A stretch of 64,000 nucleotides of DNA from Minisyncoccia bacterium (GTDB taxonomy: Bacteria; Patescibacteriota; Minisyncoccia; SW-4-49-11). Positions within the stretch are counted from its first letter, which is position 1. Every line of letters begins with the position of its first letter. The notes under the pieces were generated by a model. That model saw only the letters and a program-made list of their open reading frames with translations, did no database searches and was not told where the DNA came from. The stretch spans positions 28,494-92,493 of the forward strand of contig JBIKVS010000004.1 in NCBI GenBank assembly GCA_044356725.1, read 5' to 3'. Position numbers and translations under genes: made by a program. This document shows positions 1 to 64,000 of the stretch, piece after piece.

Positions 1-219
1 GACAGGTAGGGTTAATTTAATTAATAAACTAAACTCTTTTGCCAATCTAAATCGCCTAATCATACTCGGGATAAGAGTAATGATGAATAGAATAAGAGAT
101 AAAGTTCCCATATTCTTACCATACTCTACTCGCTCACTAATTGTAAGAAAGAAAAAAGGTAAGAATAGAACAGGACTACTCCAAGTAAGCCAGATAATGA
201 TTTTGTGTAGAATTTTCAT
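1..219 (-). CDS. Partial CDS; only the N-terminal ~73 codons are in the window (start codon at 217-219) and the gene continues past coordinate 1. The predicted product is a hydrophobic membrane protein.
   Basis: Open frame on the minus strand from an ATG (plus-strand 'cat' at 217-219) running off the window edge. Translation MKILHKIIIWLTWSSPVLFLPFFFLTISERVEYGKNMGTLSLILFIITLIP... is hydrophobic. It is absent from the ORF track because no stop codon lies in the window. Confidence 0.3.
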   Translation of the reverse strand, partial: MKILHKIIIWLTWSSPVLFLPFFFLTISERVEYGKNMGTLSLILFIITLIPSMIRRFRLAKEFSLLIKLTLPV

Positions 220-407
220 AGATTTAAGTTTATAAGTTTAGCTTTATTATAGCATATAGGGTAATAATTATAAATTATGAACGGTGAGTTATGAATGCCG
301 TAGGGGCGACCTTTCAGTCGCCTGTTATTCTACCCCAAACAGTATGAGATATAACATTGACAAAAAGAGGGAAATGTGCTATGGTTCAGAAGGTTTTTTA
401 CTAAACG

Positions 408-926
408 ATGTCCCCCTCCACCTCCTTTCTCGCTGCCCTCGACGCCGCCCTCTGCGCCGACCCCGCCCTTCGCGCCACTCGTGCCCGCGCAGCCATCACC
501 ACTCTCGCCGCCCCCGGTCAGTCCGATACCAGGAACTATATCACCCACAGCTCTTTAGTCGACAACTGCGCCACCCTTGCTGCCAACATTGCTGCACACG
601 TCGCCACTACCGGCAGAGAGCCCAACCTCACCTCCTGTGACACCCTCGCTGTCGCCATCAACTCTTCTCTTCTTGCTCTCCTTATCGACGGCGCAGCCAT
701 CACCACTCTCGCCGCCCTCGGTCAGTCCGATATCAGGAACTATATCACCCACAGCTCTTTAGTCGACAACTGCGCCACCCTTGCTGCCAACATTGCTGCA
801 CACGTCGCCACTACCGGCAGAGAGCCCAACCTCACCTCCTGTGACACCCTCGCTGTCGCCATCAACTCTTCTCTTCTTGCTCTCCTTACCGACGGCGCAC
901 CCCTCAGCGAATCTCATGAGACGTGA
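408..926 (+). CDS. Hypothetical Ala/Leu/Thr-rich protein encoded across a GC-rich tandem duplication; coding status uncertain.
   Basis: 172-aa ORF whose second half repeats the first (…AITTLAA(P/L)GQSD(T/I)RNYITHSSLVDNCATLAANIAAHVATTGREPNLTSCDTLAVAINSSLLALL…). All six frames are open here because of the high GC, so the open frame is weak evidence by itself. The ORF is followed by a terminator-like hairpin plus T-run at 940-976. Confidence 0.25.
   Translation: MSPSTSFLAALDAALCADPALRATRARAAITTLAAPGQSDTRNYITHSSLVDNCATLAANIAAHVATTGREPNLTSCDTLAVAINSSLLALLIDGAAITTLAALGQSDIRNYITHSSLVDNCATLAANIAAHVATTGREPNLTSCDTLAVAINSSLLALLTDGAPLSESHET
493..900. repeat. Tandem direct repeat: two 204-bp units (493-696 and 697-900), near-identical with two C>T differences near each unit's start. 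A partial third unit lies upstream.
   Basis: Direct reading: 'ccatcaccactctcgccgcc(c/t)cggtcagtccgata(c/t)caggaactatatcacccacag…cttatcgacggcgcag' occurs twice head-to-tail. The local composition is visibly GC-rich compared with the flanking AT-rich DNA. Confidence 0.9.
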
Positions 927-939
927 ATTCACTGTTTCT

Positions 940-976
940 CAACCCCCAGCCCCCGATTGTTTCGGAGGGCTGTTTT
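940..976 (+). terminator. Rho-independent terminator-like hairpin followed by a T-run.
   Basis: 'cagcccccgattgtttcggagggctg' forms an imperfect stem and is followed by 'ttttta'. Confidence 0.45.
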
Positions 977-997
977 TATAAAGTAGATAATATAGTT

Positions 998-1019
998 AAA
1001 TGTTCCACGTGGAACATTT
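998..1019. repeat. 22-bp perfect palindrome aaaTGTTCCACGTGGAACAttt (copy 1 of 3).
   Basis: Exact self-complementary sequence. The same 16-bp core recurs at 6290 and 7026. Confidence 0.9.
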
Positions 1020-1387
1020 TAGGGGAAGACAAACAAAAAAAGAGCTGAGCGCCCTTTTTAGAATGATATTTATAATTGTCTTTGCTTGCTTAAGCAGAAT
1101 AATATACTATAATATTTATATAAATTTGTCAAGAGTTGACATTTGTAACCAATAATTTGTCAAAATGTATATTGCAAAGACTTATATTATTCTATTATAT
1201 TTAATCTTAATCTAATCTATTGTCCTCCTCCGTCACCTACGGTGCCACCTCCTCCAAAGGAGGACAGTTAATTATATAATATTCTGTGTCTACCATAACG
1301 AGTATCTTATTCAGCACCTATATTTGCTTTTTTTCCTAATTTAATATACAATAATCCCATTAATAAACTCATTTATCTCCTAATTAT

Positions 1388-3196
1388 ATGAATTCACATA
1401 TCCGTAACCTTGCTATTATTGCTCACGTTGACCATGGTAAAACCACTTTGATGGATGCTATTTTGCATCAAACTCAGATTTTTAGAGAGAATCAGGCTGT
1501 TCAGGAGAGAGTGATGGATTCTATGGATTTGGAGCGAGAAAAAGGTATTACTATTAGGGCTAAGAATGCTTCTGTTACTTATAAAGACTATACTATTAAT
1601 TTGATTGACACTCCCGGGCATGCTGATTTTGGAGGAGAAGTAGAGCGAGTTCTTAAAATGGCTGACGGAGCTCTTTTATTGGTGGATTCTAAAGAGGGGC
1701 CAATGCCTCAAACTAAATTTGTACTTAAAAAAGCTTTAGCTTTAGGGCTTCGTGTAGTAGTGGTTATTAACAAAATTGACCGACCTGATGCTAATCCCGA
1801 TGCAGTGGTGGATAAGACTTTTGACTTATTCGTTACTCTGAATGCTAATGATAAGCAATTAGATTTCCCAATTGTGTATGCTTCGGCTATTAATGGTTCG
1901 GCTTCTTTGGAAACTGACCAGACTGGTAAGGATTTGACTGAACTATTCGAGGTTATTGTGAATGAAATACCAGCTCCGACCTCTCCTATTGAAGAGTCTT
2001 TTCGTATGCTGACTTTGAATTTGCAATTTGATAAATTCAAAGGTACTATGGCTGTCGGTAGAATTGATGCTGGTAAGATAGTGAAGGGTATGTCTGTGGT
2101 TAGAATAGACAAAGCAGGTAATCAGACTAAGAATAGTATCACTAGTTTGCTGAAATACAATGGAATGGAATTAGTGGAGGCTACTGAAATTGTAGCTGGA
2201 GATATTGCGGTGATTGCTGGTATTGCCGATATTGAAATCGGAGATACTATTGCAGATGCTCAAAATCCAGTTCAAATTGCCCCTGTAGAGGTGGAAAGCC
2301 CTACTTTGCAGATGATGTTTGCTATCAACGACAGTCCTTTTTCTGGGAAGGAAGGTAAATATTCTACTTCTCGTATGATCCGAGATAGATTATATAAAGA
2401 GCAAGAGACTAATATTAGTTTGAGAATTGAAGATACAGATAGCCCTGACAAATTCTTGGTAGCTGGCCGTGGGGAGTTGCATTTGGCTGTTTTGATTGAG
2501 ACTATGCGACGAGAGGGATATGAGTTTTCTGTTGGAAGGCCTCAAGTAATTCTCCGAGAGAATAATGGAGCTACAGAAGAGCCTTATGAATTATTGAGTC
2601 TAGATGTGCCTGAAGAGTATAGTGGTAAGATTATTGAAGCTGTAAATAAAAGGCAGGGAGAATTAGTGAATATGGAAATTAATGAGCATAATGAGTCTCA
2701 TATTGAATATAAAATTACTACTCAGAATTTGATTGGGCTAAGGAGTGTATTATTGACTTTATCTAAGGGAACTGTGATTATGAATAGTTCTTTCCTGGAA
2801 TATGGTCCAAGAATGTCTAATGGTAAAGGAAGAGCTACCGGGTCTATTGTGTCTCTGGAACTAGGTAAAATAACCAAATATGCTCTGGATGGAGCTTCTG
2901 ATCGAGGTGTGTTTTTTGTGTCTGATGGAACTGAAGTTTATCCTGGTATGGTCTTAGGAGAATCCAATCGGGAACAAGATGTGGAAATAAACCCCATTAA
3001 AGCTAAAAAATTGACCAATATGAGGGCTTCCGGCTCAGATGACGGTGTATTTATTGCCCCTCCAAAAGATATGTCTCTAGAGGCTAGTATTGAGTATTTG
3101 GCTGATGATGAATTGTTGGAAGTGACTCCACTTAGTCTTCGAATTCGCAAAAGAGTATTAGATTCCAATGAGCGAAAGAGATCTAATAGAGGGTAA
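1388..3196 (+). CDS. typA: Translational GTPase TypA/BipA.
   Basis: N-terminus [22 protein letters not shown] with G-domain motifs DTPGHADF and NKID, length about 600 aa. 'HVDHGKTTL' matches BipA rather than LepA. Confidence 0.9.
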
Positions 3197-3942
3197 ATTA
3201 AAAAGCCCCACAGTGTGAGGCTAGGGATGTAAATTTTAATTGAAGTCTATAATTATGCCGATACTGAATATTTCCAAGAGAATAAGAATTTAAGTATAAT
3301 ATGTTTACAAGAGTGACTTGGTAATGTAAACTCTAAAGTATCAGAATATCTATATTGTTCAGAATTTATAGTACTTAAAATCTCCTTTCTCAATATATTT
3401 AAATTTCCATGATACTTACCTCTTATTTTTTGTAGTAATTTAGGGTAGTTCGTATCAGACATTATTTCTGCCCAGTGGCACTTCTGCATTTTCAATTCAG
3501 GTTCTAGAAAAGAAAGAAAATGTATTACATTAACTCTCATGACAGGTCTTGAGTGAGTTTTCTATATTTATATACCATAAATTGTAGTAAAATTGCAAGT
3601 TTTTTGTATTCTGCTATTTCAAAAATATCAAATAATCTTATTAACTATTTACAAAGTCAAATATATATGATATATATTAAATGCTAAGCTATCTTTTTTC
3701 ATCATGTACCCTCGAACAATTTGGTTTTTTTTGTCTAATTTGCTTAACTTTTTGAGTGTAAAGATTGAACATACGTGTTATTTGATTGAGAATTTAGTCA
3801 AATATTCCCTCAAATTACCTCTTTTTTTGGCGGCTATACTACAGAATGGTAGTGTATTTATTTATCACAGAAAAGTAAGAGAAACATACACGAGCACGAG
3901 AACTGAAGCTAATTAATCAATATTTTATTTAAATTTCAAACC

Positions 3943-3977
3943 TCACCTCCTTGGAGTCATACTCCGGAGGTTTTTTG
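3943..3977 (+). terminator. Strong rho-independent terminator (nested hairpin plus T6) inside a gene-poor ~1-kb stretch.
   Basis: 'acctcc ttggagtcatactcc ggaggt' is followed by 'tttttt'. No convincing upstream CDS is present (the 70-aa ORF at 3704-3916 looks spurious). Confidence 0.5.
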
Positions 3978-4243
3978 TTTATAAATTTTATAATATGGAA
4001 GGATAAACATTTACCCCCTCCTAATATCTCTTTACAAGAGCTAATAGGAGGGACTTAAAGCTCCCTCCAACTACTTACGGCAGTTAGAAAAGAGGACAAA
4101 AATACTCCACCCCGTCTCCTCGCTATGTAAACATAACAAGAATCCACCCCTCAAGAGGGGAATTTAAAAACAAGATCATATCAAGGATATGCGACAAAAA
4201 GTCGCCCTTGCAAAATTATCAACTCACTATTCACTACTCACAA

Positions 4244-5230
4244 TTAAATCAATCTATACAAAGCTTCAGCAAGTTTAAGTGGATCATGTCGGATTAAAGT
4301 CCTTCTAAGAGAATCTTTTTTATTTGGGTTGATAAATATACCATCTGCAATTAAATCAGCTCCTATAAGGGTAGTTTTACCAAGCTTATTAGCTTTACTT
4401 GATTTGACAACAGGTTCTCCCTCCTCTTGATACTTTGCTACCAATTTTGGATCAGGTTGAGTGGTATTATATAAAGCTATATCTATAACTTCAGTCCCCA
4501 TAAACTTATTCAGTTGTCTAATATGTTCCTCTACTGACCATTGTTTATGTCCAGCTACTTTAGACATCAGATTTACATTATAAATAATTTGAGCTTGGGT
4601 TTTTTCTAAGGCTTGACTCATTCCTGGAACTATCAAATTAGGTAGTAAACTCCCGTAAAAAAGACCAGGTCCGATGACAACACTATCTGCTTCCATAATA
4701 GCTTCTTTGGCTCTGGGATTGAGTGTGGTTTTGGGAATTAACTTTAATTCTTTGACAGGATGCTGTAAATATTCTGTAGAATCGTGGATTCTAGCTTCTC
4801 CCAATAGTTCAGTTCCGTTGTCAAGAGTAATAGATAGATTAATACTATCTGTGGTGACGGGTATAACCTCTCCTTTGATGGATAAAATATCACCAGCAGT
4901 TTTGACAGCTTCTTCAAAATTACCAGTAATTTTTTCTAGAGCTGATAAAAATAAATTTCCAAAATTATGTCCAGTCAATTCTCCACAGTCAAATCTATAG
5001 TTGAATAAATGTCTTAGAATTTCAGGTGATTCAGCAAGAGCCACTAGACATTGTCTAATATCTCCTGGTGGTAAAACTCCCAATTCATCTCTTAGCTTAC
5101 CAGTAGAACCACCATTATCCACCATATTAACTATAGCTTTAAGATTTAGATTGCTAAATAATTTTAATCCAGATAAAACAGTGAAAGAGCCAGTTCCTCC
5201 ACCAATCACCACTATATTTTTATTAGACAT
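4244..5230 (-). CDS. yvcK: YvcK/CofD-like (UPF0052) gluconeogenesis-factor family protein.
   Basis: N-terminal IVVIGGGTGSFTVLSGLK and NMVDNGGSTGKLRDELGVLPPGDIRQC, as in YvcK/2-phospho-L-lactate-transferase-like proteins. The ORF-track start at 5236 is TTG; the ATG at 5230 (MSNKN) is preferred. Confidence 0.8.
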   Translation of the reverse strand: MSNKNIVVIGGGTGSFTVLSGLKLFSNLNLKAIVNMVDNGGSTGKLRDELGVLPPGDIRQCLVALAESPEILRHLFNYRFDCGELTGHNFGNLFLSALEKITGNFEEAVKTAGDILSIKGEVIPVTTDSINLSITLDNGTELLGEARIHDSTEYLQHPVKELKLIPKTTLNPRAKEAIMEADSVVIGPGLFYGSLLPNLIVPGMSQALEKTQAQIIYNVNLMSKVAGHKQWSVEEHIRQLNKFMGTEVIDIALYNTTQPDPKLVAKYQEEGEPVVKSSKANKLGKTTLIGADLIADGIFINPNKKDSLRRTLIRHDPLKLAEALYRLI

Positions 5231-5397
5231 AAACAAAATTTAATAATAATTGTGGATAACTTGGGTATAAGTCGGGGTTTCTCACAAGTTATCCACAAAA
5301 TGGAATATGATATGATTATAATAAATACATATACATATATTAAATATATATTATTCTTTAGCTGATAGCAAGATTAGATTATTGAAAAGTAAATGAA

Positions 5398-6660
5398 ATG
5401 CAGAATAAAATTAAATTATTTATATATACTAGTATAGGCATAAGTTTGCCATTTTTGATAAGGACAACCTTATTTGAATATAATATTAGAAATATTAGTT
5501 CTCCGTATGCAACTATATATTTACATAGTCTAGATATAATCTTTCTTATAGCTATATTCTTTTTTTGGTGGAAAACTAAAAATCTACCATTTAGTGATAT
5601 AAAAAATGTGGATAAGTTATGGATAACTTTATTTTCTCTTATATTTTTACACTTGTTTTGGGTAAAATATCCTCTTTTGACTTGGGTTTCTGGAATGAGA
5701 TTTTATTTAGGACTAGCCTTGATTTGGTATATAAGTAGATTTCAATATTTAGCCAGAGACCTGAAATACACTATAAACGGACTCTTTATTGGGATGTTAG
5801 CTCAAGCTATTATAGTTATAGCTCAATTTGGATTACAAAAAAATCTTGGATTACCTCTTGTGATAGAACCGGTTTTATCTAATAGTATTGCAGGTGTGGC
5901 TAAAGTTGATATTTTTAACAATACCTTTATAAGGGGTTATGGAACTTTTCCACATCCTAATATATTGGGTTATGTTGGTATATTAGCTTTAATTTTGTTA
6001 TATGCTCAAAAACTAGGCAGAAAACTATCTATAATAATTTACTCGGCTACTATTATTATTGCAGGACTTATAGATCATTATATCTTAACCTCAATACAAG
6101 CTTTTGGGATATCTATTTTGACAGCAACATATCTTTTATACGCTAGATTAGATGGATTTGGTAAGGTTTTTCGTAAATTTATAATTCTTATTCTACACCT
6201 TTTAATCTTACTTAGTTTTTCTAAAACGGCTATAGCATTGCTTTTAGCGTTAGACTTAGTATATTTGACAACATCGACTCAAAAGTCAATGTTCCACGTG
6301 GAACAATTTCAAAGAATATTAAAATCCCTGCCAAGATTATTCGTCAACGCAATGTCCGTATCGGGAATCATATTCTTATGGATTATTCCATATGCACAAA
6401 TTATAGACACCATAACCAAAAGGTTTCTATATGTACAGGATGCTTTTCAAATGATAGGTTCTAATTTATTCTTTGGAGTTGGGTTGGGGCAGTATGTTAT
6501 AAATTTATCTGATAATCGTGAATTATGGCAATATGAGCCGGTGCATAATATACTTTTATTACTATGGAGCGAGCTTGGCTTTATTGGACTTAGTCTTATA
6601 ATAGTAATTTTTTGTGTGGAATGTTACACTTATGTATATGGATACAAAAAACAAAGGTGA
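5398..6660 (+). CDS. O-antigen ligase (Wzy_C)-like polytopic membrane protein.
   Basis: Many TM helices. C-terminal motif …YEPVHNILLLLWSELGFIGLSLIIV (H..N.yL..l.E.G..G) is typical of the O-antigen ligase/Wzy_C family. The CACGTG palindrome at 6290-6305 lies inside the CDS. Confidence 0.6.
   Translation: MQNKIKLFIYTSIGISLPFLIRTTLFEYNIRNISSPYATIYLHSLDIIFLIAIFFFWWKTKNLPFSDIKNVDKLWITLFSLIFLHLFWVKYPLLTWVSGMRFYLGLALIWYISRFQYLARDLKYTINGLFIGMLAQAIIVIAQFGLQKNLGLPLVIEPVLSNSIAGVAKVDIFNNTFIRGYGTFPHPNILGYVGILALILLYAQKLGRKLSIIIYSATIIIAGLIDHYILTSIQAFGISILTATYLLYARLDGFGKVFRKFIILILHLLILLSFSKTAIALLLALDLVYLTTSTQKSMFHVEQFQRILKSLPRLFVNAMSVSGIIFLWIIPYAQIIDTITKRFLYVQDAFQMIGSNLFFGVGLGQYVINLSDNRELWQYEPVHNILLLLWSELGFIGLSLIIVIFCVECYTYVYGYKKQR
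6290..6305. repeat. 16-bp perfect palindrome TGTTCCACGTGGAACA (copy 2 of 3), inside the ligase-like CDS.
   Basis: Exact match to the core at 1001-1016 and 7027-7044. Confidence 0.9.
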
Positions 6661-7024
6661 TTTGGGTGAAAGATTGGCGGTAAAATTATTACTATCCAAA
6701 GGGTTTGAAATTATAGACCAAAATGTAAGATTGGGTAAGTTCTCAGAACTAGACATTATTGCTATTAAGGATAAAGTTTTACACATCATAGAAGTCAAAA
6801 CTGTGTATAAATGTGGAAAACTTGGGGATAACTTAGATTTTCCTATATATAATATCACTCCAAGAAAGATCAAACATCTCAAACTAGGTGCTCAAATGTA
6901 TGTGCAGAAGCGGAAATTACAAGATATGGATATGACAATAGATGCTATTGCCTGTATTGTGGATAATTGTCATAAGAAAAGTTGGATTAAGCTTTATCCT
7001 AATATTCTAGAGGGGCTTGACTAA
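6638..7024 (+). CDS. yraN: YraN-family (UPF0102) predicted endonuclease.
   Basis: KGDLGERLAVKLLLSKGFEIIDQNVR…ELDIIAIKDKVLHIIEVKT matches the YraN signature. The start is taken at MDTKNKGD; it overlaps the end of the upstream gene. Confidence 0.65.
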   Translation: MDTKNKGDLGERLAVKLLLSKGFEIIDQNVRLGKFSELDIIAIKDKVLHIIEVKTVYKCGKLGDNLDFPIYNITPRKIKHLKLGAQMYVQKRKLQDMDMTIDAIACIVDNCHKKSWIKLYPNILEGLD

Positions 7025-7025
7025 A

Positions 7026-7045
7026 TTGTTCCACGTGGAACAATG
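7026..7045. repeat. 20-bp perfect palindrome atTGTTCCACGTGGAACAat (copy 3 of 3), immediately after the yraN stop codon.
   Basis: Exact palindrome. It sits 736 bp downstream of copy 2. Confidence 0.9.
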
Positions 7046-7143
7046 GCGAAATATTGAAAAATAAAAGTTTTTACAGTACAATTATATTTATCATTTAATT
7101 CAAAGATCAGAATTATTGAACAGTATAAATAATAGATTTTAAT

Positions 7144-8277
7144 ATGGACAAAATAGAAAAGATTTTTACAGAAGCTATGGCTCTTGGAGATATTAAGGTA
7201 AATGGAGATAGAGTTTGGGACTTTCAGGTTAAAAATCCAGCTATTTGGCAAAGAATGCTGAAAGATGGTTCAATGGGTGTCGGTGAGGGGTATGTAGAAG
7301 GTTGGTGGGATGTAGAGGCTTTGGATGAATTCTTATTTAGAATAAGAAAATATAAAGTTTTGGATGCTTTATCTGATGTTTTTGGGGGTTCTTGGCAAAA
7401 TCGACTATATGTTTTACAAAGTAAGGTTTTGAATTTACAAGATAAAGAAAAAAGTAAGAGAGTAGCTAAAGAGCATTATGATATAGGGAATGATTTGTAT
7501 ACTAGAATGCTTGATCCTTATATGCAATATACCTGTGCTTATTGGAAAAATGCTGATAATTTAAATCAAGCTCAAGAGAATAAATTAGATTTGATTTGCC
7601 GTAAATTAAAGTTAGAAAAAGGAATGAGAGTACTAGACATTGGTTGTGGTTGGGGCGGTTTATTGAAGTTTGCTTCAGAGAGATATGGTGTTATTGGAGT
7701 TGGGATTACTATTTCACAAGAGCAACAAAAATTAGCTCAAGATACTGTTAAGGAGCTTCCAATAGAAATTGTTTTAGCTGATTATAGAGAATATTCATCA
7801 GAGCCTTTTGATAGGGTGGTTTCAGTTGGGATGTTAGAGCATGTAGGGTATAAAAATTATAAAGAGTATATGGAGGCTGTGAATAAGAATCTAAAAGATG
7901 ATGGTTTAGCTCTTTTACATACTATTGGAGATAGTGTTTCTACTACCACTACTGAACCTTGGATAGACAAATATATATTCCCAGGAGGTCAAATACCATC
8001 TTTGCAACAATTATCTAAATCTTGGGAAAGCATATTAACTATACAAGATTTGCATAATATTGGACCAGATTATGACCTTACTCTGATGGCTTGGTATGAG
8101 AATTTCACACAATCTTGGCCAGAGTTAAAAGATAAATACGGAGAAGAGTTTTATAGACTATGGGAATATTATCTTTTGAGTTGCGCTGGTAGTTTTAGGT
8201 CTGGATATCTACAGTTGTGGCAAATGGTATTCACTAAGCAATATAATCGACTAGAAAGATACGAAGCTGAGAGATAG
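7144..8277 (+). CDS. cfa: Cyclopropane-fatty-acyl-phospholipid synthase.
   Basis: SAM-dependent methyltransferase motif VLDIGCGWGGLLKFASERYG, plus YTCAYW and VGMLEHVGYKNYKEY; length about 377 aa. Confidence 0.85.
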   Translation: MDKIEKIFTEAMALGDIKVNGDRVWDFQVKNPAIWQRMLKDGSMGVGEGYVEGWWDVEALDEFLFRIRKYKVLDALSDVFGGSWQNRLYVLQSKVLNLQDKEKSKRVAKEHYDIGNDLYTRMLDPYMQYTCAYWKNADNLNQAQENKLDLICRKLKLEKGMRVLDIGCGWGGLLKFASERYGVIGVGITISQEQQKLAQDTVKELPIEIVLADYREYSSEPFDRVVSVGMLEHVGYKNYKEYMEAVNKNLKDDGLALLHTIGDSVSTTTTEPWIDKYIFPGGQIPSLQQLSKSWESILTIQDLHNIGPDYDLTLMAWYENFTQSWPELKDKYGEEFYRLWEYYLLSCAGSFRSGYLQLWQMVFTKQYNRLERYEAER

Positions 8278-8304
8278 AAACTTTAATGGTGAATTACTCT
8301 CTTC

Positions 8305-8333
8305 TTGTCAAAATTCTAAAAATAAGATATAAT
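8305..8333 (+). promoter_or_regulatory. Sigma70-like promoter upstream of tRNA-Leu(TAA).
   Basis: TTGTCA, a 17-bp spacer, then TATAAT, ending 13 bp before the tRNA 5' end. Confidence 0.45.
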
Positions 8334-8346
8334 GATTTCACTATCA

Positions 8347-8431
8347 GCTAGGGTGGCGGAATGGTAGACGCAACGGACTTAAAATCCGTCGGTGATTAAA
8401 CACTGTGAGGGTTCAAGTCCCTCTCCTAGTA
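8347..8431 (+). tRNA. tRNA-Leu (anticodon TAA), class II with a long variable arm; CCA not encoded.
   Basis: Hand-folded: acceptor gctaggg/tcctagt (two G-U pairs), D-arm gcg-gaatggtaga-cgc, anticodon stem acgga/tccgt with loop cTTAAaa, long variable arm, T-arm gaggg-ttcaagt-ccctc, discriminator A. Confidence 0.8.
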
Positions 8432-8579
8432 CAAATTATAGAAACAAAAAAGCAATAGTCAGTTTTGACTATTGCTCAGGACTTGAAGGTCGGAGCGATG
8501 TGTGAGTTTGTGCGAAGCACAAGGCGAACACCGCGAGACGGGGTCGCGAGAATTTTCCGTCAGGAAAATTACTTGTGAC

Positions 8580-8602
8580 CAAGTCCCTCTCCTAGTACAA
8601 AT
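8580..8602 (+). repeat. 23-nt direct repeat of the tRNA-Leu(TAA) 3' end (caagtccctctcctagtacaaat), about 150 bp downstream of the tRNA; att-like.
   Basis: Exact duplicate of 8414-8436. The intervening 8437-8579 contains two perfect hairpins (gcaatagtc-agtttt-gactattgc and aattttcc-gtca-ggaaaatt) and a GC-rich segment. Confidence 0.85.
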
Positions 8603-8610
8603 AGAGAAGC

Positions 8611-8635
8611 AGTCCGTTTGGACTGTTTTTTAATT
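8611..8635 (+). terminator. Rho-independent terminator following the second copy of the tRNA 3' end.
   Basis: 'gcagtccgtttggactg' followed by 'tttttt'. Confidence 0.6.
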
Positions 8636-8639
8636 CCCC

Positions 8640-8966
8640 TCTTGAAGGGTGTCCCAAAGGGGCGGGGTGGATGGATTTATAAAACACAGGTGACATAAGG
8701 TCGCCCCTACGGGATGAGTGTAAAGCAAATGTCATTGCCTGCTTTAGGCAGAGATGTCTCCATTGAGCGACCGAAAATACTGTCCTCCCTTGGGGGAGGT
8801 GTCACGAAGTGACGGAGGAGGACAAAAAGCTCAAGTTTCAAAATACTTCCACCCCGTCCAGCGAAGCTGTCCACCCCCTCAATTTATCTCCATCCCTACG
8901 GGAGGTAAACCCGTAGGCAGAGAGGGGAATTTAAGGCAACTGAAAGATCGTTCTCTCCTAGTATAT
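8640..8966. repeat. Block of mosaic GC-rich intergenic repeat modules; these hairpin-forming modules are shared with at least eight other intergenic sites in the window.
   Basis: Contains modules that recur elsewhere in the window: 'aggtcgcccctacg' (family A); 'ctgtcctcccttgggggaggtgtcacgaagtgacggaggaggaca' (family C, compare 29519 and 32158); 'ccaccccgtc…gaggggaatttaa' (compare 4095-4165); and 'tctctcctagtata' (a tRNA-3'-end-like fragment). Confidence 0.7.
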
Positions 8967-8976
8967 CTTTAAAATA

Positions 8977-9066
8977 TAGACAAAAGTTTCAAAATATGGT
9001 ATGTTTCTGATTGTACGGACTCTAGAGCAATTTAGAGTCAAATTTTCTCTACCCTGAGGAGGGGTT
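8977..9066 (+). promoter_or_regulatory. Cassette promoter and 5' leader, copy 1: TAGACA, 17-bp spacer, TATGTT, then a ~55-nt leader with a conserved hairpin and a GAGGAGG ribosome-binding site.
   Basis: About 90% identical to 9657-9747. A related core (TAGACAAAAGT…AAATATG.TAT.GT) appears at 15642. Confidence 0.55.
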
Positions 9067-9516
9067 ATGTCTAACTCTCAATCGGATATAGATCCATTTG
9101 AAGAAGCACAATTTTTCATTCCCAACTCATCATACTTTAGTAGATTGTATTGTTTGGATTATATACTTACAAAACTTGATAGGGAACATAGAAGAATGGC
9201 TTTAAATATTTCTGATGACTCTAAACTTGCATTTGAAGGTGCTAATATACAACCTCCTGAGTATATTTATATTAAATTCATTGAAGAGTGGGAGTTAAGT
9301 GATAGTGATGTCCTGCACTTTGATTATCAGAGAAGAGGAGGAATTATCCCCAAATGGGGTCCTGGTGAAAAGTCGAAAGAATCACTTTTGCACATTGGGG
9401 CAATTATAAGGTTAAATCTTTTATATCAAATTAGAATGATAGGGCCAATAGATCCTAGCCCAAATGACTGTGAGTGGAGAAGAGTAGGAAAGATTGAAGT
9501 GGTAAAGCAAAGTTAA
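9067..9516 (+). CDS. Hypothetical protein, cassette ORF 1 (149 aa); no family recognised.
   Basis: ORF with a strong ribosome-binding site (gaggagg, 5 nt, ATG), enclosed by the shared promoter/leader and the shared terminator. Confidence 0.55.
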   Translation: MSNSQSDIDPFEEAQFFIPNSSYFSRLYCLDYILTKLDREHRRMALNISDDSKLAFEGANIQPPEYIYIKFIEEWELSDSDVLHFDYQRRGGIIPKWGPGEKSKESLLHIGAIIRLNLLYQIRMIGPIDPSPNDCEWRRVGKIEVVKQS

Positions 9517-9531
9517 TAAGTGTTTTCATTT

Positions 9532-9557
9532 CCCCCGCGTGCGATGCGGGGGTTTTT
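9532..9557 (+). terminator. Cassette terminator, copy 1 (cccccgcgtgcgatgcggggg + TTTTT).
   Basis: Perfect 9-bp GC stem with a T-run. It is identical to the element at 10122-10147, including the downstream 'attttcgactatttat'. Confidence 0.8.
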
Positions 9558-9656
9558 ATTTTCGACTATTTATTCACTCTCTCCACCACTTCCTAAACTT
9601 AAAGTATAGGAGGAACTTAAAGCCCTACGACAAGAATAGATTATCTCTTCGCAATA

Positions 9657-9747
9657 TTGACAAAAGTTTCAAAATATGATATGTTTCTGTTTGTCCAGGC
9701 TCTAAAGTAATTTAGAGTCAAATTTTCTCTACCCTGAGGAGGGTTTT
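9657..9747 (+). promoter_or_regulatory. Cassette promoter and 5' leader, copy 2 (TTGACA, 17-bp spacer, TATGTT, conserved leader, GAGGAGG ribosome-binding site).
   Basis: Near-identical to 8977-9066. Confidence 0.55.
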
Positions 9748-10110
9748 ATGTTGAATGTTCATTCGGCTGCATCAGCTGCAGAATTTTTTGTAGTAGATAG
9801 AATAACTGGGAAAGCTAGAATATATGACTTATCTTGTAAAGAGACTAAGGAAACAAGAATATTTTGGCTTCAAACTAGTCCTCTGAAAACAGAGTATATA
9901 GTTCTATTTTGCGATGTAACTTTAGACAATGGCAGAACAATTTCAGGTGGTGGTGAAATATCTATTATAAAAGAAGAGTTTGATAAACTCGAAATTAATG
10001 ATAATGTAGAAATAGGATTTGAGATACGTCAGAATTTCGGAGAACCTAGGAAATTATACCCACTTACATTAAAGTTTATAGATAGAGAAGGAGCTCTCGA
10101 TCTTTCTTGA
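9748..10110 (+). CDS. Hypothetical protein, cassette ORF 2 (120 aa); unrelated in sequence to ORF 1.
   Basis: Same arrangement as cassette 1 (promoter-leader, ORF, terminator), but with a different ORF. Confidence 0.55.
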   Translation: MLNVHSAASAAEFFVVDRITGKARIYDLSCKETKETRIFWLQTSPLKTEYIVLFCDVTLDNGRTISGGGEISIIKEEFDKLEINDNVEIGFEIRQNFGEPRKLYPLTLKFIDREGALDLS

Positions 10111-10121
10111 TTACCCCCCCC

Positions 10122-10147
10122 CCCCCGCGTGCGATGCGGGGGTTTTT
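10122..10147 (+). terminator. Cassette terminator, copy 2.
   Basis: Same hairpin and T-run as 9532-9557, preceded by a C-homopolymer. Confidence 0.8.
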
Positions 10148-10212
10148 ATTTTCGACTATTTATCTATAATTTGGTATAATAAATATACTTCAAATTAAGA
10201 AAATATACTGTT

Positions 10213-12768
10213 ATGCCCTCGCCGATGATGACTCAGTTTTATGAAATCAAAAAATCTTATCCGAATGATATTTTGTTTTTCCGCCTTGGGGACTTTTATG
10301 AAATGTTTGCAGAGGATGCGAAGTTAGCAGCTCCAATACTGGATTTAGTGCTAACAGCAAGAAAGAATACAGTAGATGGTAGTATTCCAATGTGTGGGGT
10401 ACCTTATCATTCATCTACTCAATATATTCAAAAACTAATCAAAGCTGGACATTCCGTAGCTTTATGCGAACAACAAGGATCAGCTCAAGATACTAAAGGT
10501 TTAGTCACTAGAAAGGTGGTAAAAGTCATTACTCCGGGGACAGCCTTATTTGAGACTGAGACAAGTGAATCAAGATATATAGCTAGTATTTATAAACAGA
10601 AAGATATTATATATATCGCTTTTGCTGACTTAGGGACTGGAATTTTTGAAGTGGGGGAATTTAGTTCTCAAGAATTAAAAGATATTTTAAGTTCAAGACA
10701 AGTCAAAGAAATTATATTGCCACAAAATAGTGATTTGAGTGAAGAATTAAAAGATTTGGGTATAAAATTAAGTATAGAGTCAAAGTGGAACTTTCAATTA
10801 GAGCGGTCTATTGAGACTTTGACTAAACATTTTGGAGTTACTAGTATGTCCGGATTCGGTTTTGAAATTGATGATTTACGGTTAGCCCCAGCAGGAGCTT
10901 TACTTAATTATCTTATTTATACTCAACAAGAGGATTTGAAGCATATTACAAAATTGCAAAGCATGAAGTTATCTCGATATATGCGATTAGATGCCCAAAC
11001 CATTCAAAATTTAGAGTTGTTTTATCTATCAAGAGCTAGTCAAAAGGGAAAAAGTTTTTATCAAGCTATTAATTATACTAGAAATCCTCTGGGATCTAGA
11101 ATGTTGAAAAACTGGATATTAGCTCCATTATTAGATATTAAGTCAATTCAAACTCGTCAGAATCATATACAAAATTATATTCAAAACCCTAGTAAAATTG
11201 ACCAAATTAGAGATTTATTAGCTCAAATTGCTGATATTGAGAGACTATTAGCTAGACTTTCTAGTAATGTCGGCGGACCTAGAGATATGTTATTATTATC
11301 CAAAAGTTTTGAATATATTATTAAAGTTTTAGAGATTGATAATGAGGATTATATAAAGTCTGCTATAAAGGCTTTGAGTCAATTAAACCCTCTACAACAA
11401 GAATTGCAAAAAGCTCTACAAGAAAATGTTCCAATATTAGCTCGGGATGGTGGATTCGTGGCCAAAGGTTATAGAGCAGAAATTGATGAGTTACTAGATT
11501 TAAGTCAAGGAGGTAAGGAGTGGCTACTAGAATTACAAACCAAAGAACAAGCGAGAACCGGGATTAATTCTCTTAAAGTTAAGTATAATAAGGTCTTTGG
11601 ATATTATATAGAAATTAGCAATGCTCATAAGAATCAGGTTTTACCAGACAATTATATCAAAAAGCAAACTTTAGCTAATGCAGAGCGATATATTACTCCT
11701 GAATTAAAAGAATTTGAGGAAAAGATATTAAGTTCAGAGTCTCAACTATTAAATTTAGAACAAATAGTTTTTGAAGAATTAAGACAAGCTATTATAGCCG
11801 AGGCGGAACAAATTTATACTATTGCTGAGACTTTAGCCTATATTGATTGTATACAAGCTGGGGCCAAATTAGCCCTAGATTGGAATTATATAAAGCCTAT
11901 AATTACTAAAAAATCTAAATTATATATAGAGGCCGGCCGACATCCAGTTTTGGAGCAGTTAATTACAGATTATATACCTAATAATTGTAAACTCACCGAA
12001 CCAAATCACTCTCTAATGTTAATTACAGGTCCTAATATGGGAGGTAAATCTACTTATATTAGGCAAGTAGCTTTGATTGTGCTTCTAGCTCAAATTGGAT
12101 ACTATGTCCCAGCTATTGAGGCTGAGATTGGAATAGTGGATAGAATTTTTACTCGAGTAGGAGCTTCGGATAATATGAGTGAGGGACAAAGTACTTTTAT
12201 GGTGGAAATGCTTGAAGTTGCAAATATTTTGCATAATGCTACCAAATCTAGTTTGGTTATTTTAGATGAAGTCGGTAGAGGCACTTCTACTTATGATGGG
12301 ATGAGTATAGCCAAGGCTTTGATTGAATATATTCATAATACAATTGGAGCTAGAACTCTATTTGCGACTCATTATCACGAATTATTAAATTTGGAAGCAG
12401 AATTAGAGGGAGTGGTGAATTATCAGGTTTTAATTCAAGACTCTGAGGATGATATTATTTTCCTACATCGTATTGAACAAGGTGGAGCTGATAAAAGCTA
12501 TGGAATTGCCATTGCTAAATTAGCAGGATTTCCAATAGATGTGCTAGAATTAGCTAAAGGAGCACTTATTCAATATGAACAAAAAAAGTCTCAATTATCT
12601 TTTTTACCAACAAATAATCTAAAATCGCCTCAAGATCCAGCAATAAACCCAAAAATTGAGAAATACAATAATTTATTACAAAATCTGCACTCTTATAATT
12701 TGAATAATTTAACTCCGATGCAGGCATTATCTATATTAGATGACTTACAAAAGAATAATCCACTATGA
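10213..12768 (+). CDS. mutS: DNA mismatch repair protein MutS.
   Basis: N-terminal mismatch-binding region MTQFYEIKKSYPNDILFFRLGDFYEMF, Walker A GPNMGGKST, and ATPase region STFMVEMLE…DEVGRGTSTYDG; 851 aa. Confidence 0.95.
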   Translation: MPSPMMTQFYEIKKSYPNDILFFRLGDFYEMFAEDAKLAAPILDLVLTARKNTVDGSIPMCGVPYHSSTQYIQKLIKAGHSVALCEQQGSAQDTKGLVTRKVVKVITPGTALFETETSESRYIASIYKQKDIIYIAFADLGTGIFEVGEFSSQELKDILSSRQVKEIILPQNSDLSEELKDLGIKLSIESKWNFQLERSIETLTKHFGVTSMSGFGFEIDDLRLAPAGALLNYLIYTQQEDLKHITKLQSMKLSRYMRLDAQTIQNLELFYLSRASQKGKSFYQAINYTRNPLGSRMLKNWILAPLLDIKSIQTRQNHIQNYIQNPSKIDQIRDLLAQIADIERLLARLSSNVGGPRDMLLLSKSFEYIIKVLEIDNEDYIKSAIKALSQLNPLQQELQKALQENVPILARDGGFVAKGYRAEIDELLDLSQGGKEWLLELQTKEQARTGINSLKVKYNKVFGYYIEISNAHKNQVLPDNYIKKQTLANAERYITPELKEFEEKILSSESQLLNLEQIVFEELRQAIIAEAEQIYTIAETLAYIDCIQAGAKLALDWNYIKPIITKKSKLYIEAGRHPVLEQLITDYIPNNCKLTEPNHSLMLITGPNMGGKSTYIRQVALIVLLAQIGYYVPAIEAEIGIVDRIFTRVGASDNMSEGQSTFMVEMLEVANILHNATKSSLVILDEVGRGTSTYDGMSIAKALIEYIHNTIGARTLFATHYHELLNLEAELEGVVNYQVLIQDSEDDIIFLHRIEQGGADKSYGIAIAKLAGFPIDVLELAKGALIQYEQKKSQLSFLPTNNLKSPQDPAINPKIEKYNNLLQNLHSYNLNNLTPMQALSILDDLQKNNPL

Positions 12769-14540
12769 TACAATTATTACCCAAGAATATTATCAATCAA
12801 ATTGCTGCCGGTGAAGTAGTCGAGAGACCAGCCTCTATTGTCAAAGAATTATTAGAAAATTCTATAGATGCCGGCGCTACTGAAATTAAAATTGAAATTC
12901 TAGATGCTGGATTAACCGAAATATCAATTCAAGACAATGGTTCTGGGATTGATAAGGCTGATTTTGAAAATTTATTCAAAAGGCATGCTACCAGTAAAAT
13001 CGAGAAAATTGAGGACTTACATAGCTTGTCTACTATGGGTTTTCGAGGAGAGGCTTTATCTAGTATTCAAGCCGTAGCTCAGGTAGAACTTATCACTAAG
13101 ACTGAATCAGATAAGACAGGTTATTATTATAATCCCCATACTACTGAAATTAAAGCAATAGCTAAGTCTAATACAGGGACAACTATCACTATTAGAAATC
13201 TATTCTATAATGTGCCTGCCCGTAAAAAATTCCTCAAAAGCAATACCACCGAACTCTCACATATTACCAAAATTATTGAAGAAATTGCTCTAGTAAATCC
13301 AGATATAGCTTTTATTTATAAATCTCAAAATAGAGAACTTATCAATGTTAAGACAAGTGATTTATTAACCAGAACAGTGAACATACTCAAAGTCCAAGAG
13401 CCAGATTATTTATTATTAGTCGATTCTCAAAAGCATAATATCAAGGCTATCGGGTATATTGGACATCCTAGAATTTCTAAAAAATCACCCCAATATCATA
13501 TTTTTATCAATAATCGCCCGGTTATACAGCCTCTCATCAATAAAGCTATTCAACAAGGTTTTGACACTATGCTAGAAGTCGGTCATTATCCTTTTGCTTT
13601 TGTGTCTATTTTTATCCCGCCACAAGAACTCGATGTTAATGTACATCCAAGAAAAACCGAAGTCAAATTCACTGACGATAGAGCTATATTTCAAAGTATC
13701 AAATATTTAATCAGAGACACCTTACAGCAGTCGGCTTTTGAAGTTATTTTAAAACCACAAAACAGTAAACAAGAGACATCTCAAATTAGTCCAAGTTTTA
13801 ATAGCAATAACCCTAAAAACTATAATTTTAAGCCATATAATCAGACTTATAATAGCAACACTAAATCTACAATAGCGGAACCCAATTTTGCTCAATATAC
13901 TCCTAAACAAATCCTAAAAGCTCAATATAACTTCCACAACATACAGCCAAATTTCAGGGAATTATTAGAAGCTGAGACTGAAAAACCTAATTTTCTACAT
14001 ATTTTTGACACCTATGTAGTATATCCTAATCAAAAAGGGATAATGATTTTAGACCAACATGCTGTACATGAGAAAGTGATTTTAGAGCAATTAATAAATC
14101 AAGCAGATACGGTTAAATCACAACCTTTATTATTTCCATTAGCTATCAGTGTACCACAATCACAAAAAGATTTTACAATAGAGGTATTAACTCAACTCCC
14201 AGGTTTCGAAGCAGATGATTTTGGAGCTAATGAGATTATAATAAGAGCCTTACCGACATTCTTAGCCAAAACTCAAAAGGCAGAAGAGCATATACATACC
14301 CTAATTGCTCAAATTCAAGACAGAGGTCATACTATAGAATTATCTGAATTAAGAATAGAATTATTGAAAACCATAGCTTGTAAATCGGCTATCAAAGCTG
14401 GTTATAGTATGACAAAATCAGAAATAGAGGCCTTAATAAAAGATGCAGCTAAGACTGACTTTGGATTTGCCTGCTGTCATGGGCGGCCAACTATGGTACA
14501 ATTAGATCAGGATTGGTTTGAAAAACAGTTCTCAAGATAA
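12765..14540 (+). CDS. mutL: DNA mismatch repair protein MutL.
   Basis: GHKL ATPase N-terminus IAAGEVVERPASIVKELLENSIDAGATEIKIEI. The 4-bp overlap with mutS indicates an operon. Confidence 0.9.
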   Translation: MIQLLPKNIINQIAAGEVVERPASIVKELLENSIDAGATEIKIEILDAGLTEISIQDNGSGIDKADFENLFKRHATSKIEKIEDLHSLSTMGFRGEALSSIQAVAQVELITKTESDKTGYYYNPHTTEIKAIAKSNTGTTITIRNLFYNVPARKKFLKSNTTELSHITKIIEEIALVNPDIAFIYKSQNRELINVKTSDLLTRTVNILKVQEPDYLLLVDSQKHNIKAIGYIGHPRISKKSPQYHIFINNRPVIQPLINKAIQQGFDTMLEVGHYPFAFVSIFIPPQELDVNVHPRKTEVKFTDDRAIFQSIKYLIRDTLQQSAFEVILKPQNSKQETSQISPSFNSNNPKNYNFKPYNQTYNSNTKSTIAEPNFAQYTPKQILKAQYNFHNIQPNFRELLEAETEKPNFLHIFDTYVVYPNQKGIMILDQHAVHEKVILEQLINQADTVKSQPLLFPLAISVPQSQKDFTIEVLTQLPGFEADDFGANEIIIRALPTFLAKTQKAEEHIHTLIAQIQDRGHTIELSELRIELLKTIACKSAIKAGYSMTKSEIEALIKDAAKTDFGFACCHGRPTMVQLDQDWFEKQFSR

Positions 14541-15486
14541 TATAAAATATATGCAGAATCAAAAAACAGTATTAATAGAAGTCGGTATAAGTGCTTTACT
14601 TTGGATCACTATTGTGATGATATTAAATTCAGTACTTGGCAGTATACCCACTCTATTAGGAGGTATATTGGCAGGACTTTTAGGGATAATATATATTTCA
14701 ACACTATCATTATATGTCTGTATTGAAGATACTCCGAAGCATATTGTACAATTTATACTTTTACAAATTTTACCATTAATTTTTATAGGTCTTTGGTTTG
14801 ACCTAATGACAGCCTTAATTATAGTATTTACATTAATCCTAGGGATACAAACATTATTCAAGACTATTAAAGATATGAATGAAAGTGCCAGTGACCATAT
14901 CAGATTTAGGGTAAAGACTATCGTGCTACCACATACCAAAAGGATGATTATATGGTTAATGCTCTTAACCTCAGTCTTTATCTACGGGAACACTATTAGA
15001 ACCAATCCTAATGGTATTTTGCTCGAAGAATCTTTTGTAGGCAATCAAATTCAAGCCTGGCTTCCTATTGTTCAAGAAATTGCTCCAGACTTTGACCCTA
15101 ATATCTCAGTTGGAAATTATGTCTCCGAGCAATTAGACTCCCAGATAGAATCTCAAAATCTAGATACAAGGCTAATTAATAGAGATACAGCTATTCAAAA
15201 TCAAATCAGCACTCTATCCAATAGATTCCAAATCCCTATTAATCGAGACACCCCAATCATTCAAGCTTTTATCACTTATATTAATAAATTTATTTCTCCT
15301 TGGATGAGTGGTCCACTTTGGGGAATTATAGTCTCCTTGATAGTATTTTTGACCTTTTTACCATTTGTGTGGGTATTCCAAATAGGAATTAGACTTATTA
15401 CAAATTTGATAAAATATTGGAGCATTAAAACTAATTTAGTTAAATTGAATGTTAAAAGCACTGAGAAAGAGAGATTGAGGTTGTAG
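14518..15486 (+). CDS. Hypothetical polytopic membrane protein; the start is uncertain (14518 or the internal Met at 14551).
   Basis: Long ORF with several hydrophobic helices; no recognisable family. Confidence 0.4.
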   Translation: MKNSSQDNIKYMQNQKTVLIEVGISALLWITIVMILNSVLGSIPTLLGGILAGLLGIIYISTLSLYVCIEDTPKHIVQFILLQILPLIFIGLWFDLMTALIIVFTLILGIQTLFKTIKDMNESASDHIRFRVKTIVLPHTKRMIIWLMLLTSVFIYGNTIRTNPNGILLEESFVGNQIQAWLPIVQEIAPDFDPNISVGNYVSEQLDSQIESQNLDTRLINRDTAIQNQISTLSNRFQIPINRDTPIIQAFITYINKFISPWMSGPLWGIIVSLIVFLTFLPFVWVFQIGIRLITNLIKYWSIKTNLVKLNVKSTEKERLRL

Positions 15487-15641
15487 TTAGTGAATTGAAT
15501 TAAAATTCCCCTCTCTTCCTACGGTTTACCTACCGCAGGCAGGGAGATAAATTGAGGGGTGCCCATAGGGCAAGGTGGAAAAACCAGGCGACTGAAAGGT
15601 CGCCCCTACGAGAACTATGAACTAAAATGAGGAATATATTA

Positions 15642-15697
15642 TAGACAAAAGTGGGGAAATATGCTATTGTCTAGGAGTTCCCTCAAACCATCAGGCT
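15642..15697 (+). promoter_or_regulatory. Third copy of the cassette-type promoter core (TAGACA, 17-bp spacer, TATTGT), driving a GC-rich small ORF.
   Basis: 'atagacaaaagtggggaaatatgctattgt' parallels 'atagacaaaagtttcaaaatatggtatgtt' at 8975. Confidence 0.4.
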
Positions 15698-15988
15698 ATG
15701 ACCATGTCACAAACTGATAAAGATAGAGCTTTGCAAGAGGCAAGAGGTGCCTACCAGGATTCTGACGGAGCTCTCGTGGCTCTTGCTGCTGCTGCCAAAG
15801 AGTATCAGGACATTTTTGCCCTTACCAGGCACCCCAACTTTAAGGATAGTGTCATGACAGGAGAGGTTTTCGCTGATCTGACCCAGGCTAGGCGAAAAAT
15901 GAAGGAGGCTTTTGATGAAGTCTCTCGCACAGAAACAGCTCTTTTTAAGCAAGTTGCTAGTCTTCTTGCACCGGCATCGGGTGATTGA
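15698..15988 (+). CDS. Hypothetical 96-aa Ala/Glu-rich protein; its GC-rich composition looks foreign to this genome.
   Basis: ORF with visibly higher GC than its surroundings, so antisense ORFs also stay open across it. It is followed by a C-rich hairpin plus T8 terminator at 16005-16048. Confidence 0.4.
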   Translation: MTMSQTDKDRALQEARGAYQDSDGALVALAAAAKEYQDIFALTRHPNFKDSVMTGEVFADLTQARRKMKEAFDEVSRTETALFKQVASLLAPASGD

Positions 15989-16004
15989 ATCAATCTTCAC
16001 CTCC

Positions 16005-16048
16005 ACGCCCTCCCCCCCGACCGTTTCGCGGCTCGGGTTTTTTTTACA
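16005..16048 (+). terminator. Rho-independent terminator (GC hairpin plus T8) after the GC-rich small ORF.
   Basis: 'cccgaccgtttcgcggctcggg' followed by 'tttttttt'. Confidence 0.55.
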
Positions 16049-16054
16049 TCAAAA

Positions 16055-16080
16055 TAGCACTCTGTACAGATTAGTGCTAA
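16055..16080 (+). promoter_or_regulatory. CIRCE-like HrcA operator (TAGCACTC-N9-TAGTGCTAA) upstream of dnaJ. A promoter -10 (TGTATAAT) lies at about 16083-16092.
   Basis: Near-perfect match to the CIRCE consensus TTAGCACTC-N9-GAGTGCTAA, with a 9-nt spacer. Confidence 0.6.
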
Positions 16081-16124
16081 TATTGTATAATATTTGGTAT
16101 AAAACAATTTTAGATATCAAGTCA

Positions 16125-17228
16125 ATGGCAAAAGATTATTATCAAATACTAGGAGTGTCCAAAGATGCTAATGAGGCGGAGATCAAAAAGGCCTATCGTA
16201 AATTAGCTCATCAATATCACCCAGATAAAAAAGGAGGAGATGAAGCTAAGTTCAAAGAAATTAATGAGGCTTATCAGACTCTGAGTGATCCTCAAAAACG
16301 ACAACAATATAATCAATTTGGGTCTAATTATCAGCAAGCAGGTGGAGGTGCTGGAGGTTTCTCTGGATTTAGTGGAGGACAGGGATTTTCTTTTGACGAT
16401 ATTTTTGGGCAGAGTGGATTTTCTTTTGGAGGAGGAGGTTTTGAGGATGTTTTCTCAGATGTTTTTGGTGGTGGAAGCTCAAGAGGTGGTTCTAGAAGGC
16501 AGTCAAGAGGTAGGGATATTGAGCTTGCCGTAGATATAACTTTAGAAGAAGCTTATGCGGGAATATCTAAAACTATAGATTTAGAACTTAATTCTACTTG
16601 TGATGTTTGTGATGGAACTGGTGCTCAGAATAAAACCACCAAACAATGTCCCACTTGTAATGGGAATGGTTATATAGATCAGCAAGTCAGAACTATGCTC
16701 GGGACATTTAATCAAAGAGCCACTTGTGGCACTTGTCAGGGACGTGGTGTAATTCCAGAATCTAATTGTAAAGCTTGTCAAGGAACAGGTGTCAAGCGAC
16801 AGAAGAAATCTATCAAAATTGAGATTCCAAAAGGAATTGCTAATGGCCAAACTTTAGAAATGCGAGGAGAAGGAGAAGCAGCCCCATTTGGTGGAGCTAA
16901 TGGAAATATATATATTCATATCAAAGTCAAGCCACATAAAAGATTTGAAAGACGAGGTGATGATATTCATTTAACTCAAGATATAGTCTATACCACAGCT
17001 GTATTAGGTGGAAATGTAGACATAGACACTTTAGCTGGAGAATTAAATTTAAAAATTCCAAAACATACCCAATCAGGAGAAATATTCAGACTTCGAGAAA
17101 AAGGTATGCCTCATTTACAAGGTAGAGGCTATGGAGATATGTATGTCACAGTCAGAATTACCACCCCAAAGCATATTTCTCGCCGAGCTCAGCAATTACT
17201 AAAAGATTTGCAATTTGAAGGAATGTGA
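16125..17228 (+). CDS. dnaJ: Molecular chaperone DnaJ.
   Basis: J-domain MAKDYYQILGVSKDANEAEIKKAYRKLAHQYHPDK, a Gly/Phe-rich linker, and four CxxCxGxG zinc-finger repeats. The start is taken at MAKDYY; the ORF-track start at 15912 is an upstream read-through. Confidence 0.95.
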   Translation: MAKDYYQILGVSKDANEAEIKKAYRKLAHQYHPDKKGGDEAKFKEINEAYQTLSDPQKRQQYNQFGSNYQQAGGGAGGFSGFSGGQGFSFDDIFGQSGFSFGGGGFEDVFSDVFGGGSSRGGSRRQSRGRDIELAVDITLEEAYAGISKTIDLELNSTCDVCDGTGAQNKTTKQCPTCNGNGYIDQQVRTMLGTFNQRATCGTCQGRGVIPESNCKACQGTGVKRQKKSIKIEIPKGIANGQTLEMRGEGEAAPFGGANGNIYIHIKVKPHKRFERRGDDIHLTQDIVYTTAVLGGNVDIDTLAGELNLKIPKHTQSGEIFRLREKGMPHLQGRGYGDMYVTVRITTPKHISRRAQQLLKDLQFEGM

Positions 17229-17262
17229 TATAATATAAAAATATAGTTTTAAATATAAAAAT

Positions 17263-17784
17263 ATGGATGCATTAGAACCTCTATTTGGCAAAGTAACTCC
17301 TAGCTCAATTTCGGGAGACTTATTTATTAGTATAGTTTTAATTTTAGGCTTATCTTTTTATATTTATAAAAAAGGAGTAAAAGATATCTTTATTCTAGCC
17401 ATTGCTTTGTATATTGCCCAAGTTTTATCCACCGTTTATCCCTGGGAGATTTCTAATATAGGAAGTTTTCCAGGAGACGGGGCATTGTTTTTAGTATTAA
17501 CTTTGATTATAAACTGGGCATTACAAAGCTCAGCCATAGCCTCCAACCTCAGCATTGCCAAAAAACCACTGTGGCGAAATTTATTGTTCGGAGTCTCAGT
17601 AGTTGGATTATTATTAGTCAATGTCTTAAGTGTGATCAAAACTCAAGATAAATCAGTTCTAAACATTATTGAACAATCTTTATTCAGTAAAGAATCATTT
17701 CAAATTTTTTGGACTATTTCTCCATTATTATTTTTCCCATTTCTTAAAGCTACAGCTAAAAAGTCTAGCTCCAAATCCAAATGA
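17263..17784 (+). CDS. Hypothetical membrane protein.
   Basis: Four or five hydrophobic segments; no clear family. Confidence 0.4.
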   Translation: MDALEPLFGKVTPSSISGDLFISIVLILGLSFYIYKKGVKDIFILAIALYIAQVLSTVYPWEISNIGSFPGDGALFLVLTLIINWALQSSAIASNLSIAKKPLWRNLLFGVSVVGLLLVNVLSVIKTQDKSVLNIIEQSLFSKESFQIFWTISPLLFFPFLKATAKKSSSKSK

Positions 17785-18233
17785 AATGCCCACAATGTTC
17801 CAATATAGATACTAGAATTACTGACTCCAGATTGTCTCGGGATGATATGATAGTCAGACGAAGACGAATTTGTGAAAAATGCCAGTATAGATTTACCACC
17901 GCTGAGACCAGAGAAGTCTTAGATGTGATGGTAGTAAAAAAATCTGGCATTAAAGAGAGATATAGCACAGATAAATTGCTAAAGGCCGTATCTATATCAT
18001 TACACAAAAGACCATTTACTCAAGATAAAATTAGAGATTTTATAATAAAACTAGAAGTAGATTTATTCAAAAAAGATCCAAAAGAAATCTCTACCAAGCA
18101 AATTGGAGACACAGTATTAAAGCATCTTAAAGTTTTTGACGAAGTAGCCTATATTAGATTTGCTTCTATTTATCGCGACTTTAGAACTATCAAAGGATTT
18201 AGACACGAAATAGACAAATTATCACAAGATTAA
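17781..18233 (+). CDS. nrdR: Transcriptional repressor NrdR.
   Basis: MKCPQCSNIDTRITDSRLSRDDMIVRRRRICEKCQYRFTTAE zinc ribbon followed by an ATP-cone (ERYSTDKLLKAVSISL); about 150 aa. Confidence 0.9.
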   Translation: MKCPQCSNIDTRITDSRLSRDDMIVRRRRICEKCQYRFTTAETREVLDVMVVKKSGIKERYSTDKLLKAVSISLHKRPFTQDKIRDFIIKLEVDLFKKDPKEISTKQIGDTVLKHLKVFDEVAYIRFASIYRDFRTIKGFRHEIDKLSQD

Positions 18234-18243
18234 ATTAATCAAT

Positions 18244-18972
18244 TTACATTTGATTATAAAGTCTCAGGATGGTATTAGTATCATCATAAGCGACTAATTC
18301 ACCTTTATGTAGCAAAATACATTTATTACAATGTTGTTGAATCTCATCCATATTATGGCTAACAATAATAGCGGTTTTACCCATTTGTTTTAATCTTTGG
18401 AGGCGATTATTAACTTTGGCTTGAAAATTAGCATCAGTAGTAGCTGGAATTTCATCAAACAGATAAATATCAGCATTAATATTGAGAATTAAACCTAAAA
18501 TTAACCTAGTTTTCATCCCAGTAGATAAAAATTTTATCTTTTGAGAGGTAAAGTCATGTAATTCTGAAAAATTAATAATATTCTGATAAATTTTATTAAT
18601 ATCCTCTCTTGGCAATCCAACCTGCAAAGCTTTCACTAGAACAGCATCCTCAGCTCTACCTTCAGGATGCAGCATTTCATCAGGCCCAAAGAAGGGTAAA
18701 ACCGAACCCTCCACTGTTACCTGTCCTTGGTCAGGAGTATGAATACCAGCTAATAACTTCAAAAAAGTGCTCTTCCCACTACCATTTTTACCAATAATAC
18801 CAATCCACTCACCCTGATTTATATCCAAAGTAATATCTTTTAATACAGGATTAGCTGTGGTTTTAAAAGATTGAAAACCGTCCATTTGACCTCCAGAACG
18901 ACTATTATTCTTACTCTGTAAGTTAAAATATTTAGAAACACTATCTATCTGAATTAATTTTTTTGTAGCCAT
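18244..18972 (-). CDS. ABC transporter ATP-binding protein. It resembles ABC-2 polysaccharide/teichoic-acid exporter ATPases and has no adjacent permease.
   Basis: Walker A GKNGSGKSTFLKLLAGI, signature LSTGMKTRL, Walker B IYLFDE. Confidence 0.8.
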   Translation of the reverse strand: MATKKLIQIDSVSKYFNLQSKNNSRSGGQMDGFQSFKTTANPVLKDITLDINQGEWIGIIGKNGSGKSTFLKLLAGIHTPDQGQVTVEGSVLPFFGPDEMLHPEGRAEDAVLVKALQVGLPREDINKIYQNIINFSELHDFTSQKIKFLSTGMKTRLILGLILNINADIYLFDEIPATTDANFQAKVNNRLQRLKQMGKTAIIVSHNMDEIQQHCNKCILLHKGELVAYDDTNTILRLYNQM

Positions 18973-19133
18973 ATTTAATAATTGTATACAATATTGTATT
19001 TATTATAAAGAATTTAGATAAAAAAAGCAAGGAAAAGAAAAAATACTTCAACATATTTGAAGATCTAATTAATATCTTTTTAATAATATGAGTGGAAAAA
19101 AGGGGAGGATTTATAGTAGACTTGAATTAGGTG

Positions 19134-20090
19134 TTATCTGAATATATCTCTAAAGAAATCTTTAAGAGGATTTGTAATTACTGTTTCACCAGGAGCTCCA
19201 ATTGCTCGGTTAATATCACTATGATTATACTTACTTCCATCTACTACCGAAACATCCACATTCACAGAACGTAGTTTATCTATGAAGGCCAATGTATTAG
19301 CTGTTTTAGTAGTGGTCCCACGTTTTGCTATAAAAAACTTTGGGTAAGAAGTCCCTGGAAACAGATTATTAATTGGTGATGCTTCAAATAATACTGCTGG
19401 ATCAGTTCCAAATGCATTTTTATATAAATCCAACTCAGCTTCTTCCACTCTTTGTGAAATGTCATATCCTTCTGTATCAATAGAAGCTACTCCCTTTATA
19501 GCGTCGAGTGGAATATCTCTTTGAGGTAAAAATTGCTTACTTGTACCGGACAAACTAACTAAGTGGCCTCCAGCACTATGTCCTAGTAAAGCAATTTTTT
19601 TATTATTTCCTCCATAAGTACTAATGTTTTCATACGTCCATTTAATAGCATCAGCTACATCATTATTATGGGTAGGGTACATTACTCGATTTGGATCAGT
19701 ATCCCCTGAATTAGTGCTAAGTCGATAATTAATACTTACAAGTATATACCCCTCTTCAGCAGTAAGATTTAGTTTATTATTTAATCCATTAGACTTGTCG
19801 CCAGCTCTCCAGCCACCTCCATGTACCCAAATAACTACAGGTGATTTTTTGGCTACATTATTAAAATGGTATATATCTAAACTTAATAAGTTTGGATCAA
19901 CATTTTCTATAGTTTTATATTCTCGTGTCACCTTTTTGTAAATATCAGGAACTGTAGTGATATAAGTTGGGATAACAATATTTTTTGAATTTACAAGAAA
20001 AAATATAAGAAGGACTATTATTATTGACAATGATATATAATATATATTTCTATTTTTTTTTGCATACTTTGCATACATAATTACATACAT
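19134..20090 (-). CDS. Alpha/beta-hydrolase-fold esterase/lipase with an N-terminal membrane anchor.
   Basis: Oxyanion-hole motif VIWVHGGGW and nucleophile elbow GHSAGGH; N-terminal hydrophobic helix. Confidence 0.75.
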   Translation of the reverse strand: MYVIMYAKYAKKNRNIYYISLSIIIVLLIFFLVNSKNIVIPTYITTVPDIYKKVTREYKTIENVDPNLLSLDIYHFNNVAKKSPVVIWVHGGGWRAGDKSNGLNNKLNLTAEEGYILVSINYRLSTNSGDTDPNRVMYPTHNNDVADAIKWTYENISTYGGNNKKIALLGHSAGGHLVSLSGTSKQFLPQRDIPLDAIKGVASIDTEGYDISQRVEEAELDLYKNAFGTDPAVLFEASPINNLFPGTSYPKFFIAKRGTTTKTANTLAFIDKLRSVNVDVSVVDGSKYNHSDINRAIGAPGETVITNPLKDFFRDIFR

Positions 20091-20107
20091 TATTCATATA
20101 ACAGTTG

Positions 20108-20189
20108 TGCCGAGGAGAGGACTCGAACCTCCACATCATAAGATACATGCTCCTAAGGCATGCGTGTCTACCAATTCCACCACCTCGGC
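20108..20189 (-). tRNA. tRNA-Leu (anticodon TAG), class II with a long variable arm.
   Basis: The reverse complement folds as acceptor gccgagg/cctcggc, anticodon stem catgc/gcatg with loop cTTAGga, T-loop ttcgagt, and discriminator A. Confidence 0.8.
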
Positions 20190-20333
20190 TTATGTTATAC
20201 ATTGTACTATATATTGACATTTTGTCAATTATGTGCTATAATTTTTCCCATCTCTCAAATATAAGACCTATTTTATATTTGTCTACACTGTTTTTGGCTG
20301 AATTTTGGGAGAGGTTATCAGTTGTCCTAGTTA

Positions 20334-20894
20334 ATGGATATATTATATATAATTTTGGCTGCAGTTATTGGAATTACGGGAGTTCTTCCAAGCAATACTC
20401 AGCCCGCGGTTGCAAGTTCATTTGATTTAGAAGTGACCAACTCAGTTATCAATGGAGTTAATCCCGTTGAAACTATCATAACCCCTAAACCTGAGCCTGA
20501 AAAACCTAAACAAGCTCAAGTTAAACAAGCTACAGTACAAACCAAAACTTCTTTCTATGCTTCAGTAGAAGCCGAATTAAGCAATATTCCAGCACAAGGT
20601 TCTTGTTTTGATTACGTGCCTGAGATGGCCGCTAAATATGGAGTAGATGCTGACTTGATGACTAGAATTATCAAGGCTGAATCTGGAGGAAATCCTCTTG
20701 CTAAGAATAAAAACTCTACCGCCTCTGGTTGTGGACAGTTTATTCGAGGTACTTGGGCAGGAACATTGAGACAAATGGGTAGAGAATGGGTAACTCCGTT
20801 CGATGCCAAAACCAATGTCGAGGCTATGGCTTTCAAAATCTCTCGTGGAGGTATTGGAGCTTGGAATGCCAGTAAATCTAAGTGGTCTAAATAA
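20334..20894 (+). CDS. Secreted or membrane-anchored protein with a transglycosylase-like (Rpf/SLT-like) domain.
   Basis: N-terminal hydrophobic segment. C-terminal motif AESGGNPLAKN…SGCGQFIRGTWAG resembles transglycosylase-like domains. Confidence 0.5.
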   Translation: MDILYIILAAVIGITGVLPSNTQPAVASSFDLEVTNSVINGVNPVETIITPKPEPEKPKQAQVKQATVQTKTSFYASVEAELSNIPAQGSCFDYVPEMAAKYGVDADLMTRIIKAESGGNPLAKNKNSTASGCGQFIRGTWAGTLRQMGREWVTPFDAKTNVEAMAFKISRGGIGAWNASKSKWSK

Positions 20895-20959
20895 TACTGT
20901 TTATTAGCCACTACCAAAAGCCCTCTTTAATCGGAGAGCTTTTTGGTTTATAGGGAGAT

Positions 20960-21135
20960 TTTCTTTGTAGGGGCGAACTTATTAGTCGCCTGTATTTTAT
21001 CTAAATTCTAGCAAGCGACTGAGAGGTCACCCCCTCCTAATATCTCTTTTCAAGAGCTAATAGGAGGGACAAAAACCCTACGAATTAAAAATTCACAATT
21101 CATAATTCACCATTCACAATTTATAATTTTACTTA
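20960..21135. repeat. Intergenic cluster of family A ('gtaggggcga…gtcgcctg'), family E ('ccctcctaatatctcttttcaagagctaataggaggga') and family B ('ttgtgaatggtgaattatgaat', reverse complement) repeat modules.
   Basis: Matches copies at 298-326, 4014-4053, 51034-51095 and elsewhere. Confidence 0.75.
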
Positions 21136-21204
21136 CCTCCTCTTGCAATATAATTCAAATTATGTTATATTTATATCAACTACTAAGATAATATATTTTA
21201 AGTT

Positions 21205-21471
21205 ATGTTAAACTCAGACTCAAAAGGGCAGATTATTAGCAAATTCCAAACACATGAAACTGATAATGGATCAGCTCCAGTTCAGATTGCTTTGATTACA
21301 GAAAGAATCCTTTATTTAACAGAACATTTGAAGACAAATCGTAAAGATTTTCATTCTAGAAAAGGTTTGATCCAACTAGTTTCTCAAAGAAAAAAACTTT
21401 TAGCTTATCTTAAAAAAACAGACTTAAGTTTATTTGAAAAAACCGTCAAAGAGCTTGGGCTTAGAGCATAG
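21205..21471 (+). CDS. rpsO: 30S ribosomal protein S15.
   Basis: 88 aa; HETDNGSAPVQIALITERILYLTEHLKTNRKDFHSRKGL is S15-like. It is followed by pnp, the conserved arrangement. Confidence 0.9.
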   Translation: MLNSDSKGQIISKFQTHETDNGSAPVQIALITERILYLTEHLKTNRKDFHSRKGLIQLVSQRKKLLAYLKKTDLSLFEKTVKELGLRA

Positions 21472-21486
21472 ACTCACCCTAATTAT

Positions 21487-23547
21487 ATGAACTTCAAAAC
21501 ATATCAAACACAAATAGCAGGACAAAACCTAATAGTAGAAATTGGTAAATTAGCAAAACAGGCTAATGGCTCAGTTATGGTTTCTTTGGGTGAGACCACA
21601 GTTTTGGTCACCGCTGTAATGTCCAGCAAGCCAGTGAGTTCTAATTATTTACCACTATTTGTAGATTATCAAGAGAAGTTTTATGCTAATGGTAAAATCA
21701 AGGGCAGCCGTTTTGTAAAAAGAGAGGGTAAACCTAGCGATGACTCTATCTTGACTGGTAGATTGGTAGATAGAGCAATACGTCCATTTTTTGACCAATC
21801 TCTTCGCAATGAAATACAGGTAGTGGTGACAACTCTTTCTATGGATGATAGTAATGATCCTGATGCAGTAGCTTTGTTTGGAGCTTCGTTGGCACTGTCT
21901 ATCTCAGATATTCCTTGGAATGGTCCGGTAGCTGCTTTAAGAGTAGCAATGGCAGGTGGTCAAATTATCGTCAATCCTTCCTTTGAACAAAGAGAGGCTG
22001 GAGATTTTGATACGATTATAACCTTAAATTCAGATAACAGATTGGTAATGATGGAGTTTGGGGGGCGTCAGATTCCAGAAAGTACTATTTTAGATGCGTT
22101 TACTCAAGTTGCTCCTGAAATCAATAAGATGATTCAATTTCAAAATAGTATTGTCTTAGAGATAGGAATGGAAAAACAAGATTTAATAAAATCTGAGTCT
22201 AATATAGAAATCGTTGAAGGGATTAAAAATATTATCCAGGGTAGATTGGATTCTGCAATATACGGCGATTCTATTTCGACCAAACAAGCACATCATCAAT
22301 TATTGACCGAATTAAATCAATCATATCCAGAGTATAGAGATTTAGTAGAACATACTCTAGACAAAGAATTAAACAGAGTTTTTAAAGAAAAACTATTAGA
22401 GCAAGAGTTAAGACCAGATGGTAGGGCATTAAATCAAATTCGTGAATTAAGTTCAGAAATAGATATTTTACCTAGGGTTCATGGTACAGGGTTATTTAAT
22501 AGAGGTGCTACTCAGACTTTATCGGTGTTGACTTTAGGTTCTCCCGGAGAAGCTCAAATTATAGATGAGATGAAAGATGAAATCAAAAAAAGATTTATGC
22601 ATCATTATAATTTTCCTCCTTTCTCAGTGGGTGAAGTTGGGCAATTAAGGGGTCCAGGAAGAAGAGAAATAGGGCATGGAGCTTTGGCTGAGAAAGCTTT
22701 AGAAGGAGTCTTGCCACCTGTGGAAGATTTTCCATATACAATTAGAATTGTCACAGAAGTCTTAGGGTCTAATGGGTCATCTTCTATGGCCAGTGTTTGT
22801 TCATCAACCTTAGCATTGTTAGCAGCAGGAGTTCCTATAATGGCACCAGTAGCTGGAATCGCTATGGGGATAGTAGAACAAGATGGTAAATATAAAATCT
22901 TAACAGATATTCAGGGATTAGAAGATCACTTTGGTGAGATGGACTTCAAGGTGGCTGGTACACATAATGGTGTCAACGCAATCCAGATGGATATCAAAGG
23001 ACAAGGAATGTCAAAAGAAATGTTTGTTGAAGCTCTAGAAGCTGCTAAAAAAGCTAGATTTACTATTCTTGACAATCTATCTCAAACTATATCAGAAGTT
23101 AGAACAGAAGTTTCTCAATATGCTCCTAAGATTGATACATTTACAATTAACCCTACTAAAATTAGAGATGTAATTGGAGCGGGGGGTAAGACAATTAATG
23201 CTATAATAGAAGCAACAGGAGTAAAAATAGATATAGAAGATGATGGAAAAGTCTTTATAACAGGAGAAGATTTATCTAAAGTAATTCAAGCTAAGGATAA
23301 GATTTTAGATTTAGTATATGTGCCTAAAGAAGGAGATGTATTCGATGGTAAAGTAGTTAAAATAATGCCTTTTGGAGCTTTTGTAAATATCAAAAATGGA
23401 ATAGATGGACTTATTCACATTTCTGAACTTTCAGATAAGCATATCAAAATGGTAGAAGATGTGATACAATTAAATCAAAGCATTAGGGTGAAAATCAAAA
23501 AAGTAGATTCAGACGGTAGAATAAGTCTGACACCCTACCTTGAATAA
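21487..23547 (+). CDS. pnp: Polynucleotide phosphorylase (PNPase).
   Basis: Two RNase PH domains, then a KH domain (GKTINAI) and an S1 domain; 686 aa. Confidence 0.95.
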   Translation: MNFKTYQTQIAGQNLIVEIGKLAKQANGSVMVSLGETTVLVTAVMSSKPVSSNYLPLFVDYQEKFYANGKIKGSRFVKREGKPSDDSILTGRLVDRAIRPFFDQSLRNEIQVVVTTLSMDDSNDPDAVALFGASLALSISDIPWNGPVAALRVAMAGGQIIVNPSFEQREAGDFDTIITLNSDNRLVMMEFGGRQIPESTILDAFTQVAPEINKMIQFQNSIVLEIGMEKQDLIKSESNIEIVEGIKNIIQGRLDSAIYGDSISTKQAHHQLLTELNQSYPEYRDLVEHTLDKELNRVFKEKLLEQELRPDGRALNQIRELSSEIDILPRVHGTGLFNRGATQTLSVLTLGSPGEAQIIDEMKDEIKKRFMHHYNFPPFSVGEVGQLRGPGRREIGHGALAEKALEGVLPPVEDFPYTIRIVTEVLGSNGSSSMASVCSSTLALLAAGVPIMAPVAGIAMGIVEQDGKYKILTDIQGLEDHFGEMDFKVAGTHNGVNAIQMDIKGQGMSKEMFVEALEAAKKARFTILDNLSQTISEVRTEVSQYAPKIDTFTINPTKIRDVIGAGGKTINAIIEATGVKIDIEDDGKVFITGEDLSKVIQAKDKILDLVYVPKEGDVFDGKVVKIMPFGAFVNIKNGIDGLIHISELSDKHIKMVEDVIQLNQSIRVKIKKVDSDGRISLTPYLE

Positions 23548-23574
23548 TTATTAAATATATAAATTATAAAAACT

Positions 23575-24930
23575 ATGGCAGATCAAAATCAAAATCCACA
23601 AACTCAAATTCCAGGAACTCTAAGAACACTCAAAACCGACTTGGAATTAAATAAGTTGAATCCTCAAGACAGATTACAGCAAGCTGGTAATTTTGTGCAA
23701 GCAAGACCAGAAATTAGTAATAATTTAGGTGCTTTAAATACATCAGATGCTCCTCTTAGTGATATAAATACACCCCCAAACACTCCTGCACAAGAACCTA
23801 AAGCAGAAAATCAAAAGAAGGACATTCCAGCAGTTAAGCCTGAAACGAATCCACAGCCTAATTATACATGGAGCAATATGAGTGCTCCTTCAAGTCCATC
23901 ACCAGCTTTTAATTCTAATAATGTCAGCACTAAACCTAATACTCAAAATCAGCAAGCTCAACCTATGGCAGAATCTAAATCTGGATTCTCAGTTTTAGAT
24001 GATAGTATAGATTTACCTTTAGATAGTAATTCATCAACAAAGTCTCAAGCTCCAAATCCAATTAATTTTGATACAACACCTAAAACACCTGCAACAACGC
24101 CAAATATAGATGCTAATAATCAAAACAATCAATTTGATATCAACAGTCTTAATTTACAAGATGACGTAAAAGATGTTAATTCTAAAAAATCATCAGCTAA
24201 GGGATTATCCCCACTCTTAATAGTAATTTTATTATTAGGATTAATCGGAGGAGGAGTATATTTTTATTTTAATATTTATTCTAATGATGTTGTTACAGAT
24301 GTAGCTACCGATATGGATACGAATACTGATAACACTAATCCAACAAATGAGCCAACAGAAACAGATAATACAACACCAATTGCAACCTTTAACTCACCTT
24401 TAATTCCAAATTCCACCTTAGACATAGCTTTTGTTGACTCAGAGCCGATTCGTAGAACTATTACAACAGCAATAGCAGATAAATCGGATACTTTAATAGA
24501 ATTAAACCTAATAAAAGATAATAGTCCTGTAAGTCTAATAGATATTGCTGATATAATGGGGATAACTATTCCATCAATTGGAACAATAGAAAACTATAAA
24601 TTTTATGCCTATAATCAACAAGGAGTTTATAAATTAGTAGCAGTACTGGGATTAGTTGAAGATCAAGAGGCTAAGACCTTTGTAGAAAATTGGTCTAGTG
24701 CCATTCCTCGTGATTTAGCAGGATTTTCAATTAACCTTCCTTCTAGAATAGTAAACTCTCCTGAAATTAAAAAATCTACTATTACTAATAATTCTGGCAA
24801 AGTCTTTGATAATTATTATTACAATTATACTTCATCTACAGACTCAATAGATGTGTCAAGTTATGAAAACTTTGTTTTAATAGCCTCTTCTCAAGATTCA
24901 ATGAAATATGTCTTAGAACAAATTCGATAA
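23575..24930 (+). CDS. Hypothetical low-complexity (N/T/Q/P-rich) protein with a single TM helix.
   Basis: ORF starting 28 bp after pnp. Central hydrophobic segment LSPLLIVILLLGLIGGGVYFYF. No family recognised. Confidence 0.45.
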   Translation: MADQNQNPQTQIPGTLRTLKTDLELNKLNPQDRLQQAGNFVQARPEISNNLGALNTSDAPLSDINTPPNTPAQEPKAENQKKDIPAVKPETNPQPNYTWSNMSAPSSPSPAFNSNNVSTKPNTQNQQAQPMAESKSGFSVLDDSIDLPLDSNSSTKSQAPNPINFDTTPKTPATTPNIDANNQNNQFDINSLNLQDDVKDVNSKKSSAKGLSPLLIVILLLGLIGGGVYFYFNIYSNDVVTDVATDMDTNTDNTNPTNEPTETDNTTPIATFNSPLIPNSTLDIAFVDSEPIRRTITTAIADKSDTLIELNLIKDNSPVSLIDIADIMGITIPSIGTIENYKFYAYNQQGVYKLVAVLGLVEDQEAKTFVENWSSAIPRDLAGFSINLPSRIVNSPEIKKSTITNNSGKVFDNYYYNYTSSTDSIDVSSYENFVLIASSQDSMKYVLEQIR

Positions 24931-25438
24931 ATTGTGGATAACTTCTCTAGTATACATGTCCTTACTTTGATAAAATATAAGAGTAAGGACATCAGAGTAA
25001 TCATACAATCACAAGTATAAAATTTTAATAAAGATATAAAAATACTTGTGGTTGAATTCTTGCTCTAATCTTTACAATCATAAACATAAACTCAAACTAA
25101 TAATCGTTTAAGTAAAATATAAACAAAGTAATATTCATCAAAATTGCACCTTTGGTAAAAATAAAAAGGCGTCAGCCAAAGATTAGATGAGGATATCTAC
25201 TTTCTGGCAATCTCGAAATATATAAAGAGTTTGTCAGAAATAGAGCAAAATAAAGTACTCTTACCCCCCTTTACACTAACAGAGTCAAGAAGGAGAAGGA
25301 AGGGTATTTTATTTTTATATTCACCAATATATAGGTATACAGTTTGCAGTAAAATGATTTGAGATAAATAGGTATTGACAAAATTAGTAGTATATAATAT
25401 AATTAGGTTTATATTATGTATATAGAGTTGTATAATTT

Positions 25439-25672
25439 ATGCCCGAAAGTCAAGATTTGAACTCAAAGAACCTCCTCATTCAAGAAGGTGTAGTCAGTGA
25501 AGTCTTGCCAAACACAACCTTCCGTGTTATATTAGAGAATAATTCAGAGGTTTTAGCTCATCTCTCTGGTAAAATGCGTATGCATTATATCAAAGTTTTG
25601 CCGGGAGATAAAGTTACGGTTGAGTTAAGTGCTTATAATTTGACACAGGGTAGAATTACTAGGAGAAATTAA
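25439..25672 (+). CDS. infA: Translation initiation factor IF-1.
   Basis: [61 protein letters not shown]. Confidence 0.9.
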
Positions 25673-25680
25673 GATACTAT

Positions 25681-25797
25681 ATGAAAGTTCAAGCTTCAGT
25701 TAAGAAAAGATGTATTAAGTGTAAGGTTATTAAGCGAAAGCGAGTAATTCGTGTTATTTGTGAAGCTAATCCGCGTCACAAGCAAAGACAAGGATAA
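25681..25797 (+). CDS. rpmJ: 50S ribosomal protein L36.
   Basis: 38-aa [41 protein letters not shown], found by hand because it is below the ORF-track length cutoff. It lies between infA and rpsM, as is conserved. Confidence 0.9.
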
Positions 25798-25815
25798 TAT
25801 AAGATATATTAAATT

Positions 25816-26199
25816 ATGGTAAGAATTGCAGGAGTTGTCATCCCAGATTATAAAAATGTTGAAATAGCTTTAACTTATATTTATGGTGTTGGTCTTACTC
25901 GTTCTAAAAAAGTATTAGCTATTACAGGAATTGATCCTTATAAAAAGGCAAAAGAGCTAGATGAAAAAGAAATAGCTTTACTAAAAGAATGTATTGAGAA
26001 AAATTATAAAATTGAAGGAGATCTTAGAAGAGAGGTTGCTAATAATATCAAGAGATTAAAAGATATTAATTCATATCGTGGAAGTCGTCACTCCAAAAAA
26101 CTACCTATAAAGGGTAGAACTAAAACTAACTCTAGAACTATTAGAGGTAATGTGGTCCGAACTATGGGAAGTGGACGACGAAAAGTTGAGAAGACATAA
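25816..26199 (+). CDS. rpsM: 30S ribosomal protein S13.
   Basis: MVRIAGVVIPDYKNVEIALTYIYGVGLTRSKKVL. Confidence 0.95.
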   Translation: MVRIAGVVIPDYKNVEIALTYIYGVGLTRSKKVLAITGIDPYKKAKELDEKEIALLKECIEKNYKIEGDLRREVANNIKRLKDINSYRGSRHSKKLPIKGRTKTNSRTIRGNVVRTMGSGRRKVEKT

Positions 26200-26226
26200 T
26201 CATTAAGTAATTAAGGAAACTTTTAT

Positions 26227-26655
26227 ATGGGAAAGAAGCGTGTAGCACAAAAAGGAGATTCAGTATCTTCATTGAAAATGGGAGTAAAAGAGACTTCTTC
26301 AAAAAAGAAGGTAGTAAGAGGTACTGCTTTTATTGTTTCTACCTACAATAATACTATGGTCTCTTTAGCTGACTTATCTGGAAATATACTAGCTTGGTCA
26401 TCCTCAGGATCTCTTGGGTTTAAAGGAGCTAAAAAAGCTACTCCTTATGCGGCAACTATGGTAGCTAAAACTGTTGTAGAAAAAGTCAAAAAAACTGGTC
26501 TACAAGAGATTAAAGTTATTATTAAGGGTGTTGGTCCAGGTAGAGAAGCTTCAATTAGAGGTTTGGCAGGAGCAGGGCTTAATATTATGTCTATTAAAGA
26601 TTTAACTCCTGTTCCACATAATGGAGTTCGTCCTCGCAAACCAAGAAGAGTATAA
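26227..26655 (+). CDS. rpsK: 30S ribosomal protein S11.
   Basis: AFIVSTYNNTMVSLADLSGNILAWSSSGSLGFKGAKKATPYAA. Confidence 0.95.
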   Translation: MGKKRVAQKGDSVSSLKMGVKETSSKKKVVRGTAFIVSTYNNTMVSLADLSGNILAWSSSGSLGFKGAKKATPYAATMVAKTVVEKVKKTGLQEIKVIIKGVGPGREASIRGLAGAGLNIMSIKDLTPVPHNGVRPRKPRRV

Positions 26656-26672
26656 TAGATTTATAAGAGTAT

Positions 26673-27272
26673 ATGTATAGTCGTAAGAAAGTTAAAATTT
26701 GTAGAAAATTTGGAGAGAGAATCTTTTCAGAGGTTAAAATTACTGATGAAAAGTTAGCGAAGGCTCCTGGAGTTCATGGAGCAAAGAGACGTCGTTCAGC
26801 TTCTGAATTTGGTAAGCAACTTCAAGAAAAGCAAAAAGTTAAGTATGTATATGGTCTTCGTGAGAAACAATTCCGACGATTTTATGAAAAAGCTTTGGCT
26901 GATGCTGAGCCAACCCCAACAGCTTTATTGAGAATTCTAGAAACAAGACTAGATAATGTTGTCTATAGAGCTACTATGGCATATACTAGAGAACAAGCTA
27001 GACAAATGATTTCTCATGGACATATTTTAGTTAATGGTAAAAAAGTTACTATTCCTAGCTTTATGGTTAAGCCAGGGGATGTAATTACATATTCAGCTAC
27101 TAAATCTAAATTGGTTGCTGAATACAAAGATAAGTTAAAAGATTCAGACCTTCCTTCTTGGCTAACTTTAGACAAGAAAAATCAAACTGTCGAAGTAGCT
27201 CACACTCCTGGAGTGGAGGAATTGAGTCAAAACTTCAACATTGCTCTAGTGATTCAGTATTATTCCCGATAA
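26673..27272 (+). CDS. rpsD: 30S ribosomal protein S4.
   Basis: N-terminal S4 region; S4 RNA-binding domain RLDNVVYRATMAYTREQARQMISHGHILVNGKKV. Confidence 0.95.
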   Translation: MYSRKKVKICRKFGERIFSEVKITDEKLAKAPGVHGAKRRRSASEFGKQLQEKQKVKYVYGLREKQFRRFYEKALADAEPTPTALLRILETRLDNVVYRATMAYTREQARQMISHGHILVNGKKVTIPSFMVKPGDVITYSATKSKLVAEYKDKLKDSDLPSWLTLDKKNQTVEVAHTPGVEELSQNFNIALVIQYYSR

Positions 27273-27290
27273 TAATAATCAAATACTCTT

Positions 27291-28220
27291 ATGTCTAATT
27301 ATATCATTCTTCCAAAAGCACCTGTACTAGTACAAGAAATTAGTTCTTCTCAAGCTATATATGCTATTGAGCCACTTAACCCAGGATACGGAGTTACTAT
27401 TGCTAATTCTCTAAGAAGAGTTATGTTGTCTTCATTAGAAGGAGTTGCAGTTACTAGATATAGTATTAAGGGAGTAAGTCATGAATTTACTACTATCCCT
27501 AATGTTCTGGAAGATATTCTAGATATTACCCTTAATATTAAGGCTTTAAGATTTGATGCTGTTATAGATTCTCCAACTCTATTAACTCTAAAAGCACAAG
27601 GTTCTAAAGTTGTTACAGGAGCAGACTTAAAATTACCTGGAGGAGTAACTGTAGTGAATCCTGAGACACCTATTCTAACTTTGACTAGCAAAGATGCTAA
27701 AATTGAAATGGAATTAATTATTGAGAAAGGATTTGGATTTAGAAAGGATATAGAGCAAAATTTACAAGGAGAAGTTGGAATTATTGCTGTAGATTCAATT
27801 TTTACTCCAGTGACTAAAGTTTCTTATGATGTAGAAGATACTCGAGTAGGAGATAAGACTAATTATAATAGGGTAGTTTTCAATATTAAAACTGATGGTA
27901 CAATTACTCCATTAGAAGTAATTCAGAAATCTGCTACTATTTTGGTCGAACAATTTAATGCCTTGACTGTGGAAGGAGCTAAAATCGAGGAGGTTAAAGA
28001 AGAAAAACCAGCTCTAGATATTGAAACTTCAAGTATTAAGATTGCAACTCTAGACTTATCTCAGAGAACTATTAAAGCTCTTGAGACTTCTGGAATCAAG
28101 AACATTGCTCAATTAGCACAATTTACACAAGAAGATTTATTAGCTATCAAAGGAGTCTCAACCAGTGCTGTCAAAAAATTGGCAGACCAAATAGCTCAAT
28201 ATGGTATCACTCTTGCATAA
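27291..28220 (+). CDS. rpoA: DNA-directed RNA polymerase subunit alpha.
   Basis: N-terminal dimerisation domain (IEPLNPGYGVTIANSLRRVMLSSLEGVAVT) and the C-terminal helix-hairpin-helix domain (the alpha subunit's DNA/activator-binding CTD); 309 aa. It follows rpsD, as conserved. Confidence 0.95.
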   Translation: MSNYIILPKAPVLVQEISSSQAIYAIEPLNPGYGVTIANSLRRVMLSSLEGVAVTRYSIKGVSHEFTTIPNVLEDILDITLNIKALRFDAVIDSPTLLTLKAQGSKVVTGADLKLPGGVTVVNPETPILTLTSKDAKIEMELIIEKGFGFRKDIEQNLQGEVGIIAVDSIFTPVTKVSYDVEDTRVGDKTNYNRVVFNIKTDGTITPLEVIQKSATILVEQFNALTVEGAKIEEVKEEKPALDIETSSIKIATLDLSQRTIKALETSGIKNIAQLAQFTQEDLLAIKGVSTSAVKKLADQIAQYGITLA

Positions 28221-28268
28221 ATAGCAAAAATAAGGTATAATGCAAAACATTAACAGGATCACACGATT

Positions 28269-28619
28269 ATGAATAAGGGAAATAAGTTACATAAGATTGG
28301 AAGAAATAGAGAGCAAAGAAAAGCGCTTTTGCGAAGTCTTTCTAATGATTTAATTACTCGTGGTTCTATTACCACTACAGAAGCTAAAGCTAAAGCTTTA
28401 AAACCTTTTGTAGAAAGAATGGTGACTCATGCGAAGACAGGTTCTCTATCTTCTAGAAGATATGTGCTTAGATTTTTGACTCAAGGAGCTACTCATAAGT
28501 TGTTTGATGAAATTGCACCTAATTATGCAGATAGAGTAGGTGGATATACTAGAATTATTAAAGCTCCTATTAGACAAAGTGATGTTAGTAAAATGGCTAT
28601 CATTGAATTAGTTAAGTAA
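28269..28619 (+). CDS. rplQ: 50S ribosomal protein L17.
   Basis: RKALLRSLSNDLITRGSITTTEAKAKALKPFVERMVT. Confidence 0.9.
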   Translation: MNKGNKLHKIGRNREQRKALLRSLSNDLITRGSITTTEAKAKALKPFVERMVTHAKTGSLSSRRYVLRFLTQGATHKLFDEIAPNYADRVGGYTRIIKAPIRQSDVSKMAIIELVK

Positions 28620-28625
28620 TATAAT

Positions 28626-28991
28626 ATGCAGAGAGAAATTATTACCATTGATGCAGATAATAAAAGATTAGGGACTCTTGCTACGGAGGTAGCTACTCTT
28701 TTGATGGGAAAAAACACAGCCAACTTTGAATATCATGTAGATGGGGGAGCTAAAGTTATTGTCTATAACACTAACAAATTATCCATTCATCCTAATAAAC
28801 TAGGATCTAAAACATATTATAGACATACAGGTTATCCAGGAGGAATTAAGTCAATAACTGCAGATAAGCAGATGGCTAAAGATTCAACTGAGGTTTTGAG
28901 AAAAGCTGTATATGGTATGCTTCCAAAAAATCGATTAAGAGCTAAAATGTTAGCTAGATTGGTATTACATAAGAATGATATAACTAAATAA
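28626..28991 (+). CDS. rplM: 50S ribosomal protein L13.
   Basis: MQREIITIDADNKRLGTLATEVATLLMGKN. Confidence 0.9.
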   Translation: MQREIITIDADNKRLGTLATEVATLLMGKNTANFEYHVDGGAKVIVYNTNKLSIHPNKLGSKTYYRHTGYPGGIKSITADKQMAKDSTEVLRKAVYGMLPKNRLRAKMLARLVLHKNDITK

Positions 28992-28994
28992 TTT

Positions 28995-29414
28995 ATGGCC
29001 ACAACTACTACAACCAAAGCAAGTCATTATTATGAAGGAGTAGGACGAAGAAAAGCTGCTACTGCTAGAGTAAGAGTAACCTTATCTCGTAAAAAAGAAC
29101 ATAGTATTATAGTTAATGATAAATCTCTTCAAGAATATTTTGATTTAAGTGATCATCAAAATAATGTAATTAAGCCTTTATCTGTTTTAGGAGTAGAAAA
29201 CTTTGATATTACAGTAAAAGTTACCGGAGGTGGTGTTACTGGACAAGCTGATGCTATACAATTAGGATTAGCTAGAGCTTTAGTTAAGTATGATGAGAAT
29301 TTGAAAAAGCAACTTAAAGACAATAACTATCTAACTCGTGATCCAAGAGGTAAGGAAAGAAAGAAACCAGGACTCAAAAAAGCAAGAAAGTCTCCACAGT
29401 GGGCAAAAAGATAA
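28995..29414 (+). CDS. rpsI: 30S ribosomal protein S9.
   Basis: YYEGVGRRKAATARV … C-terminal KKARKSPQWAKR. Confidence 0.9.
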   Translation: MATTTTTKASHYYEGVGRRKAATARVRVTLSRKKEHSIIVNDKSLQEYFDLSDHQNNVIKPLSVLGVENFDITVKVTGGGVTGQADAIQLGLARALVKYDENLKKQLKDNNYLTRDPRGKERKKPGLKKARKSPQWAKR

Positions 29415-29423
29415 ATTATACTG

Positions 29424-29454
29424 CAAAAAAGAGGGAATATTACCCTCTTTTTTG
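29424..29454 (+). terminator. Rho-independent terminator of the rplM-rpsI operon.
   Basis: 'gagggaatattaccctc' followed by 'tttttt'. Confidence 0.75.
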
Positions 29455-29518
29455 TTTATCCAATAATTAAAAATGTGTATAGGGCGATGGATCTTAGATA
29501 AAGCAATAAATAATTAAT

Positions 29519-29585
29519 TGTCCTCCTTTCTACCTACGGCAGATAAATGGAGGAGGTGGCACGAAGTGCCGGTGGTGGATAGATT
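29519..29585. repeat. Family C intergenic repeat module (cctcctttc…aggaggtggcacgaagtgccggtggtggat).
   Basis: Near-identical copy at 32158-32205; related copies at 1221-1268 and 8780-8825. Contains the tight hairpin ggcac-gaa-gtgcc. Confidence 0.8.
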
Positions 29586-29620
29586 TTAATACTGTAAGTA
29601 ATTAAATAAATTATTGAGGT

Positions 29621-31066
29621 CTAATTATTAAAGTTAATTAAAGGAGTTCTTATAGGAAATTGGAAGTATTGAACCTTATTCTCAATATCACTAATTAGAG
29701 TTCTAGCATCATTGTTAATTCTAATTGAAATAAAGTTTTGAGTATTGTCTAATAAGGTATAACTATTAATATTACCACGAGTATCTGATTCTACTACTTT
29801 CAGAGTATTATTTTCTACAAACATTATATATTCAGAGTTAGGCTCCCAGAATTCAGATTTAGTGATAGCTTCTTTAGAAGTATATAAAGTATCAAAATCT
29901 CCCTCAATTCTCGACTTATACCCTTCAATCGTATCAAGATATAGTTTAGAAATGGCATTTTCACCCTTTAGAAGGGCTTTTTTTGAATCTAGGCTAAATT
30001 GTATATCTTTTATCTCAAGTTCTGAAATTTTGTTAAATTCTGGGGTTTTAGCTCCTAGAGATTTAAGCCAAGCTTGTTGTTTGTCATCGATTAGTATAAT
30101 ATGCCCTTGACTTGGGCTTACAAAAATTTTACTAATTTGGATTTCAGGCATATCTATGGAGGTATTTTGTTTGGTATCAATATTATATATGCGAACTAAG
30201 TTTTTAGAGATATCTTTTGTAGAGGTATAATAAATATTATTATTTACAAATTTATATTGTTCCATATCTCCCACTAATGGCTCTGATATAGTACTAAACT
30301 GTTGTTTGACTTCATATAATGAACCTGCTTGTGTGAAGAATAGTCTATCTGTATCTAGACTTACAATTTTGACGGGGTTTGCAATTGTATCGGCTACAGG
30401 AATAAGATTAGTAATATTGAATATTATAGGGTTGGTATCTACATTAATAATAACAAAATATTGAAAAATATTATTAATAGAGGTTTTAAAGCTAAGAGTG
30501 GTACCAGTAGCATCCCAAATAAAATCAGAGTAATCTTGATTATCTAGACCACCTAAAGCCACGCTATCGGTAATTCTTTTACGAAGTTTGGTGTCTAAAT
30601 CTAATATCCAAAGACCAGACTCTTGAGGGATATAAGAGGTATAAAGTAGAGAAGAGGGGTTAGGGAGTCTACTAATATTACGAGCTACTGATAAATCTGT
30701 AAATTTATCTAAATTAGGTTTTTCTGGAAATAGAGTTACTTCACTTATCAATTGAACTAAAGAAGGTTTGATAGATATTTTTTTAGCCCATGGTTGATAT
30801 CCCTTTGAAGATAATACTACATCTAAATCTTGTGGAGCTAAACCTACCTTTAGAAGAGGGCTTTTTGACTCAAACTTGTCATTAATTGCAATCTCATAAG
30901 CTATTCTAGTATTAATTCTAATCCCTCCAGTACTAGTCAAAATTGCACCATCACCGCTATCTTTGCTTAGACGATACCCCATACTATATAGGACAATAGC
31001 AGGAGCTATGATAAAGAATAAGAAGATAAGTGTCCAAGCGAAGATTTTTTGTATAGTTCTATTCAT
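29621..31066 (-). CDS. Hypothetical protein with an N-terminal signal anchor; probably exported or membrane-anchored.
   Basis: 481-aa ORF. N-terminal TM IFAWTLIFLFFIIAPAIVLYSMGY. No recognisable catalytic motifs. Confidence 0.45.
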   Translation of the reverse strand: MNRTIQKIFAWTLIFLFFIIAPAIVLYSMGYRLSKDSGDGAILTSTGGIRINTRIAYEIAINDKFESKSPLLKVGLAPQDLDVVLSSKGYQPWAKKISIKPSLVQLISEVTLFPEKPNLDKFTDLSVARNISRLPNPSSLLYTSYIPQESGLWILDLDTKLRKRITDSVALGGLDNQDYSDFIWDATGTTLSFKTSINNIFQYFVIINVDTNPIIFNITNLIPVADTIANPVKIVSLDTDRLFFTQAGSLYEVKQQFSTISEPLVGDMEQYKFVNNNIYYTSTKDISKNLVRIYNIDTKQNTSIDMPEIQISKIFVSPSQGHIILIDDKQQAWLKSLGAKTPEFNKISELEIKDIQFSLDSKKALLKGENAISKLYLDTIEGYKSRIEGDFDTLYTSKEAITKSEFWEPNSEYIMFVENNTLKVVESDTRGNINSYTLLDNTQNFISIRINNDARTLISDIENKVQYFQFPIRTPLINFNN

Positions 31067-31075
31067 ATATTTATG

Positions 31076-31489
31076 TTAATTTTCATCTAGAGCCTTATTA
31101 GCAAGGGCATCAGCTTGTTTATTTAATTCTCTTCGAATATGGATAAACTCCACTGAGGAAAATTTAATTCTCAAATTCCAAATTTTAATAAAAGCTTTTT
31201 GAATAGCTTCGTCTTTTAGCTCATATATACCTGTTAGTTGTTTTTGAGCTAATTCAGAGTCAAGATAAAGTTCTACTGAATAATTTTTAGTATTAGTTTT
31301 GCCTACAAGAGCCTTAGCCTTTTCTAAAGCAACAATAATAGCTTGATACTCAGCATAATTATTAGTAGCGATACCAAGGGTTTGATGATAAGTTTTCACT
31401 GTACCATCTGGTAATTCTATTACTACTCCTATTGATGCTGGACCTGGATTACCTCTGGAGGCTCCGTCTGTATGTATTTTGATTGTCAT
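31076..31489 (-). CDS. rnhA: Ribonuclease HI.
   Basis: MTIKIHTDGASRGNPGPASIGVVIE and the DEDD catalytic arrangement; 137 aa. Confidence 0.85.
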   Translation of the reverse strand: MTIKIHTDGASRGNPGPASIGVVIELPDGTVKTYHQTLGIATNNYAEYQAIIVALEKAKALVGKTNTKNYSVELYLDSELAQKQLTGIYELKDEAIQKAFIKIWNLRIKFSSVEFIHIRRELNKQADALANKALDEN

Positions 31490-31669
31490 ATAAAATATAG
31501 ATTAAAATTATTATATCATATATTTTATATTTGTGTATAGTAGTGGGGGGATTAATTATAAATTGTGAATGGTGAATTATGCTTCGACAAGCTCAGCAAA
31601 CTCAATTTACTCTCGCTTGAGAGGGTCACTATAAAATATAATTATAAATTTAAATATTTTTTATAAATG

Positions 31670-31742
31670 TGGGTGCAGGTGGGCTCGAACCACCGACCAA
31701 AGGCTTAAAAGGCCTCTGCTCTACCAACTGAGCTATGCACCC
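31670..31742 (-). tRNA. tRNA-Lys (anticodon TTT).
   Basis: The reverse complement is gggtgcatagctcagttggtagagcagaggccttttaagcctttggtcggtggttcgagcccacctgcaccca, with anticodon loop cTTTTaa. Confidence 0.85.
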
Positions 31743-31811
31743 TTAAAAACTTAATACCAACATAGTATACACAAAATAAAATATTTTGCAACTATTATTG
31801 ATACTTTTATG

Positions 31812-31896
31812 TGGGCAGAGTAGGACTCGCACCTACGTAGCCTGAAAAGGCGTCGGTTTTACAGACCGATGCGTTTGACTGCTCCGCCATCTGCCC
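31812..31896 (-). tRNA. tRNA-Tyr (anticodon GTA), class II with a long variable arm.
   Basis: Reverse-complement fold: acceptor gggcaga/tctgccc, anticodon stem tcggt/accga with loop ctGTAaa, T-arm gtagg-tgcgagt-cctac. Confidence 0.75.
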
Positions 31897-31929
31897 AAAT
31901 GTACATACATTATACCATAGAAATATCTA

Positions 31930-32005
31930 TGGAGCCGAAAAGAGGACTTGAACCCCCGACCTACCGCTTACAAGGCGGTTGCTCTACCAGCTGAGCTATT
32001 TCGGC
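31930..32005 (-). tRNA. tRNA-Thr (anticodon TGT), with CCA encoded.
   Basis: The reverse complement is gccgaaatagctcagctggtagagcaaccgccttgtaagcggtaggtcgggggttcaagtcctcttttcggctcca, with anticodon loop cTTGTaa. Confidence 0.85.
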
Positions 32006-32157
32006 TATGGGTAATATAACTTTATAATGCACTCTATCAAATATATCACAATTTTAAATTTTTGTCTATTGTTTGTACTAGATGAGATGATCGTAGACAA
32101 ATTGCAAAATAAAAAGTTAAAGAATGGAAGGAACATATAAAGTATTATATAATTCAC

Positions 32158-32205
32158 TGTCCTCCTTTGGAGGAGGTGGCACGAAGTGCCGGTGGTGGAT
32201 TGAGT
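32158..32205. repeat. Family C repeat module. Family D ('gggtactccctccaaagggagaca', 32385-32404) follows in the same intergenic region.
   Basis: Matches 29519-29585 (C) and 57075-57116 / 59156-59197 (D). Confidence 0.8.
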
Positions 32206-32451
32206 TTAATATTATTATAAACAAGTGTTTATTTTAGTATTCCAAAGTATATCCACTCTCCCCCGTCGCAAATGGCATTTGCTCCTGGGAAACCTCACAG
32301 GTTTGACCAACCTTCCTCCACGGGAAAACTACCGTTTTCCCGACCCCTTTCCCAAAGGCCAAAGCCTTTTTTACGGGTACTCCCTCCAAAGGGAGACACA
32401 ATAAATTTCAACCTTAAAGTAATGTCTGTGATATTTCTCATCTTTTTCATA

Positions 32452-34362
32452 TTAGGTAGAAGTAGATGATGGAGTGGTCTCAGGAGTGGGAGTGTCGAGT
32501 TTATAATCATCTTTCATCTCCTCCCATAATGCCTTGACAAAAGATAAGTCTGGTTGCCTTAGAGTACTTAAATCTAATAGTCCAAAATGTAAATGTTCTT
32601 TTGCTGTTTCTAGGTTAATCCCAGATACTAATATAAGATTTTGAAGTTCAGGGTGTCTTAAGATCTCTTCTACTACTGCTTTTTGTTCAAGATAGGCAGT
32701 ATCTTTGGTAGAAGGAATAGACCGGTCTGTATTATTAAAGTTTATTGAGTTACGGAATAATCTTCTAGCACTACTAAGAGCTGTTTTAAGAGCTAATGAT
32801 TTTGACTTTTTTGGATTAACAGATATAGTACTTTCATAATAAGCCTTTACACAATCTAAATAATCTCCACCAGCTTGTTTTGCTGCCATAGCTCTAATAT
32901 AGTGTGGTACCGGAGGACTAGCGAATCCAAATAATTCTTGAGATGCTTTATCTTGATAATACATTGCTCCGCCTTCTTGAAATAAAACAGATCTATCACC
33001 TCCAATTTGGTCGGGATGAGTATAGAGAGGTAGTCCTATTTCCGCTGTATTTTCATCTTGTAAAACATGGACTATTTCATGTACTGTACCCTTAGTTAGG
33101 ACATCTATAATAGACCTATTTTTAATTGGTATAAATATAGTTTTACTTTTAGGGTGGGTTTCAAACACAGATTGGTTGGGCTTTATATAACATCTCCATT
33201 TATTGTCAGGAGGTTTAATATTATTATCTATTTGCTCTTGATCAGAAGGATGTTCACTTAATAATCCATACTCTGATAAAATTCTATCTAAATATATTTT
33301 TATTTGCTCGGGCTCAACACTTTCGAACTCCATTTTATTTATATCTAATCCTTGTTCTGCTAAAATTGAGGCTTTTTCTTGGTTTAATTTAATATGTTCT
33401 TCAGCTATTTCATCAGCTTGTTGGAATAGTCTATCATCGACTTGGTCATAATTTCCATCTGCATTCATTTTGCCAACTCCATATCTAAATTTATCTAATT
33501 TATACTTTGATTTGTGAGATTTTAAATCTGATTCAGCATCTAAAATAGCTTTATCTTCTAACGTTACAGCTAATAATACATTCACTTTTTTAATTATATG
33601 TTTGAGGCTATATAATTTTGAATGGATTAGAGCTAGACTTTCTGTTGAAGACTCCTGCTCCCCATTTGTAACAGCCGCTTCTTCTTGGAATAGGGTTGAC
33701 CTTGATTGTTCGAGTCTTGACCTTAGTTCTCTTAAGAATTCAATTTTTTTAATTAACTCGTCAGGTTTTTTGATAAACATTAATTTCTCGGGATTATCCA
33801 AACCTTCCACATCTAAACTACCACTCTCAGTGATGTGAGGTGATAATTGCTCTAACATTGTTTTGGTAAAATAATTAAGACTTTTTTTACCTAACAAACT
33901 TAAGGATTTAGAATCTAGTTTTCTTAAAACATCAATATTTTCTCTAATATCTATTGCAAAATTACTATTCTTAGAATCTTCGTCTGAAGATAATCTATCT
34001 AAAATAACTTTAGTTTTATCGGTAGAATTATCTAATAAATAAGCTGATAATATGGATTCTTGTAATACATTTTGTCCCTCAACGGTATCGAAATATTCAG
34101 GATACAATGTTTTTACATTATACTCTATTGAATATGCTTGAGCTAATTCATTTACAAAGGGGTTTGTAAATTCTATTAAACTATTTTTTTCATCTTCTGT
34201 TAATACTTCTTTTTCCCTTTCTCCAGACAAATACTTTAGAATTTCGTTTAAAAGTTTCTCTGCAGAGTAGGAAGGCCTTTCTGGATATAAGGATCTTCTT
34301 TCAGCAGTATTTTCTAAAGGTTTTGGTGTAGTTTCAAAAGACATATTAGTTTTTAGATTCAA
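32452..34362 (-). CDS. DUF1704/QEGLA-motif (bacterial MATCAP-like) HExxH zincin protein with a long N-terminal extension.
   Basis: 636 aa. HEIVH zinc-binding motif followed by FQEGGAMYYQDK (a QEGLA-like motif) in the C-terminal half. The family is known to co-occur with RimK-like ATP-grasp ligases. Confidence 0.55.
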   Translation of the reverse strand: MNLKTNMSFETTPKPLENTAERRSLYPERPSYSAEKLLNEILKYLSGEREKEVLTEDEKNSLIEFTNPFVNELAQAYSIEYNVKTLYPEYFDTVEGQNVLQESILSAYLLDNSTDKTKVILDRLSSDEDSKNSNFAIDIRENIDVLRKLDSKSLSLLGKKSLNYFTKTMLEQLSPHITESGSLDVEGLDNPEKLMFIKKPDELIKKIEFLRELRSRLEQSRSTLFQEEAAVTNGEQESSTESLALIHSKLYSLKHIIKKVNVLLAVTLEDKAILDAESDLKSHKSKYKLDKFRYGVGKMNADGNYDQVDDRLFQQADEIAEEHIKLNQEKASILAEQGLDINKMEFESVEPEQIKIYLDRILSEYGLLSEHPSDQEQIDNNIKPPDNKWRCYIKPNQSVFETHPKSKTIFIPIKNRSIIDVLTKGTVHEIVHVLQDENTAEIGLPLYTHPDQIGGDRSVLFQEGGAMYYQDKASQELFGFASPPVPHYIRAMAAKQAGGDYLDCVKAYYESTISVNPKKSKSLALKTALSSARRLFRNSINFNNTDRSIPSTKDTAYLEQKAVVEEILRHPELQNLILVSGINLETAKEHLHFGLLDLSTLRQPDLSFVKALWEEMKDDYKLDTPTPETTPSSTST

Positions 34363-35206
34363 TTTCTTGTATTATATATTTAGTGATAACTTCAAATAAA
34401 TTAATACCAGTAGTTGCCATAAATCCTTTAAATTGAGGAGCAGCATTTACCTCCATAATATAGTATTTTTTAGTTTCTATATCCTGAATTATATCCACTC
34501 CTGCCATATCTAAATCTAGAATTGCCACTGATTTTATAGCCATATTTAACGCTTCATCAGGGAGAGTGGCTATTTCTGAAGTCCCACCAAGGGATATATT
34601 AGATCTAAACTCACCTTCTTCAGTAGGGCTTCTCTTGATTACCCCAATTACTTTGTTTTTTAATATCCAAACTCTATAGTCACCATCATTTGGAATCATA
34701 GGTTGAGTTATTAGAGGAATTTCAGATTTTTGTACGGTATCCAAGATTGATTCTATAGATGAATGTTTCAGTATCTCCCTCCCTTTTTTCCCATTGATAG
34801 GCTTTGTTATAAACGATTGCTTATATTGAGATGTGAAATACCTTATTTTATCTACACTTTTTGATATGAGTGATGGTATTATAGATATGTTATTATTGCT
34901 TAAATTATATATTTCAAAGGTTTTAGAATCAATATAATTTGGCTTATGTCCATAAAATATAAATGGAATATTATTATTAATAAGATATTGCTTTAAGATA
35001 GGGCTGATATGCTTGTGTTTTTCTGTTAATCCTACAAGTACAAATTTAAAATCTTCAAGTAGTTTATCATCTATAAGTATCTTATTATTCAATAAAGCTA
35101 CTTCAGTAAACTTAATATGGTGAAACGTATATCCATTATACTCAACAAGCTTTTTAAATTCTATCTGAAATGACTCTGGAAAGTTAATAAATAAAATATT
35201 TCTCAT
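34346..35206 (-). CDS. RimK-like ATP-grasp peptide ligase, paralog A.
   Basis: ATP-grasp motifs ITKPINGKKGREI, DYRVWILKNKVIGVIKR, FRSNISLGGTSE and GVDIIQDIETKKYYIMEVNAAPQFKGF. Confidence 0.75.
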   Translation of the reverse strand: MRNILFINFPESFQIEFKKLVEYNGYTFHHIKFTEVALLNNKILIDDKLLEDFKFVLVGLTEKHKHISPILKQYLINNNIPFIFYGHKPNYIDSKTFEIYNLSNNNISIIPSLISKSVDKIRYFTSQYKQSFITKPINGKKGREILKHSSIESILDTVQKSEIPLITQPMIPNDGDYRVWILKNKVIGVIKRSPTEEGEFRSNISLGGTSEIATLPDEALNMAIKSVAILDLDMAGVDIIQDIETKKYYIMEVNAAPQFKGFMATTGINLFEVITKYIIQEIESKN

Positions 35207-35210
35207 ACAC

Positions 35211-36068
35211 CTACTCTTTAGTTGATATTAAATACTCCAGTAATAAATCTTCAACTTTAATATTAAATGTTTTATTAAAACCATAGAACTGAGGGTTTGC
35301 ATTTATTTCAATAACATAAGGTTTATTATCAGAATCAAATAAGATATCTATTCCTGCATATTCTAAAGATAATGTATTAGCTACATCTAGAGCTAGGATT
35401 TCTATTTCAGGGGATAGTGTAAATTTTTCACCAATACCTCCTTGAGATATGTTGGTGACAATAGAATCTTTATGAGGTTTATTTCTTTTCATAGCTCCAA
35501 TAACTTTTTTCCCAATTATTAAAACTCTAATATCCCATTCAATTGGAATATACTTTTGAAATAATATATTGTATGGTTTGTAAGTTTTATAATATTCATC
35601 TAATTTTGATTGAGAATCTATAATTTGAATCCCATTACCAAAGGAACCAGAGCTAGGCTTGACTAAAAATCTATTATCTTGAAAGTAGTTACAAATATCT
35701 TTATAGTTTAAAATATCAAATGACCATATAGTAGGGATTAAAGGTATGCTCGGATTGTTTTGAGATAAATATGAGTACTGTATAGTTTTATCATACTTAT
35801 GAAATTTTAATAAAAATTCTTTATTTAATTGTTTGGTTGAAGATGGTAGTTGATTAACATAAAAACTTTGTACTGGAGAACAATCAAAGTCTCTATGAAT
35901 TGCAAAATCTATATTATTTAGGCTTTTTTTAATATTATGAAGTTCATGTACAATTTCCTTAGTATGAATTACTTCTATATTAATATAACATTTTTGAGCA
36001 GCTTCTATGAGTTTGCTAATTGTGTTTTTATCAGAGTTATGACGGGTAGTAAATAATATTGTTTTCAT
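35211..36068 (-). CDS. RimK-like ATP-grasp peptide ligase, paralog B.
   Basis: FLVKPSSGSFGNGIQII, WDIRVLIIGKKVIGAMKR, NISQGGIGEKF and GIDILFDSDNKPYVIEINANPQFYGF. The start is set at the internal MKTILF (this parallels paralog A's MRNILF); the ORF-track start is 36107. Confidence 0.7.
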   Translation of the reverse strand: MKTILFTTRHNSDKNTISKLIEAAQKCYINIEVIHTKEIVHELHNIKKSLNNIDFAIHRDFDCSPVQSFYVNQLPSSTKQLNKEFLLKFHKYDKTIQYSYLSQNNPSIPLIPTIWSFDILNYKDICNYFQDNRFLVKPSSGSFGNGIQIIDSQSKLDEYYKTYKPYNILFQKYIPIEWDIRVLIIGKKVIGAMKRNKPHKDSIVTNISQGGIGEKFTLSPEIEILALDVANTLSLEYAGIDILFDSDNKPYVIEINANPQFYGFNKTFNIKVEDLLLEYLISTKE

Positions 36069-36141
36069 ATTAAGATAAAAGTATATAGACAGGGTTATTA
36101 CTATCAAGTATAATAATTATTATAACATATAATGTATTTTT

Positions 36142-37110
36142 ATGAAATTAGGTATTTTTTTGACCCCAATTGTTGAAGAGGCAGAGAATAGAGGTATAAG
36201 TATAAAACTATTCCCAGAGATAAGTAAAACTTTTGCTATTTTACAATATGGTAAGCATGAGGAATATATTCATAATACTTTAACAAATCATATAGGAGCT
36301 TCTACAACCAGGATATTAAAAAACAAGTATTTTCAATCAGTACTATTATCTGAAAAAGGATATATTACTCCCAAGACTCAAATAGTATATTTAGAGAAGT
36401 CCAAGAGAGATGAATTTATCCAAAACTTTAATCAATTTCCCTGCGTGGTTAAGCCATTAGATAACTATGGGGGTAGAGGAATTACGGTAAATATTACAAA
36501 TCATACTGATTTAGAAAAAGCAATTGAACTTGCTTGTGATAATAGTAAAAAGTATAAAGATAAATGTATAGTACAAGAAATGGTGAGTGGTAAAGAGGAG
36601 TATAGATTATTAGTGATTGGGAATAAAGAGGTGTTTTTTGTAAAAAGAACTCCATTTAGAGTTATTGGAGATGGTCAACATTCAATTCAGGAATTGATTC
36701 AAATATATAATGATGATGTTGTAAAGATTGATAAGACGAGATATGTCCGTATAGGAGACAGTATAATAAACATATTAAAAGAACAATCTTTAACATTAGA
36801 TTATATACCTAAAGAGCAGGAAATAATACAATTAAGTTATAAAGCTAACTCACATGATGGTGGTTCATCTGAAGAAATGACTGACTTTTTGCCAGATGTA
36901 TTAAAGCAGTTTGCTATTCAATTGTCTTTAGATTTTAATTTACCAATTGTAGGCATTGATATTATAACTAATGATATTAATAATCCTAATCAATGTATTT
37001 TAGAGTTAAATCTTACTCCAGGCTTAAATATACATGTAGCTCCAACCTTTGGAAAGCCAACTAAGCCTCAAAAAGCTATTATTGATCTATTGTTCCCAGA
37101 AACCATTTAA
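36142..37110 (+). CDS. ATP-grasp peptide ligase, paralog C (cyanophycin-synthetase N-terminal-like / RimK-like).
   Basis: CVVKPLDNYGGRGITVNI, EYRLLVIGNKEVFFVKRTPFRVIGDGQHSIQELI and IVGIDIITNDINNPNQCILELNLTPGL. Confidence 0.7.
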   Translation: MKLGIFLTPIVEEAENRGISIKLFPEISKTFAILQYGKHEEYIHNTLTNHIGASTTRILKNKYFQSVLLSEKGYITPKTQIVYLEKSKRDEFIQNFNQFPCVVKPLDNYGGRGITVNITNHTDLEKAIELACDNSKKYKDKCIVQEMVSGKEEYRLLVIGNKEVFFVKRTPFRVIGDGQHSIQELIQIYNDDVVKIDKTRYVRIGDSIINILKEQSLTLDYIPKEQEIIQLSYKANSHDGGSSEEMTDFLPDVLKQFAIQLSLDFNLPIVGIDIITNDINNPNQCILELNLTPGLNIHVAPTFGKPTKPQKAIIDLLFPETI

Positions 37111-37126
37111 GTTATTACCAATAAAT

Positions 37127-38560
37127 TTAACTTTCTTTTCTTGGGTCTATAATAAATTTTTTAAGGTCATTTTTCCCTAATAAAAATTGATATTTAAGAT
37201 GTGATCTTCTAACTATAGAGCAAGTAATATTAGTTACTTCATCGCCAACTTTGACTGGTATTTTAACAAATGGCCTGACTGTATAACCATTTCCTGCTTT
37301 AATTATAGCTACTTTTCTCAGTAAATGAAATTCAGGTTTTTCTTTTAATTCTAAGTTTATTTTATCGGTTAACTTATTTAGTGCATTATATTTTATCTCC
37401 TCTGGTATATCTAAAGCCCTAAATTCTTTTAACACATCTCCATAACCAAGTTTAATCAAAAGATCCTCATCGATACTGGAGGAGTCTGCCCCTGTATCTA
37501 CCTTAGCCAGTATTGTCTCTTTTTGATTATCTTTGCCAAAGAGGGTAATCTCTTCAATTAAGCCTATCACTTGTCGTCCGGTGATTTCCTCAATTTCTTC
37601 TTCAATTTCTCCTCCGAATAGGTCTTTTGCTAGTCTGATGGCTCTCTTGATTGTCTTAACTTTAAGCCCTTTGACCTTTTGTAATCTTTCTTTGAGTGGG
37701 GCTAAATTGGCAATTTGAATAGCAAGTCCTGGTCGGGCATTGGCTTCCAAGACTACTGGTCCAGCATCGCGGTCTATGGCAATATCTACTCCTGTAAATC
37801 CTAAATTAGTCACATCAGCAGTACGAATAGCTATTTCTAAAATTGTATTCCAATAGGGTATTCTAATTCCAGCTAAATTGGTTTTGGTACCTGGTATGGT
37901 GTCTATGAACTTCTCTCGCATAATAGCATTGGTAGTAACTCCAGTGGCCATATCTATCCCAACACCAATTCCTCCTTGATGTAGATTAGCTTTGCCATCG
38001 GATTCTTTGGTCGGAATTCTAATCATTGCCATTACGGGAATACGATTGAATACAATTACCCGAATATCAGGTATCCCTTTATAGGCTAAATGTTTGAAGG
38101 ATTTATTTAGTTTAATTCGCTCTTCAAAAAAGGCTATATCAGGGCTATTGGTACGGGAATATGTCCCGTCAAGAATATTGCTAATATGATTATGTATCAT
38201 TGTCTCACTAAGTTTAACTCCTTTGGTTTTGACCCATTGTCTTTCTCCATCGGCAGTTTTCTTTTTATGTTCTCCAAAAATCACGACAATTCCTTCCCCT
38301 CCAAATCCAGAAGTAGGCTTCAACACAAAGCTTTTTGGTAATTTAGTATAGTCAAAGTTATTTAGCTTTTCATAAGACCTTACGGAGGCTATGAGTTTAG
38401 GAGTAGGTATATTATTTTGTTGTAAAACTTTTTTGAATTTGATTTTATTGTCTACTAATTTGACCCATTTACGGTAGTTATAGGGCTTGATATAAGAAAG
38501 GTTGCGGGCATTCATCCCGAGTATTTTTTGACTAAATACGAATGCTTCCAGCCAATTCAT
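37127..38560 (-). CDS. Alpha-L-glutamate-ligase-like ATP-grasp enzyme fused to a C-terminal retropepsin-like (DTGA) aspartic peptidase domain.
   Basis: N-terminal ILGMNARNLSYIKPYN… then VLKPTSGFGGEGIVVIFG, IRVIVFNRIPVMAMIRIP, NLHQGGIGVGID and GVDIAIDRDAGPVVLEANARPGL. C-terminal KVDTGADSSSID. Confidence 0.7.
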   Translation of the reverse strand: MNWLEAFVFSQKILGMNARNLSYIKPYNYRKWVKLVDNKIKFKKVLQQNNIPTPKLIASVRSYEKLNNFDYTKLPKSFVLKPTSGFGGEGIVVIFGEHKKKTADGERQWVKTKGVKLSETMIHNHISNILDGTYSRTNSPDIAFFEERIKLNKSFKHLAYKGIPDIRVIVFNRIPVMAMIRIPTKESDGKANLHQGGIGVGIDMATGVTTNAIMREKFIDTIPGTKTNLAGIRIPYWNTILEIAIRTADVTNLGFTGVDIAIDRDAGPVVLEANARPGLAIQIANLAPLKERLQKVKGLKVKTIKRAIRLAKDLFGGEIEEEIEEITGRQVIGLIEEITLFGKDNQKETILAKVDTGADSSSIDEDLLIKLGYGDVLKEFRALDIPEEIKYNALNKLTDKINLELKEKPEFHLLRKVAIIKAGNGYTVRPFVKIPVKVGDEVTNITCSIVRRSHLKYQFLLGKNDLKKFIIDPRKES

Positions 38561-38563
38561 AGC

Positions 38564-39205
38564 TTATTGATTGCTAATAATCTTACGGAAACGAATGTAT
38601 TCAGAAATTCTAAGTCCTTCATATCTACCAAGGAATATAATTCCGGCAAATACCACTAAAATTATCCATGGATTATAGAATACTAAATCTCGAAGTTGGG
38701 TGGTGGTCATTATGAGATTTCCAATTGAGGATAATACTAAAGTTTCTACGGATAAAATTACAGCTGTACGATAACCTTTTTCCATCTGAGCATTGATAAA
38801 CTTCTCTACTAAGGTGATAATTATCAAAATTTGGTAAATCGAGGCTTGGACGAATATGGTGCTATCTGAGAATATACCCCAAATAAGACTAAAGAACATA
38901 GATAATGCTGTAATAGATAAGATTAAGGCCATCTTAGGTAAATATAATATTCTAATTTTCCTCAATAAAAATCTCACTACAGAAGCTACTACAAGGGAGA
39001 CAACAAAAATACTAACTCCATACTTAAAACCAATTTCAGTCAAAGCAAAAGTTATAATTAGTGGAGTATAAATACCAAAAGCTTTAATTCCAACCACTTG
39101 TCTAGCAGCCACAATAAAACCAGCCATAATTGGAAACATTAACAAAATGTCTATGGTTTCCCGTGGCACATCATTTCTTAGTAGGTAATCAAAGAATATA
39201 TCCAT
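38564..39205 (-). CDS. Multi-pass membrane protein, possibly the 7TM module that accompanies RimK-like/QEGLA systems. It has no transglutaminase domain.
   Basis: 213 aa with about six or seven hydrophobic helices. It lies immediately downstream of, and is co-oriented with, the ATP-grasp-peptidase fusion (4-bp gap). Confidence 0.45.
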   Translation of the reverse strand: MDIFFDYLLRNDVPRETIDILLMFPIMAGFIVAARQVVGIKAFGIYTPLIITFALTEIGFKYGVSIFVVSLVVASVVRFLLRKIRILYLPKMALILSITALSMFFSLIWGIFSDSTIFVQASIYQILIIITLVEKFINAQMEKGYRTAVILSVETLVLSSIGNLIMTTTQLRDLVFYNPWIILVVFAGIIFLGRYEGLRISEYIRFRKIISNQ

Positions 39206-39270
39206 ATAAGTATTAAAAACTAATTGAGATTATTGTATTATTTTGCTATAGTATAACATAATAATATATT

Positions 39271-40668
39271 TTGACTAGTAGCAAATTTATGGACAGATCA
39301 GTATACGATAATTATAGCTTACATAAGGGAAAATTTCAAACTAAACCTGGATTAACTCGAGAAGTAATTGTAGAAATATCTAAACAAAAAAACGAGCCTA
39401 CTTGGATGTTGGAGAAGAGACTAAAAGCTTTTGAATTATATCAAAAAACTCTTTTACCAAATTGGGGACCTAGTTTAGATGGTCTGGATTTGGATAAAAT
39501 TATTTATTTTAGCCGTCCAGATGCGGTGGAGTCTAAGACTTGGGAGGATGTGCCACAGGATATTCGGGATACTTTTGACAAATTAGGTATTCCAGAGGCT
39601 GAAAAACAGGCTCTAGGAGGTGTTGGAGCTCAATATGACTCAGATATGGTGTATCATAATTTAAAGCAGGACCTCAAGGACAAAGGAGTGATTTTTGAGA
39701 ATATGGATACGGCTTTGCAGGAATATCCAGATTTAGTGAAGAAATATTTTATGACTCAATGTATTCCTATCAATGACCATAAATTTATTATGCTGCATGC
39801 CTCGGTTTGGAGTGGAGGGACTTTTATTTATGTGCCAAAAGGAGTGAAAGTAGAGCTGCCGCTACAGGCTTACTTTAGAATGAATATGGAGGCGGGAGGA
39901 CAGTTTGAGCATACTTTAATAATTGCGGATGAGGGTTCAGAGCTGACATATATTGAAGGTTGTTCCGCCCCTAGATGGAATGCTTCAGCCTTGCATGCAG
40001 GTGGAGTTGAGATTTTTGTCCATCGAGGGGCTCAAGTTAAGTATATTAGTATAGAGAATTGGAGTAAAAATACCTATAATCTAAATACCAAAAGAGCTCT
40101 AGTAGATGCTTATGGTACAATTGAATGGTTAAATGGTAATATGGGTAGTGGTGTTACTATGTTATATCCTTGTAGTATATTAAGGGGAGAATATGCTCGC
40201 TCAGATAGCCTCGGGATAGCCTTTGCTGGCGAGGGTCAAGAGCAAGATACTGGCTCTAAGGTTATTCATGTAGCTCCAAACACAAAATCTACCATTAGCG
40301 CGAAGAGTATTTCTCAAGATAATGGAATATCTTCATATAGGGGGCTTGTTAAAATTTTACCCAAAGCAGTGGGGAGTGAATCTCATATTGTCTGCGATGC
40401 TCTTCTTATGAATGATGGAGCCAAGTCCGATACCTATCCTGTGATGCAGGTGGAAACTAGCGATGCTCAAATTGGACATGAGGCTAGAGTGGGAAAAGTC
40501 GGGGAGGAAGAAGTTTTTTATTTAATGAGTAGGGGGATGACCGAGTCAGAGGCTCGTAAAATGATAGTTAATGGTTTTATAGAACCAGTTGTAAAGGCTT
40601 TGCCTCTGGAATATGCAATTGAACTTAATCGTTTAATCGAAATTGAAATTACTGATTCAGCTACTTAA
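39271..40668 (+). CDS. sufB: Fe-S cluster assembly protein SufB.
   Basis: GGTFIYVPKGVKVELPLQAYFRMN…; 465 aa. Confidence 0.9.
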   Translation: MTSSKFMDRSVYDNYSLHKGKFQTKPGLTREVIVEISKQKNEPTWMLEKRLKAFELYQKTLLPNWGPSLDGLDLDKIIYFSRPDAVESKTWEDVPQDIRDTFDKLGIPEAEKQALGGVGAQYDSDMVYHNLKQDLKDKGVIFENMDTALQEYPDLVKKYFMTQCIPINDHKFIMLHASVWSGGTFIYVPKGVKVELPLQAYFRMNMEAGGQFEHTLIIADEGSELTYIEGCSAPRWNASALHAGGVEIFVHRGAQVKYISIENWSKNTYNLNTKRALVDAYGTIEWLNGNMGSGVTMLYPCSILRGEYARSDSLGIAFAGEGQEQDTGSKVIHVAPNTKSTISAKSISQDNGISSYRGLVKILPKAVGSESHIVCDALLMNDGAKSDTYPVMQVETSDAQIGHEARVGKVGEEEVFYLMSRGMTESEARKMIVNGFIEPVVKALPLEYAIELNRLIEIEITDSAT

Positions 40669-40671
40669 AAT

Positions 40672-41328
40672 ATGTCAATTTATACTACTACCACCCCCGC
40701 AGATGAAAAATATCTGGTTATAAAATCTAGAAACAAAGCAGTTTTAGATATTCTCGATTTATCACCCAATACAATTATCCATATTGCCGAACAGGCTCAA
40801 TTAGAATTAAGTATAGTAGCCGGAGAGTATAATCATAATCTTAATATTATTTTGACCAAAGGAGCTAAACTGAATATTATGGAGAAAGAAAACTGGAGTG
40901 GGAATTTACATTGGACTATAGATTTAATAGAACCATACTCAGAGGTCAAATATATAACCCGTCTGGAGGTAGAAAAAAATTCTAATAATTTTATTAAAAT
41001 CAATCATCAAGCTGCTTATACTCAATCTAAAGTCGATTCGAGATATTGTGTTATTAGTCAAAACAAAATTCAACAACATACTATTATAGATATACCCAAA
41101 AATATTAAATATTGCCAAGCTAGTCAATCGGCGGAAATTTTGTTATTAACTGACCGACCGCAAATCAAAATTATACCCGAGCTCAGAGTAGCCACTGATA
41201 ATAGTAATGCCAGTCACGGAGTGTCTATACATTCAATTCGAGAGACAGATATATTTTATCTAATGGCTCGAGGCATCAGCCAGGCAAAAGCAATCAAAAT
41301 TCTCAAAAAAGGCTTTTTGGAAGGGTAG
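40672..41328 (+). CDS. sufD: Short SufD-like Fe-S assembly protein.
   Basis: C-terminal HGVSIHSIRETDIFYLMARGISQAKAIKIL matches the SufBD fold. It lies directly downstream of sufB. Confidence 0.7.
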   Translation: MSIYTTTTPADEKYLVIKSRNKAVLDILDLSPNTIIHIAEQAQLELSIVAGEYNHNLNIILTKGAKLNIMEKENWSGNLHWTIDLIEPYSEVKYITRLEVEKNSNNFIKINHQAAYTQSKVDSRYCVISQNKIQQHTIIDIPKNIKYCQASQSAEILLLTDRPQIKIIPELRVATDNSNASHGVSIHSIRETDIFYLMARGISQAKAIKILKKGFLEG

Positions 41329-41353
41329 AGAGTTTGTGGTATGATTAGAGTAT

Positions 41354-41914
41354 ATGAGTAATATAATTATAATTCATGGTACTGGTGGGAGCCCTAATCT
41401 TAATTGGTTTCCATGGCTTAAGTCTGAACTTGAAAGTTCAGACTATAAGGTTTTTATCCCCACTTTTCCTACTCCAGAAAATCAAAATATAAATAATTGG
41501 CTTAAGGTATTTGAAGAGTATAGGAAGTATTTAGATAATGAATCTATAGTGATTGGACACAGCTTAGGAGTAGCTTTTCTAATGAATATTATTGAAAGTA
41601 TAGACTTTGAAATTAAATCAGCTTTTTTTGTAGCTGGGTTTTCTAGTCTTTTAGATAATTCTGAATTTGATATACTGAATCACACATTTGTAAATAAGAG
41701 TTTTAATTGGTCTAAAATAAAGAAAAACTGTAAAAATTTTTATGTTATTAATTCAGACAATGATCCATATGTAGATCTTGAAAAAGGATATTTTATTGCA
41801 AAAAAGTTAGATACTAAAATAATTATATTAGAGAAAGCCGGACATATTAATCAAGACTCAGGATATAAAGAGTTCCCGTTTTTGCTGAATTTAATAAAAA
41901 ATGATTTGTTATAG
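41354..41914 (+). CDS. Small alpha/beta serine hydrolase (YdeN/RBBP9-like).
   Basis: IIIIHGTGGSPNLNWF … IGHSLGVAFLM nucleophile elbow. Confidence 0.6.
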   Translation: MSNIIIIHGTGGSPNLNWFPWLKSELESSDYKVFIPTFPTPENQNINNWLKVFEEYRKYLDNESIVIGHSLGVAFLMNIIESIDFEIKSAFFVAGFSSLLDNSEFDILNHTFVNKSFNWSKIKKNCKNFYVINSDNDPYVDLEKGYFIAKKLDTKIIILEKAGHINQDSGYKEFPFLLNLIKNDLL

Positions 41915-41916
41915 TT

Positions 41917-42315
41917 ATGAATAAAAGAGTTTCAGCAATAATTATTAAAAATAATCAAATTTTACTAATACATAGAATTAAAAATGATATAGAGTATTTT
42001 GTTTTGCCAGGTGGAACAGTTGAAGTGGGGGAGGGTAATGAAATAGCTTTGATAAGAGAGATAAAAGAAGAGACAAACTTAGATATTGTAAATTATAAAT
42101 TATTATCTCAGGTCAGGGAAGAGTCGAAATTATGGTATATTTATAGAATTGATGAGTATTTTGGTAAAATTAGGCTTGGGTATCCAGAAATAGGAAGACA
42201 AAATAAACAAAATCAATATATTTTGGAATGGTATAATATCGAAGATTTAGTAAATATAAACATTATACCCAATAAGATAAAATTAGAAATTATAGATAAA
42301 TTAACTTTAAAATAA
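41917..42315 (+). CDS. NUDIX hydrolase.
   Basis: Nudix box GGTVEVGEGNEIALIREIKEETNL. Confidence 0.8.
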   Translation: MNKRVSAIIIKNNQILLIHRIKNDIEYFVLPGGTVEVGEGNEIALIREIKEETNLDIVNYKLLSQVREESKLWYIYRIDEYFGKIRLGYPEIGRQNKQNQYILEWYNIEDLVNINIIPNKIKLEIIDKLTLK

Positions 42316-42403
42316 GCTTTTGCCCCTCCTCAAAGCTGGCTTTTTGGAGGGGTAGGGGGAGTGTGGTATACTCAATAAGTAATCAATTTAAATAAATTAT
42401 ACT

Positions 42404-42730
42404 ATGGATACTTTAGATAAAATGCAACAAGAAGTGGTGGAAATATTTAGAAAATATGATGCTCAAGGTACAAAAACATGGACTTATGAGGTGGCTTCTC
42501 ATGATTTACAATATCAGGTGGGGAATTTGTCTAAATGTATCTTACAATTGCAAAACTATAGATATAGAGAAGGCTTAGATGAATCTCAGATTAAAGATAA
42601 ATTATCTGATGAATTAGCAGATATTATGGCAGAAGTCTTATTTATAGCTCATGAATTAGATATTAATTTACATTCTGCTTGGGCAAATATGTTAGCTAGT
42701 GATCAGAAAAAAATTAGTGATAGGTCTTAG
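42404..42730 (+). CDS. MazG-like nucleotide pyrophosphohydrolase (small single-domain form).
   Basis: LSDELADIMAEVLFIAHELDINL resembles the MazG/HisE-like EEXX(E/D) helical motif. Confidence 0.45.
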   Translation: MDTLDKMQQEVVEIFRKYDAQGTKTWTYEVASHDLQYQVGNLSKCILQLQNYRYREGLDESQIKDKLSDELADIMAEVLFIAHELDINLHSAWANMLASDQKKISDRS

Positions 42731-42762
42731 ATAAAAAATCACCCCGCTCAGTGCGAGGTGGG

Positions 42763-43035
42763 TTAAAGATATTGTCTGATTTCTCGCCATTCTTTCAGTA
42801 GAATAGTCGGTGGGTTTAGAGGTTCTCCATATTCATCACAGGGTAGTATAAAATAACAAGTTTCACTACCAATTAATTCTCCCTGTGGCCCATATATTTT
42901 AGTTTCAGTAAAGTTTTGGTAGAACTTCCAATGAGAATCGATATTTATAGTCTGATAAGGAAGATTGACTATATTTATTGTTTCAAAAATAGCGAATAGT
43001 TGCGGCCAAATTTCAAGAAATTGTTGATAGTTCAA
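42763..43035 (-). CDS. Hypothetical protein.
   Basis: 90-aa ORF only. Confidence 0.3.
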   Translation of the reverse strand: MNYQQFLEIWPQLFAIFETINIVNLPYQTINIDSHWKFYQNFTETKIYGPQGELIGSETCYFILPCDEYGEPLNPPTILLKEWREIRQYL

Positions 43036-43091
43036 AAATTATCCTCAAATGGATATAGATCATAACATAAAAATACTTTATTAGCAAGGTT

Positions 43092-44342
43092 TTATTGAGT
43101 TTTTAATCCTAATACTCTTTGTGCTGCAATTTGAAAGTGACTTCTATTAAATTCTTCAGCTTGAGGATCTCCTGGATGATGATATTCTCTTGCCAAAAAA
43201 CCAACTTTATCTGGATCAACAGCATTTTTACTGGTTGAATAACTTTCTGAAGCTCGAGACATTTCACTAGCTTGAGTTTTTATTTGTATTTTATGCATTT
43301 GTAGAACATTTGATAAATTGATACCTTGAGTCTTTAATTCTGGATCAATATCATTCAAATTGACATCTTTATTTACTCTGATTATATCTCCTAAAATTTT
43401 ACTTCTAGGATTTACTAAAGAATTCTCACCATAATTTACTATATGCTCTAATAAAACTGTTTGATAATCTGCTATCAGCTTAGATAAAGCTAATTGTATT
43501 TCTTGATAACTTATAGAATCTCTTAGTTCTGGTCTTATGGTGATTGCAATTGTATCAGCTTTATGTCTAGTATCTCCAATCGAAAATTTAGGAATATCTA
43601 TAGTAGCTATTACTCCTGGAACTTCTACTAATTCCTCAGTAACTATTCTTTCTGATTCTGAACCTTTTGAATCATCTTGGAAAGTTGTCTTTTGTCCATC
43701 TGTTAAAAATCTTTGATTTCCTGTACTTGTTAATTTTGATATTTCTATAAAACCTTCAAATTCAGGATTTTTAGTATCTGGAATTGTTAAGTGTTCTAGA
43801 AAATCTATTTCTAATGGCTTTCCTTCAGCATTTCCAAATCCATACTTTTGATCTATTTTAGTTTCAGCTATGATTTCTAGTAGTTTGCTATAATATGCAG
43901 ACATAATACTCTCAATATCAGACTTAGCAAGATGTATTTCAGTCATTTCTACAGATTTTAAAAGTTCTTTATAAATTCGGTATCTTTCTAATAAAAATTC
44001 AACAGAATCACTTTCTATTTCTAAACTACCCTCTGTATTATATGAATTTAATTCTTTGTAAACCTCATAATTTTTAATAGATGTTTGAATATTCTCCAAT
44101 GTCCTTCTGTAATCATTTAATTGTCTTTGAACTCTCGGATTAGTTGTTTTTGTATTTTCAGAAATAAGGACTTCTAATGCAGTAGATTCATGTTGCTTTT
44201 TAGTAATTAAAGTTGTAAGTTCGGTATCTAAATCTAAATTTTCTTCATTAGGATCGGTAGAGTATATTAAACTTAAAAACTCTTCACTACTATACTCTGA
44301 TAAATCTTTTGGTTTCTCTCGTGTTTCAACTAAAGTTTCCAT
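43092..44342 (-). CDS. Hypothetical protein (416 aa, acidic, predicted helical).
   Basis: Long ORF with a clean start. No motifs recognised. Confidence 0.45.
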   Translation of the reverse strand: METLVETREKPKDLSEYSSEEFLSLIYSTDPNEENLDLDTELTTLITKKQHESTALEVLISENTKTTNPRVQRQLNDYRRTLENIQTSIKNYEVYKELNSYNTEGSLEIESDSVEFLLERYRIYKELLKSVEMTEIHLAKSDIESIMSAYYSKLLEIIAETKIDQKYGFGNAEGKPLEIDFLEHLTIPDTKNPEFEGFIEISKLTSTGNQRFLTDGQKTTFQDDSKGSESERIVTEELVEVPGVIATIDIPKFSIGDTRHKADTIAITIRPELRDSISYQEIQLALSKLIADYQTVLLEHIVNYGENSLVNPRSKILGDIIRVNKDVNLNDIDPELKTQGINLSNVLQMHKIQIKTQASEMSRASESYSTSKNAVDPDKVGFLAREYHHPGDPQAEEFNRSHFQIAAQRVLGLKTQ

Positions 44343-44397
44343 TTAATTTTATATTTACTATACACTTATTATAGCATATTTAGTATAATAAGTCTAT

Positions 44398-45603
44398 ATG
44401 GATAATATTTTACAAACAATTAGGTCAGATTTTGAAATTTTGAACTCTAAGATCACATATCTTGATTCTGGGGCTTCTAGTCTTACTCCAAAGCCAGTAT
44501 TGGAGGCTATGAATGAGTATTATAATGAGTATAGGGCTAATATTCATCGTGGTAGTTATCGTCTCTCAGAAAGGGCTACTACTGAATATGAGAATGCAAG
44601 ACAAAAAATCTCAGACTTTCTTGGGGCCAATAGACCAGAGGAAATTATCTTTACTCGAGGAGCTACAGATGGGCTTAATATGTTGGCTGAGATGTTGGCT
44701 TCTCGCCTTAAAGAGGGGCAAAATATGATAATCCCGGTCACAGAACATCATAGTAATATGCTACCTTGGAGGGAATTAGCTCATAAATGTAATCTGGAAA
44801 TCAAATATATTTATCTTAAAGACGGGGTATTAGATGAAGAAGCTTTAATCAATACTATAGATGATAATACGGCTATTGTGGTAATTGGACATATTTCTAA
44901 TGTTCTTGGAACTATTCACAATGTCAAAGCTATTGCAGATAAAGCTCATACAAAAGGGGCTCTGTGCATAGTAGATGGAGCTCAGGCAGTGGCTCATATT
45001 CCTGTATCTGTAAAGGATTTAGGGGTGGATGCTTATGCTTTTTCTGGACATAAATTATATGGACCAACTGGAGTCGGAGTTTTATGGGTGAATTATGAAC
45101 TTTTAGAGAGCTTGACACCTACTCGCACTGGTGGGGATATGGTAGATTATGTAAATTTAGAAACCATAGAGTATGCTCCTATCCCACAACGATTTGAAGC
45201 GGGTACTCCACCGATTGCGGAGGCTATTGGTCTTGCCCGAGCAATTGATTGGGTTCAAAATGTAGGCTGGGATTATATTCAGCAACATGAACAAGATTTG
45301 GTAAAGTATATCTGGGAGCAAGTTTTTCTGCGGCCTTGGCTAAAAGTGTTAGGTGGAGGACCAGAGCAGACGAGAATTGCTTGTTTTTCTTTTATAATAG
45401 ATAATATTCATACTCATGATATAGCTTATTTATTGGCTAAAGAAAATATTTGCGTGCGTTCAGGACAACATTGTGCTAGTGGAATTGCTCAAGTTTTAGG
45501 TATTGCTGGTAGTACTAGAGCAACTTTTGGGGTTTATAATAGTAAGGAGGAAGTAGATATTCTAATGCAGGCTTTAGACCAAATTTATACTAAATTTCAA
45601 TAG
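44398..45603 (+). CDS. sufS: Cysteine desulfurase SufS (class V aminotransferase).
   Basis: PLP-lysine region FSGHKLYGPTGVGVLWV and active-site RSGQHCA. Confidence 0.9.
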   Translation: MDNILQTIRSDFEILNSKITYLDSGASSLTPKPVLEAMNEYYNEYRANIHRGSYRLSERATTEYENARQKISDFLGANRPEEIIFTRGATDGLNMLAEMLASRLKEGQNMIIPVTEHHSNMLPWRELAHKCNLEIKYIYLKDGVLDEEALINTIDDNTAIVVIGHISNVLGTIHNVKAIADKAHTKGALCIVDGAQAVAHIPVSVKDLGVDAYAFSGHKLYGPTGVGVLWVNYELLESLTPTRTGGDMVDYVNLETIEYAPIPQRFEAGTPPIAEAIGLARAIDWVQNVGWDYIQQHEQDLVKYIWEQVFLRPWLKVLGGGPEQTRIACFSFIIDNIHTHDIAYLLAKENICVRSGQHCASGIAQVLGIAGSTRATFGVYNSKEEVDILMQALDQIYTKFQ

Positions 45604-45605
45604 TT

Positions 45606-45965
45606 ATGGATGATATTTACCGAGAATATATTTTAGATTTATACCGCAATCCTCTTAATAAAGGGGTTTTAGATACTCCAACTCATAAATTACATGGTCA
45701 CAATGCGAATTGTGGAGATGATATCTGGATTTATATTATTCTTAAAAATGGAATAATCCAAGATATTGCTTTTGATGGAGTTGGATGTGCTTTATGCATT
45801 GCTGGGGCTTCAGTGACAACTGAAAAACTTAAAGGACTAACTTTAAAAGAATTGCAGCAAATTTCAATTGAGCAGTTATATGAATGGTTAGGTCTAGAGA
45901 TAGAGTTAACTCGAGTTAAGTGTGTGTCCTTAGCTTTACGAACAGTTCAAGAAGTGGTAGAATAA
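45606..45965 (+). CDS. sufU: SufU/IscU-like sulfur-acceptor scaffold.
   Basis: YRNPLNKGVL…CGDDIW…GVGCALCIAGASVT (conserved Cys ligands). Confidence 0.8.
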   Translation: MDDIYREYILDLYRNPLNKGVLDTPTHKLHGHNANCGDDIWIYIILKNGIIQDIAFDGVGCALCIAGASVTTEKLKGLTLKELQQISIEQLYEWLGLEIELTRVKCVSLALRTVQEVVE

Positions 45966-45987
45966 TACAAATTTGGAGTTAATATTT

Positions 45988-46695
45988 ATGCTAAAATTAC
46001 AAAACATCAGTATTAAAAAAGATGAAAAGATTATCATCAAAGATTTATCTTTTGAGGTCAAAAAAGATGAGATCCATTACCTGATGGGGCCTAATGGGAG
46101 CGGGAAAAGCACTTTGGCTTTAGCTATAATGGGTTATCCCGAATATGAAATTAGTGGCAATATTATCTGGGAAGGACAAGATATTGCTAACATCTCACCA
46201 GATAAAAGAGCAAAATTAGGTCTATTTTTGTCTATGCAATATCCACCAGCTATTAAGGGAGTTACTATTTTGAGCTTACTGAAAAATGCTTATCAGGCTA
46301 TATATGGACAAGTGAATGTGTTAGAGTTTAGAAAAAAAGTATTAGACGAGGCTCAGAAATTAGGTTTAGGGGCTGAGATTTTATCTAGATATGTGAATGA
46401 CGGATTCTCAGGCGGGGAGAGAAAGAGATTGGAATTATTACAGCTTATAATCTTAAAGCCTAAGCTGGCAATTTTGGATGAACCTGATTCAGGGTTAGAT
46501 ATTGATGCTATTAAGATAATGTCATCTGAATTAGAAAAATTATCCAAGGAGGGTATGACTTTTTTGATTATTACTCATTTAGGTAATCTGTCAGCTAGTC
46601 CAGATAAGGTTACAGTTATCAAAAATGGAGTAATAGTAGCAGAAGGAGATAAAAACATACTATCTAGATTACAAAAGAAAGGATTTAATGATTAA
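45988..46695 (+). CDS. sufC: Fe-S assembly ATPase SufC.
   Basis: MLKLQNISIKKDEKIIIKDLSFEVKKDEIHYLMGPNGSGKSTLA, LSGGERKR and ILDEPDSGLD. The start is taken at MLKL, with a GGAG ribosome-binding site 8 nt upstream. Confidence 0.9.
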   Translation: MLKLQNISIKKDEKIIIKDLSFEVKKDEIHYLMGPNGSGKSTLALAIMGYPEYEISGNIIWEGQDIANISPDKRAKLGLFLSMQYPPAIKGVTILSLLKNAYQAIYGQVNVLEFRKKVLDEAQKLGLGAEILSRYVNDGFSGGERKRLELLQLIILKPKLAILDEPDSGLDIDAIKIMSSELEKLSKEGMTFLIITHLGNLSASPDKVTVIKNGVIVAEGDKNILSRLQKKGFND

Positions 46696-46704
46696 AATAA
46701 AGCA

Positions 46705-46992
46705 ATGATTACAAAAAATGAAGTAATAGCAGTTTGCCAAACTATTCAAGACCCAGAAGTTCATCTAGACATTTATACTTTAGGCTTAATTTATAATATT
46801 GAAGTTACAGCTGAGAATGAAATTAATATATTGATGACCTATACTACACCGCTATGTCCTTTTGGAGGTAAAATGCAAGAAGAGTTGCGGACAGCTTTAT
46901 CTGTATTGAATCCAAAATCTATTAATATAGAATTAACCTTTAATCCTACTTGGAAAGTTAGTGATGAATTAAGAGAGGCTTTAGGGATATAA
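46705..46992 (+). CDS. sufT: SufT-like DUF59 (MIP18-family) Fe-S assembly protein.
   Basis: VIAVCQTIQDPEVHLDIYTLGLIYNIEV…TTPLCPFGG. Confidence 0.7.
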   Translation: MITKNEVIAVCQTIQDPEVHLDIYTLGLIYNIEVTAENEINILMTYTTPLCPFGGKMQEELRTALSVLNPKSINIELTFNPTWKVSDELREALGI

Positions 46993-47054
46993 TTTGATTT
47001 GACAAAATTATTAGTAGTGATATAATTTTTATATAATTATAAATTAACATCAAT

Positions 47055-47831
47055 ATGAATAAATTATCTAAAATTGTATTAGTCTCTAGTCTCTCAGTTT
47101 TATTATCGGTCGTAGTTATTAGTGGAGTTGTCATAGCTCAAGAACCAAATACTGAACCTATGAAAGATGATATGTCTCCAATGACTACAGAAGCTCCACA
47201 AACAAAGGAAAGACCCATTAGAGTCAACTCTAATGTACAAAATAGAAATGTTGAAAGACAAACTAAACAGTCTGAAAGTTCAAATGTATCTACTCAAAAC
47301 ATTGAAAAAAGACAATCAAATATAATTACGAATCAAGAACAAAGAGCTACAAGAATTCAAGAGCGATGTGAAAGTTTTGGAATCAGAATTGTTAATCATC
47401 AGAATATATTTAGAGTCAAATCTCAAGGTAGAATTACTAAATATAATCAAATTACAAACAGATTAGAAACAGTTTCAACTAAATTAGCTGAAAAAGGAGT
47501 TGATATTGCAACTTATGACTCGTATTTAGTGGAGTTAAACTCTAAAATCAATTCTCTTAATATATTAAACCAAGACTATATACAATTATTTGGATCTAAA
47601 GCTAATACAGGTGAATTTTGTAATAATAAAGAGCAATTATCAACCGAAGTAGATACCAGAAAAGCAAAATTACAATTAGTAATAGATAAAGATAAGGAAA
47701 TCAGAATGTATATTAAAGATATAATCATCCCATACCTAAGAAGTATCAAACCTCAAACACAGACAACAGTTCCAAGTACTGTGGAGGCTCCAGTTACTTC
47801 ACCTACAAACTCTAATCAAGTCTTAGAATAA
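47055..47831 (+). CDS. Hypothetical secreted protein with a signal peptide; coiled-coil-like.
   Basis: N-terminal MNKLSKIVLVSSLSVLLSVVVISGVVIAQE. Confidence 0.45.
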   Translation: MNKLSKIVLVSSLSVLLSVVVISGVVIAQEPNTEPMKDDMSPMTTEAPQTKERPIRVNSNVQNRNVERQTKQSESSNVSTQNIEKRQSNIITNQEQRATRIQERCESFGIRIVNHQNIFRVKSQGRITKYNQITNRLETVSTKLAEKGVDIATYDSYLVELNSKINSLNILNQDYIQLFGSKANTGEFCNNKEQLSTEVDTRKAKLQLVIDKDKEIRMYIKDIIIPYLRSIKPQTQTTVPSTVEAPVTSPTNSNQVLE

Positions 47832-47850
47832 TAATCAATAAAATACTAAT

Positions 47851-48276
47851 ATGGATAATCAAGAATTAAATAGCAATGCCAAATTAACTTCTTTCACTCC
47901 TGAGGAAGCTACACCGATTAATAACAGTAACTCTAATATTGAAACTAAAGTCAATAATGACTCCGATAATATCTTAAAAAAAGAAGTAGTGACTAGACCG
48001 GTATTATGGGGATTAGTTGTGTTCTTAGTATTTTTCTCCCTAGTAATTGGAGCTGTCAGTATATATAGAATGTATCAGCCAGAGGATCTAGTTGAGGAAG
48101 TAAATGTTGAGCCTACTAATACAATTACCCCATCTATCACCCCCGATAATACTTTAGAGACAACTCCAGTAACTGAAGATACTAGTTTAGAAGCAGACTT
48201 AATAGAATCAGAAATACAGTCTATAGACCAAGATTTAGAAGAGGATATTTATTCTGATGAAGCTTTAGGATTATAG
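47851..48276 (+). CDS. Hypothetical single-pass membrane protein.
   Basis: TM segment VLWGLVVFLVFFSLVIGAVSIY; acidic C-terminal tail. Confidence 0.4.
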   Translation: MDNQELNSNAKLTSFTPEEATPINNSNSNIETKVNNDSDNILKKEVVTRPVLWGLVVFLVFFSLVIGAVSIYRMYQPEDLVEEVNVEPTNTITPSITPDNTLETTPVTEDTSLEADLIESEIQSIDQDLEEDIYSDEALGL

Positions 48277-48341
48277 TATATATTTGACAGTAATTTGTAT
48301 CTAGAGTAGTTTATTAATGTATAGTTTAGAATAAAATCAGG

Positions 48342-49715
48342 ATGAAATACTTTATTATTACAGGAGCTACCGGAGATTTAGCTACAACTAAGTTATACCC
48401 AGCTTTGGCTGAGACTTTTGCTTATAATAAATATTTACCAGATACTCAGTTTTTGGGAGCGGGTAGAAAAGATTTATCACAAGAAGAATATCAGCAATTA
48501 GTTCACAGTAGCCTGTCTCAATTTGAAGGCAAAAAAGATTTTATTCAAGATTTACAATATGTTCAAATAGACTTTGATAATATTGAGACTATAAAAAATT
48601 TTTTTGTAAAATATAATATTAAAGCAGGAGATGAGGTTATCTTATATATGGCTATACCCCCACAGGCCTTTGACTCTGTTATAGATACTTTAGCAGAAGT
48701 AAAAAACTCTCATTCAAATATAAAATATAAATTAGTTTTTGAAAAACCATTTGGTTCAGACTTGCAATCAGCTCAACATTTGAATCAAAAAGTATCTCAA
48801 TATTTTAGAGAAGAAGAAATTTATAGAGTAGATCATTATTTAGGTAAAGAGACAATTCAAAATATCTTAGCCCTTAGATTTGGCAATAGTATGTTTGAAC
48901 CACTGTTGAATAATCACTATGTAGAATCGATTAAGATAGATGTTTGGGAAGAGCGAGGTATAGATAAAAGAGCTGATTACTTCGATAAAACAGGTATTAT
49001 AAAAGATATTTTGCAAAATCATATATTGCAAACTCTAGCACTTATTACAATGGAAGCCCCAGTTGCTATGGAGGCTGAGTATATTCGTGATGAAAAGCAT
49101 AAATTGATTAAATCACTAAGACCAATTCAAAACCAAGATGTTATTTTAGGACAATATATATCATCAGATGGAAAGTTAGGATATTTACAAGAAGATGGAG
49201 TAGAGGCTCATTCTAAAACTGAAACTTATGTTCAACTCACATCCTATATAGATAATCTTAGATGGGAGGGTGTTCCAATTTATATTTCCACAGGTAAAAG
49301 ACTGTCTGAGACTAAAGCCGAGATAAGAATTTCTTTTAAACCAAGATTTCAATATTTTAGCCATACTGATGAAGGATGTAACCCACAAAAGAATGAATTA
49401 GTAGTTAGTATACAGCCTCATGAAGAGGTATATTATACTGTTAATGCTAAGTTTCCAGGCAAGGGAATGTGTATTCAGCCAGTCAAATTACACTTCACTT
49501 ATGAAGAGTCTTTTGGGCAAAGAAGTCAAGGAGCATATACTAGACTCATACAAGATATTCTAGATTCAGACCAATCTTTGTTTATTCGTTCAGATGAGAT
49601 AGAGGCGGCTTGGAGTTATGTAGATATATTAATTCAAGATAATAATATTCAAAATAGAAAACTTATTCCATATCCAGTAGGAATAGAAGCTACTAAAATT
49701 GTGGAAAAACTGTAG
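48342..49715 (+). CDS. zwf: Glucose-6-phosphate 1-dehydrogenase.
   Basis: RVDHYLGKETIQNILALRFGN and ILQNHILQTLALITMEAP. Confidence 0.9.
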   Translation: MKYFIITGATGDLATTKLYPALAETFAYNKYLPDTQFLGAGRKDLSQEEYQQLVHSSLSQFEGKKDFIQDLQYVQIDFDNIETIKNFFVKYNIKAGDEVILYMAIPPQAFDSVIDTLAEVKNSHSNIKYKLVFEKPFGSDLQSAQHLNQKVSQYFREEEIYRVDHYLGKETIQNILALRFGNSMFEPLLNNHYVESIKIDVWEERGIDKRADYFDKTGIIKDILQNHILQTLALITMEAPVAMEAEYIRDEKHKLIKSLRPIQNQDVILGQYISSDGKLGYLQEDGVEAHSKTETYVQLTSYIDNLRWEGVPIYISTGKRLSETKAEIRISFKPRFQYFSHTDEGCNPQKNELVVSIQPHEEVYYTVNAKFPGKGMCIQPVKLHFTYEESFGQRSQGAYTRLIQDILDSDQSLFIRSDEIEAAWSYVDILIQDNNIQNRKLIPYPVGIEATKIVEKL

Positions 49716-49917
49716 TGAAAAAGTTTGATTAATTGTGATATAATAAATAAGGAATATTAATTAATAATATATATGGCAACAAAAAAGAAGCAAAAGCAAA
49801 ATACAGACAGGTACTATAGATTTTTATTAAATCTTATAGCTATTATATTTATATCTACATTTGCATACACTACATCTATGATTGTGGTCAACTATCAAAT
49901 GGGATACTAATATTATT

Positions 49918-50424
49918 TTAAGTTTTAAGTAAATATCCAAGACTAGATTGACAACATAAGGCAACAGCAAGACCATCAGCTGCGTCGTCTGGTTTTGGAA
50001 TAGATTTGAGCCCAAGAATGGTGGCGACCATTTGTTGTATTTGGGACTTCGGTGCTTTACCATAGCCTGTTATGGCTTGTTTGATTTGTAGCGGTGTAAA
50101 TTCAAAAAGTTGTAAATTATGAAGCTCGGCATTCAGTAATACTACTCCACGAGCTTGAGCTACAGTAATAATCGTTGTGGTATTACGAAAGAAAAATAAT
50201 TTCTCAACGGCTAAAATATTGGGCTTATGAGTTTTGATAAGTTGTTTGAGACTCTCATCTATAATAGATAGCCTCTTAGAGTCAGTCAGGGTTGCATCAG
50301 TAGTTATAACCCCATAATCTACTACATTAGAGACTTTAGAAATAGTAGTATCAATAATACCAAAACCTGTGGTCGCTGTCCCAGGATCAATTCCTAATAT
50401 GCGATATGGTGCAGATTTAGACAT
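49918..50424 (-). CDS. ruvC: Holliday junction resolvase RuvC.
   Basis: YRILGIDPGTATTGFGI; 168 aa. Confidence 0.9.
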   Translation of the reverse strand: MSKSAPYRILGIDPGTATTGFGIIDTTISKVSNVVDYGVITTDATLTDSKRLSIIDESLKQLIKTHKPNILAVEKLFFFRNTTTIITVAQARGVVLLNAELHNLQLFEFTPLQIKQAITGYGKAPKSQIQQMVATILGLKSIPKPDDAADGLAVALCCQSSLGYLLKT

Positions 50425-50427
50425 ACT

Positions 50428-50961
50428 CTAAACTGAAGCAGTAGTCCAAATTTCCTCTACATCATCTAATTCTTCTAGAATTTCAATCAAATTTTCTAGT
50501 TTTTCTTTAGTTTCATCAGATATTTCAGTTGGAATATTCACTTTATACTCTTGCTCTCTGGTAATTTCTTCAAACATCCAAATCACAGAACCATTAGCTC
50601 CAAGAGTACCACCATTTTTAGATAAAAGATGCCGTAAATCAGCTACGGTACGATTCGGGTTGTCGGTATAAGTCTTGATTAATAAACCAACTCCCTCTGG
50701 ACCAAACCCCTCATACATAATCACTTGGCCACTAGTATTGGAAGCTTTCTCTAAAATTCGATTAATATTATCTTTAGGCATATTAACTTCTTTAGCCTTT
50801 TCGAGAGCTAATCTTAACTCTGGATTCATAGCAGGGTCAGTAGAACCTTTTCGAGCTGCAATTTGAATCATTTTGACTACTTTGGAAAAATTTTGAGCCT
50901 TAAGTTTATCTGTAGCTGCTTTTTTATGCTTAATTTTAGAGAATTTATTATGCCCAGCCAT
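50428..50961 (-). CDS. yebC: YebC/PmpR-family regulator; unusually short at 177 aa.
   Basis: MAGHNKFSKIKHKKAATDKLKAQNFSKVVKMIQIAARKGSTDPAMNPELRLALEKAKEVNMPKDNI. It sits directly upstream of ruvC, as is conserved. Confidence 0.8.
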   Translation of the reverse strand: MAGHNKFSKIKHKKAATDKLKAQNFSKVVKMIQIAARKGSTDPAMNPELRLALEKAKEVNMPKDNINRILEKASNTSGQVIMYEGFGPEGVGLLIKTYTDNPNRTVADLRHLLSKNGGTLGANGSVIWMFEEITREQEYKVNIPTEISDETKEKLENLIEILEELDDVEEIWTTASV

Positions 50962-51033
50962 AGAGTTATTTATTATCTTATTGTTTATAATTATAGCATA
51001 AAATTAGCTAAATTTCAAGAATAGGGGTTGATG

Positions 51034-51095
51034 TAATTATGAATGGTAAGTTGTAAATTATGAATTTAGTAGGGGCGACCTTTCAGTCGCCTGTA
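51034..51095. repeat. Composite intergenic repeat: family B ('attatgaatggtaagttgtaaattatgaat') followed by family A ('gtaggggcgacctttcagtcgcctg', a GGCGAC/GTCGCC hairpin).
   Basis: The same B+A pairing occurs at 270-326. A copies also occur at 15586-15610 (reverse complement), 20967-20993 and 52023-52047 (reverse complement). B copies also occur at 21085-21130 (reverse complement), 31553-31582 and 55858-55895. Confidence 0.8.
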
Positions 51096-51171
51096 TTCTA
51101 TATACCTCATAAAACTAGACAAAAATGTAAAAATATGGTATAAGATTAAAGTAAATTATGGAGCGATCTCC

Positions 51172-51558
51172 ATGTCCCGTTTCAATCGCTTTGTTCTGTT
51201 TTTTCTTTCCACAACACTCCTCCTAGGAGTGTCAGGGTGTAATGGAATGCCAAAAAGTGAAAGAAAAATTTTTAATGAAATGAGATATACAGTACATTTA
51301 TACTCCGTTGATAATACAGATGCTAAAGAGATGGTCATGCATAAAGATGTAAAGCAAGAGGATTTAAGGGATATGTGTAAATCCACATCAAAATTTACCA
51401 GGTTATGTCATATTGTATCTATGCTTCCAGCTGGGCAGCCAAATTTTAATGGTAACTATATAAGAGTTATTCCTGAGGATATTGTAGTGCCAGGATATTC
51501 ATCCCTCCTCATAGATGGGAGTGATACTGTCTTATTGCTTCAAAAACCTACCCAGTAG
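51172..51558 (+). CDS. Hypothetical lipoprotein.
   Basis: Signal peptide with lipobox LLLGVSGC. The terminator hairpin cccggcattgaccggg plus T7 follows at 51579-51603. Confidence 0.5.
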   Translation: MSRFNRFVLFFLSTTLLLGVSGCNGMPKSERKIFNEMRYTVHLYSVDNTDAKEMVMHKDVKQEDLRDMCKSTSKFTRLCHIVSMLPAGQPNFNGNYIRVIPEDIVVPGYSSLLIDGSDTVLLLQKPTQ

Positions 51559-51578
51559 GTCACATTCTATACTCTAAA

Positions 51579-51603
51579 GCCCGGCATTGACCGGGTTTTT
51601 TAT
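51579..51603 (+). terminator. Rho-independent terminator.
   Basis: 'cccggcattgaccggg' followed by 'ttttttt'. Confidence 0.7.
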
Positions 51604-52155
51604 TTTGACCCCGTAGTGATGACTTTATATTTACTTGTGCTTTATAAACCTCTAAAGAATAGAATAAAATTAGAAAAAGTTGAATAAATTGAAAGGAGTC
51701 ACTCTTGAGAGACTCCAATGTAATGTTATTGCTCATTTTAATCTTCTAATTTAGCTATAATACAATAACACAATACTACTGCTATTAAATATATAATTAT
51801 ATAAAGCAAATTAGCAAAAAATTTTTCCCAATACCCAACAATCAGATGAACAAATATAGAAAAATAATTCCAGAAAAGACACAATACAAATATATAAGAA
51901 ACAACAGTGAGAATATATTTGCACAATTCTAGTAACTCAAATTTAAGATTAGGCACGGAAAGTCTCCGTATAGTACAATAGACTTATATCATATTTTAAT
52001 ACTTTTGTCTATATTTAAATTCCAGGCGACTGAGAGGTCGCCCCTACGAAAGTCTAAGTGTAAGGTTTGAAGTTCCTTATAATGGCTTGTATAAAAGCGA
52101 TATATAAGATGAATATCTCGATTTACTGGGTATTGAGTTTATATAGTTATTAACA

Positions 52156-52569
52156 TTGAAAAACTTTGGGGAATATGATATTTTTTATATACATCTCTGG
52201 AGAGTTCCGATGGACAAGGCTGTCCCTGTAGGACTGGGTACATTTTTACAAATAATAAAATGGCTACTTATTTGGTTTGTGCTTATAACAGTTTTAACAG
52301 TAGCTAGTATTGCGATAGAAGATAATTCAGAGTATGAGATCAGGAGAGTTGAAATATATGAACTTGTCATAAATGATAATATAATAGAACATCAAATACC
52401 TTTTCGAAGTAATTTAGACGCTCAAAATACTTGTCCCAATAAATATTATTTAGTCAATTCGAATTCGCTATACATTGATCAAATAGTAGAGGAGCAAATG
52501 AGGATACCTTCATATTGTTTTATTTATTATCCTCACTATGATGGGGTATTGCTTATACCAAGACAATAA
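52156..52569 (+). CDS. Hypothetical membrane protein.
   Basis: 137-aa ORF with one TM helix. The terminator agagcttcgcttagaagctct plus T6 follows at 52575-52601. Confidence 0.4.
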   Translation: MKNFGEYDIFYIHLWRVPMDKAVPVGLGTFLQIIKWLLIWFVLITVLTVASIAIEDNSEYEIRRVEIYELVINDNIIEHQIPFRSNLDAQNTCPNKYYLVNSNSLYIDQIVEEQMRIPSYCFIYYPHYDGVLLIPRQ

Positions 52570-52649
52570 ATACAAGAGCTTCGCTTAGAAGCTCTTTTTT
52601 CTTTATAGAAATTTCCTACATTAATCTAACCTATGCTATAATAAACTAT

Positions 52650-55232
52650 ATGAGTAAAAAAATTGTTATTCTAGATAGTAATGCGGTGATTCATAGGGCT
52701 TATCATGCCTTACCTCCTTTTAGTACTGCTGATGGGGTGATGGTGAATGCGGTGTATGGATATGCAAAACTGCTATTAAAAGTCATTAAAGACATTAAGC
52801 CAGACATTGTCTTGGCGGCCTTTGATGTTGCTGGAGATACCTTCCGGCATAATCAATTTGAGGACTATAAGGCTAATAGAGTGGCTGCAGATCAGGATTT
52901 ATATGACCAAATCCCATTAGTAAAAGAATTATTGCAGGCTATAGATATCCCAGTTTTAGAGCTGTCTGGCTATGAAGCTGATGATATTATAGGTACTGTT
53001 GCTGAGCAAACTCATAAAACTAGCAATGAATTAGTGATTGTGACTGGAGATATGGATACTATGCAATTAGTAAGACCAAGAATTTCGGTTTATACTTTGA
53101 GAAAAAGTATCAATGATACGGTGATTTTTGATACAGAGGCGGTTATTGCTAAATATCAGATTCATCCAAATCAAGTACGAGATTTTAAGGGTCTGAAAGG
53201 AGACCCTTCGGATAATATACCTGGAGTGCCTGGAATTGGAGATATGCGGGCAGTGAATTTATTAAAAAGATTTGAGACTTTAGAGAATGTTTATGCTTTT
53301 GTCGATAAGTATGAGAAATTTGAGGATATAGATAAAGACAATAGAGAGGCATTTACTAAATCTATATTTGAGAACTTGAAGAATAATAAAGAACAGGCTT
53401 TTTTTAGTCGGGAATTGGCTACTATCATCATAGATGCTCCAATTGGGGAAGTAGTGAATGATTCTATTGAATATTCTTTTCCAGTAGAGAAGGCTAAGGA
53501 AATTTTCAAACATTTTGAATTTTATTCTCTAGTAAAAGAGCTAAATACTCAATTAGAAAAGTTAAATAATCATAAAGCCCAGGCTAACTTTTTTTCTAGC
53601 TCCAATCAATCTAATTTGGAAGCTATGTCTCAAGGACAGCCTAGTAAATATCTGGATCTGAATAAATTGACTAATTTACCTTTGGCAATTTTTACAACTC
53701 AAAATGAGTATTTGGTGATAGATTCCAAATCTCAAAAAGCTAAGATTACAAAATCTGAGTTAAAAGATTTACTGCAAACAGAGCAAATTTTAATCTGTGC
53801 AGATATTAAATCTATAATTCGTCAACTTTACCCTTTTGAAATTAAAGCTAAACTACAAGATGTAGTACTTATGGCTTATTTGATTAATCCTGGAGAAAGA
53901 CAGTTGTCCTTGGAGTCTGTTTGTAATGCTTATGGGGTACAATATAACTCTACTCAACCAGAATTATGTCTACATCAGATATATCAGGTGATTGTAGATA
54001 AGATGAAAACACTACATATTGAGGAGGTTTACAATACGATTGAGAGACCATTGTTGCCTGTATTAGCTAAAATGGAGGCTAAGGGGGTATTGTTCAATAC
54101 TTCTAAGCTACAATCCACCAAAAACTTTGTAGAGGATAAAATTGCTAACTTGACTAGAGATATTTATGCACTGTCTGGAGAGGAATTTAATCTAAATTCA
54201 CCTAAACAACTAGCTGATATCTTATTCAATAAATTGCAACTATCAGTAAAAGGGGTTAAAAAAACCAATGGAGGAAAGGTTTCTACCTCAGCTCAAGCAC
54301 TAGAAGCTATGCGAGGTAAATTTGAAATTGTGGATCTTATTTTACAATATCGAGAAGTGGCTAAATTAAAGTCAACCTACATAGATAGCTTACCAACACT
54401 TATGGATGATAGGGGTAGAATACACACTACTTATCAGCAAAATATTGCAGCTACAGGACGACTGTCCTCAGTTGATCCTAACTTACAAAATATCCCAGCT
54501 AGAAGTGAGCTTGGACGGCAAATTAAAAATTGTTTTGTAGCTCCTGAGGATTGGACATTATTGATCTGTGATTATTCTCAAATTGAGTTGAGATTAGCCG
54601 CTCATCTGTCTCAAGATCAGGCAATGTTGGATATTTTTAGACAAGGTGTAGATTTTCATTCTGCCACTGCTCAGCGAGTATATGGAGTAAAACCAGAAGA
54701 AGTCACGAAGGAAATGAGAAGTTTTGCTAAGACTATTAATTTTGGAATTTTATATGGTATGGGAGCTACTAGTCTAGCTCAAAATTTGAAAATAAAAAGA
54801 ACCGAAGCTCAAGAATTTTTGGATAAATATCGCCAAGCCTATCCAGAGTTGCATCAATATATGGAATCGCTAAAACAATTCTCACGCAAACACGGCTATG
54901 CTCAAACCGAATACGGACGAATTAGAGACTTATCTAATATAGATATAAGAAACCCTAGAAACCAGGCTCTTTTGGATAGAATTGCTGTCAATATGCCAAT
55001 ACAAGGCTTACAGGCAGATATAATAAAATTGGCAATGATTCAGATTGATGAATATTTAGCTGACAGAGACGATATTCATATGATTTTACAAGTCCATGAT
55101 GAATTGGTTTTTGAAGTCAAAACTGACAAAGCAGAAATTTACAAAGATAAAATTCTCAAGATTATGGAATCAGTATACAAAGCTACTATCCCAATCAAAG
55201 TAGAGGCAGTAATTAAAGATTTTTGGGGTTAA
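52650..55232 (+). CDS. polA: DNA polymerase I.
   Basis: 5'-3' exonuclease N-terminal domain, then polymerase motifs DYSQIELR, the O-helix RRxAKxxNFGxxYG (here RSFAKTINFGILYG) and QVHDEL; 860 aa. Confidence 0.95.
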   Translation: MSKKIVILDSNAVIHRAYHALPPFSTADGVMVNAVYGYAKLLLKVIKDIKPDIVLAAFDVAGDTFRHNQFEDYKANRVAADQDLYDQIPLVKELLQAIDIPVLELSGYEADDIIGTVAEQTHKTSNELVIVTGDMDTMQLVRPRISVYTLRKSINDTVIFDTEAVIAKYQIHPNQVRDFKGLKGDPSDNIPGVPGIGDMRAVNLLKRFETLENVYAFVDKYEKFEDIDKDNREAFTKSIFENLKNNKEQAFFSRELATIIIDAPIGEVVNDSIEYSFPVEKAKEIFKHFEFYSLVKELNTQLEKLNNHKAQANFFSSSNQSNLEAMSQGQPSKYLDLNKLTNLPLAIFTTQNEYLVIDSKSQKAKITKSELKDLLQTEQILICADIKSIIRQLYPFEIKAKLQDVVLMAYLINPGERQLSLESVCNAYGVQYNSTQPELCLHQIYQVIVDKMKTLHIEEVYNTIERPLLPVLAKMEAKGVLFNTSKLQSTKNFVEDKIANLTRDIYALSGEEFNLNSPKQLADILFNKLQLSVKGVKKTNGGKVSTSAQALEAMRGKFEIVDLILQYREVAKLKSTYIDSLPTLMDDRGRIHTTYQQNIAATGRLSSVDPNLQNIPARSELGRQIKNCFVAPEDWTLLICDYSQIELRLAAHLSQDQAMLDIFRQGVDFHSATAQRVYGVKPEEVTKEMRSFAKTINFGILYGMGATSLAQNLKIKRTEAQEFLDKYRQAYPELHQYMESLKQFSRKHGYAQTEYGRIRDLSNIDIRNPRNQALLDRIAVNMPIQGLQADIIKLAMIQIDEYLADRDDIHMILQVHDELVFEVKTDKAEIYKDKILKIMESVYKATIPIKVEAVIKDFWG

Positions 55233-55795
55233 TTAGTAACTTTTTCCTCATAAATACCAGTCTCGGTATTGATACGGATTTTATCTCCTTGATTGATAAA
55301 CATAGGAACTTTGACCTCAACTCCAGTTTCAACTTTGACCATTTTCATAGCAGCATCCACGGTATTACCTTTAATAGCAGGAACTGCTTCAGTCACTTCA
55401 AGTACTACTTTAGGAGGTAGATTAATAGTAATCGGGTCTCCATTATAGGTCACAATTTTGACCTTAGCTCCTTCTTGTAAATATCCAACTGTATTCTCAC
55501 CTAAAGTGTCTAAATCAAAATCATATTGCTCGAAAGTCTTCTCATCCATAAAATGATATTGCTCACCATCAGTATACAAATATTCAGCATAGGTCTCAGC
55601 AATATCCGCCTCAGGGAATATATCTGATTGCTTGAAATTCCGCTCTTGAGTATTATTAGTAATAAGATTTCGCATTTTAACAGTTAAGACTGACCCCGCC
55701 CGTCCTTTTTTGGATAATTGACTGAATAAAACTAAATAGGGATTATCATCCACTACAATAATTTTACCTTTTTTAATATCAGAAATTGAAAGCAT
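55229..55795 (-). CDS. efp: Elongation factor P.
   Basis: MLSISDIKKGKIIVVDDNPYLVL…; 188 aa. Confidence 0.9.
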   Translation of the reverse strand: MLSISDIKKGKIIVVDDNPYLVLFSQLSKKGRAGSVLTVKMRNLITNNTQERNFKQSDIFPEADIAETYAEYLYTDGEQYHFMDEKTFEQYDFDLDTLGENTVGYLQEGAKVKIVTYNGDPITINLPPKVVLEVTEAVPAIKGNTVDAAMKMVKVETGVEVKVPMFINQGDKIRINTETGIYEEKVTN

Positions 55796-55948
55796 AATAT
55801 GATTATTTAAATAACCTTAATATTATATTGGATTTTAGCCTAAAATGCAATTAAAGGGAGTTATAAGTTATGAATGGAGAGTTATGGATTATATTAAAAT
55901 AAGTAATCATACTTGAAAGTAAATTTCTTTTCAGATATAATTTTGTAT

Positions 55949-56551
55949 ATGAAAAGAATATGTATATTTGGAGCAAGTATAACTTGGGGAGCTTTTGATA
56001 AAAAAGGTGGTGGTTGGATACACAGATTAAACAGTAATTTTATAAATAAAAAAACTGATATTCAAATTTATAATCTTGGAGTACCAGGCAATAATACAAA
56101 TGATTTATTAAAAAGATTTGATAATGAGTGTTCTGCTAGAAAACCAGATTTAATAATTTTTGGTTTGGGAGGAAATGATGCTAGTTACATAGATACTGAA
56201 AATAATATGGTGGTAAGCATAGATCAATTTAAAAATAATATTTTAAAATTAATACAACAAGGCAAATATTTTACAGATAAAATATTGTTTTTGGGATTAA
56301 CAAAGGTAAATGAATCAAAAACTATGCCTTCATTTCGTAATAAGCGAAAATTTATTTCTAATAAAAATATAGCTAAATATGACTCAATTATAAATACAAC
56401 TTGCAATGAAATGGGAATTTTATTCCTGCCCATGATAGATTTATTAGATATTGATGATTTGAGTAATGATGGAAGGCATCCTAATGATAATGGTTATCAA
56501 AAAATTTCTAATTGTGTCAGAGATTACTTATACAAAAATAATCTAATATAA
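55949..56551 (+). CDS. SGNH/GDSL-family hydrolase.
   Basis: Block I ICIFGASITWG, block III GGND, block V DGRHPNDNGY. The start is taken at MKRICIF (ATG at 55949); the ORF-track start at 55913 is TTG. Confidence 0.8.
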   Translation: MKRICIFGASITWGAFDKKGGGWIHRLNSNFINKKTDIQIYNLGVPGNNTNDLLKRFDNECSARKPDLIIFGLGGNDASYIDTENNMVVSIDQFKNNILKLIQQGKYFTDKILFLGLTKVNESKTMPSFRNKRKFISNKNIAKYDSIINTTCNEMGILFLPMIDLLDIDDLSNDGRHPNDNGYQKISNCVRDYLYKNNLI

Positions 56552-56552
56552 C

Positions 56553-56987
56553 TTATTTTTTCCACTTCTTCATTACAAATTTATAGTATTTGTATATCCA
56601 TATCCCATATAATATTGTAAGAACAATATAAAATAATCTTAAATATATCCAATATTGAGGGTCAAAATTTTCGCGGAACACCAATCCAAAAGGATACCAG
56701 TATTCTCGGTCTAGATAGGTTCTAGCAAGATAGTTTTGAATAGAAGTGATTAGACATCCTCCAAATACACTTTGAGAAATAGATATACTAAAGGTAAAAA
56801 ACAAAATAAATAGTTTACTATATATAATAGCTTTACCATACTTAAATTTAGGAATAATATCTCTTTTAGGGAATAGATTATTCTCGAGCAGTATATACAA
56901 AGCAATAAACCAAAATATAATCCAATAATTAGGATTATGAATTATATCTATCCATTGATTAATAAGTAGAGCTGTTTGGCTACTCAT
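56553..56987 (-). CDS. Hypothetical membrane protein.
   Basis: 144-aa ORF with three or four hydrophobic helices. Confidence 0.4.
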   Translation of the reverse strand: MSSQTALLINQWIDIIHNPNYWIIFWFIALYILLENNLFPKRDIIPKFKYGKAIIYSKLFILFFTFSISISQSVFGGCLITSIQNYLARTYLDREYWYPFGLVFRENFDPQYWIYLRLFYIVLTILYGIWIYKYYKFVMKKWKK

Positions 56988-57074
56988 AACATATTATAAA
57001 CCTACTATAAATACTAGTATTATAGCACTTTTGGCGGATTTTTGTAGGGGAATAATTGTGGGATATTGCCCTTC

Positions 57075-57116
57075 GTCCACCCTCCCCCTTTGGGGACTCC
57101 CTCCAAAGGGAGACAT
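57075..57116. repeat. Family D repeat module (gtccaccctccccctttggggactccctccaaagggagaca).
   Basis: Matches 59156-59197 and, in part, 32385-32404. Confidence 0.8.
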
Positions 57117-57273
57117 TTTAGGACAATGAATTTTTGTCCCCCTTCGGAGGGGGAAGCCCGCGGGGCGGGGGTGGATAACTTAATAACAAAGGTAGGACAG
57201 AAAACAAGAGTAATAGTAGTAATATTCTCAGTATAAAGAGAAAAGACCAGCCTCAAGGTGAGGCGGTCTGTGG

Positions 57274-57510
57274 TTAGTCGAGGAAGCTTTTTCTTGCAGA
57301 TCTAGCATTATTTGCAATTGCTTTTGCCGCAATCACTATGATGCTCTCTGTCGAGCTTCCTCCAACTACTTTAGGCTCTTGATTGTTAGAATTAAATTGT
57401 CCGAGTTTCTCCTCTCTCAGAATTTGATTCCATTTTTCAGGTTTGGTTATTTGACGCCATATTTCTAGATCAACTAGGTCTATTCCTAGTCCTGGCATTT
57501 TCTTCTCCAA
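57274..57510 (-). CDS. Small protein whose N-terminus resembles holo-ACP synthase (AcpS); possibly a truncated gene or gene fragment.
   Basis: MPGLGIDLVDLEIW… resembles the AcpS N-terminus (GIGxDIVEI). Only 78 aa, against about 120 for AcpS. A terminator hairpin with a T-rich tail lies downstream on the minus strand at 57232-57270. Confidence 0.3.
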   Translation of the reverse strand: MEKKMPGLGIDLVDLEIWRQITKPEKWNQILREEKLGQFNSNNQEPKVVGGSSTESIIVIAAKAIANNARSARKSFLD

Positions 57511-57595
57511 AAAACAACTTTAAAATATTATCATAATTCTAAATCTCAATCAATATGTTATAATAAAAACATCTTAGAAATTAATTAATAGAAGG

Positions 57596-58780
57596 ATGAA
57601 ACATTATAATTATATTATTATTGGAGCGGGAATTGCAGGGACTAATGGGGCGATGGCTATTCGTAAGGAGTCTCCAGAATCTAGTATTGTCTTGATTGGG
57701 GAGGAGAATTATCCTGTTTATTCTCGGGTTAATATTAGCAAGATTGTCTCTAATGCCAAGCAACCACAAGAGTTATTATTAAAAACTGAAGAACAATTTC
57801 AACAACAGAGTATTGATAGAATTATTGCAAGAGTGACTAGTCTTAATAAAGATGAAAAAAGTATAACTTTAGATAATGGTGAAGTCTTGGGATATGATAA
57901 GGTTCTGATTGCAACTGGTGGAAGGGCTAGAACTTTGACACAGGCTGGAGCGGGTTCACAGGGAGTTTTTTCCTTTCAAACTTTAGATGATGCAATTGAG
58001 GTGAGAGACTATATCCAAGACAAGGAGAAGATTACTATTGTAGGAGGAGGATTTATTGGGATTGAATTTGTAGAGTTATTATCTAATCTCGGTAAACAAG
58101 TTACTCTAATTCTTCGGGATGACTGGTATTGGCAAGGTATGATTGACCAAATTGGAGGTAATATCTTGAATGAATATTTGTCCAAAAGAGCCAAAATTTA
58201 CTATGAAAGTGAAATTAAGGAAATCCGTGGGAATCAGATGGGGCAGATTGCTGAGATTGAGCTGACTTCTGGTGAGATTATTCCAACTGAGGCTATGTGT
58301 GTAGGTATTGGTTTGGAATTAAATAAAGACTTTTTGCCCACGGAGCTTTGTAATCGTGGACTGAAGGTTAATCAGTATTTACAAAGTGAGGATGAGAATA
58401 TCTTTGGAGCGGGAGATATGGTGGAGTACTATGATATTATCCAAGAGCAATATTCTGGTTCTGGTACTTGGGCTCAGGCTTCTCTACAAGGTATGATAGC
58501 GGGGTATAATATGGTGCATTCTGAGGTGATGAAGGAGTTTAGTCTGATTCCAGCTTACTGCCCCAAGACTAGTTTAGCGATTGCTTTTGTAGGACAATGT
58601 AGAGTTAATCCTGAGACTATGCAGTCAGTAGTCATAGAACAAGGGGAGCGATATGTGCAAGTCAATACTAATTCTAAGGGAGAGATTGTAGGGGGTGTGG
58701 TAATAGGCGAGTCAGCTTATATGGCTACTATTAGGAAATGGATAGTGGATAAGTTAAAGCTAGAAGATATTATTAAATAG
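57596..58780 (+). CDS. FAD-dependent pyridine nucleotide-disulfide oxidoreductase.
   Basis: Rossmann motifs IIIGAGIAGTNGA and ITIVGGGFIGIEF; about 394 aa. Confidence 0.8.
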   Translation: MKHYNYIIIGAGIAGTNGAMAIRKESPESSIVLIGEENYPVYSRVNISKIVSNAKQPQELLLKTEEQFQQQSIDRIIARVTSLNKDEKSITLDNGEVLGYDKVLIATGGRARTLTQAGAGSQGVFSFQTLDDAIEVRDYIQDKEKITIVGGGFIGIEFVELLSNLGKQVTLILRDDWYWQGMIDQIGGNILNEYLSKRAKIYYESEIKEIRGNQMGQIAEIELTSGEIIPTEAMCVGIGLELNKDFLPTELCNRGLKVNQYLQSEDENIFGAGDMVEYYDIIQEQYSGSGTWAQASLQGMIAGYNMVHSEVMKEFSLIPAYCPKTSLAIAFVGQCRVNPETMQSVVIEQGERYVQVNTNSKGEIVGGVVIGESAYMATIRKWIVDKLKLEDIIK

Positions 58781-59155
58781 ACATAACTTTTGTCATAAAT
58801 TAACAAAAGTTAACAAGACTTGACAAAATTATTAAAAAGGTATAGATTAAATTTGCCTCCATTTTTCTGTGGAATGCCTTCAAATCGTCGTCACAAGATT
58901 AATCGCAAGGTCAGAAAAGCAATAACATATTGGGGTCTTAGTCAAAGATCCTGTGAAAATCGTATTTTTCAAAGAGCCAGAAGCTGGCCTCAACCAAGAA
59001 CAGGAAAATTAATTATTGATATGCCTGAGTCCACATAGCTCAATACAACAACTGAATACCCTCCCCTTCCACTCAGCCTCCGACAATCGGAGGCTTTGTA
59101 AATTTTATAGGTATTAATTTTCCCTCTGAGTTGGTGGGAGTGGATAAGAAGTCAT

Positions 59156-59197
59156 GTCCACCCTCCCCCTACGGGTACTCCCTCCGAAGGGAGACAG
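59156..59197. repeat. Family D repeat module (gtccaccctccccctacgggtactccctccgaagggagaca).
   Basis: Paired with 57075-57116. Confidence 0.8.
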
Positions 59198-59306
59198 AAT
59201 ATAAGATCCACCTCCTCCAACTACCTATGGAAGTTAAAAAGGAGGGCGGTTAGGTCAATGATATGTTATAATAAATAAATATATACATATTTAATAATAA
59301 AACTTT

Positions 59307-60887
59307 GTGACGGGCAAGCAATTAGATACTTATTTTGAGGATATTATTAGGGAGCGTGGGGAGCGGGCTTTATATAGTATTCAGGTTTTCTTGGCTCATA
59401 CTAAACCATCATATAGACAGGCTGCTCTGCGGGCTTTGATTAATTTCGAATGGTCTCGAGTGGGGGATTTAATTTTACCCTTATTGCAAGATTCGTCCTT
59501 ATTGGTAAAAAAAGAAGCGATTAGAACTTTATCTCATTTTCCAGAGGGTAGGGATTATTTGGTGCAAAATAAAAATGGTATTCCTGAATCTTTGGTTCAA
59601 TATGCTGATATTAAAATTAAAACTCCAAGTCTTGCCTCTGAGGTCTTGAGTGTTTCAGCTTTTATTCAACAAATCAACTCTATTATTGGAGAGCAAACTG
59701 TACAAATTGAGGGAGAGGTATCAGCTTTTCAAATGTCTAGTTTTGCCAATAATCAATGGGTGTTTTTTGACCTTAAAGATGAACAAAAAGAAGCTAAAAT
59801 TAGATGTTTTACGACTGTAGCTAATTTAAGAAAGTCTAGAATTTCACCTGTAGATGGTATGAGAATTATTGTCACTGGTAAGTCTCGTCTCTCTCCTAAA
59901 TCTGGTATTTTTAGTGTAATGGTAGATACTTTGGCTGTCTCAGGGGAGGGTGAATTAGCTAAGGCTTTTGAGCTATTGAAACAAAAGTTAGAGTTAGAAG
60001 GATTATTTAATGAAACTAGAAAGCGAGCGATTCCTGATATGCCACAAAAAATTGGGGTTATCACCTCTCAAGATGCGGCGGCTTATAAAGATTTTATGAA
60101 AGTTTTAGGTGCTAGGATGGGGGACTTAGAGTTATATTTTCATCATGCTCAGGTACAAGGTGAGCGAGCGGTGGATAGTATAATTAATGCTATTGATAAT
60201 CTTAACTCTTACCCAGAAATTGAGGTAATTGTATTAACTAGAGGTGGTGGAGCTATGGATGACTTGCATGCATTCAATGATGAAACTGTGGCTAGAGCTA
60301 TCTATAACTCGGCTAAACCTATTATTTCTGCGATTGGACATGAGCGAGATTTCACAATTGTAGATTTTGTGGCTGATATGAGAGCTTCTACTCCGTCTAA
60401 TGCGGCAGAACTATTAACTCCACATCGAGATGAATTACTGGCTAGTGTTACTCAAAAGGAAAGAATTATACAAAGCAGTATTCAATATCAGCTGCAGACA
60501 TTAATCTCTCAAATAGATCAAAATTTACATACATTAGAAAGATATATTCGTCGTACTTCAGACCAAGTGAAAATGGGTATTCAAAAATTAGAATACTTGA
60601 CTTTTCAGAAATTGAGTGAAATTCAACAATATCAACATCAAGTTGGGAATAATGTAAATCAGTTAGAAACTTTAATCTCGAACAATTTATCTCAATTTAA
60701 AAATAAATTAGCTTTATTACAATCTAAATTGGCGGCCTTTGACCCACAGTCTATTTTACAAAAAGGCTATAGTATTACTAAAATTTATGATAAAATTATA
60801 ACAGACAGTAAGCAGCTCAAGGAAGGAGATATACTTACAACTCAATTTCATAATGGTCAAATCAATAGCATAGTCACTAAAAAATAA
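59307..60887 (+). CDS. xseA: Exodeoxyribonuclease VII large subunit with an N-terminal extension of about 110 aa that looks like HEAT repeats; GTG start.
   Basis: OB fold from about residue 112 (IQQINSIIGEQTVQIEGEVSAFQ) and catalytic domain (VITSQDAAAYKDF…LTRGGGAMDDLHAFNDE…GHERDFTIVDFVADMRASTPSNAAE). N-terminal region …AALRALINFEWSRVGDLILPLLQDSSLLVKKEAIRTLSHF. Confidence 0.8.
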   Translation: MTGKQLDTYFEDIIRERGERALYSIQVFLAHTKPSYRQAALRALINFEWSRVGDLILPLLQDSSLLVKKEAIRTLSHFPEGRDYLVQNKNGIPESLVQYADIKIKTPSLASEVLSVSAFIQQINSIIGEQTVQIEGEVSAFQMSSFANNQWVFFDLKDEQKEAKIRCFTTVANLRKSRISPVDGMRIIVTGKSRLSPKSGIFSVMVDTLAVSGEGELAKAFELLKQKLELEGLFNETRKRAIPDMPQKIGVITSQDAAAYKDFMKVLGARMGDLELYFHHAQVQGERAVDSIINAIDNLNSYPEIEVIVLTRGGGAMDDLHAFNDETVARAIYNSAKPIISAIGHERDFTIVDFVADMRASTPSNAAELLTPHRDELLASVTQKERIIQSSIQYQLQTLISQIDQNLHTLERYIRRTSDQVKMGIQKLEYLTFQKLSEIQQYQHQVGNNVNQLETLISNNLSQFKNKLALLQSKLAAFDPQSILQKGYSITKIYDKIITDSKQLKEGDILTTQFHNGQINSIVTKK

Positions 60888-60888
60888 T

Positions 60889-61182
60889 ATGCGAATAAAT
60901 ACAGTCTTACAAAAAAAATATCCGGTTAGTTCGGATATGTATAATAAAGTTGAAAGCACTAAGGTTTGTATGTTGTATAATGAATTGGTGCAGACTTCTT
61001 TGGTAGATTTAAAAGCCTCAGAAGCAGTATCTATTCAAAATGGCTCTCTGGCAATAGTGGTTAATTCTAACTATGAAGCCCAAAAAATAAAACTATATGA
61101 ATTTGATATTATTCAAAGTTTAAATCAAGCGATTGATACTTTACAATTTCAAGTACAAAGATTACAAATTAGAATCAGATGA
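60889..61182 (+). CDS. Hypothetical protein (97 aa); it does not resemble XseB.
   Basis: ORF directly after xseA; no XseB-like helical motif. Confidence 0.35.
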   Translation: MRINTVLQKKYPVSSDMYNKVESTKVCMLYNELVQTSLVDLKASEAVSIQNGSLAIVVNSNYEAQKIKLYEFDIIQSLNQAIDTLQFQVQRLQIRIR

Positions 61183-61562
61183 AACAATTAATTAAATTGA
61201 AAAAAAATTTTATTCTACCAAGTGCTTATCTAGGTTTAATTATTACTTTCTGTATAGGAATGTTATTACTCATATTCAGAATACAGACACAGTACGCGGA
61301 TACTTTGATTAATTTAAGAGCAACTTTTTATGATGGAGTGACTGTCATAGGATCTCCTAATAATGTTTGGCAATATTTGATTTATGCTATTGTTTTTAGT
61401 GTGTTGAATGGATTTGCAATCTGGTATATTAAAAAAAGGTTTACTAAATCAGAAATTCAAGATATAATAGTTTACTGGATATTTGGTTCTAGTGCGTTAA
61501 CTTTAAGTTTATTAGTCTATTATTTATTTTTAGTTTTGGATATAAATAATATTGGTAGTTAA
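61179..61562 (+). CDS. Hypothetical membrane protein.
   Basis: 127 aa with four hydrophobic segments. It overlaps its neighbours by 4 bp, which implies an operon with the downstream glycosyltransferase. Confidence 0.4.
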   Translation: MKQLIKLKKNFILPSAYLGLIITFCIGMLLLIFRIQTQYADTLINLRATFYDGVTVIGSPNNVWQYLIYAIVFSVLNGFAIWYIKKRFTKSEIQDIIVYWIFGSSALTLSLLVYYLFLVLDINNIGS

Positions 61563-61564
61563 TT

Positions 61565-63094
61565 ATGTATATTTATCCTGACCCAAAAACTAATAATCCA
61601 ACGCAAAGATTTTGGCAAAGATTTTTTGAAATGTTACCAGCTATTCTAGCTTGGGGAACATTTATAGCTTTGATTGGACTATCTTTTGTGCTACCTTTTC
61701 AAGTAGCTCTATTTGTGTTGATTTTTGATTTATATTGGCTGTTTAAAGCTGTATATTTAAGTGTACATTTAATTGTAGCCTATAGACAAATGAAAAGAGA
61801 TATTCAGCTTGATTGGTTAGATAAGGCAAAGTCTCTCAAGGACTTTGATGAGATTAATCATATCGTGATGTTCTTGACTTATGATGAGTCTCCAGAGGTC
61901 CTAGCTCAAAGTGTTGAATCATTAGCTAAAATGGAATATCCTCTAGACAAGGTGCTTGTGGTGGTAGCTACAGAAGAGAGAGAAGGCAAAGCTAGAGAGA
62001 AAAAAGAAAAATATTTAATTAAAAAGTTTAAAGGAACATTCAGAGATTTTATTGTAACTACTCATCCAGATGGCATTGAAGGTGAGATGAAAGCTAAAGG
62101 AGCTAATGCAACTTATGCTGCTAAACAGATGAAGGAGTATTTGGGTCAGAAAAATATAGACCTAGACCGTACAGTTATCTCTGTTTTTGATAGTGATACT
62201 GTTGCTCATCCAAAATATTTTGCGGCTTTGACTTATCAATTCTTGACTGCAAAAAATCCTCATAAGCATAGTTATCAGCCATTACCAATGTATCATAATA
62301 ATATCTGGGATGCCCCTGCCTTTACTAGAGTGGTGGCAATTAGTTCTAGTTTTTGGCATATGATGGAATCAGTGAGATTTGATAGAATGGTAACATTTTC
62401 TAGTCACTCTATGAGCTTCAAAACTTTAGTAAAAGTGAACTATTGGCCAGTTAATATGGTCTCAGATGACTCAGTGATTTATTGGAAATGTGTTAATTAT
62501 TATAATGGAGACTATAGTGTAATCCCAATTCATATTCCTGTCTCTCTAGATGCAGTGCAGGCTCATAATCCAATACAGGCTTTCAAAAATCAATATTTTC
62601 AAATGCGTAGATGGGCTTATGGTATTGAAAATTTAGCTACGACTATGAGGTCTTATGCTATTAATTCCAAAGCACCTCTGGGCGACAGAATTCGTAGAAT
62701 TGGGAATATGATAGAGGGACATTATACTTGGGCAACCTCCGCCTTTATTCTGGCTATATTTATTTGGTTCCCAATTTGGTTTGGGGGAGATGCTTTTAAA
62801 GCCACAGTCTTTTCTAATAATTTACCTCAATACGCTAGTATAATTATGAATATAACTTTATTAGGATTAATAATTACGGCTTATATTAATATTTTATTAC
62901 TTCCGCCAAAGCCAAAGAGATATTCTGCTTGGCGAACTATTATGATGTATCTACAGTGGATATTTATTCCAGTAGTAGCTTTAGCTTTGGGAGCATTGCC
63001 AGCCTTAGAGGCTCAAACAAGGTTGTTCTTCGGTAAATATTTAGGATTCTGGGTCACTCCAAAGGTGCGTACTGATATTAAGTCTAAAAAATAG
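61565..63094 (+). CDS. GT2-family processive glycosyltransferase (cellulose-synthase-like).
   Basis: N-terminal TM helices, D/DxD region (VFDSDTV), QxxRW motif (FQMRRWAYG), C-terminal TM helices. Confidence 0.75.
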
Positions 63095-63097
63095 TTT

Positions 63098-64000
63098 ATG
63101 AATGAAATTAGGATAAAAGGAGCTAGAGTACATAATCTAAAGAATATAGACATTACTATTCCAAGAGATAAGCTTGTAGTTATCACAGGTCTATCTGGTT
63201 CTGGTAAATCCTCGCTTGCCTTTGATACTATTTATGCAGAGGGTCAGAGACGATATGTAGAAAGTTTATCAGCCTATGCTAGGCAGTTTTTAGGTATGAT
63301 GGACAAGCCTGACGTTGATGTGATAGAAGGTTTGTCTCCCGCTATTTCTATTGACCAGAAAAGTGTTTCTCGCAACCCACGATCTACTGTAGGTACGGTG
63401 ACCGAGATTTATGATTATTTAAGACTATTATATGCTCGAGTTGGTATACCATTTAATCCAGACACAGGAGAATTAATCCGAATGCAAGATGCCAAGCAAA
63501 TGGCAGATACTATTGCTAAATATAAAGATAAGCAAATTATAATTTTAGCTCCAGTAATTCGGGATAAAAAAGGAGAACATAAAGGTATTTTACAAAAAGC
63601 TTTTCAAGATGGATTTATGCGAGTTAGAGTAGATGGAATAATTTATCTAACAGAAGAAGCTTTAGAATTAAATCTAGATAAACAAAAAAAACACTCTATT
63701 GAATTAGTGATAGATAGACTTTTGGAACCATCTGGATTTGAAGGAGCTAGAGTTTTAGACTCAGTAGAAATAGCCCTTAGATTAGGGGAGGGAATGCTTA
63801 TAGTATCCGAAATTCTGGATAGGAATAAAAATCTATATCACGATGAGTTGATGAGTGAGAAATATATTATGGACTCAGGCGAGAGTTTTGGTGAATTAGA
63901 GACTAGAAATTTTTCTTTTAATAGTCCGCATGGAGCTTGTAATACTTGTGATGGTCTAGGATATACTCCAGAAATTTCACCAGACTTAGTGATCCCAAAT
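63098..64000 (+). CDS. uvrA: Excinuclease ABC subunit A; N-terminal 301 codons, continuing past the window end.
   Basis: [66 protein letters not shown]. Confidence 0.9.

Follow-up and report, generated by a model that had tools for sequence, protein, structure and literature searches.

The phage moron, one of the described systems that come closest to the locus analysed here, is a concept reportedly due to Hendrix and Juhala. As described, a moron is an open reading frame (ORF) that lies between genes, possesses its own promoter and terminator and has a deviant GC content, with different ORFs being found at the same hot spot (PMC2920897). In the literature on Patescibacteria, we found no description of cassettes or shells such as those reported below. 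The locus lies near the start of a 64-kb stretch of DNA (hereafter, the window), which a comparison of TypA (its gene being located at 1388-3196) assigns to the freshwater Paceibacteria/Parcubacteria of the CPR, TypA identity being 81-98% in 11 representative genomes.

A scan in 100-nt windows bore out the claim of a sequence-only reading of this DNA, namely that a GC-rich island of some 600 bp is embedded in an AT-rich genome. GC content is at least 55% from ~376 to ~975, with a peak of 75% near 426-525, as compared with 26-42% in the rest of the window; both the host genome and the 64-kb window average ~33%. The only other spot in the 64 kb to reach 55% is a ~100-nt cluster of hairpin repeats at 57076. 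To the left of the island lies a ferric-reductase-like gene on the minus strand (1 to ~219, running off the window start), and the other neighbours are typA, cofD, a Wzy-like gene and a methyltransferase gene, with no phage genes seen among the neighbours of the cassette. When aligned to the cassette-less relative L008, the window shows only fragmentary similarity after ~232-257, which becomes solid again from ~976. In our assessment, the segment at ~277-998 is probably an accessory, self-contained expression cassette, residing in a variable intergenic slot between the ferric-reductase-like gene and typA.

The repeat modules that had been proposed to bracket the island are real. The left junction of the accessory segment (277-345, plus strand) includes a REP-like, GC-rich hairpin repeat, TAGGGGCGACCTTTCAGTCGCC, which folds at -12 kcal/mol and is present in four copies in the window (301-322, 15587-15608, 51070-51091 and 52025-52046). 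At the right border of the variable site lies a perfect palindrome, AATGTTCCACGTGGAACATT (999-1018), which is also kept in relatives whose site is empty. With CACGTG at its core, this palindrome, (A)ATGTTCCACGTGGAACAT(T), is found at further intergenic sites, giving three copies in the window (999-1018, 6289-6306 and 7026-7043), and it is probably the binding site of a dimeric regulator. More generally, families of short GC-rich hairpin repeats (REP/MITE-like) populate the intergenic regions, with further sites at 1221-1262, 8630-8930 and 57070-57180; they explain most of the minor GC peaks of the window and separate the cassettes of relatives from one another.

Two further features of the window were observed alongside these repeats. 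The stretch between the palindrome and typA (1036-1140) is highly conserved, also in L005-L015 and L164-L167, with 75 nt being 100% identical to L008. It holds a hairpin that exhibits compensatory stem changes among relatives (GAGCTGAGCGCCC / GGAGCTAAGCGCTCC), an invariant TTGCTTAAGCAGA and a TGTCAA...TGACA palindrome, and a scan predicted a minus-strand promoter (1132-1104) and a minus-strand terminator (1059-1037) within it. These elements could constitute a minus-strand small RNA of ~60 nt, or else operators of the typA promoter. Farther downstream, the 3' end of a tRNA gene (8347-8431; CAAGTCCCTCTCCTAGTACAAAT) is repeated after ~165 nt, at 8577-8607, and is followed there by a ~500-nt field of hairpin repeats; this repeated end looks like an att-type scar of an element that was integrated and since lost.

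We next turn to the parts of the cassette itself, i.e., an ORF (cargo A) and the shell that encloses it. The 5' shell (346-385, plus strand), GAGATATAACATTGACAAAAAGAGGGAAATG, recurs ahead of unrelated ORFs and contains a sigma-70-type promoter, predicted by a promoter scan and by conservation. The promoter proper (357-385) consists of a -35 element TTGACA (357-362), a 17-nt spacer, a TG at 377-378 and a -10 element TATGGT (380-385); in the promoter scan it matches at 10 of 12 positions and has an extended -10. The same ~40 nt are found upstream of unrelated cargos in L005, L012, L164, L166, L167 and L174. Cassette similarity stops just past the -10 element, where a short, cargo-specific 5' leader without a Shine-Dalgarno motif begins (386-407, plus strand). 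The missing motif is normal for this genome, since it was found in none of the 30 host genes checked. Promoters of the cassette type (T[TA]GACAAAAG ... TATGNTAT) also lie ahead of other genes, at 8975-9005 and 15640-15668, and the type thus looks like the general strong-promoter consensus of the lineage.

Downstream, the similarity of the window to other cassettes, which ends at ~385, resumes at ~901, exactly at the end of the second of two tandem repeat units described below. The 3' shell that begins at this point (901-946, plus strand) comprises the last eight codons of the ORF (PLSESHET), the stop codon TGA (924-926) and the palindrome GTGAATTCAC (923-932); its composition, a tail including GTGAATTC followed by AACCCCAGCCCCCGAYNNNTTCGGRGGGCTGTTTTT, recurs behind unrelated ORFs. 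In L005 and L166, DNA homologous to this stretch follows cargo B's own stop codon; in L099, it forms the tail of cargo D together with its stop. This argues that cargo A borrowed its stop from the shell. The terminator-like hairpin noted after the ORF proved to be real as well: the predicted intrinsic terminator (947-977, plus strand) has a 10-bp stem with one bulge (947-972; -18.3 kcal/mol, z = -4.65), followed by TTTTT (973-977). Most cassettes close with its core, CCCAGCCCCCGAYNNNTTCGG, and 13 cassette ends have the entire terminator in common; when the metagenome collection was scanned for the terminator pattern, most matches were chance ones in GC-rich contigs, the relevant ones being L099, L128, L135 and L147. 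Judging by these predicted elements, the cassette is one transcription unit, made up of a promoter, a 172-codon ORF and a terminator.

None of the 11 close relatives taken from the genome collection contains the island segment, and cargo A was absent from all genome and metagenome contigs scanned for the protein. What relatives carry at this site instead varies. L005, L164 and L167 hold cargo B (~102 aa in L005), L012 holds cargos C and B, L166 holds cargo E, a small membrane protein, together with B, Ga0207935_1000059 (L135, L099) holds C' and D, L128 holds D', and L174 holds cargo F together with a one-unit form of A. In L006-L011 the site is empty, and L015 has the hairpin repeat only. L008 retains a degenerate promoter scar fused to post-terminator sequence, suggesting loss there rather than first gain in the window strain, and in L167 a cargo-less promoter is found directly behind the terminator. 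These alignments read as a conserved expression shell with variable cargo (families B-F, two cassettes, or none) in related freshwater Paceibacteria. All cargos have a GC content of 41-63%, as compared with 33-38% in the host genomes, cargo A being the extreme.

The 172-aa, Ala/Leu/Thr-rich ORF that had been proposed for the island was found on the plus strand at 408-926, starting with ATG at 408. Its product, which includes the peptide NYITHSSLVDNCATLAANIAAHVATTGR, is acidic (pI 4.9), contains no lysine and consists of 20% Ala, 14% Leu and 12% Thr; an 18-bp mini-repeat in 2.1 copies (440-476, plus strand; Tandem Repeats Finder) encodes DAALCA / DPALRA. The assertion that all six frames stay open is wrong, as only frame 408 is free of stops (402-924), the other five having 2-14 stops each (400-930). 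The open frame alone is weak evidence of a gene, because a stop-free run of ~104 non-redundant codons has, by our own estimate, a chance of ~0.1 at this composition. In the non-redundant part of frame 408, base composition differs strongly between the codon positions (chi-square 62, p = 1.4e-11), with a purine-rich position 1 (G 36%) and a position 3 of 64% C, 24% T, 7% A and 6% G. This is a classic coding signature, and it falls exactly in the open frame. The orientation of the promoter and the terminator agrees with this frame, and the ATG lies 22 nt past the -10 element, as in the other cassettes.

Within the ORF, Tandem Repeats Finder detected a 204-bp period in 2.1 copies (487-906; 97% matches, no indels), bearing out the two head-to-tail units reported previously, i.e., unit 1 at 493-696 and unit 2 at 697-900 (both on the plus strand, 204 bp or 68 codons long). 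With the same boundaries, the units differ at four positions, not at only two C/T positions as had been counted: 514/718 (C/T), 529/733 (C/T), 685/889 (T/C) and 696/900 (G/C). At 98% identity, the duplication is in-frame and recent, in line with the view that it is very recent or homogenised, and the option of a repeat protein was broadly right, given that 68 codons are duplicated in frame within the ORF. The motif GCGCA occurs before unit 1 (487-491), at the junction of the units (691-695; junction sequence CTTATCGACGGCGCAGCCATCACC) and at the end of unit 2 (895-899). Slipped or unequal pairing at this microhomology is the most likely origin of the repeat.

Alleles with a single unit, encoding 104 aa (P0001, P0015 and P0016), were found on four short contigs of 561-1632 bp. 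Two of these are Logan contigs, which match the window exactly in their flanks, and the other two are ENA contigs with extra substitutions, one of which (L174) has a different upstream cassette. Every one-unit allele combines the 5' variants of unit 1 with the 3' variants of unit 2, a pattern that fits equally well with an ancestor of one unit, with the loss of a unit from the two-unit form and with a collapsed assembly; on contigs this short, the one-unit alleles could be collapsed repeats. If the one-unit form is ancestral, three changes have occurred since the duplication, all of them C-to-T, as would be expected for GC-rich DNA in an AT-biased genome.

These alleles raise the question of whether the island might be an assembly artefact, that is, a chimeric join or a mis-expanded repeat. 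Near-identical 204-bp repeats are poorly handled by short-read assemblers, and one-unit versions come from other assemblies of an otherwise identical strain. Against such an artefact, the exact 172-aa product is present on six contigs of up to 118 kb, and the two of these that were read, from two JGI samples, match the window at 100% DNA identity, flanks included. Moreover, the diverged strain L174 has cargo A in the same shell, and units 1 and 2 carry diagnostic differences. We thus hold an artefact to be exceedingly improbable; the uncertainty concerns the number of units (1, 2 or more), not the existence of the island.

Cargo A is an orphan. A word-indexed search of 5.8 billion clusters and a HMMER search of 1.84 billion representative proteins returned no homologue except its own one-unit allele, and there was no match in Pfam, PHROGs, PADLOC, NCBIfam or PDB sequences. 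Peptide-pattern scans of genome, metagenome and viral contigs, as well as tblastn against phages, likewise recovered no homologue. The possibility that the segment matches a known conserved gene of this lineage, raised in the sequence-only reading, is not borne out by these database searches. An AlphaFold2 run on cargo A without an alignment gave an all-helical model with a pLDDT of 43.5, which is unusable; a helical, cytoplasmic protein is predicted.

To gauge selection on cargo A, we counted the differences that separate the alleles P0001, P0015 and P0016 and the two units. There are seven, every one of them non-synonymous, and codon position 2 accounts for six. Synonymous changes make up 27% of the possible substitutions, and under neutrality the chance of finding none among six or seven is ~0.11-0.15; it falls below 0.01 for dN/dS <=0.3 and to ~2e-7 for a dN/dS of 0.03, the value of typA. 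Cargo A is thus not under strong purifying selection of the kind seen in typA. Judged by these differences, the ORF would either be subject to relaxed or diversifying selection or be non-functional.

The latter option corresponds to transcribed junk, i.e., foreign GC-rich DNA caught between the promoter and terminator of the shell, with one frame open by chance, drifting neutrally and lacking any protein function. Such a scenario would account for the substitution pattern (0 synonymous against 7 non-synonymous, compatible with a dN/dS of ~1), the orphan sequence, the low-confidence AlphaFold2 model and the stop codon borrowed from the shell, and GC-rich sequence readily yields open frames. Yet chance would not readily place a coding-type periodicity, with its purine-rich position 1 and pyrimidine-rich position 3, exactly in the open frame, nor the ATG at the distance from the -10 element that is seen in other cassettes. 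In addition, the frame is intact in four distinct alleles, and it was preserved both by the 68-codon duplication and by a templated 12-nt conversion in L174. Sister cassettes, moreover, encode demonstrably conserved proteins. Weighing these points, we regard transcribed junk as unlikely, and favour the translated accessory gene.

Could the product of the cassette be an RNA instead? A structured non-coding element, one of the options offered earlier, is unsupported and was rejected: the segment at 284-976 has no Rfam match at gathering scores, only one weak and unrelated match at E <=1, its fold z-scores are modest (-1.84 on the plus strand, -1.10 on the minus strand), and the three-base periodicity in frame 408 is strong. 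A different proposal is a non-coding regulatory RNA, in which a C-rich transcript (43% C, with CCUCC and CCCCC runs) would pair with G-rich targets, the ORF being incidental. The strong skew of C over G, the C-rich runs of several cargos, the predicted autonomous transcription unit and an ORF without a sign of purifying selection are all compatible with this proposal. However, besides the Rfam and fold results (z-scores of only -1.8 and -1.1), three-base periodicity is unexpected for a small RNA, an anti-Shine-Dalgarno decoy would be left without obvious targets in a genome where 0 of 30 genes have the motif, and a protein, cargo B, is encoded in the same shell. A regulatory RNA is thus very unlikely in our estimation. 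Taken together, these results make it probable that what the island holds is an accessory gene, an orphan that is strain-specific and foreign in composition, rather than a structured RNA or an assembly error.

Cargo B allows a closer look at how such genes evolve. Its family has 10 members with 48 invariant columns, and in five of the six pairs dN/dS lies at 0.25-0.47, as compared with 0.03 for typA; cargo B is clearly a genuine conserved protein. The closely related pair L012/L164 shows 21.5 non-synonymous and 1.5 synonymous differences, and its dS is 0.023 for cargo B as against 0.29 for typA, which indicates a recent exchange of the cassette between lineages. The structural model of cargo B is moderate (pLDDT 71.8); Foldseek searches of PDB and BFVD with it gave nothing below E = 0.01 and no TM-score >0.45, and a profile search of PDB was empty. 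Of note, the copy in L005, a genome whose TypA is 98% identical to that of the window, has an in-frame TGA at codon 12 (3354-3356), where 8 of the 10 aligned family members have TGG (Trp). This TGA is likely a nonsense mutation, making the L005 copy a pseudogene.

Cargo B also provides a link to phages. A homologue of 65% identity (L170, 3330-3635) is encoded on a contig of 53% GC, directly behind helicase and N6/N4 methylase genes, and this helicase shares 76% identity with its counterpart in Synechococcus phage S-LBS1. This arrangement suggests that small genes may be exchanged between phages of other lake bacteria and Paceibacteria. For cargo A, the link is weak. In a blastn search of phage genomes, its first 44 nt (408-451) are 86% identical (E = 8e-5) to the first 44 nt of a Microbacterium (Dismasvirus) phage gene, QMacho gp57 (L175, 1501-1544), which encodes a hypothetical protein of 166 aa, and the alignment runs from start codon to start codon. 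Two codon-shuffled controls of cargo A gave no match in the same type of search. The likeness of the two proteins ends after ~17 residues, and in a family alignment these 17 N-terminal columns reach an hhalign probability of 12.6%. We therefore treat the match as a lead, not a finding.

Composition, too, sets cargo A apart from its host. Its GC content is 63% against ~33% in its surroundings, and its GC3 is 0.70 against 0.24 in host genes, C-ending codons dominating where the host prefers A- or T-ending ones. The suggestion that the island is a horizontally acquired, recently duplicated gene fragment thus stands in part: the foreign codon usage, the absence from 11 relatives and the recent in-frame duplication all speak for it, except that the segment is no fragment, being a complete promoter-ORF-terminator unit.

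Thus, we arrived at a reading in which the cassette is a moron-like accessory gene, swapped by recombination and possibly of phage origin, to which we assign a probability of about 60%. In the mechanism that we propose, the shell would supply a strong sigma-70-type promoter, a 3' tail bearing the stop codon and an intrinsic terminator, and cargo A would be translated in frame from the start at 408. We infer that cargos would be exchanged, stacked and lost through homologous recombination between shell copies or flanking genes following DNA uptake, with no integrase taking part, and that their ultimate source would be phages of organisms with higher GC. Cargo A evolves without strong purifying selection, much like fast-evolving phage-related or conflict-related accessory genes.

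A more far-reaching version of this mechanism can be formulated, which we consider speculative and quite improbable. According to it, Paceibacteria would possess an 'expression slot', a stackable promoter-stop-terminator shell that repeatedly captures small orphan genes without an integrase, taking them from phages that infect neighbours or hosts of higher GC (picocyanobacteria, Microbacteriaceae), these genes being expressed as fast-evolving factors of host manipulation or phage conflict. If true, an epibiotic CPR bacterium would possess a system for capturing genes that needs no integrase.

By itself, the island is nothing out of the ordinary, being an orphan gene that is specific to the strain and has recently been duplicated internally, and it is the setting that is mildly interesting: a streamlined, tiny CPR genome would appear to retain a reusable promoter-to-terminator shell at one fixed site, where small genes, unrelated to one another and foreign in composition, are swapped, stacked and lost among close relatives, some of these genes having links to phages. 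If this holds, the site, being compact and easy to survey, would serve as a marker of gene flow into uncultured Paceibacteria, one that may also hint at their hosts. The locus would also show, cleanly and in nature, how a gene evolves at a very early stage, given its orphan status, its duplication in frame and the C-to-T changes that lead towards the AT-richness of the host.

Several known systems resemble parts of this locus. As an internal tandem duplication at microhomology, with head-to-tail units whose length of 204 bp is divisible by 3, a GCGCA junction and one- and two-unit alleles, the repeat is ordinary and presents nothing unusual. Strain-specific orphan genes in hypervariable hot spots, or small genomic islets, resemble the segment in that they are patchily distributed and atypical in composition, lack homologues, encode rapidly evolving proteins and occupy a fixed place between core genes. 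Unlike islets, the segment is very small (~0.7 kb), has no integrase, tRNA or flanking direct repeats, and possesses a reusable shell.

CPR genomes are rich in diversity-generating retroelements, and the two near-identical repeats recall the template/variable repeat pair of such an element; the stacking of short single-ORF modules at one site, each closing with a hairpin-forming sequence, likewise recalls integron cassettes. Both were rejected. The units are directly tandem within one ORF, and their differences (three C/T, one G/C) do not fall at adenines, as opposed to those of a retroelement pair. Unlike integron cassettes, each cassette here has its own promoter, and its 3' hairpin is a GC stem with a T-run, i.e., an intrinsic terminator; no attC core sites were apparent from the cassette sequences. 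In addition, the genes within ~10 kb, for which the flanks were read, contain no integrase, recombinase or reverse transcriptase domain. The probability of either a retroelement or an integron cassette is, in our view, next to nil.

The phage moron offers a further point of comparison. Like a moron, the cassette is a single ORF between two conserved genes, is variably present in relatives at a hot spot where different ORFs are found, has its own predicted promoter and terminator, conserved across cassettes, and differs in GC content from its surroundings (63% vs ~33%); links to phages exist for cargo B and, weakly, for cargo A. Unlike a moron, it resides in a bacterial (CPR) chromosome between housekeeping genes rather than in a phage or prophage, and for this reason we call it moron-like, not a moron in the strict sense. 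It also differs in what is held constant, as here the shell is conserved while the ORF is swapped, in tandem arrays of one or two cassettes.

Follow-up and report, generated by a model that had tools for sequence, protein, structure and literature searches.

Intergenic GC-rich hairpin repeats in Paceibacteria, probably a community of REP/BIME-like mobile elements

The GC-rich modules recurring between genes of the analyzed window (the whole 64,000-nt stretch of DNA under study, a chromosome piece with 33% GC from a Paceibacteria (CPR) bacterium) are probably, at roughly 60%, a community of small non-coding mobile hairpin repeats of REP/BIME type that reside in the chromosomes of Paceibacteria (CPR). 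The units are repeated and spread across species, their hairpins carry compensatory changes, they nest in one another at fixed positions, they turn over among relatives, with one filled/empty site, and they occur independently of orientation.

Recurrence, structure and distribution of the repeats

The initial annotation had proposed six recurring GC-rich module families, and all six were recovered in the window at or near the places where it had put them, far above chance. Self-BLAST E-values reached 6e-14, and shuffles expected 0.00 matches for family A and 0.16 for family B. The breaking of same-strain short-read contigs inside units shows that assemblies are affected by them and might speak for chance matches or assembly artefacts; this explanation, whose probability is close to nil, was refuted by the shuffles, by self-BLAST and by the presence of the same units in independent assemblies from many samples.

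Repeat-covered DNA amounted to ~1.5 kb of the window, in ~18 segments of 11-12 spacers (Table 1), and the copies were strictly intergenic, with none within a called gene. The claim that they often lie between convergent or operon-end genes stood only in part, as 2 of the module-bearing spacers were convergent, compared with about 8 tandem and 2 divergent ones. Nor were the modules confined to the window: copies also turned up in GTDB genomes (36 stretches) and in metagenomes (37 stretches), and nearly every one of these stretches bore a CPR/Paceibacteria label. None was detected in the viral contigs searched, and no published account of such repeats in Paceibacteria was found in the literature.

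The family A unit is a 25-nt GTAG-tagged hairpin (GTAG-G-GGCGAC-CTTTCA-GTCGCC-TG), whose 25-mer (GTAGGGGCGACCTTTCAGTCGCCTG) occurred four times in the window, once with 1 mismatch. With its loop and the asymmetric GTAG, the 25-mer was almost invariant in ~11 species-level MAGs and 37 metagenome stretches, and it was identical between species whose genes share only 77-88% identity. Of the 4-mers located one base upstream from 6-bp GC-rich hairpins, GTAG was the most frequent (87/713), and it tagged three hairpin types, with a compensatory variant in one. Family A occurred singly, in REPIN-like inverted pairs, or following two sister GTAG hairpins in head-to-tail arrangement; its density in the window was ~1 copy per 9 kb, three of the seven copies were decayed or interrupted, and several copies lay 11-33 nt from TTGACA/TAGACA-N17-TATGGTAT boxes. 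Family B was a heptamer array, (TGAATNR)n, for which the query TGAATNRTGAATNRTGAAT gave 10 matches in the window at no more than 2 mismatches.

Families C, D and F, initially taken as independent, were instead sub-types of one architecture, a superfamily of 41-46 nt double-hairpin units (DHUs; 108 copies in 473 kb) that have the head ATCCACC in common and whose second hairpin is of the form CCTCC-loop-GGAGG. The covariance model returned seven strong C/D copies in the window (at 1222, 8781, 29519, 32158, 57075, 57135 and 59156; E from 1e-14 to 5e-5), and one sub-type bore terminal inverted repeats (TIRs; TGTCCTCC…GGAGGACA). Both sides of helix 1 varied in all 5 pairs, with 103 such cells vs. 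43 ± 8 in shuffles, and its covariation score was 0.262, compared with 0.138 in shuffles and at most 0.117 in slid controls. Compensatory changes in DNA palindromes can come from intra-strand template switching without selection.

Table 1. Repeat units in the window, by position.
Position	Strand	Unit	Remarks
265-296	+	B array	abuts GTAG side of A unit at 300-324
300-324	+	A1 unit, intact	0 mismatches; hairpin -6.4 kcal/mol; between divergent promoter-like boxes
1222-1266	+	DHU, TIR-type (family C), GTCCTCC...GGAGGACA	58.1 bits, E = 1.8e-12; same-strain short-read contigs break here
4014-4061	+	E long hairpin (CCCTCCTA...TAGGAGGG-ACTTAAAGC)	z = -3.6
4062-4098	+	DHU remnant, decayed, with loop insert (TCCCTCCAACTACTTACGGCAGTTAGAAAAGAGGACA)	
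4106-4167	+	F-type DHU, head CTCCACCCCGTC, tail CCCCTCAAGAGGGGAATTTAA, first hairpin disrupted	
4222-4247	-	B array	
8624-8672	-	F-like DHU, weak (…GGGGCGGGGTGGAT)	16.4 bits, E = 0.024; BLAST 4145-4172 vs 8651-8624
8687-8711	-	A unit, decayed (CAGGTGACATAAGGTCGCCCCTACG)	
8781-8823	-	DHU, TIR-type (family C)	62.7 bits
8849-8934	+	F-type DHU, nested hairpin in second hairpin loop (…ATCCCTACGGGAGGTAAACCCGTAGG…)	89.7% identity to 15559-15503
9589-9629	-	half E unit, then CCCTACGA (A-head remnant)	
15503-15575	-	F-type DHU, nested hairpins in second loop	
15585-15609	-	A1 unit, intact	33 nt upstream of TAGACA-N17-TATGCTAT promoter-like box
20967-20992	+	A unit, decayed; left arm of inverted (REPIN-like) A pair	pair folds as one long hairpin, z = -3.8
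21012-21084	-	A unit split by E-type hairpin (21030-21070), between GGTCACCCC and CTACGAA	
21084-21123	-	B array	overlaps TTCATA-17-TATAAT promoter-like site upstream of rpsO
29519-29580	-	C-type DHU, 19-nt hairpin inserted 5' of AAA loop of second hairpin	52.9 bits
31552-31584	+	B array, without adjoining A unit	
32158-32200	-	C-type DHU, top-scoring copy of the window	67.1 bits; two hairpins, z = -3.1
32251-32398	+	D-type DHU, first hairpin split by ~108-nt multi-hairpin element	z = -5.7
32264-32371	+	nested G element, CGTC-tagged GCAAAT-GGC-ATTTGC at 5' end, four hairpins in total	92% identity to L044 copy; 10 copies aligned
51034-51066	+	B array beside A unit	conserved with relative L034
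51069-51093	+	A1 unit, intact, between divergent promoters	orthologue in L034
52023-52047	-	A1 unit	1 mismatch
55858-55890	+	B-like array, weak	read by eye; below 2-mismatch threshold
57075-57115	+	D-type DHU	31.9 bits; sub-threshold whalefall-1 match on opposite strand
57135-57176	-	DHU, ATCCACCCCCGCC… type, inverted pair with 57075-57115	55.2 bits; whalefall-1 22.7 bits
59156-59196	+	D-type DHU	27.6 bits; absent from orthologous spacer of four relatives
59206-59249	+	DHU, decayed, with loop insert (ATCCACCTCCTCC-AACTACCTATGGAAGTTAAAA-AGGAGGGCGG)	partial covariance-model match

Nesting, gain and loss of units

Inserts, which added about 18 or 33-42 nt, were carried by 22 of 107 DHUs, and those in the second-hairpin loop followed CCTCC directly, on the 5' side of the A-rich triplet (usually AAA) that ends the loop. 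The 19-nt CTGCCTACCGCAGGCAGGC hairpin, E and a ~105-nt four-hairpin element occupied fixed positions in loops or G-runs of other units, and insert types recurred with the same position and added length across unrelated loci and genomes. The sequences of E at 4013-4054 and 21029-21070 shared 97.6% identity (E = 6e-14); in a comparison by eye of D, C, F and A hosts, this unit lay within a G-run and added 2 G. The CGTC-type hairpin had the form CGTC-GCAAAT-GGN-ATTTGC-TCC. Module junctions fell in GGAGG/GGG runs, and chimeric units joined the head of one family to the tail of another (e.g. A head, E and F tail in L034). The modular shuffling that the initial annotation called unusual amounts to nesting at fixed positions plus a side-by-side clustering in permissive hot-spot spacers, the clustering being comparable to that of BIMEs in E. 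coli and of mosaic spacers in Neisseria (PMC3733652).

One clean filled/empty pair was found (n = 1), with an intact D unit in locus L032 and, in the orthologous L044, a sharp-ended 103-nt insert in the loop of the D unit, between flanks that were 96-99% identical. Turnover beyond this pair took the form of replacements rather than precise insertions, and the decayed and interrupted copies in the window are a further sign of it. In the spacer at 56988-57260 the flanks were conserved and three different module sets were present among relatives; the D+DHU block at 59156-59249 was missing from a relative whose neighboring protein was 99% identical, and whole spacer segments were replaced between the window and that relative. 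The A unit at 51069-51093 was 25/25 identical to its orthologue in L034, within a B+A block that was 100% conserved, while the 25 nt separating this block from a conserved promoter had diverged. Within one spacer, both the position and the orientation of A varied among relatives. The REP/MITE-like behavior suggested at the outset is accordingly borne out, for family A by the GTAG tag with its hairpin and the inverted pairs, and for the other units by presence/absence differences and nesting.

Mobilization and alternative explanations

If the units are mobile repeats, a new copy would come from the insertion of an element that is most probably handled in the form of single-stranded hairpin DNA by a structure-specific enzyme, which may act in trans and for which an HUH/Y1 transposase of RAYT/IS200 type is the obvious candidate. 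The targets would be unpaired hairpin loops and the AT-rich non-transcribed DNA that separates terminators from promoters, and after insertion the copies would decay or be deleted. A cognate RAYT, proposed in the initial annotation, was sought in the window and in 73 loci around copies (~565 kb), and no Y1/RAYT was found with tblastn using E. coli RayT, with an HUH…Y regex or with an HMM built from 120 RayT sequences of enterobacteria; these searches, which spanned the window and the loci but no whole genome, are insensitive to divergent Y1 enzymes. Pfam revealed no transposase among ORFs of at least 100 aa lacking an NCBIfam assignment (the scan excluded the ribosomal-protein block 26227-28991, 6614-7024 and ORFs <100 aa), and no multi-copy transposase-like ORF family occurred near the repeats, the largest ORF family there being type IV pilin-like. 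Also weighing against the mobile-repeat reading, A and DHUs showed no replication-strand bias in the window (3+/4- each), although cumulative GC skew rises overall there.

Spread without a dedicated enzyme, by illegitimate recombination, template switching or gene conversion at GGAGG/CCTCC and GGGG motifs, possibly aided by DNA uptake from relatives, would agree with the missing transposase, the location of the junctions, the chimeric units and the replaced spacer segments. It is nevertheless distinctly improbable, since insert types keep their position and added length from one unrelated locus or genome to another, the 103-nt insert ends sharply in nearly identical DNA, and A copies that are almost perfectly identical at numerous unrelated places call for a copying process. 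The conservation of A across species and at the L034 site could also reflect selection for a host function, not recent transposition; A (perhaps B) would then be a protein-recognized host DNA signal, such as a species-group uptake sequence for the competence machinery, a nucleoid/gyrase site like those of E. coli BIMEs, or an insulator/operator upstream of strong promoters. The invariance of the 25-mer including its loop and GTAG, the conserved B+A block next to diverged DNA, the nearby promoter-like boxes and the pilin-like ORFs all favor such a signal. Known uptake sequences, however, occur about once per kb and also within genes, unlike the sparse and strictly intergenic A. Decay or interruption of three of the seven copies and the changes of position and orientation between relatives likewise make a host signal unlikely; promoter proximity may just mark insertion-tolerant places, and RAYT substrates have exactly this combination of GTAG and hairpin (PMC3733652).

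It is also quite improbable that the units are functional RNAs, either whalefall-1-type ncRNAs or stabilizers/terminators of mRNA 3' ends, kept by selection on RNA structure. The compensatory changes in DHU helix 1 are consistent with such a role, as are two units that share the two-stem layout and the purine tail of the closest Rfam family, RF01762 (whalefall-1), and matched it below threshold (24 and 22.7 bits; gathering score, 37), and the T-rich tail that follows A when read GTAG-first, flagged as terminator-like at 3 sites. Yet these three copies do not come after a co-directional gene, and neither the window nor 124 kb of loci contained a match at or above the gathering score of any Rfam family. 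Orientation relative to flanking genes was unbiased, both for A (17 same, 14 opposite) and for DHUs (20 same, 17 opposite), and 11 copies of each lay in divergent spacers, which argues against a terminator or sRNA role; the terminator/insulator or sRNA function initially envisaged is hence unsupported. Mismatches of G:T (71) and C:A (74) type were about equally frequent, so neither strand was favored; there were nested and truncated units, and presence between conserved flanks varied. The ordinary terminators of this genome, a hairpin plus a T-run, differ in look from the units.

Comparison with known repeat systems

MITEs, including Rickettsia palindromic elements and Correia elements, are short, non-coding, structured and multi-copy. 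One DHU sub-type resembles them in its TIRs, whereas the units described here, at 25-46 nt, are below typical MITE size, show no target-site duplication save a possible GG with E, and in the window have no copy inside a called gene. Fungal mitochondrial GC clusters or double-hairpin elements and sponge hairpin elements are likewise GC-rich, located in the spacers of compact AT-rich genomes, mobile and nested, with no transposase of their own known (PMC4478555, PMC2800124), although hosts and sequences are unrelated and the analogy is one of behavior only. As in DHUs, two adjacent stem-loops, the first of UCUCC-UUGG-GGAGA type, and a 3' tail (AGGGUGAGGAC) characterize whalefall-1 (RF01762), which was rated certainly RNA by its discoverers and is known only from uncultivated bacteria (PMC2864571). 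Unlike whalefall-1, DHUs exist in multiple copies and in either orientation, are nested and vary in presence, which suits a repeat element more than a lone ncRNA gene.

E. coli BIMEs and Neisseria mosaic clusters (CGTC-1/dRS3) resemble the present mosaic in that short repeat types recur in some of the spacers, variously combined and oriented, with CGTC-tagged alongside GTAG-tagged hairpins (PMC3733652). Much of the mosaic found here is, in contrast, true nesting in loops rather than alternation of REPs with linker motifs, and in the CGTC hairpin the stem is 6 bp and the loop 3 nt long, instead of the 8-9 bp and 4-5 nt of described families. Family A is matched by the GTAG REPs/REPINs associated with RAYT in E. 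coli, Pseudomonas and Stenotrophomonas, which share the unpaired GTAG that precedes, by one base, a GC-rich stem of 6-7 bp with a short loop, the many dispersed extragenic copies, the inverted pairs foldable as one long hairpin, the several stem types with a common tag, and the persistence across related species (PMC3733652, PMC3116915). It differs from RAYT-linked REPs in that no RAYT was found near any A copy, and from described REP families in its association with heptamer arrays and in the frequency of head-to-tail heterodimers (A2-A1, A3-A1), which are rare elsewhere. Tagged REPs are listed for 8 phyla, among which CPR/Minisyncoccota, the host here, does not appear; mobile hairpin repeats of REP/BIME type, if that is what these units are, would thereby be placed in a new phylum.

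Repeat modules in the window and in related genomes

When the window was compared with itself, all six hairpin module families proposed in the initial annotation were recovered (short-module E-values of 3e-3 to 6e-14). Family A, a 25-nt GTAG-tagged hairpin, was represented by four copies with at most one mismatch against 0.00 expected, and three further copies, decayed or interrupted, gave a total of seven in 64 kb, all of them intergenic; the heptamer pattern of family B, (TGAATNR)n, matched 10 times against 0.16 expected. Short repeats common to other loci covered approximately 1.5 kb of the window in about 18 segments. Exact matches to the A 25-mer were retrieved from 36 stretches of approximately 11 species-representative genomes and from 37 stretches of metagenomes, and these 73 A-bearing stretches from outside the window belonged to assemblies of the candidate phyla radiation (CPR), almost all by label. 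Families C, D, E and F were also recurrent in the A-bearing loci of relatives, which had been chosen by A alone. In view of the expectation tests and of the copies in 73 other stretches, the two doubts raised beforehand, namely that the similarities might vanish under a proper threshold or that the modules might be confined to the window, were both dispelled, and the six families are real. Viral contigs gave no matches to A or D, and a phage origin was discarded.

The window has a GC content of about 33% and a rising cumulative GC skew, and contains five tRNAs and a set of housekeeping genes (typA, mutS, mutL, dnaJ, pnp, ribosomal proteins, ruvC, polA, efp, xseA and suf genes). The near relatives are metagenome-assembled genomes (MAGs) labelled Paceibacteria, Parcubacteria or Minisyncoccia, all within the CPR, and the isolate names of several carriers (ME2003…, ME2015…) correspond to a lake time series, which offers a natural test bed. 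The same strain was present in several metagenome assemblies, and its contigs were 100% identical to the window across the modules. Two same-strain short-read contigs (L076 and L078) started or stopped within double-hairpin units (DHUs), indicating that the repeats fragment the assemblies of these genomes.

Anatomy of the hairpin units and competing readings

In family A, GTAG and a single base precede a hairpin with a 6-bp stem (GGCGAC/GTCGCC) and the loop CTTTCA; the unit has T-rich flanks on both sides and a DNA fold energy of -6.4 kcal/mol. Its (TT)CGTAG head is shared with two sister types whose hairpins differ: A2 (GTCGGC/GACCCC/GCCGAC), for which a compensatory GTCGGT…ACCGAC variant was found, and A3 (GGAGGG/TTTAT/CCCTCC), the sister types often being placed head-to-tail immediately upstream of A. 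Wherever the 5' end of an A copy was complete, the tag was invariant, GAGG taking its place in two copies split by the long hairpin E, and ahead of GC-rich hairpins GTAG ranked first among the 4-mers at offset 1 (87 of 713). Inverted pairs of A, with GTAG outermost and 70-320 nt apart, fold as one long hairpin; they occurred in the window and at repeat-bearing loci of other assemblies (L001, L003, L026, L035, L045, L046, L066 and L081/L082). A units often lay 11-33 nt upstream of a recurring strong promoter-like box that is conserved with relatives.

Repetitive extragenic palindromes (REPs) of the GTAG-tagged kind are units of 20-40 bp with a 6-13 bp stem, a short loop and an unpaired terminal GTAG; their copies are dispersed, mostly extragenic and common to relatives, inverted dimers are frequent, and the genome encodes a cognate RAYT (a Y1 HUH transposase), usually flanked by REPs. 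Family A agrees with this description in unit size and stem, unpaired GTAG tag, dispersed shared copies and inverted dimers, that is, in four of the five defining features, by anatomy. A GTAG tag followed by a hairpin is also the form of RAYT substrates (PMC3733652, PMC3479197, PMC8266576).

Families C, D and F proved to be sub-types of a single DHU, in which the head (A/G)TCCACC or GTCCTCC is followed by a variable first hairpin, a second one of the form CCTCC-AAA-GGAGG (alternatively CCCCTC-AA-GAGGGG) and finally a short tail. A covariance model trained on 44 units detected seven strong copies in the window; over 473 kb the count was 108. All five pairs of helix 1 showed two-sided changes (103 such cells vs. 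43±8 in shuffles), with a covariation score of 0.262 vs. 0.138 in shuffles and at most 0.117 in slid controls, values obtained on an alignment fitted to the covariance model and thus biased towards structure.

Structured units of this sort could be read as terminators or small RNAs, as the initial annotation had proposed. Intrinsic (Rho-independent) terminators are GC-rich hairpins followed by a T-run and oriented with the upstream gene. Only one orientation of A had a T-rich tail, and DHUs lacked a T-run; on crude stop-to-stop gene calls, copies of A in tandem spacers were co-oriented with the genes in 17 cases and opposed in 14 (20 and 17 for DHUs), divergent spacers held 11 copies of each, and none of the three terminator-like A copies lay behind a co-directional gene. 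Mismatches of the G:T type (71) were as frequent as those of the C:A type (74). These orientation counts and mismatch frequencies argue against the modules being terminators or RNA elements with a fixed orientation, and either role is improbable. As for known RNAs, searches against Rfam at gathering score returned only tRNAs in the window and no family match in 124 kb of loci, while a permissive search gave only whalefall-1 (RF01762) and spurious miRNA models. Two window units genuinely resemble whalefall-1 in layout, yet their scores fall short of membership, for which the gathering threshold is 37 bits.

Three other repeat classes were compared. CRISPR or TIGR-type arrays combine regular repeats and unique spacers in one array, and here the copies were dispersed over 11-12 intergenic spacers with irregular spacing. 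Miniature inverted-repeat elements (MITEs), which are cut-and-paste miniature transposons, carry inverted repeats at both ends, duplicate their target site and have an autonomous relative; terminal inverted repeats were seen only in the GTCCTCC…GGAGGAC sub-type of the DHU, a possible GG duplication accompanied E, and no autonomous element related to the repeats was found among the ORFs near the copies. CGTC-tagged REPs (PMC3733652) are characterised, besides the tag, by stems of 8-9 bp that begin with A/T pairs, loops of 4-5 nt and a tail similar to CCA; the CGTC-GCAAAT-GGN-ATTTGC-TCC hairpin shares the tag and ends in TCC, but with a stem of just 6 bp that begins with G-C and a loop of 3 nt it falls outside that class.

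Nesting, turnover and the search for a mobilising enzyme

DHUs measured 41-46 nt, except for 22 of 107 units that were discretely longer (53-85 nt). Inserts in the second loop lay directly 3' of CCTCC and 5' of the terminal A-rich triplet of the loop (usually AAA). E (CTTTAAGTCCCTCC…GGAGGG) was found inside D, C, F and A hosts, its insertion point being a G-run with two additional G relative to the uninterrupted host (hosts compared by eye). A four-hairpin element of about 105 nt, the G element, occupied the first hairpin of DHUs at approximately 20 loci and in the window; it ends in a CGTC-tagged hairpin at one side and, in most copies, in a hairpin plus CTAC at the other.

Comparison of relatives pointed to gain and loss of modules. 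Two loci 96-99% identical around a D unit differed in that L032 was intact (…CCTCCCC|CTGCGGG…) and L044 carried a 103-nt insert exactly there; a target-site duplication was sought in this pair and none was found. Among the near-identical contigs searched for more filled and empty sites, only this pair was informative, the other indels being in genes or simple sequence. Two window segments corresponded to short stretches in relative L031, and in the mutL-dnaJ spacer the orientation of A was opposite and its companions different between the window and L019. Two further spacers were compared in orthologous loci retrieved via the neighbouring oxidoreductase gene. Between the conserved ends of one, the window has D+DHU, two relatives have B+F+B+A and another two have F+A+A. 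The D+DHU block of the other was present in a relative whose oxidoreductase was 95% identical (protein) and absent in one with 99% identity and in three more, where a plain terminator stood instead. The B+A block was perfectly conserved in L034, with the adjoining 25 nt diverged, which counts against simple neutrality.

Positions of features in the window
Feature	Position	Detail
Family A, decayed or interrupted	8687; 20967; 21012	
Inverted A pair	20967/21012	
A copy split by E	21012-21084	
G element in a DHU	32264-32371	
Ends of same-strain contigs in DHUs	1252; 8810	
Segment with E and F	3607-4241	62 nt in L031
Second shortened segment	8712-8979	25 nt in L031
B+A block	51034-51093	
Spacer with conserved ends	56988-57260	
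D+DHU block	59156-59249	
whalefall-1 matches	57079-57116; 57134-57176	24.0 bits; 22.7 bits
Promoter-like box	357-385; 8977-9005; 9657-9685; 15643-15671; 51116-51144	T(T/A)GACA-AAA…-N-TATG(G/C)TAT, extended -10
172-aa ORF	408-926	48% GC
204-nt tandem duplication in it	487-894	99% identical
Palindrome	1001-1016; 6290-6305; 7027-7042	TGTTCCACGTGGAACA
tRNA-Leu(taa) and repeat	8347-8602	
Last 23 nt of tRNA; exact repeat	8414-8436; 8580-8602	147 nt downstream
Adjacent cassettes	8962-9573; 9642-10163	ORFs of 149 and 120 aa
78-aa ORF	57270-57506 (- strand)	start MPGLGIDLVDLEI…
ORF downstream of oxidoreductase	58820-59040	

Several other features were recorded around the modules. The 172-aa ORF, with a GC content well above that of the genome (33%), has its own consensus promoter and no Pfam match, and has one repeat copy fewer in the same-species contig L077. 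The repeated end of tRNA-Leu(taa) looks like a scar left at the att site of an integrated element, or like a tRNA fragment; the 85 nt directly 3' of this tRNA were 93% conserved in L031. The two cassettes have in common a 91-nt promoter and 5' leader, at 91% identity, and a 42-nt terminator without differences (CCCCCGCGTGCGATGCGGGGGTTTTT…) around unrelated small ORFs with no family match, and L031 has one cassette only. The perfect 16-nt palindrome (three copies vs. 0 expected) may mark a site for a regulator or the scar of a recombination event, and the cyclopropane fatty-acid synthase gene (cfa) adjoining its third copy is missing from L031. The 78-aa ORF resembles by eye the N-terminus of holo-ACP synthase and was gene-called in relatives L081 and L083. 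The small ORF downstream of the oxidoreductase gene, with a conserved promoter (L079, L082, L083, L084), had a wholly different sequence in the relative with a 99% identical oxidoreductase, a difference that suggests segmental replacement through recombination between strains. The module-rich loci of relatives also encoded PemK/MazF-like toxins and a Fic/DOC-like protein (L007, L018, L061, L065) and a high-GC secreted-looking ORF (L003, 469-1110), and in the vicinity of A the most frequent ORF family was type IV pilin-like.

Searches for a Y1 transposase of the RAYT/IS200 kind, covering the window and some 500 kb of DNA next to the copies, were negative with E. coli RayT as a tblastn query, with an HUH…Y regular expression and with an HMM of 120 RayT homologues, the last being narrow since the homologue search gave enterobacterial sequences only; the one weak match, in L050, was a superoxide-dismutase-like ORF. 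Window ORFs of at least 100 aa, other than the ribosomal-protein block (26227-28991) and 6614-7024, included no transposase or HUH nuclease by Pfam/NCBIfam, and the multi-copy ORF families near the repeats, considered as transposase candidates, comprised only pilin-like, toxin-antitoxin toxin and housekeeping proteins. A bolder reading, improbable in our judgement (a chance of about 12%), would be a hairpin-in-hairpin insertion system, with modules copied specifically into the loops of other hairpin modules (always directly after CCTCC, 5' of AAA) or into G-runs (adding two G) in hosts devoid of any RAYT or IS200-type transposase; their movement would then depend on an enzyme of an unrecognised kind or on host replication and repair, and the whalefall-1 'RNA' would be another member of this DNA repeat superfamily.

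Relation to known repeat systems

CPR genomes are tiny and streamlined, so that a persistent set of interacting repeat families is unexpected baggage in them, and no description of REP-like repeats in CPR bacteria was found in the literature. GTAG-tagged REPs are extended to a phylum beyond the eight recorded in PMC3733652. Fixed-position nesting provides concrete target rules for any proposed mobilising enzyme to explain. Besides breaking short-read assemblies, the units can be mistaken for structured RNA genes. They also suggest reading the orphan whalefall-1 motif anew. Altogether, the modules are probably a known kind of element in a new host group, which fixed-position nesting and the undetected transposase could set apart. 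As an ensemble, they behave like BIMEs and the mosaic spacers of Neisseria, and, lying in a genome that is AT-rich and compact, they are also similar to the GC clusters and double-hairpin elements of mitochondria (PMC4478555).

Follow-up and report, generated by a model that had tools for sequence, protein, structure and literature searches.

Three perfect palindromes in the chromosome of an uncultured, ultra-small bacterium are very probably parS sites, i.e., the centromere-like loading sites at which a ParABS system would engage a Paceibacteria chromosome. The stretch of DNA that was analyzed, 64 kb in length and referred to as the window, belongs to a genome of the Patescibacteria (Paceibacteria/Parcubacteria; CPR) with 33 % GC. 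The assignment is favored because the sequence of the sites is identical to validated parS, because it is rare and clustered, because it is selected at syntenic positions in related species, and because the same motif stands beside parA/parB elsewhere. parS is a well-known type of element, here encountered in a little-studied lineage, and the sites do not represent a new kind of element.

Three palindromes within 6 kb

The 16-mer TGTTCCACGTGGAACA occurs in three exact copies in the window (1001-1016, 6290-6305, and 7027-7042), all of them within 6 kb, as an exact search confirmed for an earlier note on this DNA. The same note had considered a chance occurrence implausible, and the counts agree: with as many as 3 mismatches allowed, the expectation is 0.12 matches, and the observed number was reached by none of the dinucleotide-preserving shuffles that served as the null. 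A fourth match with 3 mismatches, located at 42003, does not exceed the chance expectation. When one mismatch is tolerated, the relaxed parS pattern GTTNCACGTGNAAC returns the same three sites and no others in the window (0.04 expected), and the hexamer CACGTG is confined to these sites in the 64-kb window. Further copies were found neither in the other ~57 kb of the window, nor in 10 kb upstream and 6 kb downstream of it, nor between -24 and -10 kb in relatives.

The sites are distributed over a region with the gene order typA-cofD-wzy-yraN-cfa. parS-1 (998..1019) is a 22-bp perfect palindrome, AAATGTTCCACGTGGAACATTT, with its 16-bp core at 1001-1016, and is located between genes, 370 bp upstream of typA (TypA/BipA CDS, 1388-3196). 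parS-2 comprises the 16-bp core (6290..6305) and lies deep in the CDS of a Wzy_C (O-antigen-ligase-like) protein (5398-6660), where it encodes ..M-F-H-V-E-Q... parS-3 (7025..7044; core 7027-7042) is a 20-bp perfect palindrome, ATTGTTCCACGTGGAACAAT, in the intergenic region upstream of cfa, and its first base directly follows the stop codon (TAA at 7022-7024) of the UPF0102/YraN CDS (6614-7024). At sites 1 and 3, it is the A/T flanks that lengthen the palindrome to 20-22 bp. Copies 1 and 2 had been described correctly, including their extents of 22 and 16 bp, and the gene assignments typA, ligase-like, and yraN hold, the Pfam match of the ligase-like protein being weak (30.1 bits, cut-off 31.7). 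Copy 3 is indeed a 20-bp palindrome directly after the yraN stop, but its reported coordinates (7026-7045) were off by one. No functional meaning is evident in the suggested “bracketing” of yraN by copies 2 and 3; all three sites belong to a single cluster.

The sites are palindromes without a loop, and the proposal that they are recognized by a dimeric DNA-binding protein rather than forming an RNA hairpin was correct. That they are hairpins of RNA or DNA (terminators), restriction-modification (R-M) or methylation targets, DNA-uptake sequences or the ends of mobile elements is hardly credible. A terminator scan weakly flags site 2 alone, on the minus strand, with a 6-bp stem; this signal is antisense and inside a CDS, a loop is missing, and the flanks including the U-tract context are not conserved, so that intrinsic terminators were rejected. 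The hexamer CACGTG, a type II restriction site, is present in the window only inside the three copies. However, conservation extends over 16 bp and up to 22 bp instead of 6, and neither CACGTG nor ACGT (O/E 0.68) is avoided beyond the general depletion of CpG, which led to the rejection of an R-M target. An uptake sequence would be expected in hundreds of dispersed copies, the opposite of the three clustered ones seen in about 100 kb. The similarity between copies ends after ~20-23 nt, and their positions are fixed at orthologous places across the species compared, which argues against MITEs or IS terminal repeats; a recombination site is likewise disfavored, as the copies share no sequence beyond about 20 nt. 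Among the options that the earlier note had listed (a regulator, R-M, partition-type, recombination or uptake site), the partition-type site is the one that the data favor, since validated parS sites have the very same 16 bases.

A conserved terminator-like hairpin, with the sequence AAAAGGAGCTGAGCGCTCCTTTT in most species, was located by alignment and terminator scan at 1037..1062, ~20 nt downstream of parS-1. It is recognizable in most of 11 aligned sequences, but not in that of L015. The hairpin lies as a boundary between typA and the transcription unit upstream, and it is no component of parS. A search of positions 1-10000 against Rfam returned a tRNA-Leu and otherwise no match.

Sequence identity with parS and selection in related species

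All 16 bases of TGTTCCACGTGGAACA are identical to parS2/parS3 of Pseudomonas aeruginosa PAO1, a validated perfect palindrome (PMC4368675, Table 1). The sequence is also that of P. putida parS, differs by one base from the M. xanthus consensus TGTTCCACGTGGAACG, and fits, as a variant, the general, near-universal chromosomal parS consensus TGTTNCACGTGAAACA (PMC7022226, Table 1). The same motif accompanies par genes in other genomes: 24 of 120 motif-bearing metagenome stretches (20 %), which are unrelated to the window and have no overlap with its lineage, carry a Soj-like ParA and/or a Spo0J-like ParB at a distance of 0-572 bp from the nearest motif, compared to no ParB and one ParA among 69 control loci. 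Two or more sites are present in 50 of the 120 stretches. The low-GC stretches probably do not belong to CPR bacteria, since their motif comes after an ORF of ~625 aa, a putative mnmG by its size.

Eleven other species of the lineage were compared, of which 10, 10, and 9 cover sites 1, 2, and 3, respectively, and no locus that covers one of these positions lacks the site. parS-1 is found at the orthologous position in 10/10 covering species and is exact in 8; parS-3 is found in 9/9, three times exact and six times with 1-2 transitions. Column identity is 0.99 in the core of parS-1 vs. 0.53 in its flanks, with an upstream flank that cannot be aligned, 0.98 vs. 0.72 for parS-2, and 0.95 vs. 0.72 for parS-3, downstream of which the sequence is again unalignable. 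At parS-2, the block TTGTTCCACGTGGAACAATTTCAAAA is constant including synonymous positions, while the CDS around it is highly diverged. The central CG of the sites is retained despite a CpG O/E of 0.47. In 69 typA loci of other phyla (1.04 Mb), which served as a control, no exact site and a single one at up to 2 mismatches were detected. The three sites are under strong purifying selection at syntenic positions across species, independent of the surrounding sequence.

Where sites deviate, the changes are CG-to-TG/CA transitions in the center or C-to-T at positions 5-6, with one exception, a single G-to-A at position 11 in L012. One deviation yields TGTTTCAC, the other canonical parS half-site, and L013 contains the hybrid site TGTTTCACGTGGAACA. 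In L012, the central hexamer carries 1-2 substitutions at each of the three sites, and its relatives L013 and L212 have CACATG in common at site 1. Such degradation could mean that selection is relaxed in this clade and, together with the failure to find ParB in the DNA covered (about -24 to +69 kb), would fit relic parS sites left behind after loss of ParB and kept by inertia or through use by another factor (SMC loading, nucleoid organization). Relic sites are nevertheless very unlikely: the arms are intact at every L012 site, and the 16-mer is perfectly kept in most species amid unalignable intergenic DNA and strong CpG depletion, a conservation that excludes inertia.

Similarly small is the probability that the palindromes merely resemble parS and are operators of another dimeric DNA-binding protein, be it a local transcription factor or a Noc- or KorB-type paralogue of ParB, which would control typA, the wzy-like gene, yraN or cfa. 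The intergenic location of sites 1 and 3 upstream of typA and cfa, as well as the lack of a detectable ParB gene in 93 kb, could be accounted for in this way. Operators would, however, have to match validated parS at 16/16 positions, and they would include one copy, site 2, deep in coding sequence. Moreover, the motif also occurs at non-orthologous positions in the more distant relative L222 and beside parAB in unrelated genomes, and in none of the species is a regulator gene linked to the sites. The local regulator that the earlier note had put forward is therefore unlikely.

Position relative to the origin, par genes, and a DnaA-box cluster

Split by gene strand, the GC skew at four-fold sites identifies the + strand as the leading one over the whole span from -23 to +69 kb, which would place the origin to the left of the locus. 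By synteny with L220 and L223, rpmH-rnpA-yidC is expected ~23-27 kb upstream of typA. The putative parS cluster is probably situated on the leading-strand side of the origin, and its distance to rpmH-rnpA-yidC, the genes that mark the origin, is probably about 25-35 kb. In L222, the four-fold-site skew flips clearly at rpmH, and one exact site and one with a single mismatch are located 5 and 9 kb from this gene; these sites are not orthologous in position to those of the window. The skew of L220 is anomalous, and an apparent flip in L001 was dismissed as an artefact of a fake ORF in a C-rich tandem repeat.

ParB, ParA, and DnaA were sought in several ways. None was found among the ~60 ORFs of the window with Pfam or NCBIfam, or in the 10 kb upstream (reached via TypA) and 6 kb downstream of the window. 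In three related species, the search was extended leftward via IF-2 homologues and found none between -24 and -10 kb either. An HMM built from the metagenome matches and run over all retrieved loci detected no ParB either, and the overall span of about -24 to +69 kb (93 kb) yielded neither ParB nor ParA. Homologues of the leftmost Wzy fragment were found on short contigs only, and a YidC search did not have the lineage's own YidC among its matches. In the YidC neighborhoods of other Patescibacteria, rpmH-rnpA-yidC is present, with no dnaA, parAB or parS within 10 kb. A cognate ParB in the window lineage is thus putative and unproven, which counts against an assignment as parS.

The region of the three sites also contains a cluster of DnaA boxes (4979..6966): of the 41 places in the window that match TTATCCACA with no more than 1 mismatch, 13 fall within these 2 kb, compared to a background of ~0.45 per kb. 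Perfect boxes are located at 5251-5259(-), 5289-5297(+), 5607-5615(-), and 6958-6966(-), and a triplet of boxes at 6802-6831. The pair 5251/5289 lies in the divergent promoter between cofD and the wzy-like gene, directly before an invariant extended -10 element, TATGATATGATTATAAT. The position of the cluster is kept in the 9 related species compared. The cluster lies within the parS cluster, yet away from any GC-skew switch, and a relation between the two is unproven.

Could the parS sites together with the embedded boxes be the replication origin (oriC) itself? Thirteen boxes in 2 kb, including two perfect inverted ones beside an AT-rich stretch, conserved in the related species and flanked by parS sites, would be in keeping with such a role. 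However, the four-fold-site skew does not change sign across the locus (near 0 for plus-strand genes, -0.3 to -0.4 for minus-strand genes), although the identical method does detect the flip at rpmH in L222. In addition, upstream genes are oriented toward the locus, dnaA is not nearby, and the AT-rich element that is conserved here can be read as an extended -10 promoter. Since the strand-corrected skew has no switch at the cluster, oriC was rejected for it, and an origin at this place is improbable. Likewise improbable is a composite chromosome-organizing locus of parS and DnaA boxes away from the par operon and the skew-defined origin, which might, for example, couple ParB spreading with DnaA titration or regulation; alternatively, a different protein might read the sites in a lineage without canonical ParB.

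If the palindromes are parS sites, as is strongly favored here, established ParB biology suggests how they would act. A ParB dimer would recognize each 16-bp palindrome via its helix-turn-helix, bind CTP, close into a clamp, and slide onto the flanking DNA. One partition complex might be built in this way over the ~6-10 kb of the typA-cofD-wzy-yraN-cfa region; ParA would move it apart after replication, and the complex would also load SMC condensin. This would mean that the near-universal parS word is in use, and strongly selected, in a Paceibacteria lineage, while the literature searched yielded no relevant description of ParB, parS or ParABS in CPR, Patescibacteria, Parcubacteria or Saccharibacteria. 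The cluster could further serve as a landmark by which fragmented MAGs can be oriented with respect to the origin. Two features call for caution in annotation, as they stem from the DNA site and are not protein features: the spurious ORF 1000-1155 (“MFHVEH...”) and the invariant FHVEQ segment of the Wzy-like protein.

Comparison with known partition sites and DnaA-box clusters

P. aeruginosa has four parS sites close to oriC, any single one of which is enough for segregation (PMC4368675; PMC7022226), and 8/10 parS sites of B. subtilis are in the ori domain (PMC7022226). The putative sites described here have the 16-bp sequence of P. aeruginosa parS2/parS3 in common and are likewise clustered in several copies, but they belong to a genome with 33 % GC instead of a GC-rich proteobacterium, they are extended by A/T flanks to 20-22 bp, and they were not seen beside parAB or dnaA. 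B. subtilis parS (TGTTNCACGTGAAACA), at which Spo0J/ParB-CTP clamps are loaded and SMC is recruited, is of the same consensus family, with the half-sites TGTTCCAC and TGTTTCAC. In contrast to B. subtilis, the distance to the origin is inferred here (about 25-35 kb), and no par genes were found within 93 kb. Both have few copies, which are concentrated near the origin in B. subtilis and probably also here, and intragenic sites are possible in both; one B. subtilis site is located within spo0J itself.

Clusters of DnaA boxes outside oriC are also familiar, e.g., the DBCs of B. subtilis and datA of E. coli, in addition to promoters that are regulated by DnaA. As in DBCs and datA, the boxes described here match the consensus, lie outside the skew-defined origin, and are in part located in a promoter and in part intragenic. 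The difference is that they are interleaved with a putative parS cluster, an arrangement of which we know no earlier description, and which makes the boxes beside parS the only part of the locus that might lead to something new.

Palindrome copies and their gene context

Three perfect palindromes near typA are very probably chromosomal parS sites, a known kind of element, and are referred to here as parS-1, parS-2 and parS-3. Their common 16-mer core TGTTCCACGTGGAACA (in pattern form TGTTYCACGTGRAACA) occurs in the 64-kb window as exact copies at 1001-1016, 6290-6305 and 7027-7042, spaced by 5.3 kb and then 0.74 kb. parS-1 is a 22-bp perfect palindrome (998-1019) upstream of typA, the core of parS-2 (6290-6305) lies inside the CDS of a Wzy_C-like membrane protein, and parS-3 is a 20-bp palindrome (7025-7044) whose first base directly follows the yraN stop codon. 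An earlier note had claimed three exact copies, and this is confirmed: at up to three mismatches to the 16-mer, 0.12 matches are expected from shuffles and the observed number was reached in 0 of 100 shuffles, the sole extra match in the window, at 42003, being at chance level. For the third copy, the note had the 20-bp palindrome right and its position one base off. A search of the window for the relaxed pattern GTTNCACGTGNAAC, one mismatch being allowed, returns the identical three sites and nothing further. Two spurious ORFs, one starting in a palindrome (1000-1155, + strand, ‘MFHVEHF...’) and one ending in a palindrome (7021-7251, - strand, ‘...VPRGTI’), are artefacts of annotation that arise from the parS sequence.

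The similarity between the copies ends past about 20-23 nt, and that they share nothing beyond this length argues against mobile-element ends. Together with a terminator or hairpin, an R-M target and an uptake sequence, each of which was tested and found to be without support, this reading is extremely unlikely. The interpretation in the earlier note is partly supported: of the options named there, the partition-type site survives, as probable parS, and R-M, recombination and uptake sites do not. As a separate observation, several 4-bp palindromes are rarer than the Markov expectation over the whole window (GCGC 0.44, GATC 0.45, GGCC 0.52, CATG 0.54), a possible sign that this CPR genome is under pressure to avoid restriction.

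When species-representative genomes are searched with the window TypA, the lineage falls within the Patescibacteria (CPR), where annotations differ between Candidatus Paceibacteria, Parcubacteria and Minisyncoccia; TypA is 81-98 % identical in 11 other species, and the next-best matches, from other phyla, reach about 52 %. The genes near the sites are typA, a cofD/yvcK-like gene (minus strand), the gene for the Wzy_C-like protein and yraN (UPF0102), as well as a cyclopropane-fatty-acid-synthase-like methyltransferase gene, tRNA-Leu, mutS and mutL.

Conservation of the sites in related species

In relatives, the sites hold the same positions (upstream of typA, within the Wzy-like gene and right behind the yraN stop), and a site was found in every related-species locus that reaches its position (n = 10, 10 and 9 for sites 1, 2 and 3). 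The majority of these copies are exact. Deviations are transitions in the central CACGTG, giving CATGTG, CACATG or CATATG, or C-to-T changes at positions 5-6, one of which yields TGTTTCAC, the other canonical parS half-site; the sole deviation outside these classes is a G-to-A change at position 11 in one related species (L012). CpG is strongly depleted in the whole window (O/E 0.47), and the central CG is therefore kept against the mutational current, the observed deviations being exactly those expected from such a CpG-depleting current. In anchored alignments, the mean column identity of the 16-mer is 0.99, 0.98 and 0.95 for sites 1, 2 and 3, as opposed to 0.53, 0.72 and 0.72 in flanks of 30 bases per side, and pairwise differences amount to 0.02-0.08 in the core versus 0.39-0.64 in the flanks. 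The upstream flank of site 1 is unalignable between species, and all sequence downstream of site 3 is divergent; at site 2, the block TTGTTCCACGTGGAACAATTTCAAAA is constant including synonymous positions, while the rest of the coding region diverges fast. As a specificity control, 69 typA loci of other phyla (1.04 Mb) contained no exact site and one match at up to two mismatches.

With conservation this strong, we regard relic parS sites in a lineage without ParB as very unlikely, even though one clade (L012, L013 and L212) has a decayed central hexamer (CACATG, CATATG, CATGTA) with intact arms. The degraded sites lie at 9768, 14352 and 15092 in L012, where all three sites are affected, at 9754 in L013 and at 21474 in L212, and could reflect either relaxed selection that lets CpG decay proceed or a ParB whose specificity has changed.

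Neighbouring elements, replication skew and DnaA boxes

Several other elements were observed around the sites. A GC-rich (~60 %), strongly C-skewed island at 280-980, in a genome of 33 % GC, contains a tandem repeat (487-906; 204-bp unit, 2.1 copies, 97-99 % identity), and a terminator-like hairpin right before parS-1 forms its end. Gene callers place a 172-aa ORF in it, which has no Pfam match, and Rfam gave no match either; several assemblies seem to be broken by the island in this area. A hairpin with a T-run (1037-1062; AAAAGGAGCTGAGCGCTCCTTTT in most species) that follows parS-1 at a distance of about 20 nt is recognisable in most of 11 aligned sequences and is likely a terminator, possibly bidirectional, that shields typA from upstream transcription. 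Short GC-rich hairpin-forming repeats, e.g., CCCCTCAAGAGGGG and CCTCCTCCAAAGGAGGA, are scattered over intergenic regions in both orientations (pairs 295-313/8697-8715, 1220-1268/8779-8825 and 4145-4172/8624-8651), with related copies upstream of parS-1 in two relatives (L012, L016), and may be REP-like or terminator elements. Further along, a second copy of the tRNA-Leu(taa) 3' end follows 166 bp downstream (8414-8436 = 8580-8602, 100 %), resembling an att-site scar, and a 105-nt leader occurs twice (8962-9066 and 9642-9746, 88 %), each time before a small ORF (9067-9516 and 9748-10110) for which no family match was found. Because the segment comprising 8347-8602 and 8962-10110 is absent between cfa and mutS in L010 and L012, it probably represents a small integrated element or what remains of one. 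At 34346-39205, four RimK-like/sugar-transfer ATP-grasp genes adjoin genes for a 7TM_transglut membrane protein and a Zn-protease-like domain, a concentration that is unusual for a reduced CPR genome.

The DnaA box TTATCCACA has 41 matches in the window at up to one mismatch, versus 23 expected, and 13 of these, including four of the five perfect ones, fall at 4979-6966 between parS-1 and parS-2/3 (e.g., at 5251, 5289, 5607, 5618, 6802-6831 and 6958). The cluster keeps its position in the 9 related species examined for it, of which L015 is the most distant. In the divergent cofD-wzy intergenic region (5237-5397), two inverted perfect boxes are separated by about 29 bp, and an invariant extended -10 element comes after them; the wzy-like gene and yraN contain additional boxes. 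GC skew was taken at four-fold degenerate sites, separately per gene strand. Right of the cluster it is about -0.03 for plus-strand and -0.28 for minus-strand genes, each on its own coding strand, and left of it, in relatives, about -0.1 and -0.4; an apparent exception in L001 is an artefact of a fake ORF in the C-rich tandem repeat. The replication component has the same sign on both sides, so that between about -23 kb and +69 kb the + strand is the leading one, with the origin further to the left. Since the skew does not switch at 4979-6966, and with no dnaA nearby, we read the region as a putative non-oriC DnaA-box cluster or DnaA-controlled divergent promoter.

The skew method is able to detect a switch, as in the more distant relative L222 (IF-2 58 % identical): there, the minus-strand block yidC-rnpA-rpmH with its neighbours has a leading-type skew (+0.13) and genes on the right side show +0.11 (plus strand) and -0.22 (minus strand), which places an origin at the rpmH divergence point. 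Another relative, L220, shares the gene order of the window lineage (Wzy-Wzy-VirB4/TraC/KsgA-DUF4446-infB-rbfA-uvrD-LOG), and its yidC is found 10 kb upstream of infB; L223 has the order rpmH-rnpA-yidC-Polysacc_synt-GT2; and typA of the window lineage is preceded by infB at a distance of 12.8 kb in contig coordinates. From this synteny, rpmH-rnpA-yidC should sit about 23-27 kb upstream of typA in the window lineage. The plus-strand genes rbfA, DHH, uvrD and LOG of L220 (11650-17094) have an anomalous, strongly negative four-fold skew (-0.44 to -0.69), opposite to their orthologs in L222 and the window lineage, which suggests that the direction of replication through this block differs between genera.

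Association with parAB and comparison with known parS sites

A metagenome scan with the 16-mer in its lineage-typical A/T flanks (AWT-16mer-AWT) returned at least 120 stretches; none of the 120 listed overlaps the window lineage, and they are therefore an independent sample. Among the matches listed, 24 of 120 stretches (20 %) contain a Soj-like ParA and/or a Spo0J-like ParB, the nearest motif copy lying 0-572 bp (median about 105 bp) from the gene, and 50 of 120 have two or more sites. These putative ParA and ParB proteins were recognized by homology to probe sequences and by a derived HMM, the latter with E-values down to 1e-111; the 69 control typA loci yielded no ParB and one ParA. In several low-GC metagenome contigs (34-39 %), the motif directly follows a ~625-aa ORF (L198 7887, L149 5621, L132 4057, L115 2315), by its size a candidate mnmG/gidA, a classic origin-proximal gene.

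The search for ParB, ParA and DnaA genes found none in the window, in the 10 kb upstream or 6 kb downstream of it, or, in three relatives, between -24 and -10 kb, and the ParB HMM had no match in any of the lineage loci retrieved. Chromosomal parS sites are often many kilobases away from parB, so that this weakens the parS assignment only slightly, and we infer a cognate ParB in this lineage. Following established ParB biology, each palindrome would be recognized by ParB dimers, and CTP binding would turn these dimers into closed clamps that slide onto the DNA on either side. The three sites would together seed a single partition complex across typA-cofD-wzy-yraN-cfa, on which ParA and SMC would subsequently act.

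That the palindromes are sites of a different local regulator is highly improbable: they match parS in 16 of 16 positions, one site is intragenic, and the motif adjoins parAB in other genomes. Moreover, L222 carries its sites at positions non-orthologous to those of the window, with an exact TGTTCCACGTGGAACA just behind rbfA and a one-mismatch copy just behind uvrD, 5 and 9 kb from rpmH. As very probable chromosomal parS sites, the palindromes belong to a Patescibacteria lineage for which a literature search gave no published description of parS; searches for ParABS in CPR bacteria returned nothing, and in the searchable literature the exact 16-mer string occurs in ParB/parS papers only. The 16-mer is a variant of the near-universal chromosomal parS consensus TGTTNCACGTGAAACA, differs by one base from the Myxococcus xanthus consensus and is identical to a listed Pseudomonas putida parS (PMC7022226, Table 1), and it equals in every letter the perfect-palindrome sites parS2 and parS3 of Pseudomonas aeruginosa PAO1 (PMC4368675, Table 1).

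Follow-up and report, generated by a model that had tools for sequence, protein, structure and literature searches.

Introduction

The T-loop is a standard sublocation for integrases that target tRNA genes, and the integron attC site and the attP(+) hairpin of the CTX phage are folded single-stranded recombination sites. Prophages, genomic islands and streptococcal ICEs and IMEs target the 3′ ends of tRNA or ribosomal-protein genes, the ICEs and IMEs being found at tRNA genes, rpsI, rplL and rpmG (PMC5357655, PMC4701971). A description of the integron attC site is available (PMC5737381), and the bridge RNA of the IS110 family has been reported (PMC11208160).

Herein, a locus of a Parcubacteria (CPR) bacterium is compared with these systems. 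The window, i.e. the whole stretch of DNA that was analysed, comprises 64,000 nt at a GC content of 0.33 and carries typA, cofD, a Wzy-like and a YraN-like gene, cfa, tRNA-Leu(TAA), two small ORFs, mutS and mutL. The 166 non-coding nucleotides at 8437–8602 are, at slightly better than even odds, one copy of a structured insertion module, denoted S. Our main reading, with a probability of about 0.55, is that S is a non-autonomous, structured and site-specific insertion module whose target is set by base pairing.

The repeated tail of tRNA-Leu(TAA)

The features of the locus are compiled in Table 1. As noticed in a preliminary description of the window, the tail of the tRNA recurs downstream of the gene. 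The 23-mer CAAGTCCCTCTCCTAGTACAAAT is present twice without mismatch, and no further copy with up to three mismatches exists in the whole 64 kb (expected number 0, from 100 shuffles). From its start in the T-loop, the repeat extends 4–5 nt beyond the discriminator base, without CCA. Because the gene flank is included and CCA is absent, the template was DNA rather than mature tRNA. The third tail copy of the preliminary description is real as well: CTCTCCTAGTA extends over 11 nt and has three matches in the window against 0.05 expected by chance.

Table 1 Features of the tRNA-Leu(TAA) locus, in window coordinates
Feature	Position	Strand	Remarks
Promoter-like site TTGTCA-17-TATAAT, 5′ of the tRNA	8305..8333	+	11/12 matches
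tRNA-Leu(TAA), intact	8347..8432	+	ARAGORN and Rfam (57.4 bits)
Repeat copy 1, T-loop to 4–5 nt beyond the tRNA end; functional 3′ end	8414..8436	+	
P0 hairpin GCAATAGTCA-GTTT-TGACTATTGC	8452..8475	+	9/10 pairs change on both sides
Module S, three-way junction	8479..8586	+	CM scores 147–188 bits
Target-complementary segment GGACTTGAA, antisense to TTCAAGTCC (tRNA T-loop/stem)	8479..8487	+	
Repeat copy 2, displaced tRNA 3′ end; first 7 nt are the 3′ strand of P1	8580..8602	+	
Intrinsic-terminator-like hairpin CAGTCC-GTTT-GGACTG and T6, 3′ of copy 2	8610..8631	+	hairpin 8610–8625, T6 8626–8631
GC-rich block of nested inverted repeats	8632..8948	+	similar hairpin repeats scattered through the window
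Repeat copy 3, decayed displaced tRNA tail	8953..8963	+	
Two cassettes of promoter, small ORF and terminator	8962..10163	+	ORFs 9067–9516 and 9748–10110

The 143 nt between copies 1 and 2 have a GC content of 0.52–0.53, compared to 0.33 in the window. The two perfect hairpins and the GC richness ascribed to this insert were thereby recovered, the former as the 10-bp hairpin at 8452–8475 and as a perfect 8-bp helix within a longer hairpin at 8542–8580. The stretch folds much better than its shuffles (z = −7.1). Copy 2 is followed by the terminator that had been described, and the same terminator hairpin lies directly 3′ of the tRNA in several other loci, including L002 and L085. On the + strand, no promoter-like site was detected between 8334 and 8976, and the sole one upstream of S is that of the tRNA itself.

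The whole region from 8437 to 10170 had been proposed to be the remnant of one or more integration events. This was not upheld, as the repeats bracket 143 nt of non-coding DNA only and the cassettes lie outside all three tRNA-tail copies. Since the repeats bracket so little DNA, and since a 101-nt core of it recurs in at least six other loci (see below), the insert is probably not the remnant of a larger integrase-borne island. In agreement with the preliminary description, no integrase was found in the window, neither among the translations of all ORFs of at least 90 aa nor by Pfam on 19, a survey short of an exhaustive profile scan.

Copies behind tRNA genes in relatives

A search with cfa retrieved two close relatives, L001 (88% identity) and L002 (83%), both of which are Parcubacteria/Minisyncoccia MAGs. 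L001 presents an empty site, in which tRNA-Leu and mutS are separated by a spacer of 117 nt with a terminator; the corresponding distance in the window is 1780 nt. In L002, the tRNA is followed by a terminator hairpin of the copy-2 type, the first ~34 nt of the window insert, a GC-rich block, one cassette and mutS. The layouts of L001 and L002 identify the spacer between tRNA-Leu and mutS as a variable region. The preliminary description took the attL/attR signature as an insertion footprint at the 3′ end of the tRNA. This part is retained, and the empty site agrees with it; an integrase or cargo between the repeats is missing.

A 20-mer from the insert was searched across metagenome contigs, which gave eight real loci and two chance matches in coding sequence. 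At all eight real loci the motif is found just 3′ of a tRNA gene, or the contig begins there. Three host tRNAs of S can be distinguished, namely tRNA-Leu(TAA), tRNA-Leu(CAA) (L086) and tRNA-Val(TAC) (L090). L086 and L089 share one contig of 89 kb, where the L089 copy follows tRNA-Leu(TAA) territory upstream of mutS, and L090 belongs to a distant Patescibacteria lineage as judged from the neighbouring CofE protein. In every tRNA context, the 3′ copy after S matches the 3′ end of the local tRNA. At least six other loci, behind three tRNAs and sometimes in tandem, carry the same 101-nt core unchanged or almost unchanged. This core is identical across genomes whose cfa differs by 12–17% and whose tRNA-Leu differs at two positions; the core of S is more conserved than the tRNA itself.

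The copies differ in completeness and number. Only the first ~40 nt of S are found in L002, in L082 and in the distal unit of L085, the latter locus carrying one full and one truncated unit. L089 holds at least two tandem units, and tandem units with 53-nt repeats are seen in L085, L088 and L089. L088, the closest relative of the window, shows compensatory changes in one of the hairpins. S is preceded by a terminator-like hairpin with a T-run in many of the tRNA-Leu(TAA) loci, and in loci of the L085 type it is placed between two such hairpins with T-runs. The copy-2 variants of L084 and L086 contain a C to T change, by which pairing with GGACTTG is kept as a G·U pair.

Fold of the module

In S, the stem P1 is formed by 8479–8484 and 8581–8586 and carries two arms. 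One arm consists of P2 (8489–91 with 8537–39), a GGA/GA internal loop, P3 and a variable P4; the other is P5 (8542–8580), in which two G·U pairs are invariant in the 6-sequence set. P0, located 5′ of the junction, is homologous to the terminator hairpin 3′ of copy 2, with compensatory changes and without a T-run. A full unit thus reads P0, GGACTTGAAGGTCGGAGCGATG, the variable hairpin, ACCGYGAGACGGGG, the long hairpin ending in CTTGTGAC, and ~20 nt of local tRNA tail.

The window fold was imposed on five tRNA-linked copies, which gave the covariance model R1; the model was rebuilt twice (R2, R3). R1 scored 69 bits for L090 and retrieved a copy on a Kaiserbacteria contig that is not beside a tRNA (L038, 32.7 bits). 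R2 and R3 added further copies (L038, with three in 21 kb, L110–112, L117, L119 and L120–122), and no match at E ≤ 1 was obtained when the S models were run on 1.37 Mb of other loci. In an alignment of eight sequences, which like the other covariation alignments was fitted to the model and draws on few independent lineages (~10 contexts from a handful of lineages), 93.9% of the cells are paired as compared to 37–48% with slid partners, 37 of the 51 base pairs changed on both sides, and none of 500 shuffles reached any of the measures. Copy 2 is therefore part of a conserved structured element. The preliminary description had named a structured RNA unrelated to integration as a finding that would speak against it, and the element seen here is instead tied to insertion.

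Searches of Rfam 15 at gathering thresholds and at E ≤ 10 with the window region, L110, L038, L090 and L101 returned only tRNA and weak, terminator-driven matches (L110). Module S as a structured element class absent from Rfam is well supported. Several other identities were considered and dismissed. A tRNA-like, tmRNA-like or split-tRNA identity is at odds with the lack of a 5′ acceptor strand, of an ARAGORN call and of CCA, and with the inclusion of the gene flank. The end of a group II (class C) intron, ribozymes, a retron and a DGR spacer were discarded for want of an Rfam match and of a reverse transcriptase nearby; moreover, the differences between the repeats are not adenine-specific.

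Copies behind protein genes

The copies that were added by the models lie behind rplB (L038, L110, L117, L119), rplE (L038, L120–122) and fusA (L038), in genomes of Kaiserbacteria-like type. In all contexts S is in sense orientation with respect to the upstream gene. After each S, the 3′ end of that gene recurs as a displaced copy, and several of these copies encode an in-frame alternative C-terminus with a stop codon. For L5 of L038, the working end LPLQKPTE-stop is accompanied by the displaced, in-frame end LPLQKEEEVK-stop, and in L121 the respective ends are LPLQKRESETE-stop and LPLQKLES-stop. EF-G of L038 ends in KDIEVEE-stop, the displaced version being KDINFKEE-stop plus the start of a terminator. 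At rplB of L110, GAAAACGATAAAACAAAAA spans the stop codon, and the same 19 nt are repeated exactly downstream. Among 120 homologues of L5, tails of both kinds are found as natural C-termini. The layout is common to tRNA and protein genes, with a working 3′ end, S and a displaced second copy, the last of which is presumably the older one.

In close relatives (P0121–P0240 set, 120 homologues), the part of L5 that follows GLPLQK is hypervariable in both length and sequence; repeated replacement of the gene 3′ end might be one contributor to this variability. In Parcubacteria ribosomal operons, the rplB–rpsS and rplE–rpsN junctions hold 0.3–3.7 kb of variable genes (L107, L109, L110, L114–L121), including DUF2103, ClpP, Sua5/YciO, HATPase_c/DUF4325 and unassigned ones, and S sits at the same junctions. 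Possible direct repeats of the rplB end that flank the larger cargo of L107 were set aside; they are short, lie partly in coding sequence and are chance-like.

The target-complementary segment

Between P0 and the junction lies the segment antisense to the target gene. In the window, its 9 nt are Watson–Crick complementary to the upstream tRNA, and the first 7 of these also form P1 with the start of copy 2. The pairing of GGACTTGAA with TTCAAGTCC is that of the tRNA-linked modules. Analogous pairings are found behind the protein genes. In L038, TGAAGTGG pairs with CCACTTCA of rplE, and a 16-nt run pairs with CATAAAAGATATTGAG of fusA. At rplB, TATCGTTTT pairs with AAAACGATA in L110, CTACTAGCCG with CGGCTAGTAG in L117 and CCTT(T)ATCCG with CGGATAAGG in L119. 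When each segment was compared with each locus, Watson–Crick runs of 6–16 nt were obtained for the own gene as opposed to mostly 3–6 nt for the other loci, and shuffled segments gave runs of at least 9 nt in 0.3% of cases. The own-gene run of L121 is 6 nt, or 11 bp with one wobble by reading of the alignment. Between two rplE modules, one differing position compensates a synonymous CTT/CTG codon change in the target. Thus, the antisense segment co-varies with its target.

Pairing with the upstream functional copy is equal to or better than that with the displaced copy, the latter often differing by a wobble-preserving transition (L084, L086, and copies B and C of L038). In five of eight cases, by reading of the alignments, pairing reaches 2–5 nt to the left of the repeat boundary and therefore spans the junction in the intact target. 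The segment could also be a by-product of the insertion chemistry and not a guide.

Signs of repeated insertion

The DNA between S and the exact repeat of L110 contains two older RKR-stop tails, together with 20 nt from the end of an older P5. L117 and L119 encode the same L5 protein and differ in the rplB stop-codon region, the terminator, P0 and the antisense segment. Each of the two antisense segments fits its own rplB end, and P5 and the displaced tail are common to both, a pattern expected of chimeras that form by recombination between tandem modules. In the window, copy 3 is found behind the GC-rich block, and an L088-like P0 is combined with an L085-like terminator. Taken together, the tandem and decayed copies and the strain-level chimeras point to recurrent insertion.

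Other duplications were observed at related loci. In L101 (246–453), the last 18 nt of tRNA-Leu(CAG) are repeated exactly 106 nt downstream with a GC-rich insert in between, and an ORF of 98 aa begins 4 nt after the tRNA-tail copy. The S models did not match this insert, which may represent a second such family. In L086 (12620–12700), tRNA-Leu(CAA) is followed by a terminator in the form of a 27-bp palindrome. The left arm of the palindrome takes in the final 9 nt of the tRNA, so that an inverted copy of the tRNA end is located just 5′ of S. On the reverse strand of L088 (oriented, ~12060–12560), a 5′ fragment of mutS is duplicated and followed by an opposite-strand ORF of 122 aa before the real mutS start, i.e. 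another insertion with target duplication, at the mutS end of the spacer.

Neighbouring repeats and cassettes

The GC-rich block downstream of the terminator is probably an older, unrelated insertion. It was examined as a second S and rejected, as the models match its leading hairpin only (22.9 bits). GC-rich (~50%) nested hairpin repeats also occur at 1222–1265, 15500–15610, 32159–32400, 57060–57180 and 59060–59240. They share GTCCTCCTTTGGAGGAGG, GGTGGAT and CCCCTACG, are intergenic and occur in both orientations, and look like a dispersed REP/MITE-like family.

The two cassettes (8962–9573 and 9642–10163) have related units at 340–980 and 15640–16050. Each is composed of a promoter-like TAGACA/TTGACA-17-TATGTT, a 5′ UTR hairpin, GAGGAGG, a small ORF and the terminator CCCCCGCGTGCGATGCGGGGG. 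Their ORFs gave no Pfam or PHROG family. Because the cassettes recur in the window without S, they are treated as separate from it. ORF 408–926, which has a cassette-type promoter and an internal tandem repeat of ~240 nt, reaches a GC content of 0.72 over 120 nt and looks foreign to the genome. On the other side of the tRNA, cfa (7144–8277) is accessory: in L085 (5864–6352) and L088 the YraN-like gene is directly followed by tRNA-Leu. The cfa relatives next in rank share only ~55% identity and stem from unrelated phyla.

Comparison with known systems

Module S resembles the integrative elements of tRNA and ribosomal-protein gene 3′ ends in its target class, in the restoration of the gene by an element-borne copy and in the flanking direct repeats, as well as in the start of the repeat in the T-loop and in the order of insertions, the newest being apparently nearest to the gene and decayed ones farther away. 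It differs in that the insert is ~150–250 nt in size and non-coding, with no integrase near. Moreover, S has a covarying three-way junction and a target-tracking antisense segment, the latter of which is not needed by protein-determined att sites. Measured against attL/attR sites of tyrosine integrases, S shows the tail repeat from the T-loop and the empty site of L001, whereas an integrase or its remnant and cargo between the repeats are absent.

With attC and CTX attP(+), S has in common that the structure is kept while the sequence varies, and that inverted segments ~100 nt apart recreate a target-like duplex. The flank junction at the base of the stem, the size (~60–150 nt) and the tolerance of a branched distal structure are alike as well. 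In contrast, S is devoid of R″/R′ boxes (RYYYAAC/GTTRRRY), its arms being GGACTTG/CAAGTCC here and different for each target, and of dif-like arms; no association with IntI or Xer was found. The repeats of S (12–50 nt) restore a gene, and its targets are gene ends instead of attI or dif. Fold and covariation are shown for S, and its invariant G·U pairs favour the + strand. The neighbouring cassettes differ from those of an integron in having promoter-like sites of their own and in not being bracketed by S, and no integrase was found.

The IS110 bridge RNA is likewise a structured non-coding part with short target-complementary segments, in which specificity follows the sequence of the fold, and the pairing of S spans the insertion point in the intact target (5/8 cases). 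On the other hand, S has neither a DEDD recombinase gene nor a recognisable two-loop target/donor architecture, and IS110 insertions do not duplicate 12–50 nt of target. The IS200/IS605 derivatives, namely PATEs and the ωRNA of TnpB, are comparable as short, non-autonomous, hairpin-rich elements of strict orientation, with a scaffold followed by the target at the 3′ end; here the differences are the unrelated hairpins P0 and P5, the target duplication of 12–53 nt and the absence of TnpA/TnpB nearby. MITEs, Correia elements and REP/REPIN sequences are, like S (three copies in 21 kb of L038), small, non-coding, multi-copy, located behind genes and likely co-transcribed. S lacks the fixed short target-site duplication of MITEs, its duplications being 12 to ~50 nt in length. 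Since the target itself forms one arm of P1, the terminal inverted repeat of S changes from one target context to the next. As each of the compared families has defining features that are not found in S, it is filed under target-restoring site-specific insertion.

The gene tables of related loci list no recombinase, transposase or reverse transcriptase beside any of the ~12 copies of S, nor an ORF of a DEDD/RuvC-like recombinase, and tnpA or tnpB were not seen near S. Searches for S patterns, exact and gapped, in viral contigs gave no match, as did blastn of S against phage and plasmid collections, and no free or excised form of S was seen.

Proposed mechanism and alternative explanations

Presence or absence among relatives, the duplication, the conserved fold with its compensatory changes, the co-variation of the antisense segment with the target and the tandem or decayed copies are observed directly. 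We infer the direction of events, the movement of S by site-specific recombination and the choice of its target by base pairing. According to the proposed mechanism, S would land in gene 3′ ends, those of tRNA genes or of highly expressed protein genes, the target being chosen by pairing, or by sequence identity, of the antisense segment with the 3′ region of the gene. The conserved junction may act as the platform for a recombinase acting in trans. To the left of S, this would leave the working gene 3′ end and a hairpin, and to the right the displaced second 3′ end. Sense orientation and invariant G·U pairs are features pointing to RNA or the + strand. Conversely, strong expression as RNA is disfavoured because terminator-like hairpins with a T-run precede many copies of S. 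More speculatively, S could be the part by which a hitherto undescribed, base-pairing-guided integration system of CPR bacteria recognises its targets. In that case the three-way junction, either as RNA or as folded single-stranded DNA, would present a reprogrammable segment of 7–16 nt that picks an essential and highly expressed gene and lands at its 3′ end; an enzyme acting in trans would carry out the chemistry, and the element would provide a replacement gene end. We regard this extension as doubtful though worth stating.

The repeat from the T-loop to just past the gene, the empty site in L001 and the precedent of integrative elements that target and restore the 3′ ends of tRNA and ribosomal-protein genes (PMC5357655, PMC4701971) would all agree with a tyrosine-integrase element that inserted at the T-loop and lost its interior and integrase, leaving attL, attR and a 143-nt arm. 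A random deletion remnant, however, would not show full identity across 101 nt in six or more loci whose cfa is 12–17% apart. Nor would one expect the same fold behind three tRNAs and three protein genes, compensatory changes or a complementary segment that tracks the target, and no integrase is near any of the ~12 copies. This origin is accordingly quite improbable. An origin of the repeat in slippage or unequal crossing-over at the tRNA end, as a local duplication around ordinary spacer, is contradicted by the data and can practically be dismissed. Tandem 53-nt repeats as in L085, L088 and L089 can expand or contract by homologous recombination, but such events cannot make a conserved 101-nt core or put it behind unrelated genes elsewhere.

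S may also be thought of as a resident functional RNA derived from the tRNA or operon transcript, e.g. an element of 3′-end processing, of stability or a decoy, in which the antisense segment pairs with the upstream 3′ end or the downstream copy and the need for the fold keeps the duplication. The sense orientation everywhere and the two invariant G·U pairs, which work on the + strand only, are in line with this, as are the lack of a + strand promoter-like site between the tRNA promoter and S, the terminator 3′ of S, the wobble-preserving C to T change in copy 2 of L084 and L086 and the better conservation of the S core relative to the tRNA. A resident RNA leaves unexplained the empty site, the tandem and truncated units and decayed tails, as well as the in-frame displaced C-termini with stop codons, and in loci of the L085 type it would have to be made between two terminator-like hairpins with T-runs. 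We consider it a serious rival, which fits the sense orientation, the G·U pairs and the wobble-preserving changes no less well than insertion does, though unlikely as the sole function of S; it is compatible with mobility, and one fold may serve both.

Conclusions

If the insertion module reading is true, small-genome CPR bacteria would harbour an active family of non-coding mini-elements by which the 3′ ends of genes for tRNAs, ribosomal proteins and elongation factors are rewritten time and again. These elements would occupy the tRNA-Leu–mutS, rplB–rpsS and rplE–rpsN junctions, where the gene content of relatives differs. Guide-RNA systems, bridge RNAs among them, were recognised by just this kind of signature, a fold segment that co-varies with its target. 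Together with a partner enzyme, S would then constitute a compact module for programmable landing sites, which would be of relevance to mobile-element biology and genome engineering.
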